Translations under genes and position numbers: made by a program
Shown here: in pieces, positions 1-64,000 of the stretch
Layout of the letters: each line of letters opens with the position of its first letter
How positions within the stretch are numbered: the stretch's first letter is position 1
IMG/VR virus record: IMGVR_UViG_3300010334_000030
Span: 77,055 to 141,054 of that record
Length of the DNA stretch: 64,000 nt
DNA from: a virus
Strand: one strand, 5' to 3'
Notes under the pieces: model-generated
Seen by the model: the letters and a program-made list of their open reading frames with translations, nothing else
Databases searched by the model: none
What the model was told of the DNA's origin: nothing

Positions 1-266
1 AAAGATGCCTGTCCCGCAGAATCGACAGAGGCGGTCACAGTTCCTGATGCTGGGATTGATAAAGAGCTAAATGCCCCTATTTTAGCTGAAACCTTTCCTG
101 TTGAGGCGTTGGTTAGATCGAGTATTCCATTAACGCTATCTACTCCGAAAACAGATACGTATCCATTGATCCAATTTTGCAAAATTAAAAAATTAGAATT
201 AATGGTTATCCTTGATCCGGAGATGGAATCTGATCCTAAAATTTCTGTGGTGTTTACTGTTGCCAT
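1..266 (-). CDS. Partial CDS (runs off the window): fibre/baseplate protein with gp9/gp10-like N-terminal attachment motif
   Basis: Manual translation from ATG at 266: MATVNTTEILGSDSISGSRITINSNFLILQNWING..., open to position 1. The DS..SR..IN.NF motif resembles gp9/gp10-type fibre N-termini. GATATATA motif 30 nt upstream. Not in the ORF track. Confidence 0.7.
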   Translation of the reverse strand, partial: MATVNTTEILGSDSISGSRITINSNFLILQNWINGYVSVFGVDSVNGILDLTNASTGKVSAKIGAFSSLSIPASGTVTASVDSAGQAS

Positions 267-295
267 TTTTTTGTTTTATTTCTTTTTAATCCGAA

Positions 296-303
296 TATAT
301 ATC
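296..303 (-). promoter_or_regulatory. Putative late promoter GATATATA
   Basis: Exact 8-mer that recurs upstream of more than 10 minus-strand genes; resembles the T4 gp55 promoter TATAAATA. Confidence 0.6.
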
Positions 304-472
304 AATATCTCAGACAACTCCTAAATATGATAATACAAAGAGATAAGATCTCAGACAATGAGATCACTGACTTTAATTTAACTGCAAACCTTTGGAATTA
401 TTCCAATAAAAAGGATATATTTTTTATTCCTCTTATAAAAAGAGAGATCCGTCAACAAATCTAAAAAAAATA

Positions 473-1135
473 ATGTCACCTATGCAAAACCAGCCAAAAA
501 AGCCAAAAAATTCAATAAGGTTTAATATCACCTTAAATGAGGAACAAAAAGCGGCTAAGGAGAAGATATTGCAATCAAAAGTATCCTTTCTAAAGGGTCA
601 AGCAGGTAGCGGTAAATCACTACTAGCAGCTCAGATAGCTTTGGATCTACTCTTTAAAAAAGATGTTAAAAAAATAATACTTACCAGGCCTGCAGTTACC
701 GCTGGTGAGGAAATTGGATTTCTGCCAGGCGACAAAGACGCTAAATTAGCTCCATACACAGCTGCTATCTATGACAACATGTACATGCTGTACAATAAAG
801 AAAAAATAGATAAAGAGATCTCAGAAGGAAATATAGAGGTTATACCTATTGGCTTTATGAGGGGTAGAAATTTCTCTGATTGTTGTGTAGTTATAGACGA
901 ATCTCAAAATATCACTCAAAATCAATTAGAGCTAATTATAACCAGGCTTTGTGTAGGTGCTAAAATGGTTTTTGTTGGTGATAACTCACAAATAGATCTA
1001 AAAGACAAAAGGCTAAGCGGATTCGACTGGTTATCAAAAAAACTAAGTTTTGTTGAAGGTGTTTCTGTTATATCTCTTAAAACAAATCACAGAGATCCAA
1101 TAGTAGAAGAAATTCTTAAAGTTTTAAACGACTAA
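473..1135 (+). CDS. phoH: PhoH-family ATPase
   Basis: Walker A GQAGSGKS, TRPAV..GE..GFLPG, FMRGRNF, DESQN, GD..Q.D. Confidence 0.95.
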   Translation: MSPMQNQPKKPKNSIRFNITLNEEQKAAKEKILQSKVSFLKGQAGSGKSLLAAQIALDLLFKKDVKKIILTRPAVTAGEEIGFLPGDKDAKLAPYTAAIYDNMYMLYNKEKIDKEISEGNIEVIPIGFMRGRNFSDCCVVIDESQNITQNQLELIITRLCVGAKMVFVGDNSQIDLKDKRLSGFDWLSKKLSFVEGVSVISLKTNHRDPIVEEILKVLND

Positions 1136-4100
1136 GCAGGTTCAGAATCGAACGTAGCATCAGGATTATCGGGAATAACAACTTCAACACCAAATTGAAT
1201 TCTGTTATTCTCGAGAATCTCTTTTTCTTGAACCATAAGATCATCCTCTAATTTTCTCACATCATAATCTCTACTAACGAAGGAAGGTTCAGGGTATCCA
1301 TAATCAGTTGAATCAACAAAATTAGGATTATTGTCATCAGGTCTTTTGTTTTTATGATCAATAACTTGGATAAATCCAGGTAGTGATGCTTCGTAAACAT
1401 TCCCAAAAGAATCCTCAACCTGATTGTATATTTGGTAATATCCACTCTTAGTAAATGTGTATATAAAGTAAGGAGTAGATTTAACATTAAGTATTTCTTC
1501 ACCTGTGAGCGAATCTGAAAGAATCCAAACATTATTCTTCTTACCATATATGTCAGAAGAATAGTTGTTAAAAACAACAGTAGACATAAGAGGAATTTCT
1601 AGATGATTATTGGACGAGTGCACGTCGCACCAGGTCCACGCTCCCGAGCCCGGGCGGGATATAATGTTTCCAAGGTTTATCCCAAGTTCAGGTTTATATT
1701 GTTCAGATTTAAGTGTAAAGTATGCTGGATAAATTGGGGAGATGAAACCAGTTCCTGCTCCAGTTGTCCCATATGAACTAGATGTCATATAAATATCAGA
1801 ACTCTTAGATGTTGAAAAAATCAAGTCTATAGATCTAGTTCCAAAATTGTTTGAATCTAATATATTTCCTTTAGTGTCCGTTTTAACTATATTTGTTACA
1901 TACTTAGTTTTGGTGGAATTGAAATTAGAATAACTCATAAAATATTGACCATTAGAAAGAATTCTCGCATCTTTTAAAAATGGTGCACCGTTATAGCTCT
2001 CACCAAGATCGAATGAAAATATTCTTCTCACTGAAGCTTGTTCTGTTATTTGTGCAGTTATTGCTCTTTTTATAGGATTGCCCCCAGTTCCAACAGACCA
2101 ACTATTAACATTAGCTCCAAAATAAGATGCAGTCGGACCAAAAGCAGTTGTTATATAATAGGAAGTTCCAGTTTTAGTGGAATAGATCTCTGCAGTAGCT
2201 CCCGCGGTTAGACCATTTTCTATAAATCCACCAGTTACACCAAACCCCTCTGAGCTAACAAGAATATAATATGGCTGTGATTCATATCCAGAAGAGCTTG
2301 TTAAATCAGTACCGCCAAAATTAAAGGCAGGTGGGACATACGGAATAATGTATGGCAAATATCCAGTTATTAAGCTACTTCCGGTATTTAACGAAGAGAT
2401 TGAAAGAGTATGATCGTTATAAAATAAGTCCTGATTGGATGCTGAATTAATACCTGATCTAATGGAAAAATCGTCTCTGTTTAGGCTTAAACAAGAAAGA
2501 AATCTCCAATCGAATGTCAGGTCTGTTAAATATTCAGGGCTTTTATAAGAATCATTATTTCTTAGCCATAGATTTTTTAGCGTTGATAGTTTATTGTAAT
2601 GGGGGATTAAAACATTAACGGTGTAATCAGTAACATCACAGGTAACACTTGAGCTATCATAGGAGCCAGACCAAATAGAGGTACTTGGAAATGATCTGAA
2701 ATTTATAACTCTATACGATTTTCTGATCGATTCATTATATCCGCCGGTGATTCCAGTAAAAGATGTTATCTCTCCTAAATCTTTTTCAACCTCCGCAACA
2801 AAAACACCGGGTGCTTGTTTACTTGATAAAACGGTATTGCTTAGTAAACTTGAAAGGGAAGGTATTAAAGGAAAAGTTTTATTGGAATATGTATAGACAT
2901 TAAAAACTAAGTCTGAAGTGGTTGGAATTGATGTTGAACCCGATCCAGACTGGAAAGAAACTTGAAAAACAAAACGAGTTTTTGTTGCAATTATTTCCTT
3001 ATATCCAGACAATATAGAATAATATCCATATAAGCTAGGGGAAGCTGCTGTTCCGATCGTCATTGCATATCTGAATGGAAGGTTATCTAAATACGAATAA
3101 GCCGACACACTGGTATACTGTGTTTCATTTAATAATATTGTTGACACACTTCCAAATGACCCAGCTGTTGCTCCGGTCGGAATCAAGAAATCACAATTCC
3201 CTGATGTTGCAGAATTGCCGGGTGAATATCTATAGGTTAATGATGAAACCGCACCATTAGTATATTTAGATCCAGTTGCTCCTGTTGCAGAATATATCCA
3301 GGGATAAGCTCCAGAGGTTGCTCCTGTTAAACCTGAATTAGTAATCCCCAAGGGAGCACCGCTAGGTCCATTAGAGTATCCAGTAACAGCGGAAGCCAAG
3401 CCGGAATAAACATACGATCCATTCTCAATTAACAGATTATAGGTTCCTGCTAAAACAATAGAATTTCCATCGGGGGAAGGTTTTATTGATGTTACTTCAG
3501 TACTACTTCCATTGAATGTTATACTTGATTTAACACATCCGCAATCATCATACGAAACTACAAATCCAGTATAAGAAACGCCAGTATCGGTAGAATTTAT
3601 ATTAAATCCATTAGTCCCGGTAATAGTTAAAGGAGTCCCATCGTTATATGATCCAAAATTAATTGATTTGTTTTGAGCTATTTTTCCTCCTATATACAGT
3701 CTGTTGGATCCATTTATCGTAAGGGTCGCTGATGAAGTTATTTTAAATTCATAATCATTCCCGATATTAGGATTAAGCTGAGTAATCCATTTTGGAGATT
3801 GTATTTTATTGATAAGTAAATCCTGATCATATGTTGGGATTGGGTAGTTATTCCAATAGGCTTGTTCTCCCGCACGACCATCTGCAATATCAGATAGCTT
3901 TGTGGTTAGAAAAAGATTTCTCGGATCTAAACCAGGATGCTTATATTCAAGCTCATCATTTTGATAAACCCTCCATTCTGGGTAAGTCCAAGTGTATTTG
4001 TTAACTTTTGGAATAGGTGAAGGTGATGCTCCTCCTGTTGGGCTATAATAAACGAAATTCCATCCTGTGGCTCCTGAATACTTAGAAGATGCATAAACGT

Positions 4101-5181
4101 GAGGAACGTCATATTCAAACGATGCAAGCGTGTTATAGCCAAGAACCCATAAAGAACCGGCTCTTACGTCAAAAGAATTTTGACCTATATTATCACCTAC
4201 GAGCTCGATACCAAGCACATTGTCGCTAGATAAGGAAGAATTAGAAGAATTAAACTGAGTGTGTGAAGTGCCGTTAAAATGCCAAATACCAGTACCCTGG
4301 CTAAGCTCGCCATCTCCCTTAGAATAAAATACGTGACCATTCTTTCTAGCTTTCACTAATGTTACTGGACCGGTCGTTCCATAGTTCCAAAAAGAGACCC
4401 CATTGAAATAAGATAAACCTATATCCGTACCTATCCAGAGATTTCCATCTTCATCAAAGTCAAGTGAATATACGGTATCAGATATTATGCCTGATGTTTT
4501 TGTGTTATAAACAGTGGCTTGTTTTATAATTTTAGTTCCATCGTTTAAAGAGATTGTAGAAAGACTTCCTTGAGGAAAAACATATAAACCCTCTTTTGTT
4601 CCAATATAATAGAGATAGCTTTTTCCATCTACACCCTTCGTTTTAATATCATAAATATGAGGCCATATATAGCCTTCAACTTCTTCATACCATCTATCAA
4701 TTTCCTTCAGATAATAAAAAAGTCTTCCGCCTGTAGAACCCTGAATCCTACTATATGTTGATGCAGCAGCGGTTAAACCAGTTCCGTTTAATGGACTGCA
4801 GAAAGCAAGGATATCATCACCAAAAGGACAAGCATATATGAGAGAGATCTCTTGTTGAACGTCAAATGTTCCTAAGTCTGAAAATTTCCAAGAATTTCCA
4901 ATTTCAGGATTGTTGGTGTCAATGTTGAAAACAGCAACCTGATTATATCCAGATTCCACCCCTTGTGCAACTCCACACCATAGCGTCTCTTCATTGTCTA
5001 TGGAAAGACATCTGGTGTCTAAATAGTAAGGGCTTCCATTTGGTTGAGGGACAGCAGAATTCTGGTATCCGTAATATTCCCAGGACATCCCATTGAATCT
5101 TCTTATATCTTGTCCAGAACCCCAAACATAGAACTCGTTATCTACGTCTATTTGATTTATGTATAAATTTGCTGTTGGCAT
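1132..5181 (-). CDS. Large virion/baseplate-associated beta-propeller protein (Reg_prop-like repeats, C-terminal PKD-like segment)
   Basis: ISDTVYSLDFDEDGNLWIGTDIGLS and LSSDNVLGIE are two-component-regulator propeller-type repeats; Ser/Thr/Gly-rich; lies in the baseplate module. Confidence 0.6.
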   Translation of the reverse strand: MPTANLYINQIDVDNEFYVWGSGQDIRRFNGMSWEYYGYQNSAVPQPNGSPYYLDTRCLSIDNEETLWCGVAQGVESGYNQVAVFNIDTNNPEIGNSWKFSDLGTFDVQQEISLIYACPFGDDILAFCSPLNGTGLTAAASTYSRIQGSTGGRLFYYLKEIDRWYEEVEGYIWPHIYDIKTKGVDGKSYLYYIGTKEGLYVFPQGSLSTISLNDGTKIIKQATVYNTKTSGIISDTVYSLDFDEDGNLWIGTDIGLSYFNGVSFWNYGTTGPVTLVKARKNGHVFYSKGDGELSQGTGIWHFNGTSHTQFNSSNSSLSSDNVLGIELVGDNIGQNSFDVRAGSLWVLGYNTLASFEYDVPHVYASSKYSGATGWNFVYYSPTGGASPSPIPKVNKYTWTYPEWRVYQNDELEYKHPGLDPRNLFLTTKLSDIADGRAGEQAYWNNYPIPTYDQDLLINKIQSPKWITQLNPNIGNDYEFKITSSATLTINGSNRLYIGGKIAQNKSINFGSYNDGTPLTITGTNGFNINSTDTGVSYTGFVVSYDDCGCVKSSITFNGSSTEVTSIKPSPDGNSIVLAGTYNLLIENGSYVYSGLASAVTGYSNGPSGAPLGITNSGLTGATSGAYPWIYSATGATGSKYTNGAVSSLTYRYSPGNSATSGNCDFLIPTGATAGSFGSVSTILLNETQYTSVSAYSYLDNLPFRYAMTIGTAASPSLYGYYSILSGYKEIIATKTRFVFQVSFQSGSGSTSIPTTSDLVFNVYTYSNKTFPLIPSLSSLLSNTVLSSKQAPGVFVAEVEKDLGEITSFTGITGGYNESIRKSYRVINFRSFPSTSIWSGSYDSSSVTCDVTDYTVNVLIPHYNKLSTLKNLWLRNNDSYKSPEYLTDLTFDWRFLSCLSLNRDDFSIRSGINSASNQDLFYNDHTLSISSLNTGSSLITGYLPYIIPYVPPAFNFGGTDLTSSSGYESQPYYILVSSEGFGVTGGFIENGLTAGATAEIYSTKTGTSYYITTAFGPTASYFGANVNSWSVGTGGNPIKRAITAQITEQASVRRIFSFDLGESYNGAPFLKDARILSNGQYFMSYSNFNSTKTKYVTNIVKTDTKGNILDSNNFGTRSIDLIFSTSKSSDIYMTSSSYGTTGAGTGFISPIYPAYFTLKSEQYKPELGINLGNIISRPGSGAWTWCDVHSSNNHLEIPLMSTVVFNNYSSDIYGKKNNVWILSDSLTGEEILNVKSTPYFIYTFTKSGYYQIYNQVEDSFGNVYEASLPGFIQVIDHKNKRPDDNNPNFVDSTDYGYPEPSFVSRDYDVRKLEDDLMVQEKEILENNRIQFGVEVVIPDNPDATFDSEPA

Positions 5182-5207
5182 TCGATTTTATATATTAAAT
5201 TAGAAAA

Positions 5208-7229
5208 TTATCCTGGGAAATACCATCCTCTTCTGGCAGAAGTTCCCCCCACTGTGTATTGATAAGGATTTGCTATAGTGCTTTGCCCTAGCCCCATCCA
5301 GTCGACGGCTGTGTATTTTGGCCCAGTTGTTCCAGGAAACCAAGAAGCAGAGTTATCAGTAATAAGAACTTTAACAAGATAAAATCCATTGGTCACACCA
5401 TATGGGTTAGGATTACCCGTTTTAGTATTAAATACATAATCCTCATAGATTGAAAATTTCACGCCTTGAACATACCAACAAGCAGGCTCCTCAGCACTAA
5501 CAGTTGAGGCATAAGCGGTTTCTCTCCATTGGTATTCCGGAGCAGCAGTGGCTCCAAAATAATATTTAAGATTAATCCCTCCGGTAACACCATAACCATT
5601 TGGAGCTGTAGTGGCAAGCTTAGAATTAATAATATCAACAAATCCACCAGTGACTCCGTGAGGAGGTACACCCATATTCGTCGGTCTGTTATTAGCATAC
5701 ATTAAATTTCCATCATAAGAATTTCCAGTAGCACCTGAAGCCCCGATGGTAATAGTAACTGCTCTTACTGTCTGGGGAGTAAAGCTACGAGAATTGTTAA
5801 AATAAAACGTAAAAGTTAAAATAATATCAGACTGAGCCCACTTTCCGGATGGTAAAACTCCGCCCATTCTGAATGGTAGTTTACTGTAGTATCCAACACT
5901 TGTATCGAGTCGCGACTCACCACCATTTAGCAAAAGAGTAGCAGCAGGGGTTAAACGAGTAGTTGTTGATTCATATCCTCTGGATGTTAGACAAGCAAAG
6001 CTTGTATCATTTATGTAATTGGTTATTGCATAATTTGACCAATATCTGTTAGTATTCGGGGTGTTATCTTCCCGATAATAGGGATCAAGCGGAATTTGAT
6101 TGTTAGTATCCGCATAATAAAACTTATACCCCAAAACACTACTATAAATATCACCAGGGTACATGTAATTTCCCACAGAATATCTAGATAGTCCTGAAAT
6201 GTTAAAAGGGGATACTGATAAATCGGTTGCATCATAACCAAAATCGCTATTGTTCCATTGGTATATAGTCAATTTGATCAAGCCAGAACCACTATAAGGC
6301 TCTAAAGTAGTTAGAATGGACCCAGAAGAAATCGTCTGTCCGGTAAGCATACCTGGGGTAAGACCAGGATAACTAAATTCGAAAAATGGACTGTAATAAT
6401 AAATAGGTTCTCCCTGAGAATGAAAGGATAGGTTTGACATACCAGATCCGCCCGGTTGAAGAAGATTTACACATATAATAGGACCATTTCCGCCCAGTCC
6501 AACGTTAGTTGTAGATACAAAATCATAAGGATCAACAACAGCTGATAAAAATCTTTGCGTCTTATGTGGCGTTGTGCTATTTGCAGCTGGATAGTCTGCT
6601 AGATTTAAAAAGTCTGTGATCCCACTTTTGTTGTACGTGACACTGGTTGATGCACTATAAAGATTTCCTGTCGGGCTCGTTACAGTAAGAATAGCTGATG
6701 CAGTATATGGCGAATAAGTCGATCCAGATTCAGAGCCTGTTAGATCTCCCCAGTCGAAAATGTTTTTTGTTACTGATATGTTCTGTTTAGATGTTCCTGT
6801 AAATCCCACAGCTCCACCAGTTCCAGGTATTAAAAACTGATAATAATAAGACCCTGTAGCAGAACTCCTGATTGTGCCAGTAGCCTGGAATTTTACATTT
6901 TGACTCATATCGACAACATTGGAAGGAGATCCTATAGGAGCACCTGCTGTTGTAAGGGTAATTATAGAGAGGTTTTCAATTTCAGATACAACGGAAACGT
7001 AAGAGGGAATAAAAATTGTATCGGTTGCTCCAATAGAATCTGTTGCTGTCAATCCTGCTCCGTATCCAGATGGGTTCTTTACAATATATCTTGTCGTAAT
7101 GTTTGGAGAACTTCCAGTTGACGGTGATCCCCCAGGCAGATTCCACGTTCTAGTAACCACAGTTCCTGGGGTAGTGTCATAGTAGTAAATGTAATCTCCT
7201 TGAACTATATAAACTTTATTGTATGCCAT
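5208..7229 (-). CDS. PKD-domain virion adhesin / fibre-like protein
   Basis: N-terminal TWNLPGGSPSTGSSPN...Y...LTATDSIG PKD-type pattern; Thr/Gly-rich; AATATATA motif upstream. Confidence 0.55.
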   Translation of the reverse strand: MAYNKVYIVQGDYIYYYDTTPGTVVTRTWNLPGGSPSTGSSPNITTRYIVKNPSGYGAGLTATDSIGATDTIFIPSYVSVVSEIENLSIITLTTAGAPIGSPSNVVDMSQNVKFQATGTIRSSATGSYYYQFLIPGTGGAVGFTGTSKQNISVTKNIFDWGDLTGSESGSTYSPYTASAILTVTSPTGNLYSASTSVTYNKSGITDFLNLADYPAANSTTPHKTQRFLSAVVDPYDFVSTTNVGLGGNGPIICVNLLQPGGSGMSNLSFHSQGEPIYYYSPFFEFSYPGLTPGMLTGQTISSGSILTTLEPYSGSGLIKLTIYQWNNSDFGYDATDLSVSPFNISGLSRYSVGNYMYPGDIYSSVLGYKFYYADTNNQIPLDPYYREDNTPNTNRYWSNYAITNYINDTSFACLTSRGYESTTTRLTPAATLLLNGGESRLDTSVGYYSKLPFRMGGVLPSGKWAQSDIILTFTFYFNNSRSFTPQTVRAVTITIGASGATGNSYDGNLMYANNRPTNMGVPPHGVTGGFVDIINSKLATTAPNGYGVTGGINLKYYFGATAAPEYQWRETAYASTVSAEEPACWYVQGVKFSIYEDYVFNTKTGNPNPYGVTNGFYLVKVLITDNSASWFPGTTGPKYTAVDWMGLGQSTIANPYQYTVGGTSARRGWYFPG

Positions 7230-7258
7230 TTTAAATCAGATTTCTTAAATTATATATT

Positions 7259-10200
7259 TTAAATTATCATACTAGTGGTACCTCCGGTAGAGCCAAAAGA
7301 GACTTTAAATAAAGGACTACCCCCAGGAACACTACTAGGAGGAAGGTACGAAGAATTTGTTATAGAAAAATTATTAACGCTCAAATTTGTAGGCGGTGTA
7401 TCCGTTGAGAGCGGTCCTGATTCAGTAGGAATTGGTCTATAATAAAAATTAGAAACGTACATGTCGGAGGACGAATTTAACTGATCTGCTAATTCTTGGA
7501 TACTTAAACCTGCAATCCCTTGCTGTATAGTTATTCCTGTAGGAAATGGATAAGATTCATTAGCTGTGCTTAATAATATATTATCACCCGGTCTTATATT
7601 ATGAAGCTCGTACCCTCCTAACCAATCATTATTAAATTCAAAATCATACCAACCGTGAGCGTATCCATTATCCCACGTGTTATCTTCAAACGTATTCCAG
7701 TTAATCCTTTTAGTTCCCCAATACTTAAGATTCTTATTGGGAAAGGTCAGTGAGTACTCTGGCCAGTAAACATATTTGGAATCAACGTTCAATCCACCTG
7801 TCATTCCAGTATCATAGGAATTTAAAATTATCGAGCCAGAAACAGATAATGATACTTTTGATCCATTCTGGTTTGCCCCCAGATCAGATGGTGCTGTAAT
7901 TTTAATTGTTGCCGGATCTGCTGTCGGATTATCGCAGGATGCAAAATAGTCAGGATAGGTTCTTAATGAATTAACGGAGGAAACTATCGAGTTTACTGTT
8001 GAGTGAAGTGTATCACCAGCCTCGGAGGATCCAATAAGTCTATCGTTTATATAAATAGACATTTTCCCTGCTGAGGTCATCTTTTGATTTGGGTACCAAG
8101 AGGCGGAAACGTCTACGGTAAGTCTAGTTGGAGAAGAAGCAGTATACACAGAGCTCCAACCAAGTTCAAGAATTATAGGAATCTCAAATGTTGTGTCCGA
8201 TGTAACAATACAATTCCATCTCCCCATTATCTGTGGAACTGAATTTTGGATAGAAACTACGTCGCCAGTAGTTAAATTATGTGTGGATGCTGTTGTTACC
8301 GTAGCAAATCCATACTGAATACCAGTTATTAGATACGAAGAAATGTCGAGTATTCCCAAAACATTCTGGGTAATAACAATATTGCTATAAGCAGATGAAG
8401 GCTGTGTTTTTATTTTTACGTAAACATCCTGTCCCTCTTCTGCCTTGTTTCCATAATTTGAAAAATTAAGGATCTCTTCAGGAATTGATTTTTTAAGAAC
8501 CTCTATAGAGGATCCTTCGGCAGGGAATTCCCAAATTGAGTTGTATTCCTCCCATGCTTTGTAAGTGTCTTTCCAGTCATACGTTTCAACTTCTCTGAAT
8601 CTTGTCCAAGCATCGACTTTAATTGTTTTTGGACTAACCTTTATTGCCCCATCTTTTATTACTGTATTTTTAAAATTAAATCCATCTATAACATTGCAGG
8701 TAACTTTGTACTCTCCTGTATAAGGAACAAAATGCGATAAACGGTAGAAGTCTGATATTGGTCCTCTGAAAATAAAATTATATGGGCTTCCGCTCTGAGT
8801 TGTTGATTTATTTACGATCCACTCTATCTCCACCATGTTGGAGAAATCAATATTCGTCCAGGTTAGCAATCCATATTTTTGTGATGTTGCATAGAGGGAA
8901 TACGAGTCAAATGTTACTGTTGGACCCCCATCCAGCTTAATGCTATAAGTTTCATCAAGATAACTAACAACCGCAACTACAGTTCCATTCTGACCGTAAT
9001 AAGAGCTATTTGGGGATTTTACATTAACTCTTGTTCCTATTGAAAATATAGGAAGTATAACGGAGGTCCAGGTAAAATTCAATTCATCCCATGTCCATCT
9101 ATCAGGGATAAGTTCTAAAACTACTGGCATTCCTATAGGATTCTGATATGGAAGACCAGTAACAGGATCAACGTAAACAGGGTAATCGTAATTGTATGCA
9201 CCATCTCCAAGATCCTTTATTTTTCCCTGCTGCTTTAAATCATAAAAATTTGAGATTGCAGAAATCATCGAGGAGTTCTGTGATGGGGAAAATCTTTGTT
9301 GCGAAGAAAGCGGATCTACAGTATTTCCAAGATCTGATATGGTGGAAGGTAAAACTGTGATCTGTCCATTTAGTAGAGATTTATTATTCGATGAAAAATA
9401 ATAAACAGGCGATGTTTGGGTAGGATTAACATACCAGGTCATTGGCGATCCCCCTGATATAGCACCATTTCCGGTAAGACCAGTCGGAGCAACAATAGAG
9501 GATAAAGTTGGATCTGTTGTTATATAAAAATCAAATCCAGTGGTACCTATAGAGAATTCATAGGATTTACCAGAGGTTACCGAGAAAGTTGGATTTGGTG
9601 TAAGATTAAGTGAATCTGAAATTCCTTTAAAGTATAAAGCACTGCCGGTGCCACCAGCAACGCTAGCTGTTATTTCATACTTATTGTAATAATTGGACGG
9701 AGCTTGTATAGAATTAGAATAAGGTCTAGTTGAAAAATTTCTAAGATCCTCTAAAAATCCAAAATCAGGATTTGCTTTTATTTGAAAATCAAACCCAGCA
9801 CTTATTTCTGATCTGTCCATAGTATCAGTCCAAACACGGGTATTATAAATGTCAAAATAAACTCCCTCTCCAGTAATATCAACTATTCTAGCATTTAGAG
9901 GGAGATAGTCTCTTTTGAGCCTCTCTTTTAATGCAAACAGTTTTATCAGAACTTCCTCCTGCGTAAATGCAAAAGCGTCAGTAACTTCAGGATACCCATA
10001 ATCTGAATCATTCCCTGTCACTTTGTTGAGATCGTAATACAATCCAAATAAAGCAGTTTTTTTATATGTTTTACTTGGAAGTAGTGTATCCTGCGAGGAA
10101 AGATTAAGAACATAGTTTCCGTCCGAATCCGGGCCATACGTTTGTGTTAACTTATACTTTCCAGTGTTCTCATTATTTATAAGATCAGATATTTTATAGT

Positions 10201-11512
10201 TCTGACTGTATCCATTTGCTTCTTGATCTGCATTTATTTGATCTAGAAACTCTTGATTACTTTGAAGAGGTGATGTGACTTGAGTTTTACCATATTCTAG
10301 ATTAAGCCAATACTCCTTTATTCTTAAATCTTGATAACCAAAGAACTTAAGGGCATTAACTAGACCTTTATAACTACCTGCATATGGGAATATGCTTTCA
10401 CCAGCCACCATTAGCTCTTTCCTTTTCTGGTTTATTTCAAGGTAGTTTGGCATTGGTTCCTCCGGGTCATGGTCTCTAAGAATAATCGAATCTGACTGGT
10501 AAAAAGCTCGTCCTAGATTTTTAAGAAGAACGTTAAATCTTTCGTCTTCCCCTACAATCTCACCGTAGAAATTCACCTCTAAAACCTTAACTGGGCTAGG
10601 TCCTGTTATATCCTCTACTACAAGTCTTCTCTCATAAATATCAGAATAAAGATCACTAGAGTTAAGGGCAACATTTATCGATAATGATTCTGATGTGATA
10701 TTTGATGACTCGATATACCCACCAACATTAGAGTAGTAGTCATCACTAGCTATTGCATCTATCGGATAAACTACATTTGGATAATTTATTATTATTGGCT
10801 GTCCTTCTCCGCCAGGTAACCTATCCTCTATTTTATAAGTGAATATGATCTCAGATACATCAGTTTCACCATATTTGTCATTATACCATCTCGTTCTCCA
10901 TTTTCCCTGGGCGGTTCCACCTGTCCCTCCAGTGAATCCAGTATGCGGTAACCCATATTCAATAGATCCTAAAGGATTATACATTTCTTGAACAATAAAA
11001 ATTTGCTCATTCTCATAGAGTCCAGAAGAAACTGGATCAAAATAAATGCTTCCCTTAAAATATCCGCCTGGTCTGTACTCGTAGGATGTTTTAAAATAAA
11101 CTTGATATCCTTGACTTATTGTCTTCTGACCTGAAACTTGCCCAGGATAAAAGTTAACAGTATACGTTCCAACATTAGTTGAAATTGATGATATTTTACC
11201 TTTGAATTCTTGTTGTCCAGCAATTCTACCATATAGATAAACGTCCGCTCCTTTTAACAGAAAGTCAAAAATCTCTTTAGCCCAATCAGATATATTAAAC
11301 CCATTTAAATCATTAAGATTAAATGTTAAAGATGCTGGATCGGAATCAAGAAGATCCACATCAAATTCACCAACACTCGAAGATCCAGAAGAACTTCTAA
11401 AAGTGAATTTAGAGTCAAGTGGGGTTGGTCCAGTCGGGCCAACATAATCAAAATTCAGGGGATCCCCGTGTTTATTAAAAAAGTTAAGCCTTCTATAAAA
11501 AAAATTAGACAT
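7259..11512 (-). CDS. Baseplate wedge protein (gp7-like) with inserted accessory domains
   Basis: GSYKGLVNALKFFGY motif typical of gp7/P2 gpI-like wedge proteins; near gp6 and gp25; inserted cupredoxin-like, SH3/KOW-like, PKD-like and FCCH-like segments. Confidence 0.6.
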   Translation of the reverse strand: MSNFFYRRLNFFNKHGDPLNFDYVGPTGPTPLDSKFTFRSSSGSSSVGEFDVDLLDSDPASLTFNLNDLNGFNISDWAKEIFDFLLKGADVYLYGRIAGQQEFKGKISSISTNVGTYTVNFYPGQVSGQKTISQGYQVYFKTSYEYRPGGYFKGSIYFDPVSSGLYENEQIFIVQEMYNPLGSIEYGLPHTGFTGGTGGTAQGKWRTRWYNDKYGETDVSEIIFTYKIEDRLPGGEGQPIIINYPNVVYPIDAIASDDYYSNVGGYIESSNITSESLSINVALNSSDLYSDIYERRLVVEDITGPSPVKVLEVNFYGEIVGEDERFNVLLKNLGRAFYQSDSIILRDHDPEEPMPNYLEINQKRKELMVAGESIFPYAGSYKGLVNALKFFGYQDLRIKEYWLNLEYGKTQVTSPLQSNQEFLDQINADQEANGYSQNYKISDLINNENTGKYKLTQTYGPDSDGNYVLNLSSQDTLLPSKTYKKTALFGLYYDLNKVTGNDSDYGYPEVTDAFAFTQEEVLIKLFALKERLKRDYLPLNARIVDITGEGVYFDIYNTRVWTDTMDRSEISAGFDFQIKANPDFGFLEDLRNFSTRPYSNSIQAPSNYYNKYEITASVAGGTGSALYFKGISDSLNLTPNPTFSVTSGKSYEFSIGTTGFDFYITTDPTLSSIVAPTGLTGNGAISGGSPMTWYVNPTQTSPVYYFSSNNKSLLNGQITVLPSTISDLGNTVDPLSSQQRFSPSQNSSMISAISNFYDLKQQGKIKDLGDGAYNYDYPVYVDPVTGLPYQNPIGMPVVLELIPDRWTWDELNFTWTSVILPIFSIGTRVNVKSPNSSYYGQNGTVVAVVSYLDETYSIKLDGGPTVTFDSYSLYATSQKYGLLTWTNIDFSNMVEIEWIVNKSTTQSGSPYNFIFRGPISDFYRLSHFVPYTGEYKVTCNVIDGFNFKNTVIKDGAIKVSPKTIKVDAWTRFREVETYDWKDTYKAWEEYNSIWEFPAEGSSIEVLKKSIPEEILNFSNYGNKAEEGQDVYVKIKTQPSSAYSNIVITQNVLGILDISSYLITGIQYGFATVTTASTHNLTTGDVVSIQNSVPQIMGRWNCIVTSDTTFEIPIILELGWSSVYTASSPTRLTVDVSASWYPNQKMTSAGKMSIYINDRLIGSSEAGDTLHSTVNSIVSSVNSLRTYPDYFASCDNPTADPATIKITAPSDLGANQNGSKVSLSVSGSIILNSYDTGMTGGLNVDSKYVYWPEYSLTFPNKNLKYWGTKRINWNTFEDNTWDNGYAHGWYDFEFNNDWLGGYELHNIRPGDNILLSTANESYPFPTGITIQQGIAGLSIQELADQLNSSSDMYVSNFYYRPIPTESGPLSTDTPPTNLSVNNFSITNSSYLPPSSVPGGSPLFKVSFGSTGGTTSMII

Positions 11513-11515
11513 ATC

Positions 11516-12049
11516 TTAAAATACTCTTCTGTTATTTTTTTTAACTGTGTAGTTAAAAAAGTTTTTAATTTGTTTTGTACTTTCTACTAATCCATATATC
11601 ACCATATCAAAGTAATGAAGTATTCCCTCTTTAATGGGATCTTTGTATATTACACTTGAAAGAGTTCTTTTTAAAATCTGTTCCTTATAGATAAATCCCT
11701 CCTGAACGTTATCATTTACGCTATCCCTTATATCATAAATATTCTGGGTTGGATCATATTCATACCAATGCCTTTCCATTGGAATTTTAGGAAGTTCTTT
11801 CATCAATTTGCGATAATCTTTACTATCCGAACAAGGTGCAAATTTATACTCTTTACTATTTGCTAAAATTAATCTGTACCCAGAGCATCCTATATTATAG
11901 GCTCTAGATTCTGCCAGATCTTGTGTATCATAAATATCTCTAGAATTATAGAAAGTTGATGATGATGTCTGAGGCTTTATCCCTACCTGAGTATAGTTTA
12001 TCCCTTTATCGGGATCGGGGAAAAACGGGGAGTATTCTTTTTCTGCCAT
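11516..12049 (-). CDS. Hypothetical baseplate-module protein with DUF3721-like motif
   Basis: YDTQDLAESRAYNIGCSGY...FAPC resembles the Y.T..EAE..A..LGC.G...PC pattern. Confidence 0.45.
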   Translation of the reverse strand: MAEKEYSPFFPDPDKGINYTQVGIKPQTSSSTFYNSRDIYDTQDLAESRAYNIGCSGYRLILANSKEYKFAPCSDSKDYRKLMKELPKIPMERHWYEYDPTQNIYDIRDSVNDNVQEGFIYKEQILKRTLSSVIYKDPIKEGILHYFDMVIYGLVESTKQIKNFFNYTVKKNNRRVF

Positions 12050-12051
12050 TC

Positions 12052-13779
12052 TTAGTTAGAAGATTTTGTAATTTGAGCCTTGGTGTTAGCATTTAATTCC
12101 GCTCTGTAATCTTTCTTAGTAGTAGAAGATACACTCATATTTAATGGTCCTGGTTTTCCTTCTACTATACCCTCCGTATAAGTTATACCGTTTCTATCTG
12201 TCCAACCACCTCTTAAAACTACAAGCTCATTTCTACCTATAACTATATCTCCGAAATCATTAAGTCCTAACAACTGCGACATTTGTTGATCGGATATATT
12301 TGTAAGATCCTTCATCTTTGACTGATTCTCCTCGTTCTTTTGACCAACAAAGTAGAGATTGACTGAATCGACACCATCTATAGATTCAACTATAGCTATC
12401 AAATCGGATTTAGGAATATAATCCCTTCTTGTCGTATTTAGCATATACGTAGATATTCTTTTCCTAATTTCTTTCTTTACTGATTCTGGATCATACCCTT
12501 CAAAAATAGTAAAAACAACATTCGTAACATATCTAGATATTACAGGATCAACTATTTGTATTACCGTTGTAGCTATCATAGATCCTGAATCCTGAATAAG
12601 TTTAACTATCATTTTTTTCTGTGGTTCTGTTAATAGAAAATCTTCAACAGGAACACTGAAATAATCTTGATTAGACGAGATGTTAAGTGTAATATTAGGT
12701 ATCAAATAAAGATAAACAACATTATCATCGTCCAAGTAATCGTCGTCAAAAGTAGAGAATGCTTGTATTTGAGAAAATATACCAAGTTTATCTAGAAAGA
12801 TCTCATAATTTTGGGCATTTGCAAAAACAAACGATCTACTAACTTTAGGAGCAACCAGTCTTATTAAATTGGTAGAGTCTGGATTTGTTCCAAACATCGG
12901 ATCTATACTTTGTTTAATATCTAAATAATTTCCAAGATCCACTTCTTTACCAAAAAGATCTGTGCCTGTTTGGTTGAATTTATAACTTATTGGATTATCT
13001 TTAGTGGATGCAACATTACCTCCTGTTCCTACATTTTGAAGGTATTCTATTCTTATTTTAGATCCCTTCTGGGGAACCATTCCAAAATTAGAATTACCGA
13101 AATAAATATCTATGCCTTCCTGAATTCCACTCTTGACGAGATATCCCTTTTTGTTTAGAGGGATGTCATAAAGAGAATCGTATCTTTTCCATTTTTCCTC
13201 ATTAACATAAACATCAACATAAAATTGATCTACAAATGAAGCGGATTGTATAGGAATACTAAAGCTCTGTAGAGAAAGACCTGTTCCTGTAACTGTAAAA
13301 GAATTAAATACACCCTGAACTATTTTACATCTAATTGGATTAGTTCCTCCTGTAAGCGGAATTGTTAATTTCTGAGCTCCTAGAACGAGCGAGTAAGTTC
13401 TACCGTTCTCTTGACATCTTATTTGTGTGTGGTTACTTAGAATGATACATCCCCCTCCAACATCAGACTGTAATGTGTTCCAGGAAACAAAAACTTCACC
13501 CTGAGCCGATGTCGATCTTCCCGGATCATATCCAGAAATTCTAGCCAAGCTTCTTACTGAATAATCCCTTGTAGCATTTTCTATATTTAGCTCCGTAATA
13601 GAATCCTCGATAAAGTATAATATCATTTGCGATAGATTCTGAACGACAAACAAAATTTGTCCCCATGCAGAAGCAACTGTGAACAAATTTACGGTCTGGT
13701 TATAAGTATCCTGTAGAAAATTAAAGGTGTCAGTTAAGAGTCCGTTAATCAGGATGTTATTTTTCTTAAAAATATTCAT
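12052..13779 (-). CDS. Baseplate wedge subunit (T4 gp6-like / baseplate J-like)
   Basis: A...SV.SLAR..GY, IYFGNSNFG.VP.KGSKI.IEY...G..GN motifs; next to gp25. Confidence 0.85.
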   Translation of the reverse strand: MNIFKKNNILINGLLTDTFNFLQDTYNQTVNLFTVASAWGQILFVVQNLSQMILYFIEDSITELNIENATRDYSVRSLARISGYDPGRSTSAQGEVFVSWNTLQSDVGGGCIILSNHTQIRCQENGRTYSLVLGAQKLTIPLTGGTNPIRCKIVQGVFNSFTVTGTGLSLQSFSIPIQSASFVDQFYVDVYVNEEKWKRYDSLYDIPLNKKGYLVKSGIQEGIDIYFGNSNFGMVPQKGSKIRIEYLQNVGTGGNVASTKDNPISYKFNQTGTDLFGKEVDLGNYLDIKQSIDPMFGTNPDSTNLIRLVAPKVSRSFVFANAQNYEIFLDKLGIFSQIQAFSTFDDDYLDDDNVVYLYLIPNITLNISSNQDYFSVPVEDFLLTEPQKKMIVKLIQDSGSMIATTVIQIVDPVISRYVTNVVFTIFEGYDPESVKKEIRKRISTYMLNTTRRDYIPKSDLIAIVESIDGVDSVNLYFVGQKNEENQSKMKDLTNISDQQMSQLLGLNDFGDIVIGRNELVVLRGGWTDRNGITYTEGIVEGKPGPLNMSVSSTTKKDYRAELNANTKAQITKSSN

Positions 13780-13787
13780 TTTCTAAA

Positions 13788-14159
13788 TTATGTTATTCTT
13801 AAAGTTATTGTTGGACTTAATCCTCCATCAGAAGGGAGCATAAAATCTAAAGTTGCTACGTCTCTTTGAGTTCCTTGAAAAAAATTGAGATCGTAACTTC
13901 CGCCAAGTGTTGAAAAAAGAGGAATGTAGGTCGTTAAAAAAGTATCAAGTTCATTCTTAAGACCTGATTCTGATACATTAAGATTAAAGATAAGATCCTC
14001 CAGATTTAGTCCAAATCTAGGATCTCCTAACACTTCACCTTTGTTTGTTAGAAGCAACATCTTCAATTGGCCAGTACAAATCTCTACAGGATCTGTCGTC
14101 TCTATCTGATATGGATTATATTTTGGGTCTTGTGGATCCCTATTGTAAAGTTCTTTCAT
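13788..14159 (-). CDS. Baseplate wedge / sheath initiator (gp25-like)
   Basis: LLLTNKGEVLGDPRFG.NL..LIF matches the gp25 T..GER...P.FG motif. Confidence 0.85.
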   Translation of the reverse strand: MKELYNRDPQDPKYNPYQIETTDPVEICTGQLKMLLLTNKGEVLGDPRFGLNLEDLIFNLNVSESGLKNELDTFLTTYIPLFSTLGGSYDLNFFQGTQRDVATLDFMLPSDGGLSPTITLRIT

Positions 14160-14181
14160 ACTTAAATGCTAATACTGATAT

Positions 14182-14189
14182 TATATATC
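14182..14189 (-). promoter_or_regulatory. Putative late promoter GATATATA
   Basis: About 22 nt upstream of the gp25 start, just downstream of a terminator. Confidence 0.65.
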
Positions 14190-14215
14190 TCAATTTCATA
14201 AGAGCCACAACAAAT

Positions 14216-14239
14216 AAAAAACCCCGGAAATTCCGGGGT
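14216..14239 (-). terminator. Intrinsic terminator
   Basis: ACCCCGGAA-A-TTCCGGGGT hairpin followed by a T-run on the minus strand, downstream of gp13. Confidence 0.85.
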
Positions 14240-14263
14240 CTTTGGATATTTTTTCGGTATTCT

Positions 14264-15064
14264 TTAATTCCACTGCAAGAAATAGCTAGGTGTATTCTCA
14301 CCATTAATCATTTCCATAACCTCCTGAAGCTCCGCTTCACCCGTAGCTTTTATATCACCAGAATTTACTTGTATTCCACCAGGAAGATTATAGTTAAACA
14401 CGGAAAGCATATTAGCTAACGCTATCTTAGATTTAGCTATACAGTATCTAACAAACAATTCATCTTTAAAAAGGTCTTCGTCATTTATAGCAACAAAGCA
14501 TCTAACTGCTACGTCAACCCCACCTACCCCAAATCCCTGAGCTAGCTGTCCATTTGAATTAGCGGATGTTCCACCCTTACCAGATCTTGATGGATCCCTA
14601 CCCAGGATGGTTAAGTTCTTTGTGTTCTTGTTCCATTTAAATGCAAAAGTATTTAGAAGGTAAGCTCTAGATAAATCAAAATAGGAGTACATTACCGTTC
14701 TATAAACTAGATTATCTCCAACAAAAGGAGAAAGTAAAAGTTCAGATCCTAAAAGTTTAGAGTCGCTAAAATCTCTATCCGGATTTCCTGAAATTCCTGA
14801 TCCTCCAACTTCCCTTACATCATAAACAGTCACGATAGACTCAGGCAATTTAATTTGTCTGGTTGCTCTAAATTCTTTATGTTGAAATATTGCATTTTTA
14901 AGAATAAAAACTCTATCCTCCACAGCATACTGGTAATTGTCTCTAAACCATGACTTAGCACGTCCTATAATTCTTTCAACCTCTTGTTTGTTTAGGTTAT
15001 ATGGGAGAGCACAGCTAAAGGATAGCGCGTCTTCTATTTCCTGAATTAAACCATCTAATATCAT
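14264..15064 (-). CDS. Neck protein (T4 gp13-like head-tail adaptor)
   Basis: C-terminal NLPGGIQVN..I...GE.E motif typical of gp13. Confidence 0.75.
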   Translation of the reverse strand: MILDGLIQEIEDALSFSCALPYNLNKQEVERIIGRAKSWFRDNYQYAVEDRVFILKNAIFQHKEFRATRQIKLPESIVTVYDVREVGGSGISGNPDRDFSDSKLLGSELLLSPFVGDNLVYRTVMYSYFDLSRAYLLNTFAFKWNKNTKNLTILGRDPSRSGKGGTSANSNGQLAQGFGVGGVDVAVRCFVAINDEDLFKDELFVRYCIAKSKIALANMLSVFNYNLPGGIQVNSGDIKATGEAELQEVMEMINGENTPSYFLQWN

Positions 15065-15079
15065 TTTCTTAGGGTTATT

Positions 15080-16486
15080 TTAGTAATTCATATTTCCGAA
15101 TCTCGAAACAGCAAACTGATCATTAAGATCTTTTAGCCTACTATCGGTTACGAATCTATTGTTTCTGATTTCATCCCACCCTTTAACTTTATAGGTTTCT
15201 TTGCTAACCTCAGAATTTTCACCAAGGGTTCCAGCTCTAAAAACCCCACCAATTATTTTACAATTGATGTTCTTTTTTTCGCAATCTATAAAACAATCTT
15301 TTAATTCGTTTGTGAATTCTACTATAGATGATTTAACTTTGCTTGAGAAGATCTTAGATCCTCCAACTACGTTACAATCTTCTAAAGAGGATTTCTTTAT
15401 CTCACAATTATGAATGTTGCAATTTTTCAAAATCCCATTTTTAATATCGCAAAGAATTAAATCCATTCCGTCAATTAAAACCGCTTCTCTGCTTCTGGAA
15501 TCTTTAAGTTGATATTTGCCCGTGGTTGTGTCATAATTGAAAAAACCAGAGGTTACGTTTCCCTCAACAATAAGTTCAAATAGTTTATCTCTGATTACCG
15601 GGAAATATGTAGTAACATTTTCTTCCCATCCCTTAAGATCTATAAATATATGGAAGTCAGGATAATTTTTAAAGAAGAAGTTTGGATTATTAAAGGATTT
15701 AACAACCTTAGTGTAATCCTTCATCATATTCTGTAACTTAGCCAAATCATCTTTAGTGTAACCGTTTATTCTACGGCTAAGAATATCATATAGATATAAT
15801 AAGACATAATCAACAACCTCTCTTATCTCCTTTATTTTCTTCTGATAATCGCGATTCCCAAGATATCTAAATTCAAGATACCCTTTAGAAAGTTTAGTGA
15901 AATTTACTCCGTAGTATTTGTCATCAGGAATTTTGTACATCTTAGGATCTATGCTAGTTATATTTTCTAACATAGCGAAACGATTTCTAGGAACTATTCT
16001 CTTTATGGATTTAGCATAAACATTTTTTATCCTTGTTCCGAATTTGTCGTATATCTTGTTTTCATCTAAACCTAAAATAAATTTAAGTCTATCTAAGGTT
16101 TCCATTCTATCCTTAATATCCCTTCTAGATTTATCAAAGCTAACTGAAAACTGAAAAGCGCATCTATCGTTGGTCCACCCGTTTTCGTCTATCCACTTTA
16201 ATGTTTTGATCATTATAGGAATAGCCTCATTATAAGGAAGTGGCCCGGTTATAAATTCAACCATTTTGCCACCTCCAGAATAATCAGGTTCGAGTTTAAA
16301 AGTACTACCGCTAACAGAAATATTAGAGTGATACTTTTCTGAAACTATAACTTTTTTGTTTAGAAGTTTTCCTAGGGATTCGGAAGCTTTACCCTTAAGC
16401 ATATTTGTATAGAACTCAAATTCAAATCCAATTTCGGCGGAACTGAGTGCATACAATTTATCAAAATGGGTTCTTTCGTTACTCAT
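15080..16486 (-). CDS. Amidoligase-like (COOH-NH2 ligase fold) protein with a C-terminal beta-helix-like repeat
   Basis: IGFEFEF, EPDYS, VEFITGP, KYYGVNF, YLEFRY motifs; C-terminal five-residue repeats (LKNCNIHNCEIKKSSLEDC). Confidence 0.7.
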   Translation of the reverse strand: MSNERTHFDKLYALSSAEIGFEFEFYTNMLKGKASESLGKLLNKKVIVSEKYHSNISVSGSTFKLEPDYSGGGKMVEFITGPLPYNEAIPIMIKTLKWIDENGWTNDRCAFQFSVSFDKSRRDIKDRMETLDRLKFILGLDENKIYDKFGTRIKNVYAKSIKRIVPRNRFAMLENITSIDPKMYKIPDDKYYGVNFTKLSKGYLEFRYLGNRDYQKKIKEIREVVDYVLLYLYDILSRRINGYTKDDLAKLQNMMKDYTKVVKSFNNPNFFFKNYPDFHIFIDLKGWEENVTTYFPVIRDKLFELIVEGNVTSGFFNYDTTTGKYQLKDSRSREAVLIDGMDLILCDIKNGILKNCNIHNCEIKKSSLEDCNVVGGSKIFSSKVKSSIVEFTNELKDCFIDCEKKNINCKIIGGVFRAGTLGENSEVSKETYKVKGWDEIRNNRFVTDSRLKDLNDQFAVSRFGNMNY

Positions 16487-17639
16487 TTACTGGTTCTGCA
16501 AATATTTTTCCTGCATTGACCTCAACTTCATAAAGTGAAACTGTCAGGGAATCACCAGGTTTGAATCCTCTGTTATTCTTACCGACTCTATCTTGAGGTA
16601 TTAGTGCCATAAGACCAAGAGCTATTAATTCAACAAGAATTCCATTTTTTCTTAAGTGCTTAATTCTAGCCTCAAATGACTCGCAGTCTCCGTCTTTTAT
16701 CTTTGTCTCAAGCTCTTGTAGGATTACATTCTTCTCTAGTGGTTTTTCTAAAGTTAGAGTTAATCTGTTATTTTCCTTTATCTCTTTGATATAGAATTCT
16801 ATTTCATCACCAGGTATAAACGAGGTAACTCTAGAATCATTTTCAAATTCAGTTTTATGGATTAGACCAGTGTAAACTTCTTCCCATTCTACGAATACTC
16901 CAAAGTCGCTGGTTCCTGTAACGAATCCTTTATATTTTTTAGTAAGATCAAGCTCCTGTATTTTAGAATCCATGATCTTATTTAAGTATTTCTTATAAGA
17001 GATAATAAAGATGTCTTTTGCGTCAACATAACCTTCGATCATAACAGGAAGTTCCTTTCCTATATAAGACTCAAAATCTGTAATTCTGTTTGCCGCAGCT
17101 AATGATCCAGGAAGGAAACATTTTATTCCTGAAATGCTTGCGATATAGCCACCTTTATTTATACTTTCTATTTTAGCTCTGTATGCATGAGATCCTTCTT
17201 TGATTTGTGCAAAGAATTCGTCTCTGATACTATGCATATAGAAATCAATAACGGAGCCAAAATAGCTGCTTCCTACTTTTCTAACACTAGCTTTAAATTC
17301 CGCTCCAACTTGAAAGTCTATCTCCTCTAAATTTAATTTAGCGGCATCTCTTCTCTCTTTTCTTAGGTCTATATAAATCGTCTGGCCTGCCGAAGTCTGA
17401 GCCAATGCTTCAGTCTCGTTCATGTTTGTGATTTTACATGGATAAACCTCACCATCTTTAAGGTCTTTCCCTATTTTATCAAATTCATAAGAAACCCCAC
17501 TAAAGTATAAATTGCTCAAATCTTGAGCATACTTTTCATGGGAATAAACTCTTGACCCCTCTGGGGCTTTAATTTTTGCATTAACCGCTCTTTTGTTTGG
17601 TAGCGTCCAATCGAAATCTTCTGCTAGATTAAAACTCAT
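16479..17639 (-). CDS. rpsA: Phage-encoded ribosomal protein bS1-like protein (about 4 S1 domains)
   Basis: INKGGYIASISGIKCFLPGS and VTGTSDFGVFVE...GLIHKTE match S1 domains; shorter than six-domain S1. Confidence 0.85.
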   Translation of the reverse strand: MSFNLAEDFDWTLPNKRAVNAKIKAPEGSRVYSHEKYAQDLSNLYFSGVSYEFDKIGKDLKDGEVYPCKITNMNETEALAQTSAGQTIYIDLRKERRDAAKLNLEEIDFQVGAEFKASVRKVGSSYFGSVIDFYMHSIRDEFFAQIKEGSHAYRAKIESINKGGYIASISGIKCFLPGSLAAANRITDFESYIGKELPVMIEGYVDAKDIFIISYKKYLNKIMDSKIQELDLTKKYKGFVTGTSDFGVFVEWEEVYTGLIHKTEFENDSRVTSFIPGDEIEFYIKEIKENNRLTLTLEKPLEKNVILQELETKIKDGDCESFEARIKHLRKNGILVELIALGLMALIPQDRVGKNNRGFKPGDSLTVSLYEVEVNAGKIFAEPVNE

Positions 17640-17680
17640 TCGTTTTGTTTTTAAAGGTTTAGTGATAAATTATTTAGTTA

Positions 17681-17705
17681 TAGTATATATCAAATCTTAA
17701 GTTCC
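17681..17705 (-). promoter_or_regulatory. Overlapping GGAAC-N16-ACTA and GATATATA promoter motifs upstream of bS1
   Basis: Minus strand reads GGAAC ttaagatttGATATAT ACTA. Confidence 0.5.
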
Positions 17706-17721
17706 TTTAAGTGAAATAAGA

Positions 17722-18423
17722 TTATTTAGATTTGGAAACTCTACTAAGGTGAGCAATTATTTCCATTTTTTGAGAAGGAGATTCAGTTTCTCCAGTTTCA
17801 GTTTTATGAGTGTGTGAATTAAAAAGCTTCATAAAAGAATCTCCAAGGACTAACCTCTCGATTGCATTTTCTCCAAGCTCTATGCTAGAGCTATTAACAA
17901 TAACTGTTTGTTTTCCGTTCTTCCTCTCCATGCGGATTTCATCGTCGTTCATTTTCAGAACAATCCTAAGATTTTCAGATCCATCTTTTGCGTTTTGAGT
18001 ATCTAGTTGTATTGTTGCCTCCCCTAATTGAAATACCAATCCCTTCCTACGTGTATAGATCATTTTAAGTGGACCAGGTCGAGCTTCAGAATCGTATATA
18101 AGTGATTGCGTACCCTCATAAGAATTATCATCTTTGAGCTCAGATAAAAGATCATCAGAGATCTCCTTAATCGATTGATAGTTCATTTTATAATAATTAT
18201 TCTCCTCAAAATGTACACCAACCACAGCTCCAATTCTAGGTATAGAAAGGTTACCCCCTCCGCCATTTCCACCAAAAGAAAGACCAGAGATTTGCTCTGC
18301 CCAAGGAAGATCTTCAACAGGAATATCATCAAGAACTCCGAAGACTCTCACTCTGGCTCTTCCCTCATAAAGCGGGTCCTTGTTATCTACAACTGAACCC
18401 AGGTATGTTTTTTCACTTGGCAT
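17722..18423 (-). CDS. Baseplate central spike (gp5/gpV-like OB-fold, no lysozyme domain)
   Basis: YLG.VVDNKDP..GRARVRVFG...LPWA OB-fold; C-terminal FNSHTH metal-binding tip motif. Confidence 0.85.
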   Translation of the reverse strand: MPSEKTYLGSVVDNKDPLYEGRARVRVFGVLDDIPVEDLPWAEQISGLSFGGNGGGGNLSIPRIGAVVGVHFEENNYYKMNYQSIKEISDDLLSELKDDNSYEGTQSLIYDSEARPGPLKMIYTRRKGLVFQLGEATIQLDTQNAKDGSENLRIVLKMNDDEIRMERKNGKQTVIVNSSSIELGENAIERLVLGDSFMKLFNSHTHKTETGETESPSQKMEIIAHLSRVSKSK

Positions 18424-18425
18424 TT

Positions 18426-21400
18426 TTATTCAAATTTAGATTTAGGAGTATTAAGTCCTCCTGTGCTAATATTATATTTATCAGGTGGTTTTAGATTCCC
18501 TAAATTTATTGGGGGTTCCATTAAAAAATCTCCAGATACTGGCGGATAATCCCTTCCAAGATCACCTCTTACTCTGGATGAAGAGATAGAAGGCGTTGGA
18601 GGATACACTGTCCCTGGAGGCTCGTTATTAAAAGTATTTAAAGGGTTGCCCATATCAAGATCAGGTCTCTGCTGTGAATATACCGGATTAGATCCTAATC
18701 CCTTAGCTGGATCCGAATATAATTTTTGATCGTAAACACCAGGGGTATTTAGTGAATTGCTGTCGTATTCATTCTTGTAAGTAGAACCATAGCTTCCCGC
18801 TCCGAGACTGGATGTATTTGAATCCATTATTGGATTTGAATTTCTATAAATACTACCAAAAATTTCTTGCTGGTTTAAATCTGTACCTGCCCCATAATTA
18901 GACTTCTCTTTTCCGAGATCTTTCCCTGGATGTGTTGGATATACATCTGAGTTTTGTATATTGGAATACACGCTTTTAAATTTATCAAAACCTTCTTCTG
19001 TATTTTTAGGGTATGCCCTTTCGTTTATTCCTGGATAAGCTCTATCAGGTAATCCCAGATCTTTTCCTGGAATATTTGTATAAACGTCTCCTGGTGTTCT
19101 GGAATACACGCTTTCAATAGGATCAGAATTTCCTCCTCTCGATTCAGGATACACTTTTTCATTTATTCCGGGATAAGCTCTGGAAGGTAATCCTAGATCT
19201 TTTCCTGGGCTATCCTGATAAACATCCCCAGTTGTTTTAGAATATACCCTATCAGGAGATCCTAGATCTTCTCCAGGAACATTAGGATATTCATCACCCT
19301 CTGGAGATTTATAAACTCTATTAGGAACACCTAAATTTTTACCCGGGGTTTCTGGGTAAACATCACCAAAAGTTTTAGGGTATACGCTATTAGGATCTCC
19401 AAGAGCATCACCAGGAACATTAGGATATTCATAACCCTCTGGAGATTTATAAACTCTATTAGGAACCGATAGATCATTTCCTGGTGATCCTGGATAAACA
19501 TCACCAAAAGTTTTAGAATATACCCTATCAGGAACACCGAGATCATCACCAGGAACTTTAGGATATGAGTCTATACCGGGGGTTTCATAAAATCTATTCG
19601 GGATCTCTAAATCCTTTTCTGTTCTATTTGGATAAGCATCGCCAGAAGTTTTAGGATATACCCTATCAGGAACTCCAAGATCATCGCCAGGAACTTTAGG
19701 ATATACATCTCCACCGGGAGATCCGTAAAATCTACTAGGAACACCTAAATCTTTACCTGGTGTTTCTAGATAAAAGTCACCTGAGATTTTATCATATACT
19801 TTTTCTGGAGATATTGTACCATCAACATTGGATTTAGGATATTCATTTCCATATGGTGATTTATAAACCCTATCAGGGTTTCCTAAATCTTTACCTGGGG
19901 TTTCTGGATAAATATCGCCTGGCGTTCCTGGATATACTCTATCAGGAACTCCAAGATCATTTCCAGGAACTTTAGGGTACTCGTCTCCTGAAGACGGAGG
20001 GTATGCTCTATTTGGAACTCCTAAATTTTTGCCGGGGGTTTCTGGGTAAACGTCAACTGGTGTTCTGAAATACACACTTTCAAGAGGCGATCCAGTATTG
20101 TTATCAGTGACTCTAGGATACTCATCCCCTGTTGATTGAGTATAGGTTCTAGATGGTAGTCCTAAGTCTTTCCCTGGATTTTCTGGGTAAACATCTCCTG
20201 AAGTTTTACCATATACTCTATCAGGAACTCCAAGATCATTTCCAGGAACTTTAGAATAAACATCACCAGTAGACGAAGGATACGCTCTAGAGGGTAGTCC
20301 TAAATCATCCCCAGGAGAATTTGGATACACATCTCCGAAAATATTCGGATAAATTCTACCAGGGACTCCTAGATCCTTACCAGGAGATTTAGAGTACTCG
20401 TCTCCGAAAGGTGATTCGTAAAATCTGTTAGGAACCCCAAGAGCCTTTCCTTGACTATCAGGATAAACGTCGCCCTGAGTTCTTGGATAAACTCTATTTG
20501 GAGCACCAAGATCATCACCTGGAACTTTAGAATAGACGTCGCCATCAGGGGATTCGTAAAATCTGTTAGGCAAACCAAGGGCCTTTCCTTGACTGTTCGG
20601 ATAGACATCACCGGATGTGGTCGGGTAAACTCTATCAGGAACACCTAAATCTTCACCTGGGTTTTTAGGATAAGCATCGCCTTCTGGTCCACCATATAGT
20701 CTATTCGGAACGCCCAAATCTCTTCCCGGGCTATCTGAATAAACATCTCCAGATGTTCTTGGGTAAATTCTATCAGGAACCCCAAGATCTTCGCCAGGAA
20801 CTTTAGGGTATACGTCTCCAGAGGGCTGGCTATATAATCTATTAGGAACACCTAGATCATTCCCTGGATTATTTGGATAGGAGTCACCAGTAGTCTTAGG
20901 ATAAATTCTCTCAGGAGAACCAAGATCGTCGCCAGGAACTTTAGGGTATACATCTCCTCCAGGAGATCCGTAGAATCTATTTGGAAGTGATAGATCACTA
21001 CCTGGACTGTTTGGATAAACATCGCCAGAAGGTGCTTGATAAACTCTATCAGGAACCCCGAGATCATCACCAATAACTTTAGGATATGCATCACCGTTTG
21101 GAGATCCGTAAAATCTATTAGGAACCCCCAAATCCCTTCCAGGGCTGTTTGGATAAACATCGCCAGAAGGTGCTTGATAAACTCTATCAGGAACCCCTAG
21201 ATCTTCTCCTGGAGACTTCGTATAAAGATCCCCGGAAGGCTGACCGTATAGTCTGTTAGGAACCCCCAAATCCCTTCCAGGGCTGTTTGGATAAACATCG
21301 CCAGAAGGTGCTTGATAAACTCTATCAGGAACCCCTAGATCTTCTCCTGGAACTTTATAGTATGCATCGCCTTCTGGAGATTTGTAAACCCTATTCGGAA

Positions 21401-24371
21401 GTCCTAGATCTTCCCCTGGGCTATTTGGATAGACGTCTCCAGAAGGAGTTTGATAAACTCTATCAGGAGCTCCTAGATCTTCCCCTGGAACTTTAGAATA
21501 CATATCCTCATTCAATGACCCATAAATTCTATTAGGAAGTCCAAGATCTTCGCCTGGTGACTTTGAGTAAACATCGCCTGATGTGGTTGGATAAACTCTA
21601 CCAGGGACACCCAGATCTTCTCCAGGAACTTTAGAGTATACATCTCCCTCAGTGGGTGCATAAACCCTACCAGGAAGTCCTAAATCAGGGCCAGGAGAAT
21701 TTTGGTAAACATCACCAGCAGGATTTGGATAAACCCTATTAGGAACTCCAAGATCATCGCCAGGAACGGTTTGATAAGCATCACCATTAGGTAAATTGTA
21801 CTCTCTGTTAGGTAATCCAAGATCCCTACCTGGCGAATTTGAATAAACATCTCCCGACGGTGTCGGGTATATTCTATTGGGAACACCTAGAGAATCTCCA
21901 GGTACCTCCGGATAAGCATCTCGATTACCTGGAGATTCGTATATCCTATTAGGAAGACCTAATTCACTCCCAGGAGAATTGGAATAGACATCTCCTGAAG
22001 GGGTTTGATAAACCCTATCAGGAACACCTAAATCTTCTCCTGGTGATGTTGGATATAAATCACCTGATGCTACTTGATAAACTCTATCTGGAACACCTAG
22101 ATCCTGTCCTGGAGATGCTGAATAAACATCACCAGATGGATTGTTATAAATCCTATCAGGAATCCCTAGATCAGCTCCAGGAACTCCGGTATAAGCATCA
22201 CCAGAAGCTTCAGGATAAGCCCTGTCAGGAAGACCTAGATCTCTTCCTGGACTGTTTGAATAAACATCTCCTTGAGGATCTTGATAGACTCTCTCAGGAG
22301 CTCCAAGATCTTTACCTGGAACTGTTGGATATACATCACCACCTGGGGATCCATAAATTCTGCTAGGAACACCCAGATCATTACCTGGACTGTTTGAATA
22401 AACGTCGCCTGATGGGGTTTGATAAACCCTTTGGGGAGATCCAAGATCCTGCCCAGGAACGGTTGGATACTCGTCGCCACCAGGAGATGGATAAGCTCTT
22501 GTTGGTAGGCCCAAATCTGATCCTGGTGAAGTTGAATAGACATCACCTGTCGGTTTTACATAAACTCTTTGTGGTGATCCAAGATCCTGTCCAGGAACTG
22601 TTGGATACTCGTCACCGCCAGGTGATGGATATGCCCTTGTTGGAAGGCCTAAATCTGAACCAGGTGAGTTTGGATATGCATCCCCTGTTGGTTTTACATA
22701 AACCCTTTGTGGTGATCCCAGATCCTGACCAGGAACTGTTGGATATTCATCTCCACCTGGTGATAGATAAGCTCTTGTTGGTAATCCTAGATCTGCCCCT
22801 GGAGAAGATCTATAAGCATCATCCCTGACAGTAGGGTAAACTCTTTGAGGAACTCCGAGATCTTGACCGGGTGATGTTGGATATTCATCACCACTTGGAC
22901 TATTGTATGCTCTTTGAGGAGGTCCACCCAGTCCTCCCCCTTGTGGTCCAGCCAACCTTGAGTTTCCACCGCCTAGACCCTGCAAGAAGTTTTGAGCATT
23001 ATTAAAAGAAAGATTATTTCCATTCAGTAAAGCAGTATTAAAATTATAGGCATTTCCTAAAATGGTTCGATCTACACCAGATAGAGATCTAGTAATGGAT
23101 GAAACCCCCTCGTTGATCAAATCATTTAGAGAGTTACCTATAAAATTTGTCAATAGATCCTTTCCAAGTTCAAGTATTCCTTGTAGTCCGGTTTTGGGGT
23201 TTGGTGCTTTTGGTGCTTGTTGAACAGACGATCTTGATCCGTCCCAGCTATCCCCAAGTATTAAAGGATTTCCGTCTAGTCTAATATTAGGAAACTGCGA
23301 TCTCATTCTAACACGACCAACATGTATTTTGAATCCCTGTGTCACTATATCAGGGGAGATAGTTCCTGGTGTCATTATATTTTGGACTGGAGTACTTTCA
23401 CTGAAATCAAATTCGCAATTTCTACACTCAAAAACAATAACGGGTTTGATCCCAGACTGATCCTGTTGATTTTTAAAGGCAGCTAAATCGTTATTAACTC
23501 CAGCTGTATTTAAAATACCTCCGACAAAAGAGTTAAATGGATTAGCTGGATTTGTTCCTCCCCCTACTCCATACTGTTGATTCTGTCCTGCTGCAGCTTC
23601 CTCCGCTCCAAGAGAAGTTCCTGGATTTTTTGCATTGCCAAGAAGTGTTGATAGGTTGTCTATTGTTTTGAGTGTAGCAGAGGACCCTATAAGTCTAGAA
23701 GTTTTAAAGAAATTTCTTATCTCCGTAACAAAGATATACATCATAAATCTTCTGAGGTTTCTAGGTACCAGCTCTCTCATATTATCATAATCAAAAGTGG
23801 CTTGATTGTATAGAGTAGCTAATGCGGTTATTCTTAGATTTAAAGATTCTAATGTTTTAAATTCCAGGACTTTTCCTGCAGTTCTTTGTGGATTAAAATT
23901 AGAAGCGGAATCGTCAGGAAATCCACCTCTGGTAACTTTAGCTAAGGCATCAAGCCCAGTAATCGATTGTAAAAACCAAGGGTAGTTGTCAACAAGATCT
24001 CGCAGCGTTTCCTGAAATTGAAGAAGCATATCCGATCTTTTTCCTCCTGTTCTAAATCCATCCTCTCTGTCAGCTAAATATCCGCTTGCTGAGTAGAATG
24101 AGATTTCTCCAGCAGGTCCTGGTGTTTTAAATTCGTACATTGGCTGGCTGAATGGATTTCTGGCAGCAAAACTACTAAGATCCGCTCCTGTTAAATAGTT
24201 TTCTTTTTTTAAAAGAGGACTAGGAGGCAGACCGTCATCAGGATCAACAGGTAAAACACCAAAATCAAAAACAACTTTAAACCCAAGGTATGTTGGGTCC
24301 TCATAATTTCCCTGTTTAGAAAGTTTAAACCCTTTTAAAAAGAGACTCCTTTGTTTATCTGTTGCTGACAT
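18426..24371 (-). CDS. Baseplate/tail-module protein: globular N-terminal domain (possibly tube-initiator-like) plus about 1340 aa of 23-aa tandem repeats
   Basis: 1981-aa ORF between the spike and hub genes; repeat consensus GDxYPxxPGxDLGxPxRxYxxP; GATAAATA motif at 24394-24401. Confidence 0.6.
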   Translation of the reverse strand: MSATDKQRSLFLKGFKLSKQGNYEDPTYLGFKVVFDFGVLPVDPDDGLPPSPLLKKENYLTGADLSSFAARNPFSQPMYEFKTPGPAGEISFYSASGYLADREDGFRTGGKRSDMLLQFQETLRDLVDNYPWFLQSITGLDALAKVTRGGFPDDSASNFNPQRTAGKVLEFKTLESLNLRITALATLYNQATFDYDNMRELVPRNLRRFMMYIFVTEIRNFFKTSRLIGSSATLKTIDNLSTLLGNAKNPGTSLGAEEAAAGQNQQYGVGGGTNPANPFNSFVGGILNTAGVNNDLAAFKNQQDQSGIKPVIVFECRNCEFDFSESTPVQNIMTPGTISPDIVTQGFKIHVGRVRMRSQFPNIRLDGNPLILGDSWDGSRSSVQQAPKAPNPKTGLQGILELGKDLLTNFIGNSLNDLINEGVSSITRSLSGVDRTILGNAYNFNTALLNGNNLSFNNAQNFLQGLGGGNSRLAGPQGGGLGGPPQRAYNSPSGDEYPTSPGQDLGVPQRVYPTVRDDAYRSSPGADLGLPTRAYLSPGGDEYPTVPGQDLGSPQRVYVKPTGDAYPNSPGSDLGLPTRAYPSPGGDEYPTVPGQDLGSPQRVYVKPTGDVYSTSPGSDLGLPTRAYPSPGGDEYPTVPGQDLGSPQRVYQTPSGDVYSNSPGNDLGVPSRIYGSPGGDVYPTVPGKDLGAPERVYQDPQGDVYSNSPGRDLGLPDRAYPEASGDAYTGVPGADLGIPDRIYNNPSGDVYSASPGQDLGVPDRVYQVASGDLYPTSPGEDLGVPDRVYQTPSGDVYSNSPGSELGLPNRIYESPGNRDAYPEVPGDSLGVPNRIYPTPSGDVYSNSPGRDLGLPNREYNLPNGDAYQTVPGDDLGVPNRVYPNPAGDVYQNSPGPDLGLPGRVYAPTEGDVYSKVPGEDLGVPGRVYPTTSGDVYSKSPGEDLGLPNRIYGSLNEDMYSKVPGEDLGAPDRVYQTPSGDVYPNSPGEDLGLPNRVYKSPEGDAYYKVPGEDLGVPDRVYQAPSGDVYPNSPGRDLGVPNRLYGQPSGDLYTKSPGEDLGVPDRVYQAPSGDVYPNSPGRDLGVPNRFYGSPNGDAYPKVIGDDLGVPDRVYQAPSGDVYPNSPGSDLSLPNRFYGSPGGDVYPKVPGDDLGSPERIYPKTTGDSYPNNPGNDLGVPNRLYSQPSGDVYPKVPGEDLGVPDRIYPRTSGDVYSDSPGRDLGVPNRLYGGPEGDAYPKNPGEDLGVPDRVYPTTSGDVYPNSQGKALGLPNRFYESPDGDVYSKVPGDDLGAPNRVYPRTQGDVYPDSQGKALGVPNRFYESPFGDEYSKSPGKDLGVPGRIYPNIFGDVYPNSPGDDLGLPSRAYPSSTGDVYSKVPGNDLGVPDRVYGKTSGDVYPENPGKDLGLPSRTYTQSTGDEYPRVTDNNTGSPLESVYFRTPVDVYPETPGKNLGVPNRAYPPSSGDEYPKVPGNDLGVPDRVYPGTPGDIYPETPGKDLGNPDRVYKSPYGNEYPKSNVDGTISPEKVYDKISGDFYLETPGKDLGVPSRFYGSPGGDVYPKVPGDDLGVPDRVYPKTSGDAYPNRTEKDLEIPNRFYETPGIDSYPKVPGDDLGVPDRVYSKTFGDVYPGSPGNDLSVPNRVYKSPEGYEYPNVPGDALGDPNSVYPKTFGDVYPETPGKNLGVPNRVYKSPEGDEYPNVPGEDLGSPDRVYSKTTGDVYQDSPGKDLGLPSRAYPGINEKVYPESRGGNSDPIESVYSRTPGDVYTNIPGKDLGLPDRAYPGINERAYPKNTEEGFDKFKSVYSNIQNSDVYPTHPGKDLGKEKSNYGAGTDLNQQEIFGSIYRNSNPIMDSNTSSLGAGSYGSTYKNEYDSNSLNTPGVYDQKLYSDPAKGLGSNPVYSQQRPDLDMGNPLNTFNNEPPGTVYPPTPSISSSRVRGDLGRDYPPVSGDFLMEPPINLGNLKPPDKYNISTGGLNTPKSKFE
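18915..22925 (-). repeat. Coding tandem repeat, 69-bp unit with 138-bp higher-order period, about 58 units
   Basis: Near-identical blocks start at 21007, 21145 and 21283 (138 bp apart); SPG and VPG unit types alternate. Confidence 0.95.
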
Positions 24372-24407
24372 TTGACGTTTAAAAAATTTAGTATATTTAT
24401 CCCTATA

Positions 24408-25967
24408 TTAAAATAAATCCCTCGTTGGAGATATTGGAAATGCTTTAGGTAGGGCACCTGAGCTATTTGCATTCCAAACCCTCTTGGCCAAAGTTAAAGA
24501 CTGTCTCATTCTTCCACCCGAATAACTCCAATAAACACTCACCCCAATAACAACATAATTACCAGAAAGAAATAAATCCTGAACCGGCGAGGGGATGTCA
24601 TTCGTTTCTCTATTACTCTGATTACCAGCATTCTGTTGTCTGAGCCCAGTTTCACTAACATAAATTTGAACAGGAACCACTTGACCCCTATAGATTCCAG
24701 GAAAATAGTTTTCTAATTCAACAACTAATGTCATTTTAGTTGCATCATTTATGTTGATTAGATTTTGAAACTTCGCATGAATAAAATTAGGATGTACTCC
24801 ATCACTTGGTGAAATTTTAGAATTTAAAACACCAAGCCATTCTATTCTCTTTTCCTCCTTATAAGAATTATCTCTAGCTCTACCTTTCTGAAGAATAGCG
24901 TCTATTCCAATCTTCTCTGGCGTCTGTGATTCTATATCATATTTTATGTATTTGTTAGAAAGATTTTTTTCTTTCGCGTGTTCATCATAAAATCCTATCT
25001 GATTAACATATCCCATTTGATTAGTGTTAAGACCACTTCTAGAAGTCAAGGTATATCCAATTATAAAATAAGGAATTGTTCCATACCCACTAAGATTAGT
25101 TAAAACTAAAGGCCCTTGAACAGGTCCAGGATCTGGGGTTGCAGCATATTCATTACTAGCTTGATAGCCTCCTCCAACATATCCGGGGAGGTAAACTGCA
25201 ATTTGCTGAGGTGGATCACCATAATCAAACTGTGAGCCAAGATTAACAAAATTGAGATTATAATAGCAATCTATCCAGCAATCAAAAAAACTTTTTTCGT
25301 CGTCCTTGTAAGCACGCAAAGAAACCTCTTGTATAAAATCATAATATGAATATGATGGACATATCCAAGTCATCTTGTCATTTAAGGTCCTGTCATTTGT
25401 GGAAAATCCTAAGTTTAAATCCTGAGAAACCTGGAGCAAGCATTCAGAAGAGGTAACGTCTCTAAATGATTTAATTCGATTAGTATAGAGTCCAGGGATT
25501 CTACATTCACCCATAATGGTGAATTTTAAATTTTTACCTCTGCCTTCGGCATCTTTCCCGCTGGGGTCCATCACACTTGAAGGCTCACTATTCACAGAGA
25601 GAATACTAAAATCCATTCTAAATGGTTTATAGTAATCCCCAGGTGATCTCATGTAAACAGAAGCTATATCACCATCCTTTGGGTAATTCACAGAAATAAA
25701 AACACTTTCTAGTGCATAGAAAGTAAATTTTACAATGGGCAAAAATCCATCTAGATTCAGATCAAACTTTTTTAAATATTTAGTAACACTATATCCATTA
25801 ATGGTTATAAAGGGAACATAAAGACCTATATTCTTTTCGACTACAAATCCATCATCTCTTTCTTTCTGTAGATCGTCTGGGTTCTTTCTTCTATCTACTT
25901 GGACCTGTTCATCCAATTTGATATTGTTTAAAGCTAAAGTTACTATTTGGATATCCTCTAATGACAT
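24408..25967 (-). CDS. Putative baseplate hub (gp27 / late control D-like)
   Basis: D.MTWICP, FFDCWID.YYNLNFVN, IYRGQVV and LSGNYVV motifs; position between the spike-adjacent and gp53-like genes. Confidence 0.6.
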   Translation of the reverse strand: MSLEDIQIVTLALNNIKLDEQVQVDRRKNPDDLQKERDDGFVVEKNIGLYVPFITINGYSVTKYLKKFDLNLDGFLPIVKFTFYALESVFISVNYPKDGDIASVYMRSPGDYYKPFRMDFSILSVNSEPSSVMDPSGKDAEGRGKNLKFTIMGECRIPGLYTNRIKSFRDVTSSECLLQVSQDLNLGFSTNDRTLNDKMTWICPSYSYYDFIQEVSLRAYKDDEKSFFDCWIDCYYNLNFVNLGSQFDYGDPPQQIAVYLPGYVGGGYQASNEYAATPDPGPVQGPLVLTNLSGYGTIPYFIIGYTLTSRSGLNTNQMGYVNQIGFYDEHAKEKNLSNKYIKYDIESQTPEKIGIDAILQKGRARDNSYKEEKRIEWLGVLNSKISPSDGVHPNFIHAKFQNLININDATKMTLVVELENYFPGIYRGQVVPVQIYVSETGLRQQNAGNQSNRETNDIPSPVQDLFLSGNYVVIGVSVYWSYSGGRMRQSLTLAKRVWNANSSGALPKAFPISPTRDLF

Positions 25968-25976
25968 AATTAAGGA

Positions 25977-26567
25977 TTAAGAGTTATTTGGTAAATTGAA
26001 TCCACCTCCACCTGCGGAAGGAGCTAATACAAGGTATCCATTTTTCTTATCGATTGGAGATTCACCTGGCTGTGCAACGTTAGGAGGTAGCATCATCTGT
26101 GGATTGTTTTTAATCTGGCTGTTCAAAAATTTCTTTCTTCCGTCGCTAATTTCAAACTTTTTTTGCTCCTGATTTTTTCTAAATCCCTGATTTGGATTAG
26201 TGTTTGTGTCGCTAGATACCATTTTCTGATTTAAAATCTGTCTAGCATTAAACATATCATCAATTGTTCTGTTATCAGGAACAGCCAAAAGTTGTCCCTG
26301 ATTTAGTGAGAACGGATTACTTATTGCATTAAATTTAAGCAAGGTGCCCATCTGATTTTGATTACCCATTTTAATGGTAGCAATTAAATCGGGTCTCATT
26401 TGGAAATATTCGGTAACTATTGCAAGTGCCTTGTAATCTGGACCGACCCCCTGAAAGCTAATAGAGGGTTTAGTTAAATCCCAAATTCCATAATTCCAAA
26501 GGGTCAATCCAGATGATGGATTAAATACCGATTTATTTCTAACAAGCGTGTCTATCTCTAAAGCCAT
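25977..26567 (-). CDS. Baseplate wedge protein gp53-like (LysM-like)
   Basis: V....MRPDLIA...LLKFN.ISNPF.L..G..L.VP. Confidence 0.7.
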   Translation of the reverse strand: MALEIDTLVRNKSVFNPSSGLTLWNYGIWDLTKPSISFQGVGPDYKALAIVTEYFQMRPDLIATIKMGNQNQMGTLLKFNAISNPFSLNQGQLLAVPDNRTIDDMFNARQILNQKMVSSDTNTNPNQGFRKNQEQKKFEISDGRKKFLNSQIKNNPQMMLPPNVAQPGESPIDKKNGYLVLAPSAGGGGFNLPNNS

Positions 26568-26585
26568 AAAAAAAAATTAAATTAA

Positions 26586-28397
26586 TTAACCCCCACCCGG
26601 AGGAATTTTTTGCCAACTTTGACCGTCCAAATAAGCATTCTTGGTGGCTTCTGATAATACGTTTCCGTTCACATCTCCAGTTGATGCAAAAGATTGTGCA
26701 TTAGCAGAGGTCTTTAATACAGATTGATAAAGTTTACCGTCACCTCTATTAAAGATACTTTCTATCTCACCTCTCTCCCTCTCCCTTCCATGCTTTAACG
26801 TAAACGTCGCCTTTACTCCGGTTGGAAAATCATCAGGTCCAAGCGATTCAGTAAATTCTATTTTAACCCCATCGCAAACAAGATTTCCAATCATAGCAAT
26901 AGGGTTACAAGGATTACCAACAGTTACGTGCCATTCTCCCACTGGTGCACCAGTTAAAAGAGACAATGGCGCCCTATAATTGTCAGTAAGCTCCCCTGAT
27001 ACCGAAAGTTTTATCAATCTTCCAGCTGCAGTACCTAGTGTGTTTTCGAATTGCTTTATTTGATCGACAAATTTTGCTGGATCGTTTCCACCCTCGAGGA
27101 GAAGATTAGAAAGTTTTGCTCTTACATCGTCGACTGCATTTGATTCCGGATCGTTTAAAGTTTTTGTTGTAGCATCGGCAAGTTTATTACCAAAGTCTGT
27201 GAACCATTTGATGGGATTCGAATAATACAGTTCAAGGCCTCTGTCTCCTCCAGGGAATGCGATTGCGGGGGTGTCTGCTTGGTATCGAATATCAGGGGTT
27301 AAGAAATTTCCATAGTTTGTTCCTATTGAAAGAAGATTTGCTAAAATATCCAGCATAGCTGCTTTTGAGTTTACCTCACCAACGGAGGTTAGATCATAAT
27401 CAAAGACCAAAACGATATCATTCCAGGTGAAAGGAAGTCCAGTGGCTCTTACCTGTGTTGTTGTAACTACGTCAACTGACGTCCAAATATATTCACTCAT
27501 CACACCACCTAAATCCTTAGATTTATCTCTAAGTGCTCTTGTTCGTCTAGCTTTAGTTACTGTTTCGTTAGGATCAGTAGCTATAGTCAAACCCTCAACT
27601 ATGCTTCTACCCGCATCATAGATGTTTTTTACCTGTGGACTAATCTTATCTAACGTGGATCCTATAAATGACATTGGGCCTATACCCTGATCACCAGTAA
27701 AAAGACCTTTAGAAAATGCCTCTTGCCTTTTTATCTCCTCTTGTGTTGCTGGAAGCCATTTTAATCCAGTAGTAAAACTGAGTATACCCGAAAGGGAGTT
27801 TCCAGTATTTCCACCAAACCAAGTTATTGCCTGGGCGACAGGTCTTCCGACCCCCTCCGTTATATAAGCCTCATTATCTTTTAATGCTGCAGGGATAGAC
27901 ATATTGTCCAAAACTGGAGTTGGGAATCTTCTTAACGTTATCATGTAATTATTAGGAATAGATCCATAGTATTTACAATAAAGAAAATCCTTCCAGTAAT
28001 AGGGTGCGGAAAGTCCCCCTATAATATTACCAATATATGTAGTTGAAGAAACTATCCCACTTAAGTTTCCAGTGTTTTGCGAAGCAACTGACTCGTTAGA
28101 CATCGTTTCCTTAACTAGCATTCCTGCAGAGGGGTTCTTTGATGCTATAGAAGAAATTGACTTATTAAAAGAAACGGATTCTGATCTATAATAAGCGTTT
28201 TTAAAATCATTCTCGTAGCTTCCTAGAGAGTAGAAAAGAAATTGACCATATTTTGCAGGGTTCCTCTTTCCTGCTTCATAGAATAGCGACTTAGCGGTCT
28301 CTCTCTTAATGGGATTCGCACCAATATTGCTATACTTGGAAATTAAAGTATTGGAGTCAGTCTTGAGTATCTGTTCCCGGAGAAGATCTTCTATCAT
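26586..28397 (-). CDS. Putative baseplate/tail-tube initiator protein
   Basis: C-terminal WHVTVGNP.NP...IGNL.C..V.I.....G.DDFP...K....LK pattern; precedes the gp53-like gene. Confidence 0.45.
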   Translation of the reverse strand: MIEDLLREQILKTDSNTLISKYSNIGANPIKRETAKSLFYEAGKRNPAKYGQFLFYSLGSYENDFKNAYYRSESVSFNKSISSIASKNPSAGMLVKETMSNESVASQNTGNLSGIVSSTTYIGNIIGGLSAPYYWKDFLYCKYYGSIPNNYMITLRRFPTPVLDNMSIPAALKDNEAYITEGVGRPVAQAITWFGGNTGNSLSGILSFTTGLKWLPATQEEIKRQEAFSKGLFTGDQGIGPMSFIGSTLDKISPQVKNIYDAGRSIVEGLTIATDPNETVTKARRTRALRDKSKDLGGVMSEYIWTSVDVVTTTQVRATGLPFTWNDIVLVFDYDLTSVGEVNSKAAMLDILANLLSIGTNYGNFLTPDIRYQADTPAIAFPGGDRGLELYYSNPIKWFTDFGNKLADATTKTLNDPESNAVDDVRAKLSNLLLEGGNDPAKFVDQIKQFENTLGTAAGRLIKLSVSGELTDNYRAPLSLLTGAPVGEWHVTVGNPCNPIAMIGNLVCDGVKIEFTESLGPDDFPTGVKATFTLKHGRERERGEIESIFNRGDGKLYQSVLKTSANAQSFASTGDVNGNVLSEATKNAYLDGQSWQKIPPGGG

Positions 28398-28415
28398 TTA
28401 ATCCATCACTATTTT

Positions 28416-28748
28416 TTATAGTCGGTGGATAGCATACTCTTCCTCTTTTGGTAATTCGGATAAGAAGTTCTCCAAATTACTTTCAAATTCAGGGGTTATG
28501 TTCTTATAGCAAATAAGCATGCTATCACACTTCGTACTATATATTCCCTGAACAATTTTCTTACGAATAGTGTAGTTTAATATAAATTCTGATTCTGTTG
28601 CTAGATTATCTATTTCGTATCCAAGATCCCTTATTATTTTAGAGATGTCTACAATATAAGGGTCCAGCTTTTTAATGCGTGGTTTTTTCCTAGACTCTTT
28701 GGGAGAATTTTTAGATAAGTAGATGTTAAATATTTGCTTTTTGGGCAT
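28416..28748 (-). CDS. Hypothetical protein
   Basis: 110-aa ORF in a tightly packed operon. Confidence 0.6.
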   Translation of the reverse strand: MPKKQIFNIYLSKNSPKESRKKPRIKKLDPYIVDISKIIRDLGYEIDNLATESEFILNYTIRKKIVQGIYSTKCDSMLICYKNITPEFESNLENFLSELPKEEEYAIHRL

Positions 28749-28750
28749 TT

Positions 28751-29050
28751 TTATTCTTCGGTTTCGCTCAATTCATCCCAGTTTGATTTTATCATAAATG
28801 ATTTAAAACTGGTATACTCTGGGGATTCTTGATTCCAATTTTTAAAAGAATCTAATTCCAATTTTACCCCATCCCTATTGACATTCTTCATAATCTCTCT
28901 ATTCTTCATCTCCTGAACAAACATTCTATGCTTGTTTTTTCCCTCCTCTATATTATTAGAAATGTCATCGATGGTTTTCTTTTGGGGAATATTGATTCCA
29001 AGTTGTTTTAATATTCTTCTTTGTTCCTTCTTAGAAATTTGTCCACTCAT
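28751..29050 (-). CDS. Hypothetical protein
   Basis: 99-aa ORF in a tightly packed operon. Confidence 0.6.
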   Translation of the reverse strand: MSGQISKKEQRRILKQLGINIPQKKTIDDISNNIEEGKNKHRMFVQEMKNREIMKNVNRDGVKLELDSFKNWNQESPEYTSFKSFMIKSNWDELSETEE

Positions 29051-29062
29051 ATTTTTACAAAA

Positions 29063-29653
29063 TTAAATTTCAGCAGTAAATCCTCTAGGTCTACCAAAAA
29101 CTGAGTCGTCCCTGTTGTACATATCCATGCCGACAACATACTTAAACAGTTTTAGAAATAGCGCAGGTATAAAAACGTCTTTTGTTTTAACTACATCATT
29201 AGAAGGAATAAATAAAAATTCAGACTGCTTCTCATTCTCAGATCCGTCTGTAGTAGCTGTTCCTCTTTTAATTCCTGTAACATTAACAGCAAAACATGGA
29301 TGCTCTGTGTCAACCATCTTTGAAGCAGTAACTGTTCCTAGAAAAAACCATTTGTCATTTTCAGTAACAGAAAAACCAGTTTCCTCCTTTAGCTCTCTTT
29401 TAGCTGTTTCCAAAAATCCTGAATCATCATCATCAGTCCTTCCAGAAACTACGGTTAAAGAATATCCACCTTCCCTAAAATTATTTCTTTCCCTGAGTAC
29501 ACCTATTGATATAGGAAGATTGTTTTCGTCGGTAACATATGGTAATATGATAACAGAATCATCTTTAGGTCTTAATCCAATATATCCATCTCTATCTATT
29601 ACATCAAATCTTGGAGCTGTATAGAGTACTTTTTCTTTTATTGATTCTTGCAT
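29063..29653 (-). CDS. Nudix hydrolase (ADP-ribose pyrophosphatase-like)
   Basis: Nudix box SGRTDDDDSGFLETAKRELKEETGF. Confidence 0.9.
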   Translation of the reverse strand: MQESIKEKVLYTAPRFDVIDRDGYIGLRPKDDSVIILPYVTDENNLPISIGVLRERNNFREGGYSLTVVSGRTDDDDSGFLETAKRELKEETGFSVTENDKWFFLGTVTASKMVDTEHPCFAVNVTGIKRGTATTDGSENEKQSEFLFIPSNDVVKTKDVFIPALFLKLFKYVVGMDMYNRDDSVFGRPRGFTAEI

Positions 29654-29654
29654 T

Positions 29655-30293
29655 TTATTCTTCTACTTCTTTTTGTTCTTTCTCTGAATCCTCATTAATC
29701 TTAGATTTTTTTCCGGAGTCAGAATAATAAGATTTTTTAACAGAATCAGCTAATGATTTTTTTATGTTATTAATATCTATCCCATCTAAGACAAAATCAA
29801 TAATTTCCTTTTCTGCCTCTTCAAAAGATAAAAGAAGAACATTGTATAAATCCTTCGGAGGAAGATTCAATTTTATCTTAATCGAAACCTCAACCATATT
29901 CTTTTTCTGCTTTCTTAACAACTTATATATCGGAGATTCAGGATTGAGATCACCAGTCTCCTCGTAAACTATAGAGGTAACTGCAGACTCTTTTATAATA
30001 TCTCTTTGTTGAATTGGTTGTTCTTTTACTATAGGAGCAGCAGGAAACATTAGCATGTATTCTTCAACTAGATCAATGTTAATTTTTCTCCCACTTTGGA
30101 AGTCAATAAAAATGAAATCACCATTATTTGAAATACCCTTGTATCTTTCTACAGCAGGCACGTTTTCACCCTTTATCCACTCAAAATCATAAGGTGAATA
30201 CTGATCTTGATACTCTTTAATTGTTTTCTGAGGAGATTCCATTTTTTTATTTTTTTTTATTGTCCCAAATAGGGACTTGAATAAGTTCCCCAT
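29655..30293 (-). CDS. Hypothetical protein
   Basis: 212-aa ORF abutting both neighbours. Confidence 0.65.
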   Translation of the reverse strand: MGNLFKSLFGTIKKNKKMESPQKTIKEYQDQYSPYDFEWIKGENVPAVERYKGISNNGDFIFIDFQSGRKINIDLVEEYMLMFPAAPIVKEQPIQQRDIIKESAVTSIVYEETGDLNPESPIYKLLRKQKKNMVEVSIKIKLNLPPKDLYNVLLLSFEEAEKEIIDFVLDGIDINNIKKSLADSVKKSYYSDSGKKSKINEDSEKEQKEVEE

Positions 30294-30572
30294 CTATTGT
30301 TTTTTATTATTTTTATTGTGATTTGTTCCAGAGTTCATAAACTCATATTCACCAGTGTTCATATAAGTTTCTAAAAAAACAGGCAAATCCTTAAGAATAA
30401 GCCATGTTGATTTTCCCTTATTTGATTTCTTGCCATCATACTTCCACATTTCAACTATATTATCTAGTATTTTATCATTGTGTCTAGAAAACTCAATAAC
30501 CTTATTGCCCTTCTTTTTTTTAAGGATTATTGAAGACCCGTATTCTAAGTTGAAGTCTAAATCAAAGCTCAT
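30294..30572 (-). CDS. Hypothetical protein
   Basis: 92-aa ORF; GAAAC-N16-ATTA motif upstream. Confidence 0.6.
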   Translation of the reverse strand: MSFDLDFNLEYGSSIILKKKKGNKVIEFSRHNDKILDNIVEMWKYDGKKSNKGKSTWLILKDLPVFLETYMNTGEYEFMNSGTNHNKNNKKQ

Positions 30573-30611
30573 CTTTAATTGTAATACTCGATGACCTTTT
30601 TGTTTCGATGA

Positions 30612-31556
30612 TTAATTCTGATTCCTAAAATATATGCTCTCTATCTCCTCGTTAGGTAAAAATGTAGAAAGAGCTTTTCTCATCCTCCTGATGCTATCAT
30701 CAGTTTCAGATCTGTATATAGGATTATCTGAAGATTTATTCTGGTTGTTGGAACGATTGTTTTTTAGGGTTTCTATAAAATAATTAACAAATCCATCCTT
30801 GTGCGTTTTGGTATCGCGTCCTGTGCATCTGTTTATCAGATAATCATAATATGGGTTTTTAGATTTTAATTCGGATAAACCTATGGGTTCCTCTATCCCC
30901 ATGGATGGATCGTCATCAAAATTAAAGGATGTCTTTTTACTTTCACCTTTATTATCTATATGCAAGCAGGGTATTGTAGAATCCTTTGTTTTGTAAATCT
31001 TGAAAGATCCAAATAAATCATGTTTATTTCTTTTCTTTAAATCCACCAAAGATTTATTTTTTAAAACCGCCTCCCATGAATCTCTATCTTTTCTTTTAAT
31101 TGTATCTACATCGTCGGGAATACCAAGTAGGTCCAAAAGAATCTCAATATCACATCTAGTAGATTCTGTTCTTTGTCCGTTCTTAACCGTTAAATAGTTA
31201 GCAAAGCCCTCTATAAAATCATCTATAAGATCTTCCGTGGTATCATGATCCTCTAGATTTTTATATTTGTTAATAGATACCCTTGAGACCTTGCCGTTCT
31301 CACCCTTCTTTGTTTTAATTATACTAAGAGGAATTTCTATCGAATCTAGCTCTTCACCAGCTTTATTAACGTAACTCAATAAAGCAGACCCACCTGTACT
31401 GTTAAACAGTATCGCTCTATTTTTTTTAGAGTCTGGATTGCTGGTGATGTCAGTAACAGAAATAACACAAGAATCATCAGAGTCCTTTACGTGTTTAAAA
31501 CCGTAACTTATTGATTCCTTTAGTTGAAAAAAATCTAAAAATTTTTTAACTGACAT
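30612..31556 (-). CDS. Hypothetical protein with capsid-targeting-like leader
   Basis: N-terminus MSVKKFLDFFQLKES. Confidence 0.6.
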   Translation of the reverse strand: MSVKKFLDFFQLKESISYGFKHVKDSDDSCVISVTDITSNPDSKKNRAILFNSTGGSALLSYVNKAGEELDSIEIPLSIIKTKKGENGKVSRVSINKYKNLEDHDTTEDLIDDFIEGFANYLTVKNGQRTESTRCDIEILLDLLGIPDDVDTIKRKDRDSWEAVLKNKSLVDLKKRNKHDLFGSFKIYKTKDSTIPCLHIDNKGESKKTSFNFDDDPSMGIEEPIGLSELKSKNPYYDYLINRCTGRDTKTHKDGFVNYFIETLKNNRSNNQNKSSDNPIYRSETDDSIRRMRKALSTFLPNEEIESIYFRNQN

Positions 31557-31562
31557 TAGTAA

Positions 31563-32006
31563 TTAATAATTAGTGTCACTCCCGAAATGGATAGTAACAT
31601 CGAATTTTTTAGGATCGGTAGACGCGTTCATATCAATTTCCAATTTAGAAGGATATGTTGGAATTTTATATTCTTTATATTCAACGTGCATTTGTCCAAT
31701 ATCTATAGTTCTTCCAGGTATAAGGTCTATATCAAAATCTTTGGTTGGATTTGGATGATCGTCTACACTAAATTCAAGTTCCACATTTTTTATTGAGAAA
31801 GTAACATCAGAGATTCCTTTTTTTGTGATATCTAAGTTTACTGAATATTCAACAAAAGCCTTAGAGTTTATGATATCCTGATATTCTTTAGGCCTATTGT
31901 GTATATCTATATCAATGTACTCTATCCCGGTGCCGAAACTATATTCACCCCTAGGACCCTCTTTTTTTGCATATGTGAATGCTCCGTAATCGTAAATTCT
32001 AGACAT
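31563..32006 (-). CDS. Hypothetical late protein
   Basis: 147 aa; GATATATA at 32024-32031. Confidence 0.65.
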   Translation of the reverse strand: MSRIYDYGAFTYAKKEGPRGEYSFGTGIEYIDIDIHNRPKEYQDIINSKAFVEYSVNLDITKKGISDVTFSIKNVELEFSVDDHPNPTKDFDIDLIPGRTIDIGQMHVEYKEYKIPTYPSKLEIDMNASTDPKKFDVTIHFGSDTNY

Positions 32007-32087
32007 TAAAAAGACTTTTCTTGTATATATCTTTAAGCTCTTCTAATGAGCGACAAATATATACATTAGATTTAAAAAAGTCCAGAG

Positions 32088-32825
32088 ATGAAAAAAAAGT
32101 TAAGCCCTATATGGTTTTTGAAGGATCCACTGGATCCAGAGCACAAGGAGTATATCCTATTGGACTATTTGAAAGCAATAAGTAAGGATCTAAACCATAG
32201 CAACTGTTTTACCATTACAAAAGAGATCTCAAGGATAATAAAGTCCTTGAATGACTATAAAGAAACTAAAAAATTTAGCAAATCCGTTACTGATCTTTTG
32301 AAAAGAGAGGATAATGAATTTATGGAAGAATTCACAAAAAAGGATTTAAATGATGAAGATTTAAAGAACATAGAATCAATCATAAAGAGCTCTTTGGACA
32401 CCCTTTATGGGTACTCAGGAATCTGTTTAGAGATGATAAAGGAGGAAGAATCTAAAATTAAAATATTCAAGATCCAATCAAAATTTGATCCGCCGATAAG
32501 AAAAGATGACTCTGGTATACTCATAATCAGAAATATGGCAACTGATAAGATCTTAAATTATTTTTTCAGAGCTCAAATAATAATGAAAACAGAGGATGGC
32601 GATAAAGAGGTCTTTATCTTAAAAAAAGCTCCCGTTAGGAACCCATTTTTTTCACTTAATTACGAGTACATATATCACGAGATTCTGAACGAGTTTAGCA
32701 TAAATGGTGAGCATTTCCCACATTTATACGTTATAGAAATATATGAGAATTTTGAGGAGGAATCCGAAATTTATAAATTAGCTAAGGAGAAATTCATAGA
32801 CACACTATCAAAAAAATCCACATAA
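32088..32825 (+). CDS. Hypothetical protein (plus strand)
   Basis: 245-aa ORF with AATATATA at 32056-32063 upstream and a terminator directly downstream. Confidence 0.75.
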   Translation: MKKKLSPIWFLKDPLDPEHKEYILLDYLKAISKDLNHSNCFTITKEISRIIKSLNDYKETKKFSKSVTDLLKREDNEFMEEFTKKDLNDEDLKNIESIIKSSLDTLYGYSGICLEMIKEEESKIKIFKIQSKFDPPIRKDDSGILIIRNMATDKILNYFFRAQIIMKTEDGDKEVFILKKAPVRNPFFSLNYEYIYHEILNEFSINGEHFPHLYVIEIYENFEEESEIYKLAKEKFIDTLSKKST

Positions 32826-32854
32826 AAAAAGGCCTATAAAGGCCTTTTCTTTTT
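32824..32854. terminator. Bidirectional intrinsic terminator
   Basis: AAAAGGCCT-ATAA-AGGCCTTTT with flanking A/T runs between convergent genes. Confidence 0.85.
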
Positions 32855-32869
32855 AATAGCATATCAATA

Positions 32870-33214
32870 TTAAAAATCTTCCAATCTTTTTAAATCCGAT
32901 GAAAATTCTAGGGATTCAGTGGTGTGCATTATGCTGGTGGTACCGAAACTAGTAGCATCTTTAAATATGCCTTGCTCATTTCTATCTATTCTTACACCAG
33001 GCACATTTATGTTTGAGGTGTTTGCAAAAACAGCATTAGCATATCCAACATGATCATATGCAGGCTCTCTTTTAATGGTAGAAAGACCTGATTTCATTAA
33101 CCCACCTTGCGATTGGTTAGAAGGTGCAAGTGGCTTGTATTTATTGTCATGTACCTTGTTCAGAAACTGATCAAAATTTAATATTTCCCTTTGGGCTACG
33201 TTTTGTAAATTCAT
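32870..33214 (-). CDS. Small putative head-internal protein
   Basis: ILNFDQF near the N-terminus and LKRLEDF at the C-terminus, both resembling the capsid-targeting motif. Confidence 0.55.
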   Translation of the reverse strand: MNLQNVAQREILNFDQFLNKVHDNKYKPLAPSNQSQGGLMKSGLSTIKREPAYDHVGYANAVFANTSNINVPGVRIDRNEQGIFKDATSFGTTSIMHTTESLEFSSDLKRLEDF

Positions 33215-33229
33215 ATTAAAAAAATTAAT

Positions 33230-33871
33230 TTATGCTGCAGCTGCTGAATTCCATATTCTTTGTAAAGCCCCCCAAATTCCATCTGAAGAACCTGAATCAC
33301 CTCTTGATGCTCCTGTTGATGGCGATACCTGGCTTGAAGTGTATGATTGTCCCAGTCTTTGGCTAAGAGCATTGGTAAGTTTTTCTTTGTCATTACTGCT
33401 TAAATTTTCAACAGCTTCTTTACCGATATGAGCGCTTCCTAATAGCTCCTCGAATGCTTTAACCATTTTATCCTGTCCTTCCTTACTTAAAAGCATATTT
33501 CTTAGAAAAGTAAAAGCTAAACCAGTTGTCTTAATCCCCATAGAAGCAGCTACGGTATCTATACCTTTTTGTTCTACGAATCTTCTTAAAGAGTCAGCAA
33601 GTTTAGGAGCCCAATAAGTTGAATTTAAATTATCCCCTGAAAGTATTTTTGGGATATCACCCATTGGAATTTCTGTTACGAAGTTCTGAACAAATGAAGA
33701 AAGTAGGGATCCTTCCATAAGACCCAATTTCTCTAAAAGAGCAGCAGTTATTTTTGTCCTGATTGTGTCTTTGAATCCAGTTCCCATTACAGAAAACAGA
33801 TTTGAGAAAAATCCACCGAAGTTGAAGTCCTCATTTATCTGAAATTCTTTTAATTTTTTAATGTTTGACAT
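33230..33871 (-). CDS. Putative head-internal/ejection protein
   Basis: Leader MSNIKKLKEFQINE followed by amphipathic DFNFGGFFSNLFS; GATATATA at 33890-33897. Confidence 0.6.
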   Translation of the reverse strand: MSNIKKLKEFQINEDFNFGGFFSNLFSVMGTGFKDTIRTKITAALLEKLGLMEGSLLSSFVQNFVTEIPMGDIPKILSGDNLNSTYWAPKLADSLRRFVEQKGIDTVAASMGIKTTGLAFTFLRNMLLSKEGQDKMVKAFEELLGSAHIGKEAVENLSSNDKEKLTNALSQRLGQSYTSSQVSPSTGASRGDSGSSDGIWGALQRIWNSAAAA

Positions 33872-33918
33872 TGAAAAAAATTTTTCTTATATATATCTAA
33901 ACAGGTTTAGGATTCCTC

Positions 33919-35328
33919 TTATTTAATAGATTCTATAAAGAGATTAACCGCTTTTTGTCTATATTTAATTCTATCCTCTTTTATTTCAGGGTTTTTAAGT
34001 GCCTCTTTTTTCCTGTTTAATATAGATTCGGGTAAAAGTGGACCAAATGTGTCCTTAAGTATTTTTTTATCTGTCCTCCATTCTATAGGTAAATGCAAGG
34101 CAAATCTAACTATTTCTAGATTCAGGAATGGATTTCTTAACTCCAGGGTATGTGCCATAGACATTTTATCAAGTCTAGGCAAGTGGTAATAGGTAAGCTC
34201 TTCAAAAATGTCAGACTGCTGGGAGTCGTATTCGTGGATTCTTGAATATCCGCCAAAGAGCTCATCAGAGCCGTCCCCGCTAATAACTATCCGATATCCT
34301 GTTTCCTTCTTAACTGCTTCAAATAAATGGTATTGCGGTATAACAGATCCTAGATCTATAGGTCCTTCGTTCCAATCACAATAAATATCTGCCAGTTTGC
34401 TAGAATCCATATTGTAGTCTAAAAAGTTAATCGGGGTCTCTAAATGCTCACTAAGTGCTTTAACATACTGGGATTCCCCATTTTCTATAGAAAACCAGGT
34501 TACCTTGGATTCAAGCTGTTTAAGAATTGCTGCTATGATCGAAGAATCTAGACCCCCAGAAACTAACACCGATATTGGATAGTTCTTAGACACCAGACGG
34601 AACTTTACGCTCTCTATCATTTTATCCCAAAGCCATTCCATATGAGCCTCGTAATCAGCTCCTATTAAGCTTTTAATTGGGGTTTCCCAAGCTCTATAAT
34701 ACTTAGGGAAAATGTGGTTAAAAAGTGGAGACGCTATATTGTAGGAATAAATGTTATTTGGTAAAAGTCTTTTAATGTTTAGATAAGGTGTTCTTTCATC
34801 CTTATTATATCCCCATTTCCTAACCGAACTAATATAGGATTGGTCAAGATCACTTTGACCTGTAAATAGACCTTTTATCTCTGAGCAAATCTCACCAAGC
34901 TCATTTTTATAAAGGCACTTCTTACCAAGAGGATCGGTAAAGGCGATAATATCACCAGTTTTAGAATTGTAGATAATTATAGCCCAAAATCCATCCCAAG
35001 TTTGAATATGAGGAATATACATAGCACTAAAGAACTCCACGCTTCCACCTCTATAACTAGAGAATAAATTACAAAGATACTCAGTATCGGATGAAAATTT
35101 AGTTTGATCATAATTAAAGATCTCACCATTAAACATCAAATATATTCCATCTGATATTTCTAGAGGCTGTGCCCATTCATCACCATCTAATGTCTGGATG
35201 GGAAGTCTATGGTGGCATAGGGTAACACCATCAAGATCAACCATTGATTTTTCTATTCCTCTATGTTCTATAGAATCTAAGAGTTCGGGCATTTCGCTGG
35301 CCCTAGTAGTTAGCAGTATTCCGCACAT
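33919..35328 (-). CDS. asnB: Asparagine synthetase B-like glutamine amidotransferase
   Basis: N-terminal MCGI (Ntn Cys), HRG, FNGEIFN, SGGLDSS PP-loop, GDGSDELFGGY, E.R.PFL. Confidence 0.92.
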   Translation of the reverse strand: MCGILLTTRASEMPELLDSIEHRGIEKSMVDLDGVTLCHHRLPIQTLDGDEWAQPLEISDGIYLMFNGEIFNYDQTKFSSDTEYLCNLFSSYRGGSVEFFSAMYIPHIQTWDGFWAIIIYNSKTGDIIAFTDPLGKKCLYKNELGEICSEIKGLFTGQSDLDQSYISSVRKWGYNKDERTPYLNIKRLLPNNIYSYNIASPLFNHIFPKYYRAWETPIKSLIGADYEAHMEWLWDKMIESVKFRLVSKNYPISVLVSGGLDSSIIAAILKQLESKVTWFSIENGESQYVKALSEHLETPINFLDYNMDSSKLADIYCDWNEGPIDLGSVIPQYHLFEAVKKETGYRIVISGDGSDELFGGYSRIHEYDSQQSDIFEELTYYHLPRLDKMSMAHTLELRNPFLNLEIVRFALHLPIEWRTDKKILKDTFGPLLPESILNRKKEALKNPEIKEDRIKYRQKAVNLFIESIK

Positions 35329-35330
35329 AA

Positions 35331-35891
35331 TTAAATGGTAAATTCTGATTCAAAAAATGATTTAAGTTCTGATACAGTTTTAGTATCGAAAGTATTTTTA
35401 AAGATCTTTAAGTTTCCAATACCTATTTCGTTAAATTTAGAAATAACAAACTCGAAAGCTTTCCTTTCTGCTGATGATTTATCGGCATAGTCCCATTGAT
35501 CTTTATTTCTATCGGATTTATTTGGATTGTCCCCATCTATATAAAGGACGGTAATTCCTGACATTAAACCTGAATTTTTAATATAAAGAATTTGTTTAGC
35601 TGCATCAGACTTTGATATTCTATTCTCAGAAATTCCCCAGGCTAAAACAGTTAGGATTCCGCGGTCGTGTATGAAGTCGGGTAGATTTATATCCTTAGCC
35701 ATTTGCATAAGCATGAGTTCTTTACCCATTGAAAACGAATGTGCCTCTCTGTTGTCCTTACTGGAAAGCCCTAAGAGATTAAAATAGCTGCCAAAATCAA
35801 ACTGGAATCTTGGGATCCCAACAAGCTTAGAGATCTCAGTAGAGAGATAGGTTTTACCAGAATTTCGAGAACCTTCAAAAACATAGATCAT
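35331..35891 (-). CDS. P-loop nucleotide monophosphate kinase (thymidylate-kinase-like)
   Basis: VFEGSRNSGKT Walker A, IHDR motif. Confidence 0.75.
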   Translation of the reverse strand: MIYVFEGSRNSGKTYLSTEISKLVGIPRFQFDFGSYFNLLGLSSKDNREAHSFSMGKELMLMQMAKDINLPDFIHDRGILTVLAWGISENRISKSDAAKQILYIKNSGLMSGITVLYIDGDNPNKSDRNKDQWDYADKSSAERKAFEFVISKFNEIGIGNLKIFKNTFDTKTVSELKSFFESEFTI

Positions 35892-35914
35892 TGGTCTTTA
35901 TTTTTTATATTCTA

Positions 35915-35922
35915 CAAATGTA
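35915..35922 (-). promoter_or_regulatory. Bacteroidota-type -7 promoter element TACATTTG
   Basis: Matches TAnnTTTG, about 24 nt upstream of the kinase start. Confidence 0.45.
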
Positions 35923-35940
35923 ATAAAATTCCACGGACAT

Positions 35941-35969
35941 AAAAAAAACCAGGATTATTCCTGGTTTTT
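35941..35969 (-). terminator. Intrinsic terminator
   Basis: AAAAACCAGGA-TTAT-TCCTGGTTTTT hairpin with A/T tails. Confidence 0.85.
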
Positions 35970-35989
35970 GTATTTTGAATATTTTTAAA

Positions 35990-36895
35990 TTAACCTAATG
36001 TTTCTGTCGTTCCCTCAATATCACCAACTTTTTCTAGTTCGTCTGCACTTGTAGTAGAAGTTTGATATGTTGCAGCCAAAGTACCAGCTATCTGCTGATT
36101 GTCTGGGCTTTCTAGAGCTTCCGCACCTCTTTTTAAAAGATCGTCCTTTACCTTCTTTGCACCCTGTTTTGCAAGATCTAATGCTTGTTTAAAAGCTTTT
36201 GATTTATTTGCTAAAGTATTTATTTTCTTAACAGATTTTAGGTTATTGAAAGCAGATTTAACTTTCTTTAGCTTGGATGTTACCTTAGCTACGTTTTTAA
36301 GAGCTTTTACTCCTTTTACTGCTTTTTGAACACCATTTAATGCTTTCAAAGCTTTAGATCCTTTACTAACGAAGCTAATGATTTTTTGAGCATACATTAA
36401 ACCTGCAGGAACGCCACAAGCAGTTAATGCAACAGAAGCAACCATCATTATAATAGGCATGGCTTTTTTAATTACCTTGACTGCTTTTTGTGCAAACTTT
36501 TTAAGACCCGCACCTAGTTTTTTCCAAAATTTTTCATTAAGTGCTAAATATCCATTAAGCTCTTCCTCACTTAAATTCTCAACAGAATCTATACCTAGAT
36601 CTTCAGCAAGATAATTTAAGAAATCCCTTTCACTGAAATCATCAAAGTGCTCCTTTAAAAATTCAGAAAGAGACATATCTTCAGGGATATCAAAATCCTC
36701 GTTCAAGTCATTCATATCAAATCCAAGCTTCTCTGCAACTAAATCTAAGTAACCCTTACCCTCTGTAAGAACCATCTCATCAATTGCACGAAGCTGTTCA
36801 ACGGTTAGGTTGTCAAGATCAAAACTCTTACATGACTCAAAAAGGGGTGATTTGTTAGATCCTTGAGAACTGCTAAATGGCAATATATTTTTCAT
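35990..36895 (-). CDS. Putative ejection protein: acidic prodomain plus cationic/hydrophobic C-terminal region (paralog 1)
   Basis: About 120 aa of D/E-rich sequence, then LNE-KFWKKLGAGLKKFAQKAVKVIKK and a hydrophobic helix. Confidence 0.6.
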   Translation of the reverse strand: MKNILPFSSSQGSNKSPLFESCKSFDLDNLTVEQLRAIDEMVLTEGKGYLDLVAEKLGFDMNDLNEDFDIPEDMSLSEFLKEHFDDFSERDFLNYLAEDLGIDSVENLSEEELNGYLALNEKFWKKLGAGLKKFAQKAVKVIKKAMPIIMMVASVALTACGVPAGLMYAQKIISFVSKGSKALKALNGVQKAVKGVKALKNVAKVTSKLKKVKSAFNNLKSVKKINTLANKSKAFKQALDLAKQGAKKVKDDLLKRGAEALESPDNQQIAGTLAATYQTSTTSADELEKVGDIEGTTETLG

Positions 36896-36930
36896 AAGTC
36901 TTTATGTTTGTTATATTCTATATTGGATAA

Positions 36931-37647
36931 TTATCCGTCATTTTCGTCGTCTTCTGGCTCAAGGTCTGCTGCATTCTCTGGTACTGTTGAAGGAGGAATC
37001 TGTTTCTTTACAGATTTAGCGGTTTCAACCGCAGCGGTAAAAGCAGGAGCTATGTTTTTAATTGTTTGCATATTATCAGCACTGAAAAGCGCTTTTGCTC
37101 CATTCTTCTTTACATCATTAAAAACTTTACCTAAACTTGCCTGAACTACATCAGCAGTCTTTCCCATTTCTGGGTTTGAATCCGATTTAGAAATCAATTT
37201 TGTTATATTAGGATATTTAGCAGCTAGTTTTCCAAGTCCACCCTGGAATTTACCAAGAAAAGCTTTAAGTTTTGGACTAGCATCAGCGGGAATCACTTTT
37301 GATATAATAGGACCAGCTATACTTTTCACCTTAGCTACTACTTCTTTTGCTTTATTAAAAGCTTTTTTCAACCAACCTTTCTCGTTAATATTGTACTCAT
37401 CAGATTCGTCTAACATTTCAAAATCAAATTCATAGTCATCAGATATACCCTCTCTCATACAGATAAGGTCAAATGTACAAATTCCGTGATTTTCTGCCAA
37501 TCTATCAAGATCTGCCAATTCCTGCTCGTTTAGGGAATTGAAGTCTAAATGACTAACGCTTTCTAAAAGCTCGGATTCATCTATTTTATAATATCCTGAG
37601 ATTTCTTTTTCTGAACCGTAGTTCTCAAATGCAACGATGTTTTTCAT
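36931..37647 (-). CDS. Putative ejection protein (paralog 2)
   Basis: Acidic prodomain, then INE-KGWLKKAFNKAKEVVAKVKSIAGP. Confidence 0.6.
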   Translation of the reverse strand: MKNIVAFENYGSEKEISGYYKIDESELLESVSHLDFNSLNEQELADLDRLAENHGICTFDLICMREGISDDYEFDFEMLDESDEYNINEKGWLKKAFNKAKEVVAKVKSIAGPIISKVIPADASPKLKAFLGKFQGGLGKLAAKYPNITKLISKSDSNPEMGKTADVVQASLGKVFNDVKKNGAKALFSADNMQTIKNIAPAFTAAVETAKSVKKQIPPSTVPENAADLEPEDDENDG

Positions 37648-37669
37648 TTTTCTATTTTTATTTTTTTAT

Positions 37670-38398
37670 TTAGGCTGTCGGAATGTCACTAGATGACCAT
37701 GGCTTTGGATCAGTTACGGCCTTAGGTACATTATTCTTTTCACCGTTCTTATTTCCTGTTTCTTTTATATTAAAAACCACCTCTTTTATAGCGGTTTGAA
37801 TGATACCTATGCCCATACTAGAGCGTTTGTTGTCTTCGCTAAAAAGAGAACTTTGTGCTCTAGATTCATTATCTTTTAAAACCTTACCGTAAGTATTCAC
37901 CAAAACATTAACGACATATTTATGCTCCGGAGTTTTATTTGCAATATCGTAAAGTTCTTCCGAAGATTTAGGTCCTTTTGCAAGGGCTTTCTTTAAACCT
38001 TTTATGTACATATCAACAACTTTATTTATTGTTTGTAATGTCTTTGGTGGCATCGGTTCTTTTTTCTTGTCACCATCTATACTTAGACCATCTATTGCTT
38101 TTTTTACATCAGGCTTGATTTTGTTAATTTGTTCATTAACTGTTTTTACTAGCCAACCTGGTGCTGATGATTCATATATTTCATAATCAGAAGAAAAGTT
38201 TTCCGGCTCGTTCATACAAACAACATCAAGTGTGCAAAGATCTGAGGATTCAACCAACATATCTAATTGGTAGAAATCATCCTCGTTTATTTTTTCATAC
38301 CCTCCATTAGACTCGTTTAAATTAAAAGACTTCTTTAGTATTTTCTGCACAGTATTAAAAACTGCATAGTTGTTAAAGGAAAAAAGATTACTGTTCAT
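37670..38398 (-). CDS. Putative ejection protein (paralog 3)
   Basis: Shares LD.L.E...CT.D..CM.E with paralog 2; GATATATA at 38416-38423. Confidence 0.55.
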   Translation of the reverse strand: MNSNLFSFNNYAVFNTVQKILKKSFNLNESNGGYEKINEDDFYQLDMLVESSDLCTLDVVCMNEPENFSSDYEIYESSAPGWLVKTVNEQINKIKPDVKKAIDGLSIDGDKKKEPMPPKTLQTINKVVDMYIKGLKKALAKGPKSSEELYDIANKTPEHKYVVNVLVNTYGKVLKDNESRAQSSLFSEDNKRSSMGIGIIQTAIKEVVFNIKETGNKNGEKNNVPKAVTDPKPWSSSDIPTA

Positions 38399-38425
38399 AG
38401 TTTAATTTATATTTGTATATATCAT

Positions 38426-40897
38426 TTATAGGCTATCCGAATTTACACATTTAAAAGGGGAGAACTGAGGAACATCCTCAAAGGAAGTTGAATTCATTCT
38501 TTTAACATGTGCCGCAATTGAAGGATAAAGATCTGAAGCTATATAATATAGTGTTTTTCCTAATATCTCTTTAACCCCTGAATTTTCTGGAGACTTTTTA
38601 GATGGCAGTTTAATAAGGGATAAAAATCCAGATAGTGACTTAGAAGGATCTTTAGACTCTTCTGTGCTCAGCTTATCTATAAGAGAATTACGATCGGATA
38701 CCACTATTTTAGCACCTTCAAAACCAAGTAAAAATATATCTCCTGAATCAACATCGCTTAAAGATGAATCTATGCTATCCTTAACTAATCTGTTACAGGT
38801 TGATTCACCCATAATATTATCATGGATCCACTTTATGCAGCTTACGAATTTATCACCATCAAAAGTTATACAATTCGAAAGCATAACCAAGAGATTATTT
38901 AGCATAGAGAAGTCCTTATCGTCTAAATCTGGAGATTTCTCATCAGACTGAAGAACAGATTTAATTGACTGTGCAATTGCTCCTTTTAATAAGTTATAGC
39001 TTATAAAAGGGATTGTACTGTTTTCAACGGAAGCAGAATAAACAGTTTGATATGCCTTAGAACCTTTTAGAGATTCTCCCGCTTTTTTGTTAAATTCTTT
39101 TATACCAGAGTATCTCCATTCAGGTCTAATTAAACCAAATGTTCTCCACCCGTTCATATAGTTTGTAATGAAGTCCAAGCAATCCTCATCATCTAAAGTT
39201 GTTAGCTTTCTAGACTCTGCCCATTTTTTCCAGTTGCAAGGTGTCTTTATTGAAGACGTTGATATGTTGATATTATAAACACCACCTGAAGTGTAGAAAT
39301 AAGAAAACTCACCCTCAGGTACTGCTCCATCTACAGCTTTGCTCCAAGCAGCAATAAAATCAGGGGTATATGAAGATTTGAGACTTCCATCACCCTTAAT
39401 AAAATCGTCACTTTCTATTTTTAGACTGTATTTTCTTCTAAGCTTCTTTGCTAAAGAATCAACACCTGTAGTTTTTGTACTATCAGATTCAGTGTCTTCC
39501 AATTGGGATACCTGAACACCAGCTCCTGCAATTGATTTATATTGGCTGTCTAATTCTTTTTCGAACTCTGAGTTGTTGATAAATATTTTCTCCTCGTTCA
39601 ATCTAGAATATCTTCTACCGTATGATCTTGATTCGTTTACTGGAGATTTAATCTTATCTACAGCATCTCTTATTGCTAATTTATCCTTGTTTGAAATCCA
39701 ATCAGAAGAAAGAAAAGAATCTAATAGACTTTTATCTATTTCACCGTTTGTGTTTTTGTTACCAGCCATTTTTTGGATGGTCATAACAACTGCATGCGTA
39801 GATGGACCAAATTTACCATTAAGTCCCTTTTTAGATTTAATCAATCTTGCAGCTGAAGGTATTCCGTTGCATAATGCAGTTTGTATAGCAAAAATTAAAC
39901 CACTATCTTTGAATCTAGGATCAGTGTCTGAATCTCCTCTCTTTATAGGAAAAAGAGATTTGCTGATCTCATTTTCTCTAGCTTCGTGTCCGTCTTTTAT
40001 ATCTTTTATTGCAATAGAATATTGAGTTTGAGCTCTTGTTAGGTTATCTAATGCCTGACGATTTAAATCTGCAACATCAACATAAGAAGAGTAAACTTCT
40101 TCCTCGCCTTCCAAGTTCTGTAAAGCTTTATTTGAAGCATTTACCAAGGATTTATTAAATTCATCTTGGAACTTTTCAACTTGTTTTTCTAAATCCTCTA
40201 ATATTTTTTTATTTTTCTCACCTCCACCTTTATAATCCAATGACTGCCTTCTTTGGTCTAATTCAATAAATGTTCTTTTCCAGTCTCTAGCATAGCCTCT
40301 ACTTGAATCCTTACCCTCAGATGATGTTATCAGATTAGCTAAAATCTTTTTTAGATTTTTAACTCTCCCCGAATATCCTATAAAGATAGATTCATTAAGG
40401 GATTCTGCTTCTGCCCTTAACATCTTTTCTTCTTCCTCCTCTGCTTGCTGTGCAATAGAATCCAAGGTGTTTTGAATTTTCATTGGATCTATTTTAAACT
40501 TCTTAAGAATAAATGAATCAGTTTTTCCTTTACCTATTTCAGAAGCTCTATTTAAAGCATCTAAGAATTTGCTTAGACTTTCTATATACAGTCTTTTAAC
40601 CTCTGCAAATCTAGAATCACTCACGTCCGCATCGTTAGAATAATCTAATAGCTTTCCAGTTAATGATTTTACGGTTTTAGATTTTGCTAAATCTGAAAGC
40701 TTATCCCTCATTACATCGGGATTTCTATCTCTCTTTTTAGCTAAATCAAAATTTAAAATCTTAAAAATGTTCAGTGCCTGATCACATATTTTAGAAAGTA
40801 CAGGTTCAACTTTCTCGTTCTCAAAAAGATTCTCATTATAAAATCCTAAAATACTCTTCGCAACTGGATTGTAAATATACGGGTTTTTATTCATCAT
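38426..40897 (-). CDS. Large putative virion-internal protein with a peptidoglycan-binding-like domain
   Basis: IKRGD...IQ.AL...NGKFGPST..VV..IQ...NGEID resembles PG_binding_1; coiled-coil N-terminal half; several LNE/VNE sites. Confidence 0.6.
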   Translation of the reverse strand: MMNKNPYIYNPVAKSILGFYNENLFENEKVEPVLSKICDQALNIFKILNFDLAKKRDRNPDVMRDKLSDLAKSKTVKSLTGKLLDYSNDADVSDSRFAEVKRLYIESLSKFLDALNRASEIGKGKTDSFILKKFKIDPMKIQNTLDSIAQQAEEEEEKMLRAEAESLNESIFIGYSGRVKNLKKILANLITSSEGKDSSRGYARDWKRTFIELDQRRQSLDYKGGGEKNKKILEDLEKQVEKFQDEFNKSLVNASNKALQNLEGEEEVYSSYVDVADLNRQALDNLTRAQTQYSIAIKDIKDGHEARENEISKSLFPIKRGDSDTDPRFKDSGLIFAIQTALCNGIPSAARLIKSKKGLNGKFGPSTHAVVMTIQKMAGNKNTNGEIDKSLLDSFLSSDWISNKDKLAIRDAVDKIKSPVNESRSYGRRYSRLNEEKIFINNSEFEKELDSQYKSIAGAGVQVSQLEDTESDSTKTTGVDSLAKKLRRKYSLKIESDDFIKGDGSLKSSYTPDFIAAWSKAVDGAVPEGEFSYFYTSGGVYNINISTSSIKTPCNWKKWAESRKLTTLDDEDCLDFITNYMNGWRTFGLIRPEWRYSGIKEFNKKAGESLKGSKAYQTVYSASVENSTIPFISYNLLKGAIAQSIKSVLQSDEKSPDLDDKDFSMLNNLLVMLSNCITFDGDKFVSCIKWIHDNIMGESTCNRLVKDSIDSSLSDVDSGDIFLLGFEGAKIVVSDRNSLIDKLSTEESKDPSKSLSGFLSLIKLPSKKSPENSGVKEILGKTLYYIASDLYPSIAAHVKRMNSTSFEDVPQFSPFKCVNSDSL

Positions 40898-40908
40898 ATC
40901 TTAGTTTT

Positions 40909-41181
40909 TTAATATCTAGGAGTAGTTCCAGGAGTTCCTCCCGGCGTGGTGTTTTTTAATTTTAATGCATCTGTAAGGGATTTCATTAAATTCGGAATCT
41001 TTGCATATAATTCAGACTGTTTAGTTAAACTAGTGATCTCACTATTAACATCACCAGCTTTTTTCAGTTTTTTAGCATCACTTATAGCATCAAAAGTTTC
41101 AGAAATTTGTGTTCTGATTCTTTCAATTTTAGTGTGCGTGCTATCAGCTTCGTTTACTACAAATTGGTCAAAGTTAAGCAT
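40909..41181 (-). CDS. Small putative head-internal protein
   Basis: Leader MLNFDQFVVNE closely resembles the T4 CTS. Confidence 0.6.
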   Translation of the reverse strand: MLNFDQFVVNEADSTHTKIERIRTQISETFDAISDAKKLKKAGDVNSEITSLTKQSELYAKIPNLMKSLTDALKLKNTTPGGTPGTTPRY

Positions 41182-42085
41182 ATCTTTTAGCTATTGTTAT
41201 TTTAGATCTAAGATCTCTGATCTCAGACATGTATTTTTCTCTAATTTCTTTTATCCTTTTGGCGGCATAATTTCTTTTAGCGACATCGTCAGGATTCTTA
41301 TCAATCTCAGTGTTTAGAAGATCTCTTTCCATATCTAGAGCGACATATTTATCATCTCTTTCATTAATAAGAAAAGAAACTAACTTCTTAGCAACGTCGC
41401 GAGGGAATCCCTTTACGGCTTCTGCAAATTCAACCACAGATAGTTTAGTTAGCATTTCAAATCTAACATCAGGGGTTCCTATTTCGTCAAAATCCATAGG
41501 AACTCTAGAAATCCTAGGGGATCTTTCCGGTGATCTCATTGATAAGAAATCTCCATATTCTTCTTTGAACTCTTTGTCCTTCTCTCTTGATTGGACTATT
41601 GCCCTTTTGTATTTAGAATATAAATCTTTCGATAAATCCTCATCAGCCAGCATCTTAGCTCTTCTGTACATCTCCTCAGAAACTTCTGAATCTATTCTTG
41701 ATTTATTTACTTCCCAGTAATCTTGAAGCCTTTTATTCTCACCTATAATTCTTTTAACCTTTAAAAAAATCTCGTCAGTTTTAGCCTTATGAGCTTTAGT
41801 TGCTGCAGGTAATATAGATTGATTACGATCTATCATACGCTCAATCCTTTTTATCTCTGCAGGATCACTCGAAGTTTGTCCTCTCTGTAATGAAAGTTTA
41901 TCTATTTCAGTTTTAACTTCGTCCCACTCGTCAACATATCTTAATTCAGCAGTTTTATATTCGCCTAATAATGTATCAATCTTTTGAATATGACCTCCGA
42001 AAGCTGAGCTTATCCAATTCTTCAGACGATCCGTCATTGATGACTCGTTTAATGCACTCCAATCTTTAAATTTCAACAAAGACAT
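41174..42085 (-). CDS. Coiled-coil putative head-internal protein
   Basis: Leader MSLLKFKDWSALNE; apparent paralog of 42085-43227. Confidence 0.6.
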   Translation of the reverse strand: MSLLKFKDWSALNESSMTDRLKNWISSAFGGHIQKIDTLLGEYKTAELRYVDEWDEVKTEIDKLSLQRGQTSSDPAEIKRIERMIDRNQSILPAATKAHKAKTDEIFLKVKRIIGENKRLQDYWEVNKSRIDSEVSEEMYRRAKMLADEDLSKDLYSKYKRAIVQSREKDKEFKEEYGDFLSMRSPERSPRISRVPMDFDEIGTPDVRFEMLTKLSVVEFAEAVKGFPRDVAKKLVSFLINERDDKYVALDMERDLLNTEIDKNPDDVAKRNYAAKRIKEIREKYMSEIRDLRSKITIAKRYA

Positions 42086-43227
42086 TATTTAGTTATTTTT
42101 TTGATTGCATTTTTAAGCTTGTCTACTTCAACTTCTCCAGTTCCGTCCTTTAGGTTCTTAGCAAACAGGGAAGTTATAATTTTTTTAGTTCCAGTATTAG
42201 CATCTTGTCCGTCTATTACTGAGTAGTTGATCATATCTATAATATTAGAAAATCCACTACCAGATAGCTTAGATTTTATTTCATCAGGATTACTACCTAA
42301 AGATTTAAAAGCACTCAAAAGATTAGTTTTAGAATCTAAAGTTGAAGCTAATTCAAGAAGTTGAATTTTTGTATTATTAACAAATCCAACCGATGCTTTT
42401 CCTTTAGAGCTTAACTTCTTTTCTAGAGCTTTTAGTACAGTTTCCATCTCTGACTTTATATCTATTATCTCTTTAGCTAGCTCATTTTTTCTCTTTATAA
42501 GATCAGATGATTTCTTAGAAGATATTTTCTTTTTCTCCTCTTGCGCATCAACCCTTTCGACAGGTTTTATATTTTTTTCTTCCTCTGCACTATCTTCAAT
42601 ATCATCTTCAAGCTCTTTAATCTTCTCTGCAGCTTCACGTTTAGCTTTTAGTATTTTCTCCTCGTATTTTTTATTCTCCGAAGAGCTTGATCTTTCCTTA
42701 GCTATTTTGTATTCATTTTTAGCTATAGCTATTTCATCCTCCGCGCGTCCTGCTTCGTAATACTCCTTTCTTCTAGGACTGTTTGCAACCAGCTTAGAAA
42801 TATGTTCTAAACATTTTTTAATCTTCAATTTTTGAGATTTTAAATAGGTTTCTAGCTCTTTAATTTTGGAATCCCGGTCTTTTGTTAGCGCTAACATTTT
42901 TTGTCTATCGTTAGATCTTGACAGTAAACTTATCTGGTCCTGAATATCATCAATCTCATTTTCAAGATTTGCTCTTTGTTCAATCACATCTATTTCAAGA
43001 TCAACTAGTATTTTTCTAGTATCATCGATCATCCCAGTTCTAGATAAAGGACCTAAAAAAAACTTGGAAGCTGAATTTTTAATTCTATCCATTAAAGCAC
43101 CTTCGTTTACGGTGTAATAAGGGTCTGCTCTTTCAAGTTCAGAAAACCCCCTTATTAAATCGGAATCAACAGATTCTAAAAGTGAATCATATTTTTTGAA
43201 TTCGTTAAATGATGGAATATTTTTCAT
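42085..43227 (-). CDS. Coiled-coil putative head-internal protein
   Basis: Leader MKNIPSFNEF..LLE; GATATATA at 43256-43263. Confidence 0.6.
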   Translation of the reverse strand: MKNIPSFNEFKKYDSLLESVDSDLIRGFSELERADPYYTVNEGALMDRIKNSASKFFLGPLSRTGMIDDTRKILVDLEIDVIEQRANLENEIDDIQDQISLLSRSNDRQKMLALTKDRDSKIKELETYLKSQKLKIKKCLEHISKLVANSPRRKEYYEAGRAEDEIAIAKNEYKIAKERSSSSENKKYEEKILKAKREAAEKIKELEDDIEDSAEEEKNIKPVERVDAQEEKKKISSKKSSDLIKRKNELAKEIIDIKSEMETVLKALEKKLSSKGKASVGFVNNTKIQLLELASTLDSKTNLLSAFKSLGSNPDEIKSKLSGSGFSNIIDMINYSVIDGQDANTGTKKIITSLFAKNLKDGTGEVEVDKLKNAIKKITK

Positions 43228-43318
43228 ATTACTACACGAGTCTAATTTTACTTAGTATATATCCTTTTCAGTTTCGGTATCTTAATGTTAAAGAGGAAAA
43301 TGTAAGCATGGGGCAAAT

Positions 43319-43348
43319 AAAAAACCCTAAGGCAACTTAGGGTTTTTT
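43319..43348 (-). terminator. Intrinsic terminator after the major capsid gene
   Basis: AAAAAACCCTAAG-GCAA-CTTAGGGTTTTTT. Confidence 0.9.
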
Positions 43349-43366
43349 GTATGTTTAGTTTAATGA

Positions 43367-45145
43367 TTAAACTATACCACCTGATGGGATGTTTACGAAG
43401 AATGTAATATACATTGTTTCAGGTAAGAAACCAGCTTCAACTAGAGCGTATCTAGATTTAACTGCGATCTTAGGAGACATTGTACCTTCAGAGATAGTCT
43501 GAATTGATTCAGCCATCATGTAAGGCATAAACTTAAGACCTGGTTCGTCATCACCACCTTTTCTACCAACTAGGATTCTAGTATCGGCGTAGTTCATGTT
43601 CTGATCTACGTAAACAGTCATACCAGCAAGAGAACCTACAGGGTATAATGTACCGTTATTTTGAGTCAAAGTGTTAGAGAATGGAGCGAATGTGAACTGG
43701 CTAATGTCTTGCAAAGCAGAAGCGATTTGAGAGTTAGTAACGATGAAGTTAGCAGGTCCTCTTCTACCTCTGTTAGCAACTACGTTAGCAGCAGCAAGGA
43801 TTCTAGAGAATAATCTTCTTTGTAAAGTTGATTGGTTCTCAAAGTTGTTAGTCGCGATTTGACCAGGAACTGCTAAGGTAACACCAGAGTCATCTTTACC
43901 TACGTAAGCAGCTGTGTTAGCAGCAGCTGAAGTAGACAAGTTCAAGTTCAAGTTTTGTCCATCAACGTTGTTGAATTGTACGTGGTTTGACCAACCTAAA
44001 GCGAATGCTCTAGAAAGGATGTGCTTGTTAATAGCTTGAGAAACCTCGTTAACAAGAGCGTTTTCAATCATTGAAATCACATCGATACCGAATTGCTTAT
44101 TCAAATCTTGGATTTGCTCAGTTGTAACAGAAGCAGCAACTTGGAAAGTCTCAGCTTCTACGAACTTAGTGAAAGTAGAAAGACCCATTGAGTTGTAGTA
44201 TGTAGATTCTCCAACCGCTCTTAACATTGGGTTGTAAGTCTTAGTACCATCAACATATGGTCCTTGTAAAGCATTGTCATTGTTGAAACCAGCACCAGAG
44301 AAACCTTGGATATGATCTTCAAGAGCTTTAACCAATGAAGCTGTACTTGCAACAGTTGCAGTTGCAAGAGGAGCAGTAAGTGAAGCAGCAGCAGTTGCAG
44401 CAGCAGTAGCGCTATAAGGAGAAGCTACAACTTTAATGTAAGCAGCAGTTGTAGTTTGAACTATACTAGCAACGTTATATCCATTAGTAATGTCCAAGAT
44501 ACTGAAGATTGGACTTCCGTCTATTCTTGAAAGACCAACAAATGCAGCACTAATGTATGCAGAAGCTGTACCAATTACGTAAGTGATACTGCTTGAGTTT
44601 GCAGCAGAAGGAATGCTAAATGTTCCTGATGTAGCACCTACAGTACCAGTAGCGCCGTAAGCAGCAAATTTAATCATTGCAGGAGCATCAGCTAAATCTG
44701 CACCAGCAGAAGCTGAAGTAGCACCAGAGATTTTACCACCAGCATATACGTAGTCTAAGTAAGACAAGATACCAGTAGGACCAGACATTGGGATAACAGG
44801 AACGATATCAAAACCAACAGTCTTCGCAGCTACTTGAATAGCTAAAGGAAGTAATGAAGGGAATTTATCGCCTGAACCTTGATATCCAGTGTTGTAGAAG
44901 TTAGCATTAGCACTCGTACCAAAAGTAGTGTTACCGTAGCTAGCACCTGGGAATAAAGGAGCTTGTACAGCACCCATACCGTTTACTACACCTAAAGTGT
45001 TGTAAGCACCAGCAGATTCGTTTAATGAATGGTAGTGACAATATTTAGTCAGCCATCCTTTTTTGCTTTCATCTGTAATACCTGCTTTGCTCTCGATTAG
45101 AGGCGCCCAAGTACTATAGATTTCTTGTTCGTTAATCAATTTCAT
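43367..45145 (-). CDS. Major capsid protein (T4 gp23-like)
   Basis: DIVPV.PMSGPTG, T.EQIQDL..Q.G.D, RRG.ANF, FMPY, P.I..KSRYAL; follows the protease gene and ends at a strong terminator. Confidence 0.92.
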   Translation of the reverse strand: MKLINEQEIYSTWAPLIESKAGITDESKKGWLTKYCHYHSLNESAGAYNTLGVVNGMGAVQAPLFPGASYGNTTFGTSANANFYNTGYQGSGDKFPSLLPLAIQVAAKTVGFDIVPVIPMSGPTGILSYLDYVYAGGKISGATSASAGADLADAPAMIKFAAYGATGTVGATSGTFSIPSAANSSSITYVIGTASAYISAAFVGLSRIDGSPIFSILDITNGYNVASIVQTTTAAYIKVVASPYSATAAATAAASLTAPLATATVASTASLVKALEDHIQGFSGAGFNNDNALQGPYVDGTKTYNPMLRAVGESTYYNSMGLSTFTKFVEAETFQVAASVTTEQIQDLNKQFGIDVISMIENALVNEVSQAINKHILSRAFALGWSNHVQFNNVDGQNLNLNLSTSAAANTAAYVGKDDSGVTLAVPGQIATNNFENQSTLQRRLFSRILAAANVVANRGRRGPANFIVTNSQIASALQDISQFTFAPFSNTLTQNNGTLYPVGSLAGMTVYVDQNMNYADTRILVGRKGGDDEPGLKFMPYMMAESIQTISEGTMSPKIAVKSRYALVEAGFLPETMYITFFVNIPSGGIV

Positions 45146-45169
45146 GATTTGTGTTTATTATTTTTGTTT

Positions 45170-47164
45170 TTATCTGTTTGTAAACTTTTTCTCTAAAGCA
45201 GAAGCTATGTAACTCATATAATCTGATGAGTAAGCTTGAGCTGCTTGAGATTGGTTGTTTGAAACCTCTTCGCTTTCTTGAAGCTTCTGAAGACCTACTG
45301 GGCTAGTTCCAAGTTGACGTGTTGACCAGAAATTTTTGATCTGGTATGGGGTATCTAATCTATAGAAGTTAGACTGAGCAACAATTGATTGCTTGTGTCC
45401 TTCTGATAGTGATTCCCAAACCTGAGCATACTCTTCAGGCATTTCATCAATAAATTTGAAACCTGTTTCATGTAAGTTCTCCTCTGATTCATTAAGCATT
45501 TGTTCTGCCTTTTGTTTGTTGGCGTTTTTAGCTAATCTATTAGCTGCTTCGTTTATATTCTCCTCAGTTTTTTTGGTTTGAACTGATTCAATTAGAGAGT
45601 CGATTTTTGATGAGATATCATCGTAGCTTCCTGCAAATCCAGATTCGTTAAGATCTGATTCAACTGTAAATTCTACGCTTTCTCTTAAGTTAGTTTGGTT
45701 GCTGTAAGGATTTCCCTTCTGTACTGATTCTGCAATATACTCACTGTAAGAAATTGATCTACTAAGTTTTTCTGCTAAGTACTCAGAATAATCTATGCCC
45801 TTATTTAGATTTTCTGCTAAATAGTCAGTATATTCAATACCTCTGTTTAGATTTTCTGCAACATACTCAGTATATTCAATGCCGTCATTTAATTTTTCGG
45901 CTAGGTACTCAGTATAAGCAACACCTTTATTTAGATTTTCTCCAAGATACTCAGAATAAGAAATGTTATTATCAACATTCTCAGCTAAGTACTCAGAATA
46001 TTGGATGTTTTGATCCAACTTCTCAGCTAAATACTTAGAGTACTCGATATTATTATCTACGCTTTCTGCAACATATTCTGTGTAAGAGATTGACTTATCA
46101 ACGTTCTCAGCTAAATACTTAGAATATGAAATTGACTTGTCAACGTTCTCAGCTAGGTATCTAGAATATGAAATTGACTTATCCAAATTCTCAGCTAAAT
46201 ATTTGCTATAAGTGATGCTATTGTCAAGATTCTCTGACAAATATTCGCCATACTTAATAGCGTTTTCTAAATTTTCAGCTAGGTAATCTGAATATTTTTC
46301 AAGTTTAGCAACTCTTTCTTCCAATTCGTAAGAATCGTTAGTGGGTTGTTTTTGTTCTTTTAAGTCTGCAATGACTGACTTCATAGAATCCATTTCTTTT
46401 TTCAAGAAAACTGAATACTTATTTAGCTCGTCTGCGGTAACAAATTCATTGTTCTCCATAAGGGCTTTCTTATTTTTATTATCCGTTTTGTTTATGATAT
46501 TGTAAAATTCCTCATTATCAACTTTATATATCTTTAATGAAGATTCATTTTCTAGACCTAGAGATTCATTTATACACTCAAGATCATTAGTTATGCTATT
46601 AGACTGGAAACTCTTAAATTCCTCTGAGCTAAACCCTGCGCTCTCGTACACTCTATCAAGCTGTGCATTTTGAAATCCAGGATCAGCAACTAGGTCATAT
46701 GTGAAAATCTTTTTAATTTGAACCTTTTTGTCGTTACCAACTGAACCTGCTGCTCTAGACGATATAGATAAAGGAATACCTGCATCCACAATTTTTTTTG
46801 CTACTTCTCCTGCTGGGGTATCTAAAAGTTTAACTTTAATTCTTAAAGTTTTGTCACCCTTATTATGAATTAAATCTGTAACAAGGTGAGAAATATTTTT
46901 AAGAGAAACATCAAATTTTTCAGGATGATCCAATTCACCAACTAATCTTTTTTGATCTATCTTCTCTTTTAAATACTCAAGATGGGGAAGATACTCTTTT
47001 TCCTCGTATATTCTGTGGTTGTTGTTTTCTTTACCAAAAACCGCTGCAATACCCTCTAAAAGATATTCATTATCAGAAGACTTCTTTGACTCGAGAACAA
47101 AATCCTGCTTATCCAGGATAAACACCATTTGCTCAGTTAATAAATTATCTTTCAATCTCGGCAT
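45170..47164 (-). CDS. Prohead protease (gp21-like) fused to a scaffold/core domain
   Basis: N.N.RIY, GELDHP, NISH, LLDTPAG, ISSRAAGSV, TYDLVADPGF; C-terminal 14-aa repeats; GATATATA at 47191-47198. Confidence 0.92.
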   Translation of the reverse strand: MPRLKDNLLTEQMVFILDKQDFVLESKKSSDNEYLLEGIAAVFGKENNNHRIYEEKEYLPHLEYLKEKIDQKRLVGELDHPEKFDVSLKNISHLVTDLIHNKGDKTLRIKVKLLDTPAGEVAKKIVDAGIPLSISSRAAGSVGNDKKVQIKKIFTYDLVADPGFQNAQLDRVYESAGFSSEEFKSFQSNSITNDLECINESLGLENESSLKIYKVDNEEFYNIINKTDNKNKKALMENNEFVTADELNKYSVFLKKEMDSMKSVIADLKEQKQPTNDSYELEERVAKLEKYSDYLAENLENAIKYGEYLSENLDNSITYSKYLAENLDKSISYSRYLAENVDKSISYSKYLAENVDKSISYTEYVAESVDNNIEYSKYLAEKLDQNIQYSEYLAENVDNNISYSEYLGENLNKGVAYTEYLAEKLNDGIEYTEYVAENLNRGIEYTDYLAENLNKGIDYSEYLAEKLSRSISYSEYIAESVQKGNPYSNQTNLRESVEFTVESDLNESGFAGSYDDISSKIDSLIESVQTKKTEENINEAANRLAKNANKQKAEQMLNESEENLHETGFKFIDEMPEEYAQVWESLSEGHKQSIVAQSNFYRLDTPYQIKNFWSTRQLGTSPVGLQKLQESEEVSNNQSQAAQAYSSDYMSYIASALEKKFTNR
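45728..46295 (-). repeat. 14 x 42-bp (14-aa) coding repeat, consensus YSEYLAENLDKSIS
   Basis: 14 Y-x-x-Y-[LVI]-[ASG]-E units counted in the translation. Confidence 0.95.
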
Positions 47165-47225
47165 ATTATTAAGAATTTTTCTCTATTTATTATATATCAA
47201 TCGTTGATTTGATTTTTCTGATATT

Positions 47226-49916
47226 TTACCCAATTTTTATTCTATCTTTAACTTCTTCTATGAATTTTTTGGCTATTTTGAAAGATTCACCGTCCTTTGA
47301 TTTAAATCTCACCTTTTTATCCAAAAAATCAGCATAACCATTTCTGAGTTTAACCTCTACAACATTTCCTGCGCTATCATATATCTCCTTGGCAGAAGTT
47401 ATATATTTCCAATTGGATATACCTAAAATGTTCTTTTCCTGATTAGTTAAAAATCTATCGATAATACTAACCCCATTTGGAACAGGGTTGTCAACTATAG
47501 TGGTGTCATCCTTTGTTGTCTTGATAGAAATGTCCCTTATGTTGGCCTTTACTGGCTCCCCTACATAATCTGGTGCTTTCTTCGGATTCTCCACTTTAGT
47601 AATATCTTTGGTAGTATCTTTAGTAATATCTTTGGTAATATCTTTGGTAGTATCTTTGGTAGGATCAACAGATTTTTCTTCAGGTCCCTTATCAGAATTT
47701 TGGTCTTGCTTGTTTGAATCATCTTCCTGTCTATATTCATAGATACCAACTCTACAGTCATCAAGACGCTCGTCAGTGTTTATCGAGATCTCCACTTCAC
47801 TTCCGTCACGAAGTCTATATGATTCACCGCCTATAAAAAAATGTTCAAATAATCCTAGTCCGTACCCCTTCTTTCCTCTTAGATCTGGATTTGCATACTC
47901 CTTGTTTGTTATATTGTAAACTGCAACAATAGCAGGACTACTTTTTTGTTCGGGTGTTAGCTCTATAACATCACCAGAATCTTCATTCTCATTTTCTAGG
48001 ATCCCCTTGACTTTATCATGGAAATCGTTAAACTTCAATATTCCTTTACCTTCAAAAACCTGATTTATTTTTTCAGTGTAAAGGCTTTCATTTTTCATGT
48101 CTCCCCCGCCAACTTCAGCTATACCAAATACCACTTTAAGTTGCTCCTGTGTTAATTTAGAAAGCGTATCTGAACTAACTTTTTTACCTGTCACGTTCAT
48201 GACATTGCCATCCAGATCCTTAAAATTAAAAGAGAATTCTTCTGGTGCATCAGGATCCGCTTTAAGTATCATATCCTCGGCAGAAGAGTAAGCTGACATA
48301 AGCTCCTGCCATCCACAATATCCATAGAAAAGAGAAGGGGATTGTGCTCCTGATATAATTCCATCAAAAAAAGCTCCCTGAGGTTTAAGATCATCGTTAT
48401 CGAAAAAACCATGCTTAACATTGGTTGATTTAGGGAATGCCAGGAGGAGTGCATCATGTTGAGCTAGCTGTTTTGTCCAGGATTCAGAGTGGATTTGTGT
48501 TACTATAAAAAGAGATCCGTCGCTACCCTCCTTTATTTTTACCATCTCCATCGTGGTTCTTTTCTCTGTGTTTAAAAACACATCAAGTAAAATCTTCCAT
48601 CCACTAGCTGTACCTTGGCTGTAACAAATAGTTATTGGATTACCTATATCAATTTGACTTGGGATGAAAGTGTTATGCATCCCAGGGGTAGACTTAACCT
48701 CATTGTATCTTGGGGCTTGATTGTTCGCCAGCCAGACCCAAGTTGATGCAATAACATCAAGACCTAATAGGACCTCACCAATTCCGCAAGCCATACTTGC
48801 TCCCCCTGCTGATACCAAACCTACAGTTTTCTCAACACCCCCAACAACCTCTGATGCTGAAAGAGCATATCTTGCAGCACGAGCACTTTCAGATCCTACC
48901 TTAAAAGCCCATTTAGCTCCTGTAAAGAAATTTTTAAGTTTTTCAACTCTAGAGACCTGACCTATATATTTACCCCACTCAACAGCTCCCCTCCCGCTAC
49001 TTATAGCTTCTCTTGTATTTTTTAGAAGTGCAATATCCCTAGCACCTCCCCAGAGACTTTTAACCTTGCTTGAGAATTTACCCGCTTTAGCAACTTTCTC
49101 TGCATCCTTCGCTACCTCGGCGGCATTCTTTGTTGTTTTAACTATATCAGCAACATTGTCAAGCTTTTGGACTACTGGCTTAATTAATCTTTTCATCCTC
49201 CAACGATAAAATATACCCTGAGCTACAAACGCAGCACCAGGTAGAACGAATCCTTTTACTGCCCCAAATATTAACAGGCTGATCGCTCCCCACGCAGCAA
49301 CCGTTGCTGCATTCTCCACAATTTTTTTGTATATTGACTCTGCAGTATCGTTTTCTGAAACTGGGCCACCTGGAAGTGTTTCGGTAACATCTACAAGAGA
49401 AAGATTTGAGCCTGAGATATTTTTAGGACTCATTCTATATGCGGTAAGAGCCTCGTCTAGGATTTCACCTTTCTCATTTTTAAGAACTGCAAAAACTGCA
49501 ATATCCTGTCCTGAAGATGAAAAGTTCAGGGTGTCTCTAATTCTTCCCTTTGACAATAAACTGTTATAAGCGTAATGTAATTTAGTTGCAGTTTTAATGG
49601 TATTGTCGTCAGCCGGTTGGACTTCACCCTCTTCAAATATTCTATTAGATTTAGAATACTCTGAAAAACTTAGTGTTTTTCTATCGGATGGGTTATTTGA
49701 TTCTAAGAGCTCTTCATAATCTGATAAATCCAAAGACTCCGCTTTCCAATCTCTTGGATTTTTAGCTAACCATTTTTGAAAATCGTCAGAATAACACCAC
49801 CATTGAAAATCTGAAAAGTTCATCTTTTCGGCACCTTCTATTTGAGTTGGTACAACAACTAGGGGTAAAGGATTTCCCTTTTCGTAATTCGCTTTTGAAG
49901 AATATATTGCTAGCAT
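47226..49916 (-). CDS. Large putative ejection/membrane protein
   Basis: Hydrophobic segments (AAWGAISLLIFGAV; GIGEVLLGLDVIASTWVWL) flank a basic amphipathic region; internal CTS-like motifs; GATATATA at 49983-49990. Confidence 0.55.
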   Translation of the reverse strand: MLAIYSSKANYEKGNPLPLVVVPTQIEGAEKMNFSDFQWWCYSDDFQKWLAKNPRDWKAESLDLSDYEELLESNNPSDRKTLSFSEYSKSNRIFEEGEVQPADDNTIKTATKLHYAYNSLLSKGRIRDTLNFSSSGQDIAVFAVLKNEKGEILDEALTAYRMSPKNISGSNLSLVDVTETLPGGPVSENDTAESIYKKIVENAATVAAWGAISLLIFGAVKGFVLPGAAFVAQGIFYRWRMKRLIKPVVQKLDNVADIVKTTKNAAEVAKDAEKVAKAGKFSSKVKSLWGGARDIALLKNTREAISSGRGAVEWGKYIGQVSRVEKLKNFFTGAKWAFKVGSESARAARYALSASEVVGGVEKTVGLVSAGGASMACGIGEVLLGLDVIASTWVWLANNQAPRYNEVKSTPGMHNTFIPSQIDIGNPITICYSQGTASGWKILLDVFLNTEKRTTMEMVKIKEGSDGSLFIVTQIHSESWTKQLAQHDALLLAFPKSTNVKHGFFDNDDLKPQGAFFDGIISGAQSPSLFYGYCGWQELMSAYSSAEDMILKADPDAPEEFSFNFKDLDGNVMNVTGKKVSSDTLSKLTQEQLKVVFGIAEVGGGDMKNESLYTEKINQVFEGKGILKFNDFHDKVKGILENENEDSGDVIELTPEQKSSPAIVAVYNITNKEYANPDLRGKKGYGLGLFEHFFIGGESYRLRDGSEVEISINTDERLDDCRVGIYEYRQEDDSNKQDQNSDKGPEEKSVDPTKDTTKDITKDITKDTTKDITKVENPKKAPDYVGEPVKANIRDISIKTTKDDTTIVDNPVPNGVSIIDRFLTNQEKNILGISNWKYITSAKEIYDSAGNVVEVKLRNGYADFLDKKVRFKSKDGESFKIAKKFIEEVKDRIKIG
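47595..47660 (-). repeat. 12-bp coding minisatellite (TKDT/TKDI, about 5.5 units)
   Basis: A[AG]TATCTTT[GA]GT units on the plus strand. Confidence 0.9.
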
Positions 49917-49925
49917 TTAAAAAAA

Positions 49926-50723
49926 CTATTTTTCTGAGTAAATTTTATTATAAGCCTCTGAGATCGTATCTATAATCTTTTCTATATATCCTTCATTTCT
50001 AAGCTTCTTAAAGGACAAATTTCCTATAGAGAACTCCCCGTCTTTTCTTAGAGATTCCTTTCTCATTTTTTGAATCTTCTCTTTGAGCTTTATTGCTCTT
50101 TTATAAAGTTTCTTAGCATCCGAAGGTAAAGTGCTCACAGTTAATTTTGTGTGGATCTGATCAATCTCATAAGCTATAGATTCAGTCTTTTTATTAACAT
50201 CCGCTTCATCAACTTCTGGCGGGTCAAAAACTGGGGTCTTTATCCATTCATTATTTAGAAGAGAAAAAAGACCAGAAGAATCGTGGATTAGACTTGAATC
50301 CTGAACGTACATCTCCACATCATATCCACGGATCTTTATATTGTGTCTAAGGTTCCAAATGAATCTAATTCCGTCAACAGCAGCTTTAACTATTTTTGGG
50401 TTATCCTCGTCTATGTCTTCTAAATTTACAATTACATGAACATCTAAGTCGGATAGTGGGGTATAGTTATAATTTGAGATAGATCCAGTTAACTGGATAT
50501 CTATTATATCCTTCTGCTTTAGTATGTCCTCGAATTTTTCAAAGAAATCGTTTGATATTCTAAGGAGCTTTCTTCTTACCCTCTGATCCATCTGCCAAGT
50601 AACCTTCCCTGACTTATCGGTCTTCTTAGTCCAAAATGTTGGATTTAGCTCATCATTATAGAAAGGACCTATTTTAGCCTCATTGACTTTATGATATTGA
50701 TCGTATTGTAAAATTTGGGGCAA
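49926..50723 (-). CDS. Pol-beta-family nucleotidyltransferase; probable start is TTG at 50723 rather than 50750
   Basis: LTGSISNYNY...SDLDVH motif; the GATATATA motif at 50741-50748 overlaps the tracked start codon. Confidence 0.8.
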   Translation of the reverse strand: MPQILQYDQYHKVNEAKIGPFYNDELNPTFWTKKTDKSGKVTWQMDQRVRRKLLRISNDFFEKFEDILKQKDIIDIQLTGSISNYNYTPLSDLDVHVIVNLEDIDEDNPKIVKAAVDGIRFIWNLRHNIKIRGYDVEMYVQDSSLIHDSSGLFSLLNNEWIKTPVFDPPEVDEADVNKKTESIAYEIDQIHTKLTVSTLPSDAKKLYKRAIKLKEKIQKMRKESLRKDGEFSIGNLSFKKLRNEGYIEKIIDTISEAYNKIYSEK

Positions 50724-50726
50724 TAA

Positions 50727-50763
50727 AAAAGACTTTCCTTTATATATCAAAAGAAAGTCTTTT
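50727..50763 (-). terminator. 11-bp inverted repeat (terminator-like) with GATATATA in its loop
   Basis: AAAAGACTTTC-ctttatatatcaaaa-GAAAGTCTTTT. Confidence 0.6.
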
Positions 50764-50794
50764 AAGTTTATATTCTAGAGGTAAACCCCTTTAA

Positions 50795-51499
50795 TTAAAC
50801 TAGGGCTAACATAATTTTCATAACCGTATCAACGTCAGATTGACAGTATTCCTTTATTGACTCATAATCCTTCTTGTTCCAATAATAATCTCTAACCTGT
50901 GATCCGTCAAGATTTTCTTTCGGAGAGGATATCCCCAATGAGCACGACAAAAGATCTAGGCTAAGGTATTTTTGCTGAACCCAGCTACCAAAAGCAAAAA
51001 TATCAGAGGTGTCAATAAAAGGCATTTCCCATGGCTTCTTATCCCAAATTTTTATATTTGAGGGTAAATCAATTCTATTATAAATCAGTCTTTTACCGAT
51101 ACAGGGGATATCAAATCCTTTTATGTTGTGCCCACACAGCTTCCAACTCTTCAAGGAAGCATTGCTTAAAACCTTAGCTGATTTAGCTAATATGTCTTTT
51201 TCATCCTCACCATAGAAAGAAACGAATCTTTTTTCCCCGCCATTTGCTGTATCAAAGGAGCCAAAAGAAACACAAACTATTTTTGAAAATTCTGGTTCTA
51301 ATCCAGCTTTATTATTGTAAACTTCTTCTAGTGTTGAATTTTTTAATTCATCATGTGCGCTCCTGTAATAAGAATCCCTTTTTAACCATAGCTTATACAG
51401 TCTTTCGTTTTCTCTCTCAAGTTCTTCTAGAGATCCATAAGAAGGAACAGTTTCAACATCAATATAAAGTAACTTTTCAATGAAATCCTGGCTGAACAT
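50795..51499 (-). CDS. DEDDy 3'-5' exonuclease (PolB exonuclease-like)
   Basis: IDVET, GHNIKGFDIP, YCQSDV. Confidence 0.9.
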   Translation of the reverse strand: MFSQDFIEKLLYIDVETVPSYGSLEELERENERLYKLWLKRDSYYRSAHDELKNSTLEEVYNNKAGLEPEFSKIVCVSFGSFDTANGGEKRFVSFYGEDEKDILAKSAKVLSNASLKSWKLCGHNIKGFDIPCIGKRLIYNRIDLPSNIKIWDKKPWEMPFIDTSDIFAFGSWVQQKYLSLDLLSCSLGISSPKENLDGSQVRDYYWNKKDYESIKEYCQSDVDTVMKIMLALV

Positions 51500-51522
51500 A
51501 AATTTGGGGTTTAAATTAAAAA

Positions 51523-52425
51523 TTATTTTTGATTTATTTTATTAATAACTACAGGTGGCAATGATTTATAATCCATTCTATACTTAAGACAAACATCTTC
51601 CTTTATGTCTGAGACTATCACAATATCAATATCAAGACCAAAGGTTGGGATTCTCTTTGATAAAAGATCAGAAGGTTTACTTGTTAGGGATAATCCAGAT
51701 TTATCCGTTTCAGAAGATTCAGAATAAAAGATTAATGGCTTCCTTTCAAGATTCCACGTAGAGCAAGAAAGAAAAAGAGCCTCTCTTATTGACAGTCCGC
51801 CGTCGTTAAACTGATGAGGGAGAATTCTAAAACATATAGGGACGCCACATTTATAATAAACCCCCGATAAAAGATCAGTCGTGGAAAATAAACTGGGTTT
51901 ATCGTCATTCATAACGGATATTTTAGAAACTACATCTTTATCTAAAAGGGATATTCTTTTACAGAATTCATCCATTGTATTTTTTCTATTCCCGTATGCT
52001 GACCCAATCCTCAACATTATTGATGGGTAATTTACCCCAATAATATCAAGTACGTTTGAAATGGAATTTACCATCTTAATTGAATTCCGATAAGCTTCAT
52101 CAAGTTGGCTTCCTAAAAAATAATCCTTGCCCACATAGAAGCAAATTCTTAAATTATTTTTTGAGATTATTCTATTAGCCTCGTCTATAATTTTAGATAT
52201 TATTGGAGACTCCTCCTCTATCGCATCATTAAAAAAATTAGGGAGAAATGTGAATTCTGATACATCAAGGCAAATAACCTTAATATCTAAAGAAAGATTG
52301 TAGCTACAAACACTTATTATCGTTGTGATTAAATCTGAATAAGATTCTATATTAATCTTCTTATTGCCAAATTCACTTGGCAATCCTAGATATGAAATCT
52401 CCGGTGATGTTTTACCAAATAACAT
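51523..52425 (-). CDS. uvsE: UV-damage endonuclease (UvsE/UVDE)-like protein, apparently catalytically degenerate
   Basis: IG.AYG..K, NDDKPS.FS, HQFN.GG, STW, YSES layout matches UvsE; most metal ligands substituted. Confidence 0.7.
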   Translation of the reverse strand: MLFGKTSPEISYLGLPSEFGNKKINIESYSDLITTIISVCSYNLSLDIKVICLDVSEFTFLPNFFNDAIEEESPIISKIIDEANRIISKNNLRICFYVGKDYFLGSQLDEAYRNSIKMVNSISNVLDIIGVNYPSIMLRIGSAYGNRKNTMDEFCKRISLLDKDVVSKISVMNDDKPSLFSTTDLLSGVYYKCGVPICFRILPHQFNDGGLSIREALFLSCSTWNLERKPLIFYSESSETDKSGLSLTSKPSDLLSKRIPTFGLDIDIVIVSDIKEDVCLKYRMDYKSLPPVVINKINQK

Positions 52426-52468
52426 TATCCTTTTTAATTCTTAGCAAAAAGGATATAATTAGTTCCAA

Positions 52469-52951
52469 TTATCCCCCGGTAGTCTCTAAGCCAAGTTCTG
52501 ATGCGTTGTAAACAGTTTTAGAATTGTAAGCTTTATCTGGGATTTGGTTAAACTTAACCTTAGATTTACTCTCAATATTACCGTGATCACCACCCTCTGC
52601 AAATTGAATTGCATCAGATTTGACCTCTATAACTCTCTCGGTTTTCTTTCCCTTATTGTAAACCTGTACGAAATATCTGTATTCTTTACCGTCAGTATTT
52701 CTAAAGGATCTAACTATAACACCAATCACTTTCTTTTTAGATTCTAATGGCTGTGCAATAACAACATCACCTATTTGAAATTCTGCTCCTTTAACTGTTG
52801 TTTCTATATCTGGATCTTGCCCAACAGAAACAGAGAGATCGCTGAAGGGCTTATAGTTTATTTTAAGTATGCCATTAGCACCACCGTATCCATAAGTGTC
52901 TCCAAAAACACCCGCGTCAAAATACTCGTTAATTGTTTTAATATGTTTCAT
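52469..52951 (-). CDS. Hypothetical protein with CTS-like leader and SH3/KOW-like domain
   Basis: MKHIKTINEYF; FQIGDVV...G.IV. Confidence 0.55.
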   Translation of the reverse strand: MKHIKTINEYFDAGVFGDTYGYGGANGILKINYKPFSDLSVSVGQDPDIETTVKGAEFQIGDVVIAQPLESKKKVIGVIVRSFRNTDGKEYRYFVQVYNKGKKTERVIEVKSDAIQFAEGGDHGNIESKSKVKFNQIPDKAYNSKTVYNASELGLETTGG

Positions 52952-52955
52952 CGAT

Positions 52956-53504
52956 CTATTTATCTTCGGTGGGCTCCTCTTTTTGTAACTTTATAACATC
53001 TCTTATCATAGTTGCCAATTCATACTTCTCCGAATCTAATGCTTTCTTAAGCATAGACTCCAATCTTTTCATATCAGAATCCTCATTAATGACCTCCTCC
53101 TTCGTTTCATCAGAAATAACACAAACCCTTTGTGGCGAATATACAACTTCTAGAGTTGATGCTACGTCCAATTCTATCTTGATTTCTCCCCCATCCTCAT
53201 CCATTTCTATTTCAATATCTCCATATTTTTGATTAACCCATTGTGAATCAACCCAGTATATCATCCAAGCTCCGTAATAAAGCTCTGGTAATCCATTCTG
53301 AATAACATGTTTTAATAGGGATTTAAGTTCTGCTTTTAAATCAGATTTGTTTAAACCGTCTCCAAATATCTTTCTTTTAACCCCCGGGATAGCAGTGGTG
53401 CCTTCACCAACCCCCATCTTAAAGCATTTACTAACTTCTAATATGGAATCCCAGTCTAAACTAGAGATAACCTTGTCTATCATTTTTGAGCTTCTCTTTT
53501 CCAT
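52956..53504 (-). CDS. Hypothetical protein with a C-terminal UVR (UvrB/C) motif
   Basis: LESMLKKALDSEKYELATMIRDVIK. Confidence 0.65.
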   Translation of the reverse strand: MEKRSSKMIDKVISSLDWDSILEVSKCFKMGVGEGTTAIPGVKRKIFGDGLNKSDLKAELKSLLKHVIQNGLPELYYGAWMIYWVDSQWVNQKYGDIEIEMDEDGGEIKIELDVASTLEVVYSPQRVCVISDETKEEVINEDSDMKRLESMLKKALDSEKYELATMIRDVIKLQKEEPTEDK

Positions 53505-53516
53505 ATAGTATATATC

Positions 53517-53939
53517 TTATTTTTGTAGACCTATCTGCTCTGAAATGTCCTTCACCCAGGTAAAATACCTATCGGGATAAAATATTTTCAAATCAGCCAG
53601 GTCTTTTTTAGAAACATTATATTTGTTTCTTATAAAATCCTCTATTTCGTTTAGATCCTTAAAAGCCTCAGATTTTTCAGATTCTTTCTTTTTGGTCTTT
53701 GCATATATCCACTCTGATGGTGGTTTTTTAAATCTGTGAGATAATGTGTCATGCCACCAATTTACAACAGGACCAGGTGTTACCTTTAACTTATTAAACT
53801 GATTAGATTGAACAGGGAACTGAATTGACATAATCCTATTGATCATGAAAAAGTTTCTAGTCTTATCATTTTTACCTATAGAATCCCAGTCTTTCTTGTT
53901 GCTAGAAAATAGCAATTTTACAATATCAAAAAGTTGCAT
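53517..53939 (-). CDS. Clamp loader small subunit (gp62-like)
   Basis: LFD..K...FFMINRIMS motif; near the gp44-like gene. Confidence 0.6.
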   Translation of the reverse strand: MQLFDIVKLLFSSNKKDWDSIGKNDKTRNFFMINRIMSIQFPVQSNQFNKLKVTPGPVVNWWHDTLSHRFKKPPSEWIYAKTKKKESEKSEAFKDLNEIEDFIRNKYNVSKKDLADLKIFYPDRYFTWVKDISEQIGLQK

Positions 53940-53945
53940 GCTCTT

Positions 53946-55088
53946 TTATTTTAAAAAATTTTCAAATGGATCAAAACCTTTAGGTTGGTATCCAGGGGTA
54001 ACCCATTCAGTCCCTTCTAGTATTTTTATTCTATCTAAGGTAACACTTCTCTTTCCTAAAGAAATTCCTCTTTCTATTTCACTATAGCAAGCTTTATTAA
54101 CTGAATCAGGTATAACCTCAGGATCTAGCCACATTAATTTATAATTTCTTAAAAAATTACTCCTAACCTTTACCCTATTCTCAGTGCTATCAATGCCCTT
54201 AGATATTTTCAGAATCAAGCTACTTATCCATGATAAAAAATCATCATTAACAAGAAGATCAGAAACACTTAAATCTTTCCACTCGCTATTTAAAAAGAGA
54301 GAATAAACGTCATCTGATTTTTTTTCGGTGAATCTATTAACTTTACCGTTAGAAATAAATTCCCAAACACTTGGAACACTATCTCCACTATCGCCTGTTA
54401 ATATTTTTTTAAATAGAAAGGGTTTACTGTCTATTTCCGAAACGTTAACTTTTTTAATAAACTCTTCCAATTTATCCTTCTCTGGAGATATTGTTAACTC
54501 CATATTAAATACACTTATCTCTTGAGATTTTTGGGATAGGTTAACATTCCACCCTAAAGGAACAGTAAATAAATTATTTTTTGAATTATTATTCCAGACT
54601 GCTGTCCAAACACCATCTTCTGATCTTGCTAGCTGATGCAGATCTCTATCTCCTGTTACGATAATACAATTTTCGCCTTCCTGGTTAAATTTTCTAGACC
54701 AAAATAAAAGAAGGTCATCACCTTCCGCTCCTTCCACCTTTGAAAATATAAATCCCATCTTCTCAAGATGATGTCCAAAAGAATTAAGAAGCTCGAAGAA
54801 AATACTCCAATCAACATTTTCATCTTTTACCCTTCCTGATTTATAACCTCCATTTTCTATTTCAACCTCCTTCCTCCAACTTCTACTATCGCTAGTAAAA
54901 ATAAGTCTACCCCCGCTCGGGAGCATTCTTAGCGACGAGCAAAGATCCGTAGCAATTTTTCTAACAAAAGCAGATTGATCTTTTTTATCAGCTAATATTT
55001 TTCCTGGATCTATATCCTTTCCATATCCAGCAAAAATACCAAAAGTTTTGTGCATTATGTAATTTCCGTCTATTAGTATATTAACCAT
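53946..55088 (-). CDS. 5'-3' exonuclease / T4 RNase H-like flap nuclease
   Basis: LIDGN, YKSGR, EGDD, GDRDL, LTGDSGD. Confidence 0.9.
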   Translation of the reverse strand: MVNILIDGNYIMHKTFGIFAGYGKDIDPGKILADKKDQSAFVRKIATDLCSSLRMLPSGGRLIFTSDSRSWRKEVEIENGGYKSGRVKDENVDWSIFFELLNSFGHHLEKMGFIFSKVEGAEGDDLLLFWSRKFNQEGENCIIVTGDRDLHQLARSEDGVWTAVWNNNSKNNLFTVPLGWNVNLSQKSQEISVFNMELTISPEKDKLEEFIKKVNVSEIDSKPFLFKKILTGDSGDSVPSVWEFISNGKVNRFTEKKSDDVYSLFLNSEWKDLSVSDLLVNDDFLSWISSLILKISKGIDSTENRVKVRSNFLRNYKLMWLDPEVIPDSVNKACYSEIERGISLGKRSVTLDRIKILEGTEWVTPGYQPKGFDPFENFLK

Positions 55089-55097
55089 AATTTAAAT

Positions 55098-55577
55098 TTA
55101 AAAGTCTTCGTTTTTTATTCTAACGTCATAGTCCATAAATCCTGAAAAATCCTCATCGTCCGCTAATAATCTTCTCTCTGCAGAATCTACATCATTCCTT
55201 GATTCCAGACGGTATTTTAAAATTTCCCTGTCTGGATCTATATAAATAATCAAGCACCTTTTACGGTGCTCTGGCTTTATGTTTTTAATTCCACTGGGGG
55301 TCATTATTAAAAGACTTGATTTTTCAAAATCATCTATAGTTCTACCGTATTTCCATCCATTAAAATCATGGATCTCGTAAAACTTATGGACATTATTTTG
55401 AAAAAAATCATCATCAACAAAATAATAATCAACACCTTGCTTCTCCCCTAATCTTTTTGGTCTACTGGTATAAGAAACACAATATTTAAATCCCTTGGAT
55501 TCAAATTTTTTTCTCATGTAATCTTTACCCGATCCACCTCTTCCGACTAATATAATTTTGCTATTTTTTATTGCCAT
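55098..55577 (-). CDS. gmk: Guanylate kinase-like protein
   Basis: GRGGSGKD; SYTSRPKRLGEKQGVDYYF signature. Confidence 0.88.
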   Translation of the reverse strand: MAIKNSKIILVGRGGSGKDYMRKKFESKGFKYCVSYTSRPKRLGEKQGVDYYFVDDDFFQNNVHKFYEIHDFNGWKYGRTIDDFEKSSLLIMTPSGIKNIKPEHRKRCLIIYIDPDREILKYRLESRNDVDSAERRLLADDEDFSGFMDYDVRIKNEDF

Positions 55578-55579
55578 CT

Positions 55580-56524
55580 CTAATCTATCATTTTTTGGAT
55601 TTGGAAAATTAAAGAAAGTAAAGATACAATAGGATCAATTACTAATGTTCTTTGAGCCTGGTGTTCCGCAACTAAAACAATAACTCCAGGAATTATCTTT
55701 TTTAAATCTGGCTTATTGTTTATAATCCAATTAATAAACTCATCTCCTAGGGCTGACATAACCTCATCAACTTTACCCTGATATTCACCAGCTATTTCCT
55801 GATAATTTTTAATTGGGTCCTTAGAGGAAACTATTAAATTATAAAGTGATTCATAGGTCCAGCCAAGCTCTTTTATTTTGTGGATGTCTATGGTTTTTAC
55901 ACCCTCTATCATCCACGTTTGTATCTTATTTAAACTTGATCTAAAATCAGGATAATATGATTTCTGAAACTCATTTAAAGATAAATCATCAATCTCAATA
56001 TTCAATTTACCAAGAATCATCCTTACTCTTCTGTTCCATTCATCCTTTAAAGCTTCGTCCTCCTCTGGCGAAACCGGATTAAAATCAACAACTTCAAATC
56101 TGCTTTGTATTGCATCAGGAACCTTGTTAATGTAATTGCACGTAGCGATGAATCTAGCGTTGCTAGCGAACTTTTCTATTGTACCCCTTAGTGCTTTATA
56201 GAATTGATCCGAAGCCCCGTCAAACTCGTCTAAAATCACAACCTTCTTAGAGGACTTGCCATCCAGAACAGAAACAGTAGAACAAAAGTCATTAATCTTT
56301 ACTCTAATAGTTTCAACCGAGCTTTCGTCAGAAACATTTATAAAAAGGTGAGGATATGGAGAAGCTAGGATCTTAGCCAAAGTTGTCTTCCCACATCCAG
56401 GAGATCCGCTTAAAAGAACATTGTGATTTAGTCCACTCTCAAAAAGTTTAGAAATCCTAGAAGGAAGTATCATATGCCTTAACTCCTTAGGTCTTAATTT
56501 TTCAGTCAGTAATTCTTGTATCAT
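55580..56524 (-). CDS. Sliding clamp loader ATPase (gp44/RFC-like)
   Basis: EKLRP, GSPGCGKTT, LDEFD, ATCNY, SRF, YPDFR. Confidence 0.92.
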   Translation of the reverse strand: MIQELLTEKLRPKELRHMILPSRISKLFESGLNHNVLLSGSPGCGKTTLAKILASPYPHLFINVSDESSVETIRVKINDFCSTVSVLDGKSSKKVVILDEFDGASDQFYKALRGTIEKFASNARFIATCNYINKVPDAIQSRFEVVDFNPVSPEEDEALKDEWNRRVRMILGKLNIEIDDLSLNEFQKSYYPDFRSSLNKIQTWMIEGVKTIDIHKIKELGWTYESLYNLIVSSKDPIKNYQEIAGEYQGKVDEVMSALGDEFINWIINNKPDLKKIIPGVIVLVAEHQAQRTLVIDPIVSLLSLIFQIQKMID

Positions 56525-56556
56525 GTTTTTCTTAGTTTGTATTTTAAAGGTTGTTT

Positions 56557-57888
56557 CTAGAAAATTTTAGAAAGATCATCTGCAGAATCCTTATCGTTTC
56601 TTATCTCTATAAATCTAGGTAAAAATAACGATCTGTTGCCGTGTTTATCAGTTATTGCTACATTGTATTGAACAGCTGCAATCTTACCTATTAATGAGTC
56701 GGGATCAGAACTAAGTGATTTAAGATCAGAATCAGTAAACCCTGAACCTATTTTAACGTTTAATGTTTTGGTGGAATCTGTACAAATAAATCCACCAATA
56801 TAACCCTCTCTCTTTCCCTCTCCAGGGTACCATCCAGTAATCTCAAGATCGCAGTCGCTAACCTCTTTAAATTTAACCCATGACTTAGATCTCTTACATT
56901 CATAAACCCCATTGTCTTTACATATTACTCCTTCCCCTCCTAATTTGACTATCTCTTTATAAATTGAAGTAACCTCCGAAGCGTCATTAAGTTCCCATAG
57001 TTGGGCAAGCTTAACCTTGGAAGCTTCTGGAAGATGTTTAATAACATTTTCTAAAGTGTGTCTACGTGTAATATAATCTAAAACACCGTGTCCATTTTCT
57101 AGCGTTATAGCTTCTTCAAAATCAAAAACATTGAAAAGCATTCCACCTTCAATTTTAGAGTCTACTGTTCCCTTAAGTATTTGTGTAACTTTACCACTGA
57201 CAGATTTTCTATTAAGATCTGTTAATTCACCATCAAAAAACCAATCGCCCTTTAGATCGCTACTTTGTATACTCTTTTTTAGATCTTCGGTTATTGTAGG
57301 AAAGCAAGACGAATCTAATTCGTTAAATGCTCTAGTGAAATAAGAAATTTCACCATTTTTATACAAAGCTATCACTCTTACGCCATCATACTTTTCTTCG
57401 CAGTATATCTTCCCCCATTTTTCTATAGTTGAGTGGTCATCAGTAGCAAGCATAAGTGATGGATCTGGAATTAATTCCTTTCCTACCGCTTTATTAATAA
57501 GCTTAGCACCAATCCCAATATTCATTCTCTTAGTTAAAACTTTCATCAGATATTTTCTAAGTTCGATATCCTCTTTATCATCATCAGAAAGTCTACATGA
57601 AATTATTTGCTGAGCTCTATTTCTTAAAGAATCATTAGCTGCTGGTGCTTTTTTTAAATCTTCTACTAAAGACTTAAAATCTTCCCAGAGATTAGGATTT
57701 TTTGAATTTGGTGATTCCTTAAAATTAAGTTTGTGAAGTTTTGTAGTAACGAATGGATTAAAACAAATATCTAGGATATATTCCATTTCTGGACTTAATG
57801 AATCCTTTATGAGGTTTTGTTTTGACTTTTGAGACCCTTCCCCAGTTAAGGACTCAAGTGATTTTAGTGTTTGAATTTCTTTTATCAT
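56557..57888 (-). CDS. ATP-dependent DNA ligase
   Basis: EEKYDGVR, FDGEL, GEGVICK, WVKFK, GSGF, LFLPRF. Confidence 0.95.
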   Translation of the reverse strand: MIKEIQTLKSLESLTGEGSQKSKQNLIKDSLSPEMEYILDICFNPFVTTKLHKLNFKESPNSKNPNLWEDFKSLVEDLKKAPAANDSLRNRAQQIISCRLSDDDKEDIELRKYLMKVLTKRMNIGIGAKLINKAVGKELIPDPSLMLATDDHSTIEKWGKIYCEEKYDGVRVIALYKNGEISYFTRAFNELDSSCFPTITEDLKKSIQSSDLKGDWFFDGELTDLNRKSVSGKVTQILKGTVDSKIEGGMLFNVFDFEEAITLENGHGVLDYITRRHTLENVIKHLPEASKVKLAQLWELNDASEVTSIYKEIVKLGGEGVICKDNGVYECKRSKSWVKFKEVSDCDLEITGWYPGEGKREGYIGGFICTDSTKTLNVKIGSGFTDSDLKSLSSDPDSLIGKIAAVQYNVAITDKHGNRSLFLPRFIEIRNDKDSADDLSKIF

Positions 57889-57903
57889 CTATATTAATTT
57901 TAG

Positions 57904-57911
57904 CAAATATA
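57904..57911 (-). promoter_or_regulatory. Bacteroidota-type -7 promoter element TATATTTG
   Basis: Matches TAnnTTTG, about 16 nt upstream of the ligase start. Confidence 0.5.
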
Positions 57912-57947
57912 GGAAAGAAATCCGGAGTTAAAAAATAAAATCAAAAA

Positions 57948-59576
57948 TTATATTGCACCCGCATCCATAGAGGCTAGATCATCTCCGCCTTCTGCGCCTT
58001 CCCCTGCAGCTTCAGCTTGTTTAGCAATCTTCTCAGCTTCTTTCTCGTCTTTCTTTTTATATTTTTCATTAAGTCTAATAAGATCAGGGTTAAGACCTAA
58101 GAATCTTTCGATCAAAAATCCATTATCGAAATAAGGAACCTCTGCCTCACCCATTTTAGTTTTAAGCTCTCCTAACCCAGTAATAAATTCAGTTCTTTTC
58201 TGGTATGTAGCCATCTGAACCTGCTCGTTAAAAGGATTATCCCTATGATATTTCAATCCTAAATTTGTTTTAAAACTTTTATCTTTAGCAAGTTCAGGAT
58301 ACTTTAAACACATTTGTATATACAACGGCTTAACTAATATCTCCTGAAAAATTGATCTTAATCTAGTTAAGAATTTTTCAAATCTAATTTCATCTCTTTC
58401 TAGCCCATCTATACTTACAGAATAGTTAACAGGGGTTGCACCTCTAGAAGCAAATCTAGCATAAGGAATCTTAGAATCCATCTTGAGTTTGTTAAAGAAA
58501 TAGAGAACGTTTTCCATAACGTTAAAATCAGGACCCGATGCATTTAAAGATTCGATAGTTGGAGATTGACCATTCTGTTCAGGAAAAAGATAGTTTTTGT
58601 AAAATTGGATTTTAGGTTTTCCGTTAACTGTCATTTCTCCAGAATTCTCATTAATTGAAATATCCTCCTTATAGTTATTCATTAATTGACCAAGGGTTTG
58701 CATTGCCTTCTGTGGAGATTGACTTCCGGTAGGTATAATGAATTTAAGTCTAAATGAGGCGTTCATAACATTCCAGATAACTCTAGAGTTTTCCATTATT
58801 CTTAGAATATTATAGGATCTCACTAATCTTTCAAGATAGCTTATTCTAGAAATCGAATTACCCTTAGCATAAGAGATGTAAATAATCTGCTCATTTGTAA
58901 GTTTCCTAGTCATCTGTGGGTTTTTTGGATATTGAATCCAAAACTGTTTATATTCACTTTCACTTATCTTCTCCACAGCAGGTTGGAGTGATGTTGGATC
59001 TAATTCTTTAAACCCTATAATCTCCTTACCCTGGTTATCGTAAATTATCTCAAAAGCAAGAAATCCATCCACTAGAAACTGCTTGAAAAATTGCCAAGCA
59101 AGTATAGTGTTTTGGAATCCAAAAACGTTATAAAGTCTATTATAATTATTTGTAATCTCATCTCTCATCTTATCTTTTAGACCATCGAGATTTGCAAAAG
59201 ACGGCGAGGCAAAGAAATTACGCTCGGTATAACTTATACACTCATCAGTTACCGTGTCAAGAATAAATTCAATTTCTCCATTCAAAGAAAACTTTCTTAG
59301 AAAATTTCTTTTCTCAAGATAGTCCTTATCATAATAAGCAATATATTTTCTAACCCTAGTATCTTGATAGGATAAAGTCCAATAAAAAGCATCATTCTCA
59401 GTAAATCCAGTTCCAGATTGATTAAAGAAGGCAGATTCGGTTTTACCAACGGCTTGTGAATTTCTCACCACCATATCATCATACTCCATTCCCAGCTTTG
59501 AGATCTTTCCGAGATTTCGAATAATGTTTCCTAGAGCCGATTGACTCGGTTTAAATCCGTCTAAAAATCCTGCCAT
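57948..59576 (-). CDS. Portal protein (T4 gp20-like), paralog B
   Basis: FLVDG, SYLERL.R.YN.LR.ME...VIW, YF..KL.....IP..R, RDEIRF.KF..RLR..F. Confidence 0.9.
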   Translation of the reverse strand: MAGFLDGFKPSQSALGNIIRNLGKISKLGMEYDDMVVRNSQAVGKTESAFFNQSGTGFTENDAFYWTLSYQDTRVRKYIAYYDKDYLEKRNFLRKFSLNGEIEFILDTVTDECISYTERNFFASPSFANLDGLKDKMRDEITNNYNRLYNVFGFQNTILAWQFFKQFLVDGFLAFEIIYDNQGKEIIGFKELDPTSLQPAVEKISESEYKQFWIQYPKNPQMTRKLTNEQIIYISYAKGNSISRISYLERLVRSYNILRIMENSRVIWNVMNASFRLKFIIPTGSQSPQKAMQTLGQLMNNYKEDISINENSGEMTVNGKPKIQFYKNYLFPEQNGQSPTIESLNASGPDFNVMENVLYFFNKLKMDSKIPYARFASRGATPVNYSVSIDGLERDEIRFEKFLTRLRSIFQEILVKPLYIQMCLKYPELAKDKSFKTNLGLKYHRDNPFNEQVQMATYQKRTEFITGLGELKTKMGEAEVPYFDNGFLIERFLGLNPDLIRLNEKYKKKDEKEAEKIAKQAEAAGEGAEGGDDLASMDAGAI

Positions 59577-59585
59577 TTTTTATTT

Positions 59586-61280
59586 TTATATTACTGAGGT
59601 GTCCTCTGCTCCTGCTTCCGCTTCTCCACCTTCTTCCGCTTCTGCTCCAGCTTCTGCTTCCCCCTCTTCACCTTCCCCACCTTCTTTTCCTTCTTTTTTT
59701 GCTTTTTTATCTTCCTCTTTTTTCTTTTTCTTTGCCTCTTCTTCTTTCTCTTTCTTTTTTCTTTCCACCGCTTCTTTATTAGCTGCTATATCTTGCTGTG
59801 ACATTCCTAGAAAATTTTCAACAAGGAAAGAAACAGAAAAATAAGGCTTTTCTGCATCTTCCATTAGTGCAGACATAGCGGTAATTGATTCTTTTCTTTT
59901 CCCTAGCATTTCAATTTCTTGATTCACTCTAAATGGGCTATCCGAAAAATACTCAAGACCTAGCTGACTCTTAAATGCAAAATCGTCAGCCAGCTTTGGA
60001 TGTTTCTTAACCATCTGGATCCAAAGAGGCTTAATGAGAACCTCCTGAAAAGTTGATCTTAACCTTGATATAAATTTGGAAAATCTTATTTCCTCCTTGT
60101 CTAAGCCTTCCGCTGCATTGACGTATGTAGAAGTATTTCCACCGTCTGGACCGTGAAATCTAGAAGCTGGTATTTTAGACTCCTGAGAAAATTTATCATA
60201 GAAATAATTTAAAGGCGTTGTGTCATTTAAATTTGGTCCATCAATAGTAATAGGTTCAATGGTTGGTGTTCCAGTGCTGCTCTGGGGCATTAAATAATTC
60301 TTATAGAATTGTATTCTCGGTCTTCCATCCATTAAGAGCTCCCCTGTATCATCGTTGAATTGAACATCTTCCTTATAAATACTCATAAGCTCACCTAATG
60401 TCTGCATTCCTTTTTGTTGAGATCTAGTCCCTATAGGAACTGTCATTTTAAGCTTATACGAAGAATTCATAACAGACCAAATAACCCTAGTGTGTTCTAT
60501 AATTCTAAGAATATTATACGGTCTTATTAGTCTTTCAATATAGCTTATTCTTGAGATCGAATTACCCTTTGCATAGGATATGTAAATAATCTGAGGATCA
60601 TAAAGAACTCTTCTTTTTCTAGGGTCTTGTGGAAATTGTGTCCATGTGCTCAGAAAAGTTCCATCAGGCTGTTTCTCTACACTAGGAACTATTGTTATTG
60701 GATCGATCTCTTTAAAACCTATAATCTCTTTACCCTGGTTATCGTAAATTATCTCAAAAGCAAGAAATCCATCAATTAAGAATTGTCTAAAATATTGCCA
60801 TGCAGTTATATCGTCATTAAATCCCCAGATCTCATATATTCTTTTATATGAATCATAAAGATCCTCTTTTAATTTTTCATTAATATCTGTCAAATCTATT
60901 AAATCAGGATATGCGAAATAATTAAAAGGATCATATGTTACTGACTCGTCACAAAGAATATCTAAAACCCATTCAACCTCAGGATTAAGCGAGAATTTTC
61001 TAAGATAGTCTCTTTTTCCTTTATAATCCTTATCAAAGTAAGATACAAACTGTTTTGTTGAAATATCCTGTTTAGCTAAGGTCCATAACATACCTTCGTC
61101 TTCAACGTTTGACTTATTCTTATTAAGGAAAGAAGCCTCCGTTGCACCCACCGCCTGAGAGTTTCTGATAACCATGTCATCATACTTCATCCCAAAGGTG
61201 CTAAGCTTTTTTAGGGAATCCCTTATTCTTTGAATAACCGGGGATTGTGAAGGTCCGCTATTGTCTGTAAAACCAGCCAT
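59586..61280 (-). CDS. Portal protein (T4 gp20-like), paralog A
   Basis: Same motifs as paralog B; longer K/E/G/A tail; GATATATA at 61339-61346. Confidence 0.9.
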   Translation of the reverse strand: MAGFTDNSGPSQSPVIQRIRDSLKKLSTFGMKYDDMVIRNSQAVGATEASFLNKNKSNVEDEGMLWTLAKQDISTKQFVSYFDKDYKGKRDYLRKFSLNPEVEWVLDILCDESVTYDPFNYFAYPDLIDLTDINEKLKEDLYDSYKRIYEIWGFNDDITAWQYFRQFLIDGFLAFEIIYDNQGKEIIGFKEIDPITIVPSVEKQPDGTFLSTWTQFPQDPRKRRVLYDPQIIYISYAKGNSISRISYIERLIRPYNILRIIEHTRVIWSVMNSSYKLKMTVPIGTRSQQKGMQTLGELMSIYKEDVQFNDDTGELLMDGRPRIQFYKNYLMPQSSTGTPTIEPITIDGPNLNDTTPLNYFYDKFSQESKIPASRFHGPDGGNTSTYVNAAEGLDKEEIRFSKFISRLRSTFQEVLIKPLWIQMVKKHPKLADDFAFKSQLGLEYFSDSPFRVNQEIEMLGKRKESITAMSALMEDAEKPYFSVSFLVENFLGMSQQDIAANKEAVERKKKEKEEEAKKKKKEEDKKAKKEGKEGGEGEEGEAEAGAEAEEGGEAEAGAEDTSVI

Positions 61281-61312
61281 CTATAATTGTTAAATTATTT
61301 TAGTCCTTAATC

Positions 61313-61921
61313 TTAAATTAATTTCGATTCATACTCTTTATATATCCCCTGCGTTTGCAAGCCCTCTATCATAGAGAATCTAAGGTAGGGAAGCTTAAAC
61401 CAGTCTTCTAAATCAACAATTTTAATTTTTTGTATAAAATTAGCTTTAAATCCAAAAACTGATCCATTATACCCTGTTCCTGCCATAAATCTTTCTAGGA
61501 AGCTTGTATTTAAAGGAAGTGGTTCTATATTTCCACCTTTAGAGTACGCATCATAGTTTTTGGTTATAATATTATTGAAGTTATCAAAAACCTTTGAAAT
61601 GATCTCTATTTTACGTAAAGGCGGAACTGTTATGAGATCAATACCTTTTAAAATGATTCCGTCTTTTTTACTTTTATATGAATCTAAGCAAAGAACTATA
61701 GGATTTCTATTGATGAATTTTCTTTTTTCATTTACCTTTGAATCGGTAGCGTAATAAAATGAATAGATCTGACCAGGGATAAAGGGCGGGAAAAACTTTT
61801 TGTTAGCTTTCTCATCTCCGAAATACTTATCCTCGAATAGTTTATCAGTATTAGAAACTAGATCTTGAGTGTTTTTAAAACTATTTTTATACTCTAAAAC
61901 TGACTCTGAATATTTTTTCAT
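61313..61921 (-). CDS. DNA end protector protein (gp2-like)
   Basis: PGQIYSF.Y....K...R.P.V....GIDL..VP pattern; adjacent to gp4. Confidence 0.65.
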   Translation of the reverse strand: MKKYSESVLEYKNSFKNTQDLVSNTDKLFEDKYFGDEKANKKFFPPFIPGQIYSFYYATDSKVNEKRKFINRNPIVLCLDSYKSKKDGIILKGIDLITVPPLRKIEIISKVFDNFNNIITKNYDAYSKGGNIEPLPLNTSFLERFMAGTGYNGSVFGFKANFIQKIKIVDLEDWFKLPYLRFSMIEGLQTQGIYKEYESKLI

Positions 61922-62403
61922 CTGCTTTTAAATAAAAAATTCTCATCGATAACTCCAAATTTAAAGCCTCTCCTTTCTGCCCACTCTTTTGCAGCTTTGA
62001 ATTTAGCCTGATTTGTTATCCAAATTTGCATATTTCTGTTATACGATTTTAACTTAGTTAGGGTCATATTTCCTTCGTATATGGGCTTCTGTGTTTGTCT
62101 TTCTGGTTTTATCTCTATTATCCACTCTTTCTCTTCCCCATCCTCACTTAAAACCTTTATGTAGAAATCAACATTATATTTGTGATCCTTCTTATCTAGC
62201 GGGTTGTAATAATCTATTGCCATTGGCTCAGATGACCACTTTAATATAGATTCATTAGTGTCACAATAGGTACAGAACCTATATTCCCATGAAGATCTGT
62301 AGATTATATTATGGATATCGCCAATATACTTATCTGGGTTCATAGGAGCATATAATCCAGATTTATATTCGCCGTTAGGTTTTACCTTTTTAATATCAGT
62401 CAT
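61918..62403 (-). CDS. Head completion nuclease (gp4-like, TnsA-type)
   Basis: P.NPDKY.GD...I.YRSSWE, WSSEP, Y.VDF, EIKP, NQAK..AA. Confidence 0.92.
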   Translation of the reverse strand: MTDIKKVKPNGEYKSGLYAPMNPDKYIGDIHNIIYRSSWEYRFCTYCDTNESILKWSSEPMAIDYYNPLDKKDHKYNVDFYIKVLSEDGEEKEWIIEIKPERQTQKPIYEGNMTLTKLKSYNRNMQIWITNQAKFKAAKEWAERRGFKFGVIDENFLFKSR

Positions 62404-62409
62404 AATTTA

Positions 62410-62769
62410 TTAGATATTATAAGTGTTATCATCACCAGTGATATGGCTAAAAGGTATAGTCTTTGGGCTTTTAGGTGGGTGAAGCTTTTTCCAGCCTTTA
62501 GCAAAGCCGTTCTTAGCTATTTGTGTGAAGTATGCAAAGGGGTTATTTGATTTACTTGGATCAAATCTATCCCAATATTTACAAAGATCCTCCATGGCAA
62601 AAGCCATACAATCTTCTTTATCCTCTACATCTTTATATGCCATTTTTTTAGATATACCGTGTATCATAAGGGTAAACATATCTATTGTATCCGGGGTTAA
62701 TCTTCCGTTCTTTTTTGACTCGACAACTGCTATCATTAAGTCACTGTTTTTTACATAATCTTTGGCCAT
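62410..62769 (-). CDS. Late-transcription sigma factor (gp55-like)
   Basis: YVKN..L, FDP.KS.NPFAYFTQI..N.F. Confidence 0.88.
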   Translation of the reverse strand: MAKDYVKNSDLMIAVVESKKNGRLTPDTIDMFTLMIHGISKKMAYKDVEDKEDCMAFAMEDLCKYWDRFDPSKSNNPFAYFTQIAKNGFAKGWKKLHPPKSPKTIPFSHITGDDNTYNI

Positions 62770-62834
62770 TAGGAGAGGGGTTTGTTTAATTAATACTATT
62801 ATATTCTAGTATAAAATCGGATTAATATTTCAAT

Positions 62835-62871
62835 AAAAAAGAGAATGCAAAAACGAATCTTGCATTCTCTT
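62835..62871 (-). terminator. Intrinsic terminator downstream of the frameshift extension
   Basis: AAGAGAATGCAA / TTGCATTCTCTT 12-bp stem followed by a T-run on the minus strand. Confidence 0.8.
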
Positions 62872-62889
62872 ATCTATTATTTAGTATGT

Positions 62890-63054
62890 TTATTTTGATT
62901 CTTCTGGTTCAGAATCATCTTCGCTTCCTGGTAATTTATCCTTTCCTGTAGGGGCTTTACTTAATTTACCTGCTGTTGGATCTACGAATTTTTTACCTGG
63001 TTTATTCTGATCTTCCGCTTTGGGTGCAAAGTAGAAATGTCTAGTTGCAGTTAC
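62890..63054 (-). CDS. -1-frame extension (54 aa) of the 63051-64000 protein
   Basis: VTATRHFYFAPKAEDQNKPGKKFVDPTAGKLSKAPTGKDKLPGSEDDSEPEESK*; has no ATG; continues the upstream repeat motif. Confidence 0.7.
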   Translation of the reverse strand, partial: VTATRHFYFAPKAEDQNKPGKKFVDPTAGKLSKAPTGKDKLPGSEDDSEPEESK

Positions 63055-64000
63055 TTTTTTTTTAAATCCTCAGATTCTGCTAGGTTGTATCCAAGATCTT
63101 TAGAAGCTTTAAAATCTACATTTCCATCTTTACCTGGGGCAGAAACTAAACCTTGTCTCTTAGCAATTCCAGAAACTACGCTATTTGTTTCTTTTGCTTT
63201 CTTTCCGTGATCCGGAGCAGAAATTAAAGAATTCATCAAAGTAGGTCTGTTTGTTTCTCCCGCGTGCTTCCCGCTCTTAGGTGCGTGCGATAAATTATTA
63301 GCTGTTGTTCCCTTTGTTTGTGAAGCTTGCTTTCCGTTTTCTGGAGAGTGAGCTAATGTTTTATTTTTAGTAGTTCCGCTAGTTTGATTAACTTTAGAAC
63401 CTCCATTTGGTGTTTTAGCATAATTAGTACCTGTGGTTTTACCCTCTGCTATATTATAGCCAATTTCGTATTTATTTCCTGCAGCATCTTCACCATCAAA
63501 ATCTACATCACCTTCTTTACCTGGAGCATCTCTTAAAAGGTTTTTTCCTTGCTCTTTTCCTTTAACCATTTTAGAGCTTCCTGGTGCAGTTGCTAGATTC
63601 TTCTTGTTTGCATCTTTACCTTTAGCCATTTTATCATCTCCTGGGGCTTTAACTAATTGTCCATTCTTATATTGAGATTGTATTTTCTTAACAGCTTCGT
63701 TCATTGTTAAATTATAACCATGAAATCCGTCTAAGCCCATATCTATTTCTCCGTGCTCTCCTTTCGGTGCACTAGCGAAAGAATGATTAGTTGCAAGGGT
63801 CTTTAAAATTTTCTTTTGCTCCTCTATACTTAATTTACTCTTATTAAGAGTATTGATCTTCATTGATTCCTTCATTTCTTCTTCTCCGTCCTCGTCGCTA
63901 TCAGAATTCTGAGATTCTTCGTTATCGTTAGCTGCTTGATTTAAAGCGCTATCTAAATCAACAATCTCATTTACTAAATATTCTGAAGTTTTCCCGCTAT
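63051..64000 (-). CDS. Partial CDS (starts beyond the window): putative prohead core/internal protein with L-x-x-AP repeats
   Basis: The frame stays open upstream of the tracked ATG at 63875 to the window end (SGKTSEYLVNEIVDLD...); repeats LVKAPG, LATAPG, LRDAPG, LSHAP, LISAP, LVSAPG. Confidence 0.75.
   Translation of the reverse strand, partial: SGKTSEYLVNEIVDLDSALNQAANDNEESQNSDSDEDGEEEMKESMKINTLNKSKLSIEEQKKILKTLATNHSFASAPKGEHGEIDMGLDGFHGYNLTMNEAVKKIQSQYKNGQLVKAPGDDKMAKGKDANKKNLATAPGSSKMVKGKEQGKNLLRDAPGKEGDVDFDGEDAAGNKYEIGYNIAEGKTTGTNYAKTPNGGSKVNQTSGTTKNKTLAHSPENGKQASQTKGTTANNLSHAPKSGKHAGETNRPTLMNSLISAPDHGKKAKETNSVVSGIAKRQGLVSAPGKDGNVDFKASKDLGYNLAESEDLKKK

Follow-up and report, generated by a model that had tools for sequence, protein, structure and literature searches.

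The N-termini of many otherwise unrelated proteins of an uncultured freshwater giant phage, a T4-like virus, carry a common leader which is probably a T4-type capsid targeting sequence, a removable propeptide of 11–19 residues. We analysed a window of 64,000 nucleotides, the final 64 kb of a 141-kb contig; positions below are those of the window, and all genes described in it lie on its minus strand. The host is probably a member of the freshwater Bacteroidota. A sequence-only reading of the same DNA had proposed that the phage loads a large set of cargo proteins into the prohead, matures them with its protease and delivers them at infection. This interpretation is partly supported, and every part of it that sequence can address held. 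If the leader is such a tag, the cargo of the capsid is probably predictable, since a T4-style loading tag on about 20 unrelated proteins would make the capsid contents readable from sequence.

Form and enrichment of the leader

The leader comprises 11–19 residues with a hydrophobic residue, a pair of aromatic residues three positions apart and a closing [LIV]-x-E (here h-x-E), followed by S, A, G or D. This strict pattern was found at 12 of the 133 N-termini of the genome, compared with 0.2 expected from its rate at internal positions and 0.33 ± 0.56 (maximum 3 in 2000) after shuffling of residues 2–40. The 40- to 60-fold enrichment in both controls bears out the claim that otherwise unrelated proteins share a leader. 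As the pattern was devised after the data had been seen, a second test used a profile trained on the relatives' orthologues of four families and on nothing else. This profile picked seven more unrelated proteins in the genome, each of which outscored all but ≤0.05% of internal windows. When run on T4, it ranked IPI 1st, IPIII 4th and IPII 8th of 258 ORFs. At the loci of relatives (80 related contigs), 102 N-terminal matches were obtained against 3.1 expected; around the capsid genes of the nearest more distant relatives, LR756500 and Lak-B5, the leader was not matched exactly. Among the 133 ORFs of this partial genome, the firm carriers number at least 14 and the possible ones about 21. Their mature parts are unrelated, except for one paralogue trio. 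Orthologues keep the leader at 25–80% identity, with the aromatic pair and the Glu retained and the spacer lengths varying, while the leader codons differ synonymously and the leaders of different genes are only about 51% identical in nucleotides.

A candidate late-promoter word, GATATATA, precedes many of these genes. Its copies are found 12–75 nt upstream of a same-strand start codon in 26 of 39 cases in the genome (p 1.6e-30), e.g. at 50741–50748 on the minus strand, and further words lie at 47191–47198 (protease), 49983–49990 (896-aa gene) and 61339–61346 (portal). The word accompanies 9 of the 21 leader genes and 17 of the 112 others (Fisher p 0.0066). In the profile scan, no leader was detected on the tail, fibre, baseplate and portal proteins bearing the same candidate promoter.

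It is quite unlikely that the N-terminal word serves a role other than loading of the head, as a docking peptide for another phage or host hub, a signal for degradation or regulated proteolysis, or a feature of translation start. The genome is AT-rich, its genes are not preceded by Shine-Dalgarno sequences and its N-termini are rich in AT-rich codons, and one carrier, an adenylate kinase, is encoded in a nucleotide-metabolism neighbourhood, all of which would suit such a role. However, the composition-keeping shuffles yield 0.33 matches against the 12 observed, residues are kept while codons vary, the late tail genes lack the motif, the profile recognizes the proven targeting sequences of T4, and the motif ends in a cut-site word shared with the capsid propeptide and the scaffold. 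The leaders are not secretion signals either, being acidic or polar and lacking a hydrophobic core.

The head module and its predicted cut sites

The window contains a T4-like head module. Its capsid protein belongs to the gp23 family, and its prohead protease, of the S77 (gp21) type, forms a fusion with a repeat scaffold, so that the protease assumed by the sequence-only reading was indeed found. The protease domain (46640–47164; residues 1–175 of a 664-aa protein) matches PF03420 Peptidase_S77 with 30.1 bits (curated cut-off 27), PF20034 S80 also above its cut-off, and phrog_207 at 2.5e-37; its sole PDB match is T4 gp21 (5JBL; E 0.28 for the single sequence and 0.0082 for a profile). In the orthologue alignment, His80 of ELDHP and Ser135/136 of ISSRAAG are invariant. 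The h-x-E words LTE10, VLE25↓S, VYE174↓S and INE200↓S (arrows mark predicted cuts) are kept in orthologues, VYE174↓S without any change and INE200↓S with its N-E-S fully or almost fully preserved. The scaffold-like portion of the same protein (45725–46312) consists of 14 tandem 14-residue repeats of the unit x-Y-L-A-E-N-L-D-K-S-I-S-Y-S with one h-x-E word each (TRF period 42 nt across 45768–46201), which raises the density of such words to 8.5 per 100 aa compared with 2.2 in the proteome. About 50 orthologues contain 12–14 copies (10 in one) with the exact 14-aa period.

The major capsid protein (592 aa, 43367–45145; PF07068 Gp23 at 1.6e-38, phrog_138) begins with a predicted propeptide of residues 1–43 (45017–45145) containing PLIE18↓S, TDE26↓S and LNE43↓S. 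Inspection of the sequence revealed no Glu after LNE43 up to the gp23 core, and the full-length alignment with T4 gp23 takes in the N-terminal W-x-PL[LI]E stretch. Besides 14 copies in the scaffold repeats, the leader's cut-site word occurs in the propeptide of the capsid protein and at either end of the protease domain. The P1' residue is variable (S, A, G or D occur here, relatives have R in their adenylate kinases, and the scaffold repeats have N), which indicates a loose cleavage rule. Two tandem gp20-like portal genes (57948–61280; phrog_213 at 4.9e-64 and 4.3e-60), both without a leader, and a gp55-like late sigma factor (62410–62769; phrog_234 at 1.2e-16) are also present. In the mechanism we propose, the aromatic pair (i, i+3) would dock the carrier onto the prohead core and, once the shell had closed, the gp21-family protease would cut at the closing [LIV]-x-E, so that the carriers would be both encapsidated and cleaved after Glu.

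Carriers of the leader

The three genes located right after the capsid gene are present in all relatives and encode helical, K/E-rich proteins. The 380-aa protein (42085–43227; start MKNIPSFNEF..LLE, MKNIPSFNEFKKYDSLLE↓S) has a second conserved site, VNE42↓G, 63 orthologues and GATATATA at 43256–43263; as it is helical and K/E-rich beyond the leader, it is likely a prohead-core protein. In the 303-aa protein (41174–42085; MSLLKFKDWSALNE↓S), F..W and N-E are kept in 65 orthologues though the spacer lengths differ, and two exact contigs from one lake RNA library, a weak signal, cover 41290–41582. The third is a basic 90-aa protein (40909–41181; mature pI 9.5) with the leader MLNFDQFVVNE↓A. Judged by sequence, the trio look like prohead-core proteins more than injected effectors, and they may be core or inner-head proteins.

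The trio also fits the idea that the leader is a tag for assembly or processing of the prohead core, most carriers being scaffold or core proteins that are degraded or kept for assembly and not delivered into the host; in T4, gp21 cuts the core proteins gp67, gp68 and gp22 (PMC5694885). We consider this fairly unlikely as an account of the carriers in general, because the cut-site density is raised only in the protease–scaffold fusion (6.8 vs 2.4 ± 1.4 per 100 aa). In their mature parts the leader proteins have an average density, which points to a single cut at the N-terminus that leaves the product intact. Moreover, a nucleotidyltransferase and an adenylate kinase would be poor scaffolds, and so would an 823-aa peptidoglycan-binding-like protein if it is a carrier. 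A core-assembly tag would still work by the mechanism proposed above, in a narrower form. According to the capsid-targeting reading, the carriers other than the trio would ride in the head and exit with the DNA at infection; this travelling set would comprise the nucleotidyltransferase, the adenylate kinase, fragments of an 896-aa protein and small proteins.

The pol-β-type nucleotidyltransferase (49926–50723; PF01909 NTP_transf_2) starts with TTG and bears the leader MPQILQYDQYHKVNE↓A. The TTG codon sits 25 nt after the GATATATA motif, and about 45 orthologues have a GTG start with a leader of this kind after it, which shows that the start call at 50723, proposed in the sequence-only reading, is right. 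In the AF2 model (pLDDT 83, about 50 in the leader), the leader forms a short helix, and the predicted cut site lies in the low-confidence linker that comes after it. The weak fold matches (ANT/AadA, CD-NTases, FAM46) together with PF01909 justify the term 'enzymatic' cargo for this protein. Since the ORF calls are mechanical and one leader requires translation to begin at TTG, the leaders might be suspected to be products of chance, composition or wrong start codons. This was tested and is very unlikely in view of the enrichment in two controls, the conservation of the leader in diverged orthologues and the support of the TTG/GTG start by orthologues and by a promoter word that stands at its usual distance. 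The adenylate kinase, encoded outside the window, bears a leader kept in 10 relatives; its Pfam domain begins at residue 24, and the leader is therefore an add-on. It looks like a metabolic enzyme, and its gene adjoins that of ribonucleotide reductase and lacks the late-promoter motif. The leader genes thus do not all appear plainly late.

The 823-aa protein (38426–40897), with long helices, has a conserved N-terminal cut-site word (NPVA...LFENE↓K) in place of the aromatic-pair leader in the orthologue alignment; it may belong with the set proposed to be ejected, although this word is all that it shares with the leader. The AF2 model (pLDDT 80) and VIA indicated a peptidoglycan-binding-like domain at residues ~314–400 (39698–39958). 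Residues 314–450 matched the peptidoglycan-binding domains of 4xxt (Z 7.5), 4lpq (7.4), phiKZ gp144 3bkh (7.4), 5nm7 (7.0) and 6tci (7.0), and Pfam PG_binding_1 scored below threshold (E 0.015), so that the 'wall-binding' label for cargo is moderately supported. No homologue of the 303-aa and 823-aa proteins was found among deposited phage genomes. For 'membrane-active' cargo, the basis consists of hydrophobic stretches. Such stretches occur in the 896-aa protein (47226–49916), in which the internal leader copies claimed earlier were found: SFSEY...IFE95↓E (49632–49670) and ILKFNDF...ILE641↓N (47994–48041) are kept in about 50 orthologues (aromatics conserved 0.9, Glu 0.8–0.9), making it a candidate polyprotein.

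Three tandem paralogues (301, 238 and 242 aa; 35990–38398; BLAST paralogy E 1.5e-15 and 0.002) start with MKNILPF..LFE↓S, MKNIVAFENY..IDE↓S and MNSNLFSFNNY..LNE↓S, respectively, and each contains several more h-x-E sites within residues 1–120. GATATATA lies by these genes at 38416–38423; those at 35990–36895 and 36931–37647 are weak profile members (within 3.6–5.4 bits). The 213-aa protein (33230–33871; MSNIKKLKEFQINE↓D, GATATATA at 33890–33897) continues with a Gly/Phe-rich stretch. The 314-aa protein (30612–31556; MSVKKFLDFFQLKE↓S) matches the strict pattern with a low profile score of 3.6, and the 160-aa protein (52469–52951) is a weak member with only a short possible leader, MKHIKTINE↓YF. 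The N-termini quoted earlier at 41181, 42085, 43227, 33871, 37647, 36895, 31556 and 52951 are all in the sequence at minus-strand starts. The word ILNFDQF, assigned to the start at 33214, is present but not terminal: it occupies residues 11–17 of a 114-aa protein (32870–33214), within a conserved REILNFDQF at residues 9–17, and no h-x-E follows the aromatic-pair word, so that this protein is a doubtful member in spite of a profile score of 11.3. The earlier list of examples mostly holds, two of them being weak.

Comparison with known loading systems

In the T4 targeting sequence, residues 4 and 7 direct targeting and residues 8 and 10 processing (PMC9026906), and the layout of the leader fits these mapped residues. 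Both systems have a short N-terminal propeptide on otherwise unrelated proteins, an aromatic pair three apart (T4 Y4/F7 or F4/F7), an [LI]-x-E end beside a small residue, and a gp21-family protease, a core scaffold and a gp23-family shell. T4 IPI (MKTFKEF...ITE↓A, 19 residues) has a variable spacer too. Leaders of 11–19 residues, rather than 10, are usual here, and among tested T4 proteins only the three internal proteins and gp61.1 have a comparable leader, whereas the carriers here include an adenylate kinase, a pol-β nucleotidyltransferase and a large protein with internal tag copies. The phage described here probably infects a different kind of host, freshwater Bacteroidota.

In phiKZ, 201phi2-1 and SPN3US, head and ejection proteins are processed by the proteases gp175 and gp245, Pfam S80 (PMC5694885, PMC9026906), and the S80 match likens the protease described here to the phiKZ type. 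These phages also have a gp21-related protease cutting after Glu, many matured head proteins, a large cargo including enzymes, and propeptides with redundant cut sites. However, their propeptides are mostly longer than 100 residues and have a small P3 (S/A/G-x-E or A-x-E), and a shared short leader is not described there, whereas the leaders here are short, common to the carriers and resemble those of T4 in having L, I or V at P3. Tenacibaculum phage PTm1 has a protease–scaffold fusion (BBI90692.1, 'prohead core scaffolding protein and protease') encoded directly upstream of a gp23-like capsid gene, and its capsid propeptide ends in I-N-E↓S. It differs in the absence of the 14 x 14-residue repeat array, in neighbouring N-termini which are only loosely leader-like (MKKLYDHISENLVTE) and in a capsid protein identity of 36%.

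Encapsulin cargo-loading peptides are short labels that send diverse enzymes into an HK97-fold shell. Most of them are C-terminal; they attach to the shell itself and stay on the cargo, and neither a protease nor a scaffold is involved. Their likeness to the leader may be taken as an analogy only.

A shared N-terminal leader and its conservation

All N-termini that the sequence-only reading had quoted as instances of a shared leader were found at the starts it had assigned to them. A strict pattern of this leader ([ILVFM]-x-x-[FYWL]-x-[EDNQSG]-[FYW], followed after 0-20 residues by [LIVFY]-x-E-[SAGD], with the match beginning at one of residues 1-7) matched 12 of the 133 ORF N-termini of the genome. 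Internal positions matched it 9 times in 42,887, which corresponds to 0.2 expected N-terminal matches, and 2000 shuffles of residues 2-40 gave 0.33 ± 0.56 matches (maximum 3); the composition of AT-rich N-termini is therefore not the cause of the motif. In 80 related loci, 102 N-terminal matches were observed against 3.1 expected. Since the strict pattern was written post hoc, with the data already seen, a second test was added, in which a profile was built only from relatives' orthologues of four families and then scored on this genome. Seven proteins outside the training families reached 9.7-14.6 bits, which exceeds all but at most 0.05% of 3793 internal windows; a doubtful 114-aa protein is counted among these seven. 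The claim of a leader common to otherwise unrelated genes was borne out by the pattern and profile runs on the genome N-termini: the strict pattern was enriched, and the seven additional finds of the profile were unrelated proteins.

When 20 candidate carriers (leader-bearing proteins) were compared without their leaders by all-against-all BLAST, similarity was found only within a tandem paralogue trio (35990, 36931 and 37670). In orthologues of 25-80% identity, the aromatic pair and the closing Glu (conservation 0.8-0.9 in the alignments) are kept, and the intervening residues and the spacer length vary, as in MSLLKFKDWSALNE, MLLKFKEWESHNINE and MVYNFRQWDKFTSLNE. Leaders of different genes in this genome have about 51% of their nucleotides in common and use synonymous codons freely, so selection appears to act on the peptide and not on a DNA cassette; spread of the leader as such a cassette is unsupported. 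Among 95 non-redundant leaders, the length to Glu is mostly 11-19 residues, the first position of the pair is F, L or Y at residues 4-8 and the second is F, W or Y at i+3. Counting from the predicted cut after Glu, P3 is L in 56, I in 25 and V in 10 (L, I or V in 91 of the 95) and P2 is most commonly N, while P1 = E and P1' = S, A, G or D are fixed by the definition of the pattern. A Sec, Tat or lipoprotein signal peptide, for which a hydrophobic core of at least 10 residues or a lipobox Cys was taken as the criterion, was rejected, as the leaders, of polar or acidic character, lack Cys and have no more than two or three hydrophobic residues.

Head module, protease and predicted cut sites

The window covers positions 77055-141054 of one contig (141,054 bp, GC 0.36), which is without a terminal repeat, and the genome is therefore probably incomplete; its full size is probably more than 300 kb. 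Nearly all genes are carried by the minus strand, and their starts are not preceded by Shine-Dalgarno sequences. The head module is T4-like as judged from its proteins. It includes the major capsid protein of the gp23 family (43367-45145, minus strand; PF07068, 1.6e-38), a protein with an N-terminal gp21-family protease domain (45170-47164, minus strand; PF03420 Peptidase_S77, 30.1 bits against a cut-off of 27), two gp20-like portal genes (57948-61280, minus strand) and a head-completion protein (61918-62403); a gp55-like late sigma factor is encoded at 62410-62769 (minus strand). The protease domain also matched PF20034 (S80) above the cut-off, and T4 gp21 (5JBL) was its sole PDB match, both with the single protein and with a 22-sequence profile as the query.

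Among deposited sequences, the capsid protein is closest to those of uncultured huge phages and of Prevotella Lak phages (42-46% identity), with Tenacibaculum, Flavobacterium and Chryseobacterium phages next. These relatives point to a probable host among the Bacteroidota. At least 80 closer relatives (capsid identity 67-84%, contigs up to 434 kb) are present in IMG/VR, and freshwater metagenomes contain DNA of the phage; a megablast search with the region found nothing. No convincing capsid paralogue was found on the contig. A 156-aa ORF outside the window (genome positions 28002-28472) was weakly linked with the capsid protein by phmmer, at E 6e-6 and 18 bits; either low sequence complexity or a capsid-like fragment could account for this.

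The cut-site word of the leaders, a hydrophobic residue two positions before Glu (h-x-E), also marks the substrates expected for a gp21-type enzyme. The capsid protein, the first 20 residues of which align with the T4 gp23 propeptide, contains the words PLIE18/S, TDE26/S and LNE43/S (the slash denotes the predicted cut) and no later Glu ahead of the gp23 core. The protease domain has conserved LNE and VLE/S words at its N-terminus and VYE174/S and NE200/S, invariant or nearly so, at its C-terminus; T4 gp21 has the word LIE-9 and cleaves itself at the C-terminus (PMC9026906). The C-terminal part of the same protein (45725-46312, minus strand) consists of 14 tandem 14-residue repeats (unit Y-L-A-E-N-L-D-K-S-I-S-Y-S-x), each with Y-L-A-E. 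The exact 14-residue period is kept in about 50 orthologues, with 12-14 copies (10 in one), and the array may be a scaffold or a fixed-length ruler carrying its own cut sites. The density of cut sites in this protease-scaffold fusion is 6.8-8.5 per 100 residues against 2.4 ± 1.4 in the proteome, and it is average in the mature parts of the leader proteins. A raised density in the carriers as a sign of a scaffold fate was accordingly rejected, since only the fusion stands out; this distribution is compatible with a scaffold cleaved into many pieces and cargo cleaved a single time.

Carriers of the leader and a candidate late promoter

Three carrier genes, encoding proteins of 380 aa (42085-43227), 303 aa (41174-42085) and 90 aa (40909-41181), all on the minus strand, lie immediately downstream of the capsid gene and are present in essentially all relatives. 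Their products, either helical and K/E-rich or basic, are read from their sequences as probable prohead-core or inner-head proteins. A role of the 380-aa protein as a gp24-like vertex protein was rejected, as no family match was found, the consensus is helical and K/E-rich, and the contig search for capsid paralogues gave nothing convincing. Lake RNA libraries contained mostly capsid transcripts of related phages, together with two exact contigs within the 303-aa gene; expression level, transcript ends and timing cannot be read from contigs, and these may derive from carried-over DNA. A narrower role of the leader, in which it would serve the prohead core only, would suit these three proteins and is considered unlikely; the carriers also comprise proteins of other kinds.

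The 823-aa protein (38426-40897, minus strand) has a conserved N-terminus of another type, ending LFENE/K. Its model (pLDDT 80) consists of long helices, and residues 314-450 resembled five peptidoglycan-binding domains (Z 7.0-7.5, 18-26% identity), in agreement with a Pfam PG_binding_1 match of 15.9 bits, which is under the cut-off of 23; an Atlas match is a lead only. The pol-beta-type nucleotidyltransferase (49926-50723, minus strand) starts with TTG (50721-50723, minus strand), 25 nt past a GATATATA word, and about 45 orthologues have a GTG start and the same leader (e.g. L074:4395 and L078:4382 in two related loci). The non-ATG start is preceded by a conserved U-rich 5' leader. In the model of this enzyme (pLDDT 83), the leader forms a short helix and a low-confidence linker containing the cut site; the fold matches were weak, every one being to a pol-beta-type transferase. 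Foldseek searches with the models of the nucleotidyltransferase and the 823-aa protein gave no match at E ≤ 0.001.

The 896-aa protein (47226-49916, minus strand) contains conserved internal modules, SFSEY...IFE95/E and ILKFNDF...ILE641/N, which suggests a polyprotein with each predicted piece labelled. At its residues about 770-785 (47560-47610, minus strand), a K-D-[IT]-T tandem repeat (TKDTTKDITKDITKDTTKDITK) differs in length among orthologues. The weaker members are, in decreasing strength, the paralogue trio at 35990-38398, the gene at 33230-33871 and that at 30612-31556. Of the leader genes listed in the sequence-only reading, 52469-52951 is weak and 32870-33214, encoding the 114-aa protein, is doubtful. 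Amid the leader genes, at a position kept in relatives, are two genes without the leader (33919-35891, minus strand), one for an asparagine-synthase-like amidotransferase (PF00733, 8.4e-41) and one for a P-loop protein.

Further carriers are encoded outside the window, at genome positions 4831-6036, 14410-14943, 44638-45177, 47268-48197 and 48187-48756, and an adenylate kinase (PF00406, 1.3e-38) at 16882-17496. The Pfam domain of the latter begins at residue 24, and the leader is kept in ten relatives. Its gene has no [GA]ATATATA word and adjoins ribonucleotide reductase, and this context is the main observation that fits the capsid-targeting model poorly. It would be easier to place if the N-terminal tag served another function, an explanation that we regard as quite improbable. 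Searches of the leader proteins against PHROGs and Pfam found almost nothing, the exceptions being the nucleotidyltransferase, the adenylate kinase and the sub-threshold PG_binding_1. The tblastn searches of the 823-aa and 303-aa proteins against deposited phages gave no match, and there is therefore no cultured relative with usable proteomics.

Of 39 genomic copies of the word [GA]ATATATA, 26 have a start codon on their own strand 12-75 nt downstream (p 1.6e-30). Genes that follow a copy include those for the protease, one portal, the 896-aa protein and fibre and baseplate proteins; among leader genes the share is 9 of 21, and among all others 17 of 112 (Fisher p 0.0066). The GATATATA words are located at 50741-50748, 47191-47198, 43256-43263, 38416-38423, 33890-33897 and 61339-61346, all on the minus strand. 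From the placement of the word and the presence of the gp55-like sigma factor, GATATATA/[GA]ATATATA is proposed as a candidate late promoter for this factor. None of the tail, fibre, baseplate and portal proteins with the [GA]ATATATA word bears the leader, which is therefore no general feature of late genes.

Relation to the T4 capsid targeting sequence

The first 10 residues of the T4 internal protein IPIII are enough for incorporation; in the T4 capsid targeting sequence (CTS), residues 4 and 7 are the main determinants of targeting, and residues 8 and 10 those of processing (PMC9026906). In MKTYQEFIAE these residues are Y, F, I and E, exactly the layout found in this phage. The likeness to the CTS that had been recognized by eye also held in the opposite direction: when the clade-trained profile was applied to 258 N-termini of T4 ORFs (AF158101), IPI (MKTFKEFTSTTTPVSTITE/A) ranked 1st, IPIII 4th and IPII 8th. 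By our own calculation, the chance of all three internal proteins falling in the top eight is about 2 in 100,000. In IPI, moreover, a spacer separates the aromatic pair from the cut site, so T4 tolerates one.

All the defining features of T4 capsid targeting that sequences can test are present: a propeptide of about 10-20 residues, determinants three apart, a hydrophobic P3 with Glu at P1, unrelated carriers, and a gp21-family protease, a putative core scaffold (the repeats fused to the protease) and a gp23-family shell. In contrast, S80 processing of the phiKZ type involves propeptides of more than 100 residues and S/A/G-x-E sites (phiKZ, SPN3US; PMC5694885). Processing of this type, as for inner-body or ejection proteins, was rejected for the leaders described here, which have 11-19 residues and L, I or V at P3. 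The leader probably works by the T4 capsid-targeting mechanism. In the capsid-gene neighbourhoods of LR756500, Lak-B5 and PTm1 this exact leader was not found, and it therefore appears to be specific to this clade and, strikingly, to be shared with T4.

The system is of a known type; what distinguishes it is how many carriers there are and what sort of cargo they represent. If the tag functions in the T4 manner, one short profile would list, for an uncultured giant phage, the capsid-borne proteins that reach the host first, and such lists are otherwise obtainable only by virion proteomics of cultured phages. The T4 targeting grammar (aromatic pair and h-x-E) would then be ancient and portable, the first-strike cargo would be unusual (nucleotidyltransferase, adenylate kinase and possibly a wall-binding protein), and natural leader variants would become available for T4 protein-packaging technology. 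A wider proposal, which we put forward tentatively, is that the tag is a readable address label for a packaged proteome of very large size. The 141 kb, part of a genome of probably more than 300 kb, would then encode at least 20 packaged proteins; the cargo would include the adenylate kinase, at least one pol-beta nucleotidyltransferase and possibly a peptidoglycan-binding protein, and the internal label copies of the 896-aa polyprotein would allow a single gene to supply several fragments for loading and release. The label grammar would be common to coliphage T4 and giant freshwater phages probably infecting Bacteroidota. If this proposal is true, the proteins that uncultured giant phages inject into their hosts would be predictable from sequence alone.

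Two proteins of the Prevotella phage Lak-B5 (8464-9702, plus strand, and 34933-35997, minus strand) share the N-terminus MNKLIKKL[VM]E[SG]LFDD, which contains h-x-E/S or G and may be the Lak clade's own head-targeting leader. In T4, the hypothetical protein gp61.1 (gene 61.1; 18966-19130 of AF158101, minus strand) begins with MKTFKEFIKED and ranks 2nd of 258 by the leader profile, in among the established internal proteins; it may be an unrecognized CTS carrier.

What the first reader, a model, noticed from the sequence alone, without database searches (positions are those of the whole stretch)
45728..46295. Scaffold fused to the prohead protease is a 14-fold array of a CTS-like / cleavage motif
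Seen: 14 units of Y-x-x-Y-[LVI]-[ASG]-E at a strict 14-aa (double-heptad) period. The last unit, SYSEYIAE, is nearly the T4 CTS core TYQEFIAE. Inference: each unit is both a coiled-coil register and a self-cleavage site, and cargo leaders may co-assemble with the core by mimicking it. Repeat number could scale with head size.
Basis: partly seen in the sequence, partly recalled or inferred. Interest (0 to 1): 0.7.

Follow-up and report, generated by a model that had tools for sequence, protein, structure and literature searches.

The report
Capsid scaffold built from 14 targeting-like repeats
An uncultured giant phage fuses its T4-type head protease to a scaffold made of 14 repeats, each resembling the tag-plus-cut-site that phage T4 uses to load proteins into its head, which gives a testable idea of how that tag works.

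Summary
The ORF at window 45170-47164 (minus strand, 664 aa) carries an S77/gp21-type prohead protease. It is followed by exactly 14 in-register 14-residue units with the motif Y-x-x-Y-[LVI]-[ASG]-E (aa 291-479, window 45728-46294).

The array is not chance and not recent slippage. Unit DNA is only 62% identical, yet the array is kept in thousands of metagenomic relatives (343-735 kb phages, kin of the Mahaphage and Lak groups).

- **Cleavage motif:** family-wide, the unit's Glu is its best-kept residue and Asp rarely replaces it, with L/I/V two residues before. That is the T4 gp21 site.
- **Targeting resemblance:** the two invariant aromatics match T4 CTS residues 4 and 7.
- **Leaders:** the same aromatic core is enriched at protein N-termini in this genome and in a complete relative.
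- **Untested:** binding and cleavage themselves.
- **Size scaling:** copy number does not track genome size.

One addition: a promoter-like octamer inside the ORF, invariant in 58 of 58 relatives, sits 70-76 nt before a conserved in-frame Met236. This implies a nested scaffold-only gene, as in lambda and herpesviruses.

First-stage notes e1-5912759 and e1-5912758 had already flagged this stretch on the same DNA, read in another window. I rate it a new variant of a known kind.

The parts
45170..47164 (-). Full-length ORF (664 aa): prohead protease fused to scaffold
   Evidence: ORF list. Pfam PF03420 and phrog_207 on the N-terminal part. More than 4279 homologues of the scaffold part at E <= 1e-5.
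47191..47198 (-). Promoter-like octamer GATATATA, 34 nt before the ORF's ATG
   Evidence: The octamer is 26-fold enriched upstream of ORFs in the 141 kb genome and usually lies 25-37 nt before a start codon.
46643..47164 (-). S77 (T4 gp21-like) protease domain, aa 1-174, ending at a conserved V-Y-E|S-A-G site
   Evidence: hhalign to T4 gp21 gives 91% probability. His80 and Ser135/136 align with T4 His85 and Ser140 and are invariant in 40 relatives. The site after the domain is conserved family-wide as R-V-N-E-S-x-G.
46525..46532 (-). Internal promoter-like octamer GATATATA embedded in codons for K-I-Y-K (aa 211-214)
   Evidence: It is the only copy of the octamer deep inside an ORF on this strand. 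It is invariant in 58 of 58 distinct relatives while the flanking residues change in ways that keep the bases. Of 17 invariant Ile and 32 invariant Tyr columns, only these two keep a single codon in 34 of 34 sequences.
45170..46459 (-). Inferred nested scaffold-only gene, Met236 to stop (429 aa)
   Evidence: Met236 is in frame and conserved in all relatives, including Mahaphage and Lak records. It lies 70-76 nt after the internal octamer. The 30 nt before it are 57% A, the 96th percentile within the CDS, against a mean of 49% before real gene starts.
45710..46297 (-). Array of 14 units of 14 aa (aa 290-485); motif-to-motif span 45728-46294
   Evidence: AF2 predicts helix for aa 278-396 and 403-483 at low confidence. 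The strongest hydrophobic harmonic is 3.5 residues on the Kyte-Doolittle scale.
45314..45466 (-). Conserved small helical C-terminal domain (aa 567-617) with an invariant F-W pair
   Evidence: AF2 pLDDT is 85-96 with a 37-row alignment. The domain is conserved in Mahaphage, Lak and Tenacibaculum phage pT24 proteins. No solved fold matched it.
43367..45145 (-). gp23-type major capsid protein, 24 nt downstream, with no octamer of its own
   Evidence: Pfam PF07068 E 1.6e-38 and matches to T4 gp23 chains. The N-terminal 43 aa end in an invariant L-N-E|S-A-G. The nearest upstream octamer on this strand is the internal one at 46532.
43102..43227 (-). Leader (aa 1-42) of the 380 aa protein next to the capsid gene: aromatic-x-x-aromatic at residues 7-10, invariant Glu42
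   Evidence: In an alignment of 31 orthologues the leader varies, F10 is nearly invariant, E42 is invariant, and the conserved mature part starts right after it.

Best explanation
This is the assembly core gene of a giant T4-related phage.

Shown by sequence comparison:
- An S77 protease domain is fused in frame to an alpha-helical scaffold.
- The scaffold's centre is 14 diverged but strictly in-register 14-residue units.
- A conserved promoter-like octamer and a conserved Met236 lie inside the ORF.

Inferred mechanism:
1. The gene makes two products: a minor full-length protease-scaffold, and a major scaffold-only protein starting at Met236. The internal promoter would also feed the capsid gene just downstream.
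2. The array forms a helical rod. The small and aliphatic residues (columns 3, 7, 10, 14) make a heptad seam, and the two Tyr plus Leu form a second face used for core-core contacts.
3. Each unit ends in [LIV]-[AGS]-Glu, the site type cut by T4 gp21. After the shell closes, the protease would dice the rod into 14-residue acidic peptides that can leave the head.
4. Head proteins of this phage carry one N-terminal copy of the same aromatic core followed by a [LIV]-x-Glu site, as T4 internal proteins carry the CTS. They would join the core by packing against the repeats and be released by the same cut.
For: **Identity and context.** establish the protease; the capsid gene follows directly.

**Selection on the array.**
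- Units are 55% identical in protein but 62% in DNA, and only 45% of identical residues share a codon.
- 115 close relatives have 12-15 units, always 14 residues apart.
- 626 clusters at 50% identity match the scaffold part.

**Cleavage motif.**
- In leave-one-column-out calls over 147 representatives (about 1300 units), Glu at column 8 is the best-kept residue (77%). Asp is not among its six commonest substitutes.
- Other acidic columns mix E/D/N freely. Column 6 is L/I/V in 94% of units and column 7 is A/G/S in 82%.
- T4 gp21 cuts after L/I-x-E, and Asp at that position blocks processing (PMC9026906).
- The phage's own presumptive sites share the motif: after the protease domain, at the capsid propeptide, and at the invariant Glu42 of a leader.

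**CTS likeness.**
- In T4, CTS residues 4 and 7 (both aromatic) target and residues 8 and 10 process. Internal proteins co-purify with gp22.
- The unit has the same layout.

**Leaders.**
- The repeat-core motif, allowing F or Y, occurs in the first 16 residues of 9 of 501 proteins of a complete 373 kb relative, against 6 of 5553 internal windows (p 5e-7).
- In this genome the figures are 2 of 130 against 4 of 2403 (p 0.03).
- A motif fixed beforehand gave 20 of 502 against 15 of 1439 (p 7e-5).

**Nested gene.**
Against: - No protein, RNA or structural data exist for this phage, and no cultured relative carries the array.
- The residue after the cut would be Asn or Lys in most units. The phage's other presumptive sites, and the T4 sites examined here (CTS, gp22 N-terminus, gp23, gp24), have Ser, Gly or Ala there.
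- 23% of units family-wide lack the Glu.
- The 462 kb relative keeps the 14-residue period with only 2 canonical motifs. Periodicity therefore survives without the cut site.
- The AF2 model of the array has low confidence, about pLDDT 40.
- When Tyr is counted as apolar, the 3.5-residue harmonic no longer stands out.
- Leaders mostly use Phe, not Tyr, and their cut site lies 5-30 residues after the aromatic core rather than directly after it.
- A position matrix built from the units did not pick out N-termini in this genome.
- The exact internal octamer is absent from the five Mahaphage records (four have a one-base variant) and from the two Lak records examined (Lak-B5, Lak-A1).
Confidence: 0.55

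Rival explanations
1. The array is only a structural helical spacer or rod. The L-A-E triplet is kept for helix packing and salt bridges, and the protease cuts the scaffold only at the non-repeat sites flanking the array.
For: - The period persists in the 462 kb relative, where most units have lost the motif.
- Glu8 could pair with Lys12, one helical turn away.
- The residue after the Glu differs from that at the phage's other presumptive sites.
Against: - Glu8 is the most conserved column, and Asp is not among its six commonest substitutes (each 2% or more). Other acidic columns interchange E/D/N freely.
- Columns 6 and 7 fit the protease motif as well.
- T4 gp22 is itself cut into many fragments.
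Confidence: 0.2
2. The repeats are multivalent docking sites for the capsid protein or portal, not for cargo leaders. The resemblance of leaders and the T4 CTS to the unit reflects only the shared protease motif.
For: - Scaffolds generally bind coat proteins.
- The matrix of whole units did not find leaders.
- Leaders separate the aromatic core from the cut site.
Against: - The enriched N-terminal motif is the aromatic core alone, without the cut site.
- In T4 the aromatic residues, not the cut-site residues, do the targeting.
- A separate, well-folded and more widely conserved C-terminal domain is a better candidate for shell or portal contact.
Confidence: 0.15
3. The number of units acts as a ruler that sets head size and scales with genome size.
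For: Total length after the protease domain rises from 476-497 aa (343-462 kb genomes) to 547-557 aa (635-642 kb) and 650 aa (735 kb). Spearman is 0.53 with p 0.09 and is confounded by clade.
Against: - Unit count is 13 across 343-435 kb, 11-13 at 635-642 kb and 13-15 at 735 kb.
- The 540 kb Lak phages have none.
- Spearman for count against size is -0.09 to -0.55.
Confidence: 0.05
4. The array is a neutral product of recent replication slippage with no specific function.
For: Tandem repeats do arise this way, and Tandem Repeats Finder detects the array.
Against: - DNA copies are only 62% identical with scrambled synonymous codons.
- The array is kept in register across relatives down to below 50% identity.
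Confidence: 0.02

Closest known systems
Phage T4 prohead core: gp21 protease, gp22 scaffold and the capsid targeting sequence (CTS) of IPII/IPIII
   Same: - Same protease family (S77), with the gene order protease, scaffold, gp23-type capsid protein.
- The scaffold is rich in L/I-x-E sites: T4 gp22 has 16 in 269 aa.
- The unit has the same layout as the 10-residue CTS: two aromatics three residues apart, then [LI]-x-E.
- T4 gp22 itself starts with a CTS-like peptide and has one internal W-L-A-E-N stretch.
   Different: - Protease and scaffold are separate genes in T4.
- gp22 is not periodic, and no sequence homology to it was found (hhalign probability 0.6%).
- Here the CTS-like element is internal and repeated 14 times within the scaffold itself.
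Nested protease-scaffold genes: lambda C/Nu3 and herpesvirus UL26/UL26.5
   Same: The scaffold is the C-terminal part of the protease ORF and is also made alone from an internal start. In herpesviruses it comes from its own, more abundant transcript (PMC11565193). The lambda case rests on my own knowledge.
   Different: - The protease families differ.
- Here the nested product is inferred only from a conserved embedded promoter-like octamer, a conserved Met and an A-rich leader.
- Those scaffolds are not built of repeats.
Protease-scaffold fusions of Lak megaphages and Tenacibaculum phage pT24
   Same: Homologous protease domain, the same cut site after it, and the same C-terminal F-W domain.
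   Different: The middle region is an acidic low-complexity linker (Lak) or a non-periodic helical region (pT24) instead of the 14-residue array.
Giant phage phiKZ/SPN3US head maturation (gp175-type protease, many propeptide-bearing head proteins)
   Same: Distant gp21 homologues that cut after Glu in a short motif and process many internal head proteins (PMC9026906).
   Different: The reviews read here do not describe a fused or repeat-built scaffold for them, and the capsid protein lineage differs.

Membership tests
Peptidase S77 (T4 gp21-type prohead protease) | Sequence match to the family model above its curated cut-off | tested here: met
   PF03420 scores 30.1 bits against a cut-off of 27. 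phrog_207 gives E 2.5e-37. hhalign to T4 gp21 gives 91% probability.
Peptidase S77 (T4 gp21-type prohead protease) | Catalytic His and Ser in the conserved motifs | tested here: met
   His80 and Ser135/136 align with T4 His85 and Ser140 and are invariant in 40 relatives.
Peptidase S77 (T4 gp21-type prohead protease) | Cleavage after Glu in L/I-x-E | not testable with these tools
   Only motif conservation is available: capsid propeptide, post-protease site, leader Glu42 and unit Glu8.
T4 gp22 scaffold family | Sequence homology to gp22 | tested here: not met
   hhalign of the 40-row alignment against T4 gp22 gives probability 0.6%. Position in the gene order and the many L/I-x-E sites are shared.
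T4-type capsid targeting sequence | Two aromatic residues three apart followed directly by [LI]-x-E | tested here: met
   All 14 units have this layout. The T4 residue roles come from PMC9026906.
T4-type capsid targeting sequence | Located at the extreme N-terminus of a packaged protein and removed by the protease | tested here: not met
   The units are internal to the scaffold (aa 290-485). N-terminal copies of the aromatic core do occur on other proteins of the phage.
T4-type capsid targeting sequence | Sufficient to target a foreign protein into the head | not testable with these tools
   This needs a cultured host-phage pair or an in vitro core assembly system.
Nested protease/scaffold gene (lambda C/Nu3, herpes UL26/UL26.5 type) | In-frame internal start giving a scaffold-only product that shares the C-terminus | tested here: inconclusive
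   There is a conserved Met236, an embedded octamer invariant in 58 of 58 relatives with a codon-level control, and an A-rich leader.
Coiled coil | Heptad periodicity of apolar residues in a helix | tested here: inconclusive
   The period of 14 equals two heptads, and the strongest Kyte-Doolittle harmonic is 3.5 residues. AF2 predicts helix at low confidence. With Tyr counted as apolar the signal is not distinctive. The oligomeric state is unknown.

The most novel reading that the evidence does not exclude
The capsid targeting sequence of T4-like phages is a detached scaffold repeat. The core assembles through homotypic packing of aromatic-x-x-aromatic helical units. Any protein carrying one such unit at its N-terminus is co-polymerised into the core and later freed by the same protease cut that dissolves the scaffold. 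In this clade the scaffold displays the principle in pure form, as a 14-unit concatemer. That would explain the long-unexplained mechanism of the T4 CTS and offer a programmable multi-site docking rod for loading cargo into phage heads.
Probability: 0.3. Interest if true: 0.8.

Novelty: new variant of a known kind. Interest (0 to 1): 0.6.

Why it matters
How the 10-residue T4 CTS brings proteins into the prohead core has never been explained structurally. It is known only that its two aromatic residues target, and that internal proteins co-purify with gp22.

A scaffold that is literally a concatemer of CTS-like units, together with a matching leader class on about 20 proteins of a complete relative, turns this into a concrete and testable model: the leader acts as a scaffold-unit mimic.

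The finding also shows three further things:
- How giant phages (343-735 kb) may solve protease-to-scaffold stoichiometry, by embedding a promoter in coding sequence.
- That scaffold repeat number is held nearly constant rather than tuned to genome size.
- A natural design for a self-removing, multi-site cargo-loading rod that could be of use in phage engineering.

Tried and rejected
- **Complex prediction.** Two copies of the repeat region plus the 45-residue leader of the neighbouring gene gave no verdict (score 0.00, controls not run). This is neither for nor against binding.
- **AF2, whole protein.** Mean pLDDT was 46.7. It is usable only as a weak helix prediction.
- **Solved structures.** A sequence search with the whole protein found no match.
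- **C-terminal domain.** Foldseek against PDB gave 0 matches and VIA-align wide gave best Z 3.7, only generic helices. No fold was assigned.
- **T4 gp22.** hhalign against it showed no homology.
- **Unit matrix on N-termini.** A matrix of the unit core scanned over the N-termini of 130 ORFs of this genome showed no enrichment. The Tyr-only form of the core also finds none. Enrichment appears only when Phe is allowed.
- **Loose aromatic motif.** A loose aromatic-x-x-aromatic test in this genome was not significant (p 0.11).
- **Internal octamer in distant kin.** The exact octamer is absent from the five Mahaphage records (four have a one-base variant) and from the two Lak records examined (Lak-B5, Lak-A1).
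- **Cultured relatives.** pT24 has the fusion without the array, and PAU has separate genes. No cultured system with the array was found among the 50,697 phage records searched.
- **False positive.** One representative hit (P0187, 2318 aa) carries a different 14-residue repeat and was discarded.
- **Literature.** A search for the unit as a text string found nothing relevant.

Full report
**What is there**

Window 45170-47164 (minus strand) is one 664 aa ORF.
- Its first ~175-250 residues (Pfam aa 34-146; PHROG aa 5-247) are an S77 prohead protease. Pfam PF03420 scores 30.1 bits against a cut-off of 27, and phrog_207 gives E 2.5e-37.
- hhalign to T4 gp21 gives 91% probability. His80 and Ser135/136 sit on T4 His85 and Ser140.
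- The next gene, 24 nt downstream, is a gp23-type major capsid protein (PF07068, E 1.6e-38).
- The window belongs to a 141 kb viral contig rated about half complete.

**The repeat**

- The motif Y-x-x-Y-[LVI]-[ASG]-E occurs 14 times at aa 291-479, with every spacing exactly 14 residues.
- Shuffled sequences give at most 2 matches in 10,000 trials.
- Y2, Y5 and E8 are invariant across the 14 units. L6, A7 and I14 are nearly so.
- The copies are old. They are 62% identical in DNA, and only 45% of identical residues share a codon. This is not recent slippage.

**Relatives**

- The best matches among 50,697 phage records are six uncultured huge-phage records of 462-735 kb and the Prevotella Lak megaphages.
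- The scaffold part has more than 4279 homologues in metagenomes and matches 626 clusters at 50% identity.
- In 115 full-length close relatives the strict motif occurs 12-15 times, always 14 residues apart. Distant members keep 2 to about 18 recognisable units.
- Complete relatives with terminal repeats are 373-435 kb.
- The two Lak records examined (Lak-B5, Lak-A1) keep the protease and the C-terminal domain but have an acidic linker instead of the array. Cultured Tenacibaculum phage pT24 has a fusion without the array, and Sphingomonas phage PAU has separate genes.

**Is each unit a cut site?**

T4 gp21 cuts after Glu in L/I-x-E and chops gp22 into many pieces. In the CTS, Asp in place of that Glu blocks processing (PMC9026906).

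I called units with one column masked at a time in 147 representatives, giving about 1300 units.
- Column 8 is Glu in 77%, the best-kept position. Asp is not among its six commonest replacements.
- The other acidic columns mix E, D and N freely.
- Column 6 is L/I/V in 94% of units and column 7 is A/G/S in 82%.
- The same motif marks the phage's other likely processing sites: directly after the protease domain, at an invariant site 43 residues into the capsid protein, and at the invariant Glu42 of a neighbouring protein's leader.

Against this reading:
- The residue following the Glu is Asn or Lys in the units, but Ser or Gly at those other sites.
- 23% of units lack the Glu.
- The 462 kb relative keeps the period with only 2 canonical motifs.

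I consider cleavage at most units likely but unproven.

**CTS likeness**

The T4 CTS was confirmed from PMC8442874 and in the T4 record, where two genes begin with it. In T4, residues 4 and 7 (both aromatic) target and residues 8 and 10 process. Internal proteins co-purify with gp22. The unit has exactly this layout. T4 gp22 itself begins with a CTS-like peptide, although no overall homology to gp22 was detected.

**Leaders**

- Genes downstream of the capsid gene begin with short leaders. In 31 orthologues of the first one, the leader is variable but keeps aromatics at residues 7 and 10 and an invariant Glu42, after which the conserved mature protein starts.
- A motif fixed on this genome was tested on a complete 373 kb relative. 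It matched 20 of 502 N-termini against 15 of 1439 internal windows (p 7e-5).
- The repeat's own aromatic core, allowing Phe or Tyr, matched 9 of 501 N-termini against 6 of 5553 internal windows (p 5e-7). In this genome the figures are 2 of 130 against 4 of 2403 (p 0.03).
- A leader class sharing the unit's core therefore exists. Whether it binds the repeats is untested.

**Nested gene**

- The octamer GATATATA is 26-fold enriched upstream of ORFs and typically lies 25-37 nt before start codons, including 34 nt before this ORF.
- One copy lies inside the ORF at 46532, 73 nt before in-frame Met236.
- In 58 of 58 distinct relatives the eight bases are unchanged. The residue before Ile-Tyr varies among K, M, R and Q, all with codons ending in G. 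The residue after varies among K, R, N and S, all with codons starting in A.
- Of 17 invariant Ile and 32 invariant Tyr columns, only these two use a single codon in all 34 sequences compared.
- The 30 nt before Met236 are 57% A, similar to real gene starts.
- The capsid gene has no octamer of its own, so the internal one would also drive it.
- This points to a scaffold-only product of 429 aa, as in herpesvirus UL26/UL26.5 (PMC11565193) and lambda C/Nu3 (my own knowledge).
- The exact octamer is missing from the Mahaphage and Lak records.

**Structure**

- AF2 predicts long helices over the array at low confidence.
- The strongest Kyte-Doolittle harmonic is 3.5 residues. With Tyr counted as apolar it is not distinctive.
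- Columns 3, 7, 10 and 14 fall on a 4-3-4-3 seam, with the Tyr and Leu residues beside it. This is read directly from the sequence and the angles.
- The C-terminal domain (aa 567-617) folds confidently.

**Head size**

Across eleven complete genomes, unit count does not rise with genome size. Total length after the protease domain may do so, with Spearman 0.53 and p 0.09, confounded by clade.

**Verdict**

This is a real, conserved, selected feature. It is a new variant of the known protease-scaffold module, with a well-grounded but untested link to the T4 CTS.

Noticed in passing
window 57948-59576 and 59586-61280 (minus strand): Two adjacent, diverged portal-like genes (phrog_213, E 5e-64 and 4e-60). 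Another agent of this scan has already followed this up (e1-5912772).
   Followed up: no
whole 141 kb genome, e.g. window 47198, 43263, 38423, 33897, 32031, 14189: GATATATA is a genome-wide promoter-like motif, 26-fold enriched upstream of ORFs and usually 25-37 nt before the ATG of structural genes. A related N-ATATATA core precedes the protease and capsid genes of the five Mahaphage records.
   Followed up: partly
window 30612-43227 (minus strand), and the G003 relative (L090-L108): A family of N-terminal leaders has an aromatic-[STN]-[ED]-aromatic core within the first 16 residues, followed by [LIV]-x-E and a small residue. About 20 proteins in the 373 kb relative carry it, scattered over the genome. 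One of them (G003 287360-288181) is almost identical in layout to the T4 CTS.
   Followed up: partly
window 61313-61921 (minus strand): A 202 aa protein just upstream of the portal genes starts with a 10-residue peptide sharing 5 of 10 residues and the same length with the T4 CTS. It was the top hit of the unit-core matrix among N-termini, but one such hit is expected by chance among 130 ORFs.
   Followed up: no
L001-L005, L019, L027, L028, L034, L036, L037: Total length after the protease domain rises with genome size: 476-497 aa at 343-462 kb, 547-557 aa at 635-642 kb, and 650 aa at 735 kb. That is roughly in step with the cube root of genome size, although unit number does not change. The sample is small and confounded by clade, and Lak phages break the trend.
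   Followed up: partly
window 45314-45466 (aa 567-617 of the ORF): A small, confidently folded helical domain with an invariant F-W pair is conserved from this clade to Mahaphage, Lak and pT24. No solved fold matched it. It is a candidate shell- or portal-binding end of the scaffold.
   Followed up: partly
window 45768-46201: The array has two sub-families. Units 1-8 have Ala/Ser/Asn (mostly Ser/Asn) at column 13 and units 9-12 have Gly. The AF2 model breaks the helix between them, at aa 397-402, which may hint at a hairpin.
   Followed up: no

Follow-up and report, generated by a model that had tools for sequence, protein, structure and literature searches.

Tandem Portal Genes and Their Neighborhood

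Two adjacent portal genes, A and B, are located on the minus strand of the 64,000-nucleotide stretch of viral DNA that was analyzed (the window). The coordinates of these genes and of the associated features are listed in Table 1. Both reading frames are intact and full length, as described in the first-pass annotation, and both proteins begin with the residues MAGF. The junction from A into B reads TAA-AAATAAAAA-ATG. Proteins A and B are 50% identical over 505 amino acids (BLASTP).

Table 1. Coordinates of the portal pair, the shared tract, and the upstream genes
Feature	Position	Strand	Description
Portal paralogue A	59586..61280	−	564 aa, T4 gp20-type, first of the pair
Portal paralogue B	57948..59576	−	542 aa, T4 gp20-type, second of the pair
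A/B spacer	59577..59585	−	9 nt between the stop codon of A and the start codon of B
44-nt tract in A	60730..60773	−	identical to 59026–59069 in B
44-nt partner tract in B	59026..59069	−	identical to 60730–60773 in A
202-aa gene	61313..61921	−	directly upstream of A; gp2-like by position
Head-completion (head closure) nuclease	61918..62403	−	gp4-like; phrog_218, E = 3.9e-47; PF08722, E = 9e-19
Late sigma factor	62410..62769	−	gp55-like; phrog_234, E = 1.2e-16; PF04542

The Pfam model PF07230 (Portal_T4), with a curated cutoff of 22.9 bits, matches A with a score of 201.2 bits (E = 3.3e-59) and B with a score of 225.9 bits (E = 1e-66). The E values for phrog_213 (portal protein) are 4e-60 and 5e-64 for A and B, respectively. 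The AF2 model of A has a pLDDT of 85.6 and a pTM of 0.80; that of B has values of 85.9 and 0.81 and the same order of secondary structure elements. T4 gp20 is the top PDB match of both models in Foldseek searches (E of ∼1e-21 to 1e-15), with target-normalized TM scores of 0.55–0.71, and the best matches of A are the T4 gp20 entries 9mkb, 6uzc, 9lu7, and 3ja7. A division into clip, stem, wing, and crown is predicted for both proteins. By family model and predicted fold, A and B are both full gp20-type portals. Tailed phages normally have one portal gene, the product of which forms a homododecamer at a single vertex. Two Portal_T4 matches are present on the contig of the window itself, which departs from the rule of a single gene per phage.

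The pair sits among the head and packaging genes of a tailed phage, as judged from the profile matches of the neighboring genes and from synteny. The order of sigma factor, gp4, gp2, and portal is conserved and is the same in the related lineages L102 and L104. The 202-aa protein encoded directly upstream of A has no match in Pfam or PHROG. The gene at the equivalent position in L102, L103, and L104 matches PF26869 (Phage_T4_gp2), and from its position the product in the window is probably a gp2-like DNA end protector. Genes for a gp23-like capsid protein (the major head protein) and a prohead protease are found elsewhere in the window.

Distribution and Origin of the Pair

The same arrangement of A followed by B was found in approximately 85 related viral contigs. 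When A was used as the query, B follows in 78 of 80 contigs, and the remaining 2 stop right after A. In the reverse direction, A is directly upstream in 22 of 22 orthologues of B. The orthologues of A in the 80 contigs are 61–88% identical to A, and those of B, always downstream of A, are 64–92% identical to B. The pair is also kept in the divergent lineage L102. Loss of either copy was not seen in the ∼85 contigs, every one of which shows the pair if long enough, and all complete copies (79 of A and 70 of B) are intact. In two complete genomes (G002 and G003, of 373 and 430 kb), both bounded by direct terminal repeats, there are exactly two Portal_T4 matches each, in tandem. The recurrence of the pair in many independent metagenome assemblies and in these two genomes rules out chance and also the assembly chimera that the first-pass annotation had considered.

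The spacer between A and B is 1–22 nt long across 58 distinct related loci. The 9-nt spacer of the window leaves no space for a separate promoter before B, and the short spacers on a common strand suggest that A and B form one transcription unit and would be cotranscribed.

Portal A is matched by 2,168 GenBank phage records, and a match at a second place occurs only in LR756501 and LR756503; in LR756501 the second match is a fragment of 101 aa. No cultured member of the clade was found in the GenBank phage collection searched, where all matches are below 60% identity.

The SH-aLRT support is 100 for the A clade, 100 for the B clade, and 99–100 for A and B together, and the portal is single in every sister lineage examined. 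On this tree the pair is the outcome of one old tandem duplication. The identities to single-copy relatives are 0.423 for A and 0.425 for B; the two are equally distant, and thus the original copy cannot be told from the new one. The nearest giant phages are LR756500 (462 kb), which belongs to the set of Al-Shayeb et al. 2020, the Lak phages, and the P0004 lineage. The portals of these phages share 44–48% identity with A and B, and the neighboring genes follow the same order (sigma factor, gp4, gp2, portal, clamp loader), but the portal gene is single.

Two tandem tail-tube genes are present in the two-portal relatives, in G002, in G003, and at 80 of 80 tube loci. One tail-tube gene is present in the single-portal LR756500, G001, and LR756501, for which whole records were searched. 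The tube pair was found in G003 by all-against-all BLAST and then a PHROG scan; the models PF06841 (T4 tail tube) and PF04984 (sheath) have no match in the genomes searched. The contig of the window ends before the tail-tube locus, and the tube pair is known from the relatives. Two candidate tube genes in the window (29063–29653 and 29655–30293) were rejected as a pair, being mutually unrelated. Each of the two duplications, of portal and of tube, happened once and in a single clade, and therefore their co-occurrence may be a coincidence.

Selection and Divergence of the Paralogues

The comparison of dN with dS that the first-pass annotation had proposed was carried out for both copies. The median omega is 0.016 for A and 0.017 for B, with dS saturated in most genome pairs and only the close pairs informative, and dN is nearly equal for A and B in each genome pair. 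Relaxed selection on one copy is ruled out by these values, and by this measure A and B are under equally strong purifying selection. No relaxed domain was detected in A or B when identity was compared domain by domain.

There are 28 fixed differences between A and B, with 12 derived in A, 7 derived in B, and 9 left unassigned. Constraint in one copy only was found at 28 sites in A and 30 sites in B. By these counts the divergence of A and B is symmetric. The stem-clip-tunnel module holds more than its share of the fixed differences (18 of 80 conserved sites vs 10 of 116; Fisher p = 0.012). Within the paralogues, the identities for the channel loop with the stem helix and for the tunnel loop are 0.72–0.87; between the paralogues, the corresponding values are 0.37 and 0.28, respectively. 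The clip identity is 0.85 within A and 0.83 within B. Since the loops are conserved within each paralogue and differ between them, both copies appear still to line a DNA channel and to bear a clip. In T4, the clip is the docking place of the terminase and the neck and contains a β-sheet common to adjacent subunits, and the tunnel loops contact those of adjacent subunits (PMC4493910).

The blocks of identical sequence noted at first pass are present in both proteins, but they are not special to this pair. The same blocks appear in a consensus built from 116 diverse relatives, and by this comparison they are mostly the most conserved core of the family. Clade-wide concerted evolution as the source of the blocks was rejected using the A/B nucleotide identity per segment of 20 codons, where the same-genome identity minus the cross-genome identity is ≤0.023. 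One of the blocks, DGFLAFEIIYDNQGK of the wing β-sheet, carries the 44-nt tract listed in Table 1. The longest exact match between A and B is 30 nt in 1,122 cross-genome comparisons and 29 nt in 33 other same-genome comparisons, and only the tract of the window stands out among the exact matches. The identity of this tract in A and B is the probable result of a recent gene conversion.

Proposed Portal Assembly and Comparison with Known Systems

In the reading that is preferred here, with a probability of roughly 0.45, A and B would co-assemble in a mixed portal ring at the special vertex, for example as an alternating A6B6 ring. A mixed ring fits the probable cotranscription, the constant co-retention, the symmetric divergence, and the constrained channel loops of both copies. 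A gp20-type portal gene was duplicated in tandem in the ancestor of an uncultured clade of giant phages, and both copies were then fixed; they would be transcribed together, probably giving similar amounts of the two proteins. Both would be present in the virion, built into a single ring as a mixed dodecamer. The DNA channel would thereby have two kinds of clip, channel-loop, and tunnel-loop surface in alternation, and the symmetry of the ring would be 6-fold instead of 12-fold. The data are compatible with the heteromeric portal suggested at first pass; the other suggestion, two specialized vertices for packaging and ejection, found no support. An extended proposal, in which an obligate hetero-dodecameric portal (e.g., A6B6) and a tail tube of two paralogues would form a conduit of lower symmetry, is put forward a little more tentatively.

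The sequence data would be fitted equally well by two homo-oligomeric rings that are separate and differ in function. One paralogue would be the true vertex portal, and the other could form, for example, a ring stacked inside the portal as the anchor of a core or inner body for a very large genome, or a ring used for prohead initiation only. Every domain is equally constrained in both copies, which a ring that assembles by itself would require as well, and the paralogue-specific channel and tunnel loops could signify two channels. Recombinant T4 gp20 assembles into rings on its own (PMC12929587), which makes the same plausible for each paralogue. However, the clip of a ring with no contact to terminase or neck should relax, and the clip is highly conserved in A and in B alike. 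Conservation is likewise equal for the two copies in the N-terminal and wing parts, the regions in contact with the capsid in T4, and a stacked second portal ring is absent from the literature and the solved-structure matches searched. Separate rings are considered less likely than a mixed ring but a strong competing explanation.

The completeness of both proteins, together with several fixed differences in exposed loops, could also be explained if A and B were interchangeable portals, either of which works alone, as a bet-hedge, for instance against portal-sensing host defenses or for different hosts. This explanation is judged improbable, since redundant copies are normally lost or decay, whereas no loss is seen in the contigs surveyed and both copies have an equal and very low omega. 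Spacers of 1–22 nt leave no room for separate regulation, and with both copies present at once a sensor would still meet its target. Surfaces shaped by defense should moreover vary among genomes, but the paralogue-specific loops are conserved. Decay or loss of function of one copy, or an artefact of assembly, is favored by nothing more than the prior expectation of one portal gene per phage; given the intact copies, an omega of ∼0.02, the many independent assemblies, and the two closed genomes, it is scarcely credible.

In tailed phages and herpesviruses, the portal is described as a dodecamer of a single protein, and much current structural work addresses how identical subunits accommodate two symmetry mismatches, 12-to-5 at the capsid and motor and 12-to-6 at the neck. 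No paper on duplicated or mixed portals was found in the literature searched, which included overview papers on huge and jumbo phages that make no mention of duplicated portals. If correct, the mixed ring would to our knowledge be the first portal, among tailed phages and herpesviruses alike, to be made from two gene products; with the two-paralogue tail tube of the extended proposal, the symmetry of the whole conduit would be lowered in the genes rather than by conformational switching of identical subunits. The clade would offer a natural test of whether portal symmetry mismatches can be solved genetically. Phage counts, completeness estimates, and phylogenies that rely on the portal as a marker present once per genome will double-count this clade or mix the paralogues.

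A and B resemble T4 gp20 (PDB 3JA7, 6UZC, 9MKB, and 9LU6/9LU7) in family model, predicted fold, and best structural match. The setting of the locus is also T4-like: upstream of the pair are genes for a late sigma factor and a gp4-like nuclease and a gene that is gp2-like by position. The portal ring of T4 is formed by twelve identical subunits from a single gene, whereas two genes with 50% identity are present here, and A and B differ from T4 gp20 in having paralogue-specific channel, tunnel, and clip residues. The T4 capsid paralogues gp23 and gp24 have both been retained and hold different positions in a single assembly. They may provide an analogy from the same type of phage for a duplicated structural gene with both copies kept, but gp23 and gp24 occupy hexamer and vertex pentamer positions, respectively, and are not two subunits of one ring.

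Hetero-oligomeric rings that arose by gene duplication include the V-ATPase proteolipid ring (Vma3/Vma11/Vma16), the proteasome, CCT, and MCM2-7. The co-assembly of these cellular rings was shown biochemically, whereas that of A and B is one that we infer. By analogy, the portal pair may have taken the same proposed route, from duplication of a homo-oligomer through symmetric divergence to obligatory retention. As for the duplication-derived hetero-rings, both paralogues are kept under purifying selection in all sufficiently long contigs of the clade, which would represent a viral example of a ring that gained complexity through duplication.

Two tandem portal genes and their retention in relatives

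The first-pass annotation had described two adjacent portal reading frames separated by 9 nt. Both genes were found on the minus strand with this 9-nt spacer, and both match PF07230 and phrog_213. A and B each begin with MAGF and are 50% identical over 505 residues in an end-to-end alignment. The window is the final 64 kb of a 141-kb IMG/VR viral contig (CheckV completeness of about 51%), and exactly two Portal_T4 matches, A and B, appear in that contig. The C-termini of A (59586-59750) and B (57948-58050) consist of low-complexity Lys/Glu segments followed by acidic Gly/Glu/Ala tails with pLDDT below 50. The length of the acidic tail differs among portal orthologues; A contains 564 aa in the window versus 531-559 aa in relatives. 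DNA ligase and guanylate kinase genes (56557-57888 and 55098-55577) separate portal B from the clamp loader. At L104, a locus of a single-portal relative, the portal is directly followed by the clamp loader.

Coordinates of the tandem portal genes in the window and of the tail-tube gene pairs in two complete relatives, G002 and G003
Feature	Location	Strand	Description
Portal A	59586-61280	-	564 aa; PF07230 Portal_T4 E 3.3e-59; phrog_213 "portal protein"
Portal B	57948-59576	-	542 aa; PF07230 Portal_T4 E 1e-66; phrog_213 "portal protein"
Tail-tube pair	G003:C1:22523-23666 (L187:2523-3666)		184 and 191 aa
Tail-tube pair	G002:C1:258504-259645		two tandem copies

IMG/VR was scanned with A as the query, and the best 80 of 226 relatives were kept. 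A B orthologue directly follows A in 78 of these 80 contigs; the other two stop just past A. The scan with B returned 22 B orthologues, all with A directly upstream (22/22), together with 58 loci of more distant lineages (44-47% identity) that contain one portal each. Two complete genomes of 430 and 373 kb, with direct terminal repeats and CheckV completeness of 100%, have exactly two tandem Portal_T4 matches each. Every complete copy is intact (79/79 for A and 70/70 for B). The pair is thus genuine, and the proposal that one copy is decaying or is an assembly artefact is effectively excluded. The spacer ranges from 1 to 22 nt among 58 distinct loci, which leaves no room for separate control, so A and B would form one transcription unit.

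Full-text literature searches brought up no report of phage portals that are duplicated, paralogous, or hetero-oligomeric, and the pair is unmentioned in a survey of huge phages (PMC7162821) and in an analysis comparing 224 jumbo phages (PMC7824862). The GenBank phage closest to portal A is less than 60% identical, and no cultured member of the clade was found among GenBank phages. The hosts predicted for the related Lak and largest "Mahaphage" genomes are Bacteroidetes (PMC7162821). No obvious Shine-Dalgarno sequence precedes A or B, and these two observations together suggest that the host of this phage may belong to the Bacteroidota.

Origin of the duplication and selection on both copies

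The pair derives from one old duplication that is universally kept in an operon arrangement. In the maximum-likelihood tree, the support values are 100 for the A clade, 100 for the B clade, and 99 for A+B, and the sister group is the single-copy LR756500-like clade. The tree was enlarged with 43 further representatives drawn from a 1.8-billion-protein library, and A+B and the divergent lineage P0003 then form one clade with 100% support. The nearest lineages to this clade (P0004, P0007, and P0008) are single-copy. The P0003 portal is 48% identical to A and is followed 9 nt later by an open reading frame starting MAGFLD...GMEYDD; this frame has the N-terminus of a B-type portal and is truncated where the contig stops. 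The pair thus predates the clade of 61-92% identity. The gene order in P0004 (gp55-like late sigma factor, gp4-like nuclease, gp2-like gene, portal, clamp loader) is that of the window minus B.

LR756500 (462 kb) and G001, another single-portal record, have one portal match across the whole record. Among 2,168 records of GenBank phages matching portal A, a second matching place occurs only in LR756501 and LR756503, which are listed with the same length and coordinates; in LR756501 it is a fragment. This 735-kb genome has a full portal and a separate 101-aa open frame (L096, LR756501.1:15166-15351) with a match confined to the final portion of the Portal_T4 model (positions 374-431).

The omega values were calculated by the Nei-Gojobori method over related genome pairs, with dS saturated for most pairs. 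The median omega is 0.016 for A (91 pairs) and 0.017 for B (82 pairs), and values of 0.003-0.03 are obtained for pairs with unsaturated dS. The dN values for A and B are nearly equal within each genome pair. Purifying selection on both copies is equal and strong, so the relaxed selection named earlier as a possible refutation is not seen. Divergence is likewise symmetric in the alignments. The 28 fixed A/B differences are derived in A at 12 sites and in B at 7, with 9 unresolved; 28 sites are constrained in A only and 30 in B only. The mean identities to single-copy relatives are 0.423 and 0.425 for A and B, respectively.

Predicted structures and paralogue-specific surfaces

AF2 models were built from an alignment of 116 sequences. 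Both are of good confidence, with pLDDT and pTM values of 85.6 and 0.80 for A and 85.9 and 0.81 for B. The order of helices and strands is identical in the two models, and the top PDB matches for both are the T4 gp20 entries 9MKB, 6UZC, 9LU7, and 3JA7. Both models thus have the predicted fold of a portal. The two identical peptide blocks reported earlier are present in A and B, within the wing β-sheet (A residues about 170-191) and just ahead of stem helix α5 (A residues 229-246). Both motifs occur in the consensus of the 116 diverse relatives, single-copy ones included, and by this comparison the blocks are the conserved core of the portal family.

Same-genome A/B DNA identity across the clade exceeds cross-genome identity by at most 0.023, and general concerted evolution is rejected on this basis. 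An exact 44-nt identity links 60730-60773 in A with 59026-59069 in B. Exact matches elsewhere reach at most 30 nt across 1,122 cross-genome comparisons and 29 nt across the 33 other same-genome ones. The tract is best read as a probable recent, short gene-conversion event in the lineage of the window.

The domain limits of the T4 portal (PMC4493910) were transferred via a HMMER alignment and the secondary structure of the models. The mean amino-acid identities within A, within B, and between the A and B copies of one genome are 0.94, 0.93, and 0.75 for stem helix α5; 0.85, 0.83, and 0.60 for the clip; 0.80, 0.87, and 0.37 for the channel loop with stem helix α7; and 0.73, 0.72, and 0.28 for the tunnel loop. 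No relaxed domain was found in A or B in this comparison. The channel and clip surfaces, as judged from these identities, are paralogue-specific yet conserved. Sites with a fixed A/B difference are over-represented in the stem-clip-tunnel module (18/80 conserved sites versus 10/116 elsewhere; Fisher p 0.012). The corresponding regions of T4 gp20 form the lining of the DNA channel and bind both the terminase and gp13, a neck protein (PMC4493910, PMC12929587); they also share a β-sheet with the adjacent subunit, and the tunnel loops contact those of neighbours (PMC4493910). Given the absence of a relaxed domain and the position of the differences, A and B both appear to be functional subunits of a channel-forming portal, with specialisation at the channel and docking end.

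A duplicated tail tube and the possible roles of two portals

All-against-all BLAST of G003 revealed two tandem genes whose products are 56% identical; they lie about 13 kb upstream of the portals. Each protein has hits to phrog_32623 (E 3e-37 and 8e-32) and to two tail-tube families, phrog_45 and phrog_3629. The tube paralogues of the complete relatives are 56-61% identical. A single tube gene is present in each of the single-portal records LR756500, G001, and LR756501. The tandem tube pair is present at 80/80 related IMG/VR loci, and at least 25 of these contigs also hold the portal pair. The tube locus of the window's own genome is expected past the end of its contig, and the tube pair is known from relatives. 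Each duplication is one event in one clade, so the co-occurrence is suggestive only. Other tandem paralogues include three genes of about 590 aa (31-34% identical) outside the window at G000:C1:59318-64688 (L185:319-5689), whose N-termini weakly match tail-fibre PHROGs and which adjoin a 1,934-aa gene; a similar tail-fibre-like pair in G003 (108385-111639); and a pair of 238 and 242 aa in the window (36931-38398), 26% identical and without a PHROG match.

We infer that the A and B proteins are made together and that both are structural. The simplest account, with a probability of about 0.45, is the heteromeric portal of the first-pass annotation, in which A and B would assemble into one ring of mixed composition, such as A6B6. 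Such a ring would explain why the loss of either copy is not tolerated and why clip and channel remain constrained in both. The formation of two separate rings by A and B is a less likely but serious alternative that is also compatible with the sequences. That A and B are interchangeable portals is improbable, since this fits poorly with the absence of loss of either copy and of separate regulation. T4 makes the 12-to-6 step in symmetry where the dodecamer of gp13 meets the hexamer of gp14 (PMC12929587); speculatively, an A6B6 portal, if true, would shift this step into the portal itself.

Follow-up and report, generated by a model that had tools for sequence, protein, structure and literature searches.

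At the end of a 141-kb viral contig from IMG/VR, the last 64 kb of which (64,000 nt) are hereafter the window, a gene on the minus strand very probably undergoes programmed recoding at a run of nine A residues (A9) that closes its main reading frame. The run, the stop codon beside it and an open reading frame in the -1 frame are conserved among relatives, and the arrangement is probably best understood as a maintained recoding site that gives a short and a long form of one protein, with slippage of RNA polymerase as the main mechanism.

The terminus of the gene reads GAT TTA AAA AAA AAG TAA. The window holds only its 3' part, and the full-length product of the main open reading frame (P0003) has 931 aa, of which roughly the first 640 are structured and the remainder forms a disordered tail of repeated hydrophobic-x-x-A-P motifs. 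The features of the locus, listed from upstream to downstream in window coordinates, are as follows.

63051–64000, minus strand: 3' part of the main open reading frame in the 0 frame, cut by the contig end; it finishes ..EDLKKK and then TAA
63070–63072, minus strand: -1-frame stop codon TGA, 6 nt before the A9 run; 5' limit of the shift window
63055–63063, minus strand: the A9 run, putative slippage or shift site; A9 or A10 is kept in 70 related contigs
63051–63053, minus strand: 0-frame stop codon TAA, 1 nt past the A9 run
62890–63054, minus strand: -1-frame extension, 54 sense codons and the stop codon TAA at 62890–62892; no start codon
62839–62871, minus strand: hairpin of 14 pairs with a T run, resembling an intrinsic terminator, downstream of the extension; present also in L002
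62410–62769, minus strand: gene for a gp55-like late sigma factor, the downstream neighbour

An earlier note on this DNA had described three in-register slippery heptamers in the gene terminus (T_TTA_AAA, A_AAA_AAA and A_AAA_AAG), a -1 frame open for 54 codons to the TAA at 62890–62892 without any ATG, a continuation of the protein's own motif in that frame and a terminator that follows only after the extension. The sequence bears out each of these points. All three heptamers are present; the extension begins at GTA (63054) and in the window's copy contains neither ATG nor GTG nor TTG; and the hairpin with its T run lies beyond the extension. The predicted peptide contains ..RHFYFAPK.. and ..GKLSKAPTGK.. 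and then an acidic tail, and its FYFAPK and LSKAPT are two further copies of the hydrophobic-x-x-A-P motif that is repeated in the upstream tail. Because the -1 frame is closed by a TGA only 6 nt 5' of the run, the change of frame must occur on the run itself, and either mechanism, a slip of the polymerase or of the ribosome, would yield the identical long protein ..LKKK-VTATRHFYF... Readthrough of the stop codon as the source of a long form is ruled out, since the extension lies outside the 0 frame. A separate translation start within the extension was also rejected, given the lack of ATG, GTG and TTG in the window copy and the lack of conservation of those ATGs that occur in relatives.

A search for homologues returned 95 proteins of 720–990 aa, nearly all of which finish ..LKKK or ..LKKN, and we compared 80 related IMG/VR loci drawn from more than 60 metagenomes, 70 of them belonging to the main clade. 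All 70 main-clade loci, which represent 48 distinct site sequences, have A9 or A10 at the 3' end of the open reading frame. The run is A9 at 37 of the distinct sites and A10 at the other 11, according to codon phase, and it is never shorter, with no A7 or A8 among them. An in-register slippery heptamer was found at all loci examined. At 46 of the 48 sites the conserved extension falls in the -1 frame, which is closed upstream of the run most often at a distance of 6 nt (range, -1 to 36 across the 48 sites). The slippery site, the stop codon and the -1 open reading frame are thus conserved across relatives, and with its recurrence in 70 related contigs the layout goes well past what chance would give; the earlier note had held that homologues without the site, or a -1 frame that is not conserved, would speak against its reading, and we found neither.

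The 0-frame stop codon lies 0–3 nt past the run at 45 of the 48 distinct sites (~94%). The -1-frame residues that overlap it vary (S, D, G or T), and the first codon of the extension is always NTA and the second always begins with A or G, whatever the residue. On this pattern, the stop beside the run is maintained by selection at the nucleotide level. The run itself is, by the same kind of comparison, held at synonymous sites; the chance that all three free synonymous sites would be A is 0.26 per lineage.

Within the fast-evolving and length-variable disordered tail, the extension is the best-conserved part. Its consensus comprises RNFYFAPK, QNKPG, GKLSKAP(T/D)GK and an acidic tail, with RNFYFAP nearly invariant, and in the shortest members of the family it provides two of the three A-P motifs. 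Differences among the 48 sequences number 19703, 15101 and 32524 at codon positions 1, 2 and 3, respectively, so that the third position dominates; by this measure the extension is coding sequence under purifying selection. The -1 open reading frame is 50–56 codons long in the main clade and 80–82 codons long in a distant clade.

The closest relative, at 85% identity, has the identical TTA AAA AAA AAG TAA and many synonymous changes in the extension, and differs from the window by an in-frame 6 nt directly after the stop codon. The gene copy of this relative (L002, on the same contig as L003; IMGVR_UViG_3300009184_000053) is divided into open reading frames of 254 and 668 aa by a TAG at locus positions 1915–1917, in the codon of a tryptophan that is invariant in 35 homologues. 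A database protein nearly identical to the L002 product (P0002) has Trp at that codon, and the TAG is either a nonsense mutation or a sequencing error.

The members of the distant clade (L075–L082), which share about 30% identity in the N-terminal domain, also have A9-G-TAA. Their extension is a different one, of 80–82 residues with ..GIGNxL..LKELETSS.., probably helical, and its stop codon shares bases with the gp55-like start codon (TAATG). Outside this set, the region had no match at the nucleotide level among cultured and deposited phages, and a tblastn search with two homologues matched only one distant uncultured phage of 462 kb, whose 631-aa homologue lacks both the run and the disordered tail. 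A tblastn search of IMG/VR with the extension alone, a query that is too short, gave no match.

Runs of this length are otherwise kept out of coding sequence. The A9 run at the gene end is the only A or T run of at least 9 within a gene in the 141-kb genome, where the open reading frames other than this one hold 14 runs of A8. In two complete relatives (348 and 434 kb), 14 of the 14 other runs of A9 or longer are non-coding, located at stop codons, in leaders and at terminators. The remaining runs of at least 9 in the window's genome lie at window positions 26568–26576 (plus strand, A9) and 30250–30258 (plus strand, T9) and at genome position 24645, outside the window; all are intergenic, being placed between two minus-strand open reading frames, in the leader before an ATG or upstream of a gene start. 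Many of the A9+ runs of the relatives start with the A's of a TAA stop codon or form terminator tails.

The mechanism, the isoform ratio and the existence of both proteins are what we infer from these conserved features. Standard decoding would stop just past the A9 run, and the resulting short form of 931 aa would end in ..LKKK. In some expression events an additional A would effectively be read, which would move translation into the -1 frame; the 54 residues added there would make a long form of 985 aa that carries the two best-conserved copies of the A-P motif and an acidic C-terminus. The conservation of the run, the stop codon and the -1 open reading frame strongly supports the earlier claim of two isoforms, a short one ending ..LKKK and a long one with an acidic C-terminus, produced by a net -1 change. 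That note had preferred a ribosomal shift and listed transcriptional slippage as the alternative, and it is the alternative that fits better. The RNA:DNA hybrid of bacterial RNA polymerase measures 9–10 bp. Bacterial RNA polymerase is documented to slip efficiently on runs of 9 A or T (PMC5009743). In the proposed sequence of events, the gp55-like late sigma factor of the phage would direct the host RNA polymerase, which would stutter on the T9 template, the length of which equals that of the hybrid; an extra A would enter some of the mRNAs, which would then be translated normally, and the run itself would set the ratio of the isoforms.

A classical programmed -1 ribosomal frameshift on A_AAA_AAA or A_AAA_AAG, possibly aided by the stop codon, would produce the same long form and is a possible, if rather unlikely, alternative. 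A_AAA_AAG is the -1 site of dnaX and of IS elements, in-register heptamers occur at every locus, and the adjacent 0-frame stop, kept although the overlapping -1-frame residues change, is unneeded for slippage and recalls the "shifty stop" stimulation of ribosomal shifting. The kept stop could equally reflect selection for the exact C-terminus of the short form, ..(D/E)(L/V)KK(K/N), and two loci (L040 and L041) have no directly adjacent stop. The base that is ribosomally optimal after the run is G, as in the window, but most lineages have C instead, which makes the last heptamer A_AAA_AAC. Moreover, about 100 equivalent in-frame heptamers (A_AAA_AAN) are tolerated elsewhere in the open reading frames of the 141-kb genome. 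A single heptamer would suffice for the ribosome, yet no lineage has its run cut to 7 or 8 A's, which supports slippage of the polymerase.

Signals that commonly assist the ribosome at such sites were sought on both sides of the run. The hairpin proposed in the earlier note as a possible stimulator just downstream of the shift site can be traced in the letters of the window, whereas its stimulatory role did not hold up: the structure is unstable and unconserved, and it sits on the 6-nt insert that is unique to the window and missing from the nearest relative. The 60 nt downstream of the run have a minimum free energy of -6.4 kcal/mol and fold no better than shuffled sequences (z = +0.24), and RNAalifold detected no consensus structure upstream or downstream of the run across the 48 sites. 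A stimulatory hairpin was rejected on these grounds. Nor was a conserved upstream element resembling a Shine–Dalgarno sequence found; the GAGGA of the window is replaced by GACGA, GAAGA and the like in relatives. Taken together, the lack of a conserved downstream hairpin, pseudoknot or upstream element, the run length that is always 9 or 10, the C that usually follows the run and the census of other runs favour slippage of RNA polymerase over a ribosomal shift. Every run of at least 9 necessarily holds in-register heptamers, so a ribosomal -1 shift may contribute.

Changes in the DNA itself were also considered. Homopolymer runs are hypermutable, and under phase variation replication slippage would alter the length of the run so that some genomes encode the long form directly. 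One contig has such an arrangement: in L086 (ENA contig NODE_80331, 1.5 kb, coverage 1.7), A10 at positions 850–870 sets the extension in frame (..DDLKKKLSRNFYF..). The same contig has a frame break upstream of the A10; with that break and its low coverage, errors are likely, and the contig carries too many of them to be weighed. Its A10 may reflect an error of sequencing, a variant in the DNA or an origin from RNA. In none of the 70 IMG/VR assemblies is the extension brought in frame through the length of the run, and the lineages in which it is fused in frame differ by other changes, which makes phase variation a very improbable account of the locus. That the window, a single metagenomic assembly, contains a homopolymer error in one continuous open reading frame, or a dead 3' remnant left by a recent frameshift, is excluded for practical purposes by the comparative conservation, with the same out-of-frame layout in more than 60 independent metagenomes, A9 or A10 by codon phase, purifying selection on the extension and maintenance of the layout across clades at 30% identity.

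A few lineages depart from the common layout, and two have the extension fused in frame. In the L047/P0098 lineage (L047, L048, L054 and L074; dozens of contigs, up to 338 kb) the A9 run is kept, so that a slip would here give a short form, ending ..KKKPQS. In the P0091 lineage the run is broken to AAAAGAAAAG. These DNA variants, one with the run kept and one with it broken, we count for slippage of the polymerase. One fused entry was present among the 96 proteins of the homologue search, and two more were recovered by searching with the extension itself. On a quick IQ-TREE maximum-likelihood tree with a midpoint root, the variant layouts nest within clades that require the shift, from which the recoding layout looks ancestral and the fused forms look to have arisen at least twice. 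Three loci (L050–L052, positions ~5290–5530) have another arrangement: the main open reading frame finishes with TAA TAA, and the extension is located in a separate small open reading frame, which starts at an ATG about 20 nt downstream and has the A9 run in frame inside it.

The gene lies upstream of genes for the gp55-like sigma factor, a gp4-like head-closure protein, a member of the gp2 family and the portal. Downstream of this gene cluster, at window positions 57948–61280, are tandem open reading frames of 542 and 564 aa, the former of which matched the PHROG portal family. The major capsid protein most closely resembles its counterparts in Lak megaphages and in phages of Tenacibaculum, Chryseobacterium and Flavobacterium, and these affinities make a host among the Bacteroidota likely. 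Of 14 relatives examined (L003–L078; locus position ~2470), 13 have a GATATATA motif between -30 and -32 relative to the ATG, and the gene appears to be a late one. A second AATATATA or GATATATA often occurs about 30 nt further upstream of the first motif. The leaders between motif and ATG are A-rich, with runs up to A9.

In the AlphaFold model of the protein (35 homologues), the N-terminal part is helical and the middle is rich in beta structure; a long coiled-coil hairpin and a small SH3-like domain are also present, and the chain is disordered from about residue 640 to the end. Searches of PHROGs and Pfam placed the protein in no family, the only similarity being a sub-threshold match to the SH3-like MSSS; a profile search of the PDB gave no match, and Foldseek against the PDB gave nothing below E 0.001. 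The sole VIA-align match was the coiled-coil hairpin (residues 494–572). Matches in BFVD are uncharacterised phage proteins, including those of Tenacibaculum phages PTm1 and pT24, and those in the ESM Atlas are unnamed viral clusters, so that no library searched provided a function. In P0098, a member of the lineage with the in-frame fusion, residues 122–172 form a PG_binding_1 domain (E = 1.4e-13) inserted in the N-terminal helical region, a hint of contact between the protein and the cell wall. Together with this peptidoglycan-binding domain, the late-type promoter motif and the neighbouring head-completion genes suggest a virion-associated protein, possibly one that is ejected. If so, a constant minority of the protein molecules would bear a docking peptide at the C-terminus.

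For this group of uncultured giant phages the locus adds a deeply conserved and comparatively well-documented recoding event, and in these phages gene callers cut the protein short. The family amounts to a natural experiment, with the extension out of frame, in frame with the run kept, in frame with the run broken, in a separate gene or replaced by another extension module. This variety of layouts makes it a good system for studying why a fixed ratio of short to long form is selected and how polymerase and ribosomal slippage compare outside E. coli. A much broader reading, which we consider distinctly doubtful, is that giant T4-like phages with hosts of the Bacteroidota type use A9 or A10 with an adjacent stop as a general "fixed-ratio isoform" signal that needs no RNA structure. 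The host polymerase, under the gp55-like late sigma factor of the phage, would read this signal, which would be old and kept through swaps of the C-terminal module and would be used in several unrelated late genes. Should phage factors set or tune the frequency of the slip, this would be a phage-controlled transcriptional recoding system and not a passive slippery site.

Among known systems, the frameshift sites of E. coli dnaX and of the IS3 family share with the window the same in-register A_AAA_AAG heptamer and the net -1 change. E. coli dnaX and the IS3 cassettes need a downstream stem-loop or pseudoknot, and dnaX also an upstream element resembling a Shine–Dalgarno sequence, whereas the phage site has no conserved stem-loop, pseudoknot or element of that kind. 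The frameshift of the lambda G/GT-type tail assembly chaperones, reportedly described by Xu, Hendrix and Duda in 2004 (see also PMC5009743), is likewise a conserved phage recoding event, from which a late protein results in short and extended versions at a fixed ratio. The G/GT product, however, is a small chaperone encoded between the tail tube and tape measure genes, while the protein described here has 931 aa and its gene has gp55-like sigma, gp4-like head-closure, gp2 and portal genes as neighbours; the signal here is a homopolymer and not a heptamer with context.

Systems based on slippage of the polymerase are closer. Programmed transcriptional slippage sites include those of Thermus dnaX, tssM, Shigella spa13 and IS elements. 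In Thermus thermophilus, RNA polymerase slips on a run of 9 in dnaX to give the tau and gamma forms (PMC5009743). The phage site resembles this system in its run of nine, in needing no stimulatory structure, in the two predicted isoforms with a common N-terminus and in the quick closure of the other frames. The Thermus protein is unrelated, and there the 0-frame product is the long form and slippage truncates it, whereas slippage at the phage site would extend the protein, the fused lineage excepted. In Citrobacter rodentium tssM1 and Yersinia pseudotuberculosis tssM3, transcriptional frameshifting occurs on a poly-A run with about 20–25% slippage (PMC4256274). There too, a poly-A run before a premature stop leads to two length variants of a large protein, and out-of-frame versions, in which the slip gives the long form, exist beside in-frame versions, in which it gives the short form, mirroring the majority layout and the L047/P0098 lineage, respectively. 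The tssM site differs in having A11 and a stop 28 nt downstream, in belonging to a bacterial secretion gene and in being rare among tssM genes, while the putative phage site has A9 or A10 with an adjacent stop, belongs to a late gene and occurs in nearly the whole family. Three hallmarks of slippage sites can be recognised at this locus: a homopolymer of roughly nine or more where the two frames meet (A9 at 37 and A10 at 11 of 48 sites), a conserved open reading frame that is reached in the alternative frame by one inserted base, and avoidance of such runs elsewhere in the coding sequence of the genome and of two relatives. Poly-A recoding that yields two isoforms is known from these precedents, and what is new, as judged by this comparison, is the conserved example provided by this gene.
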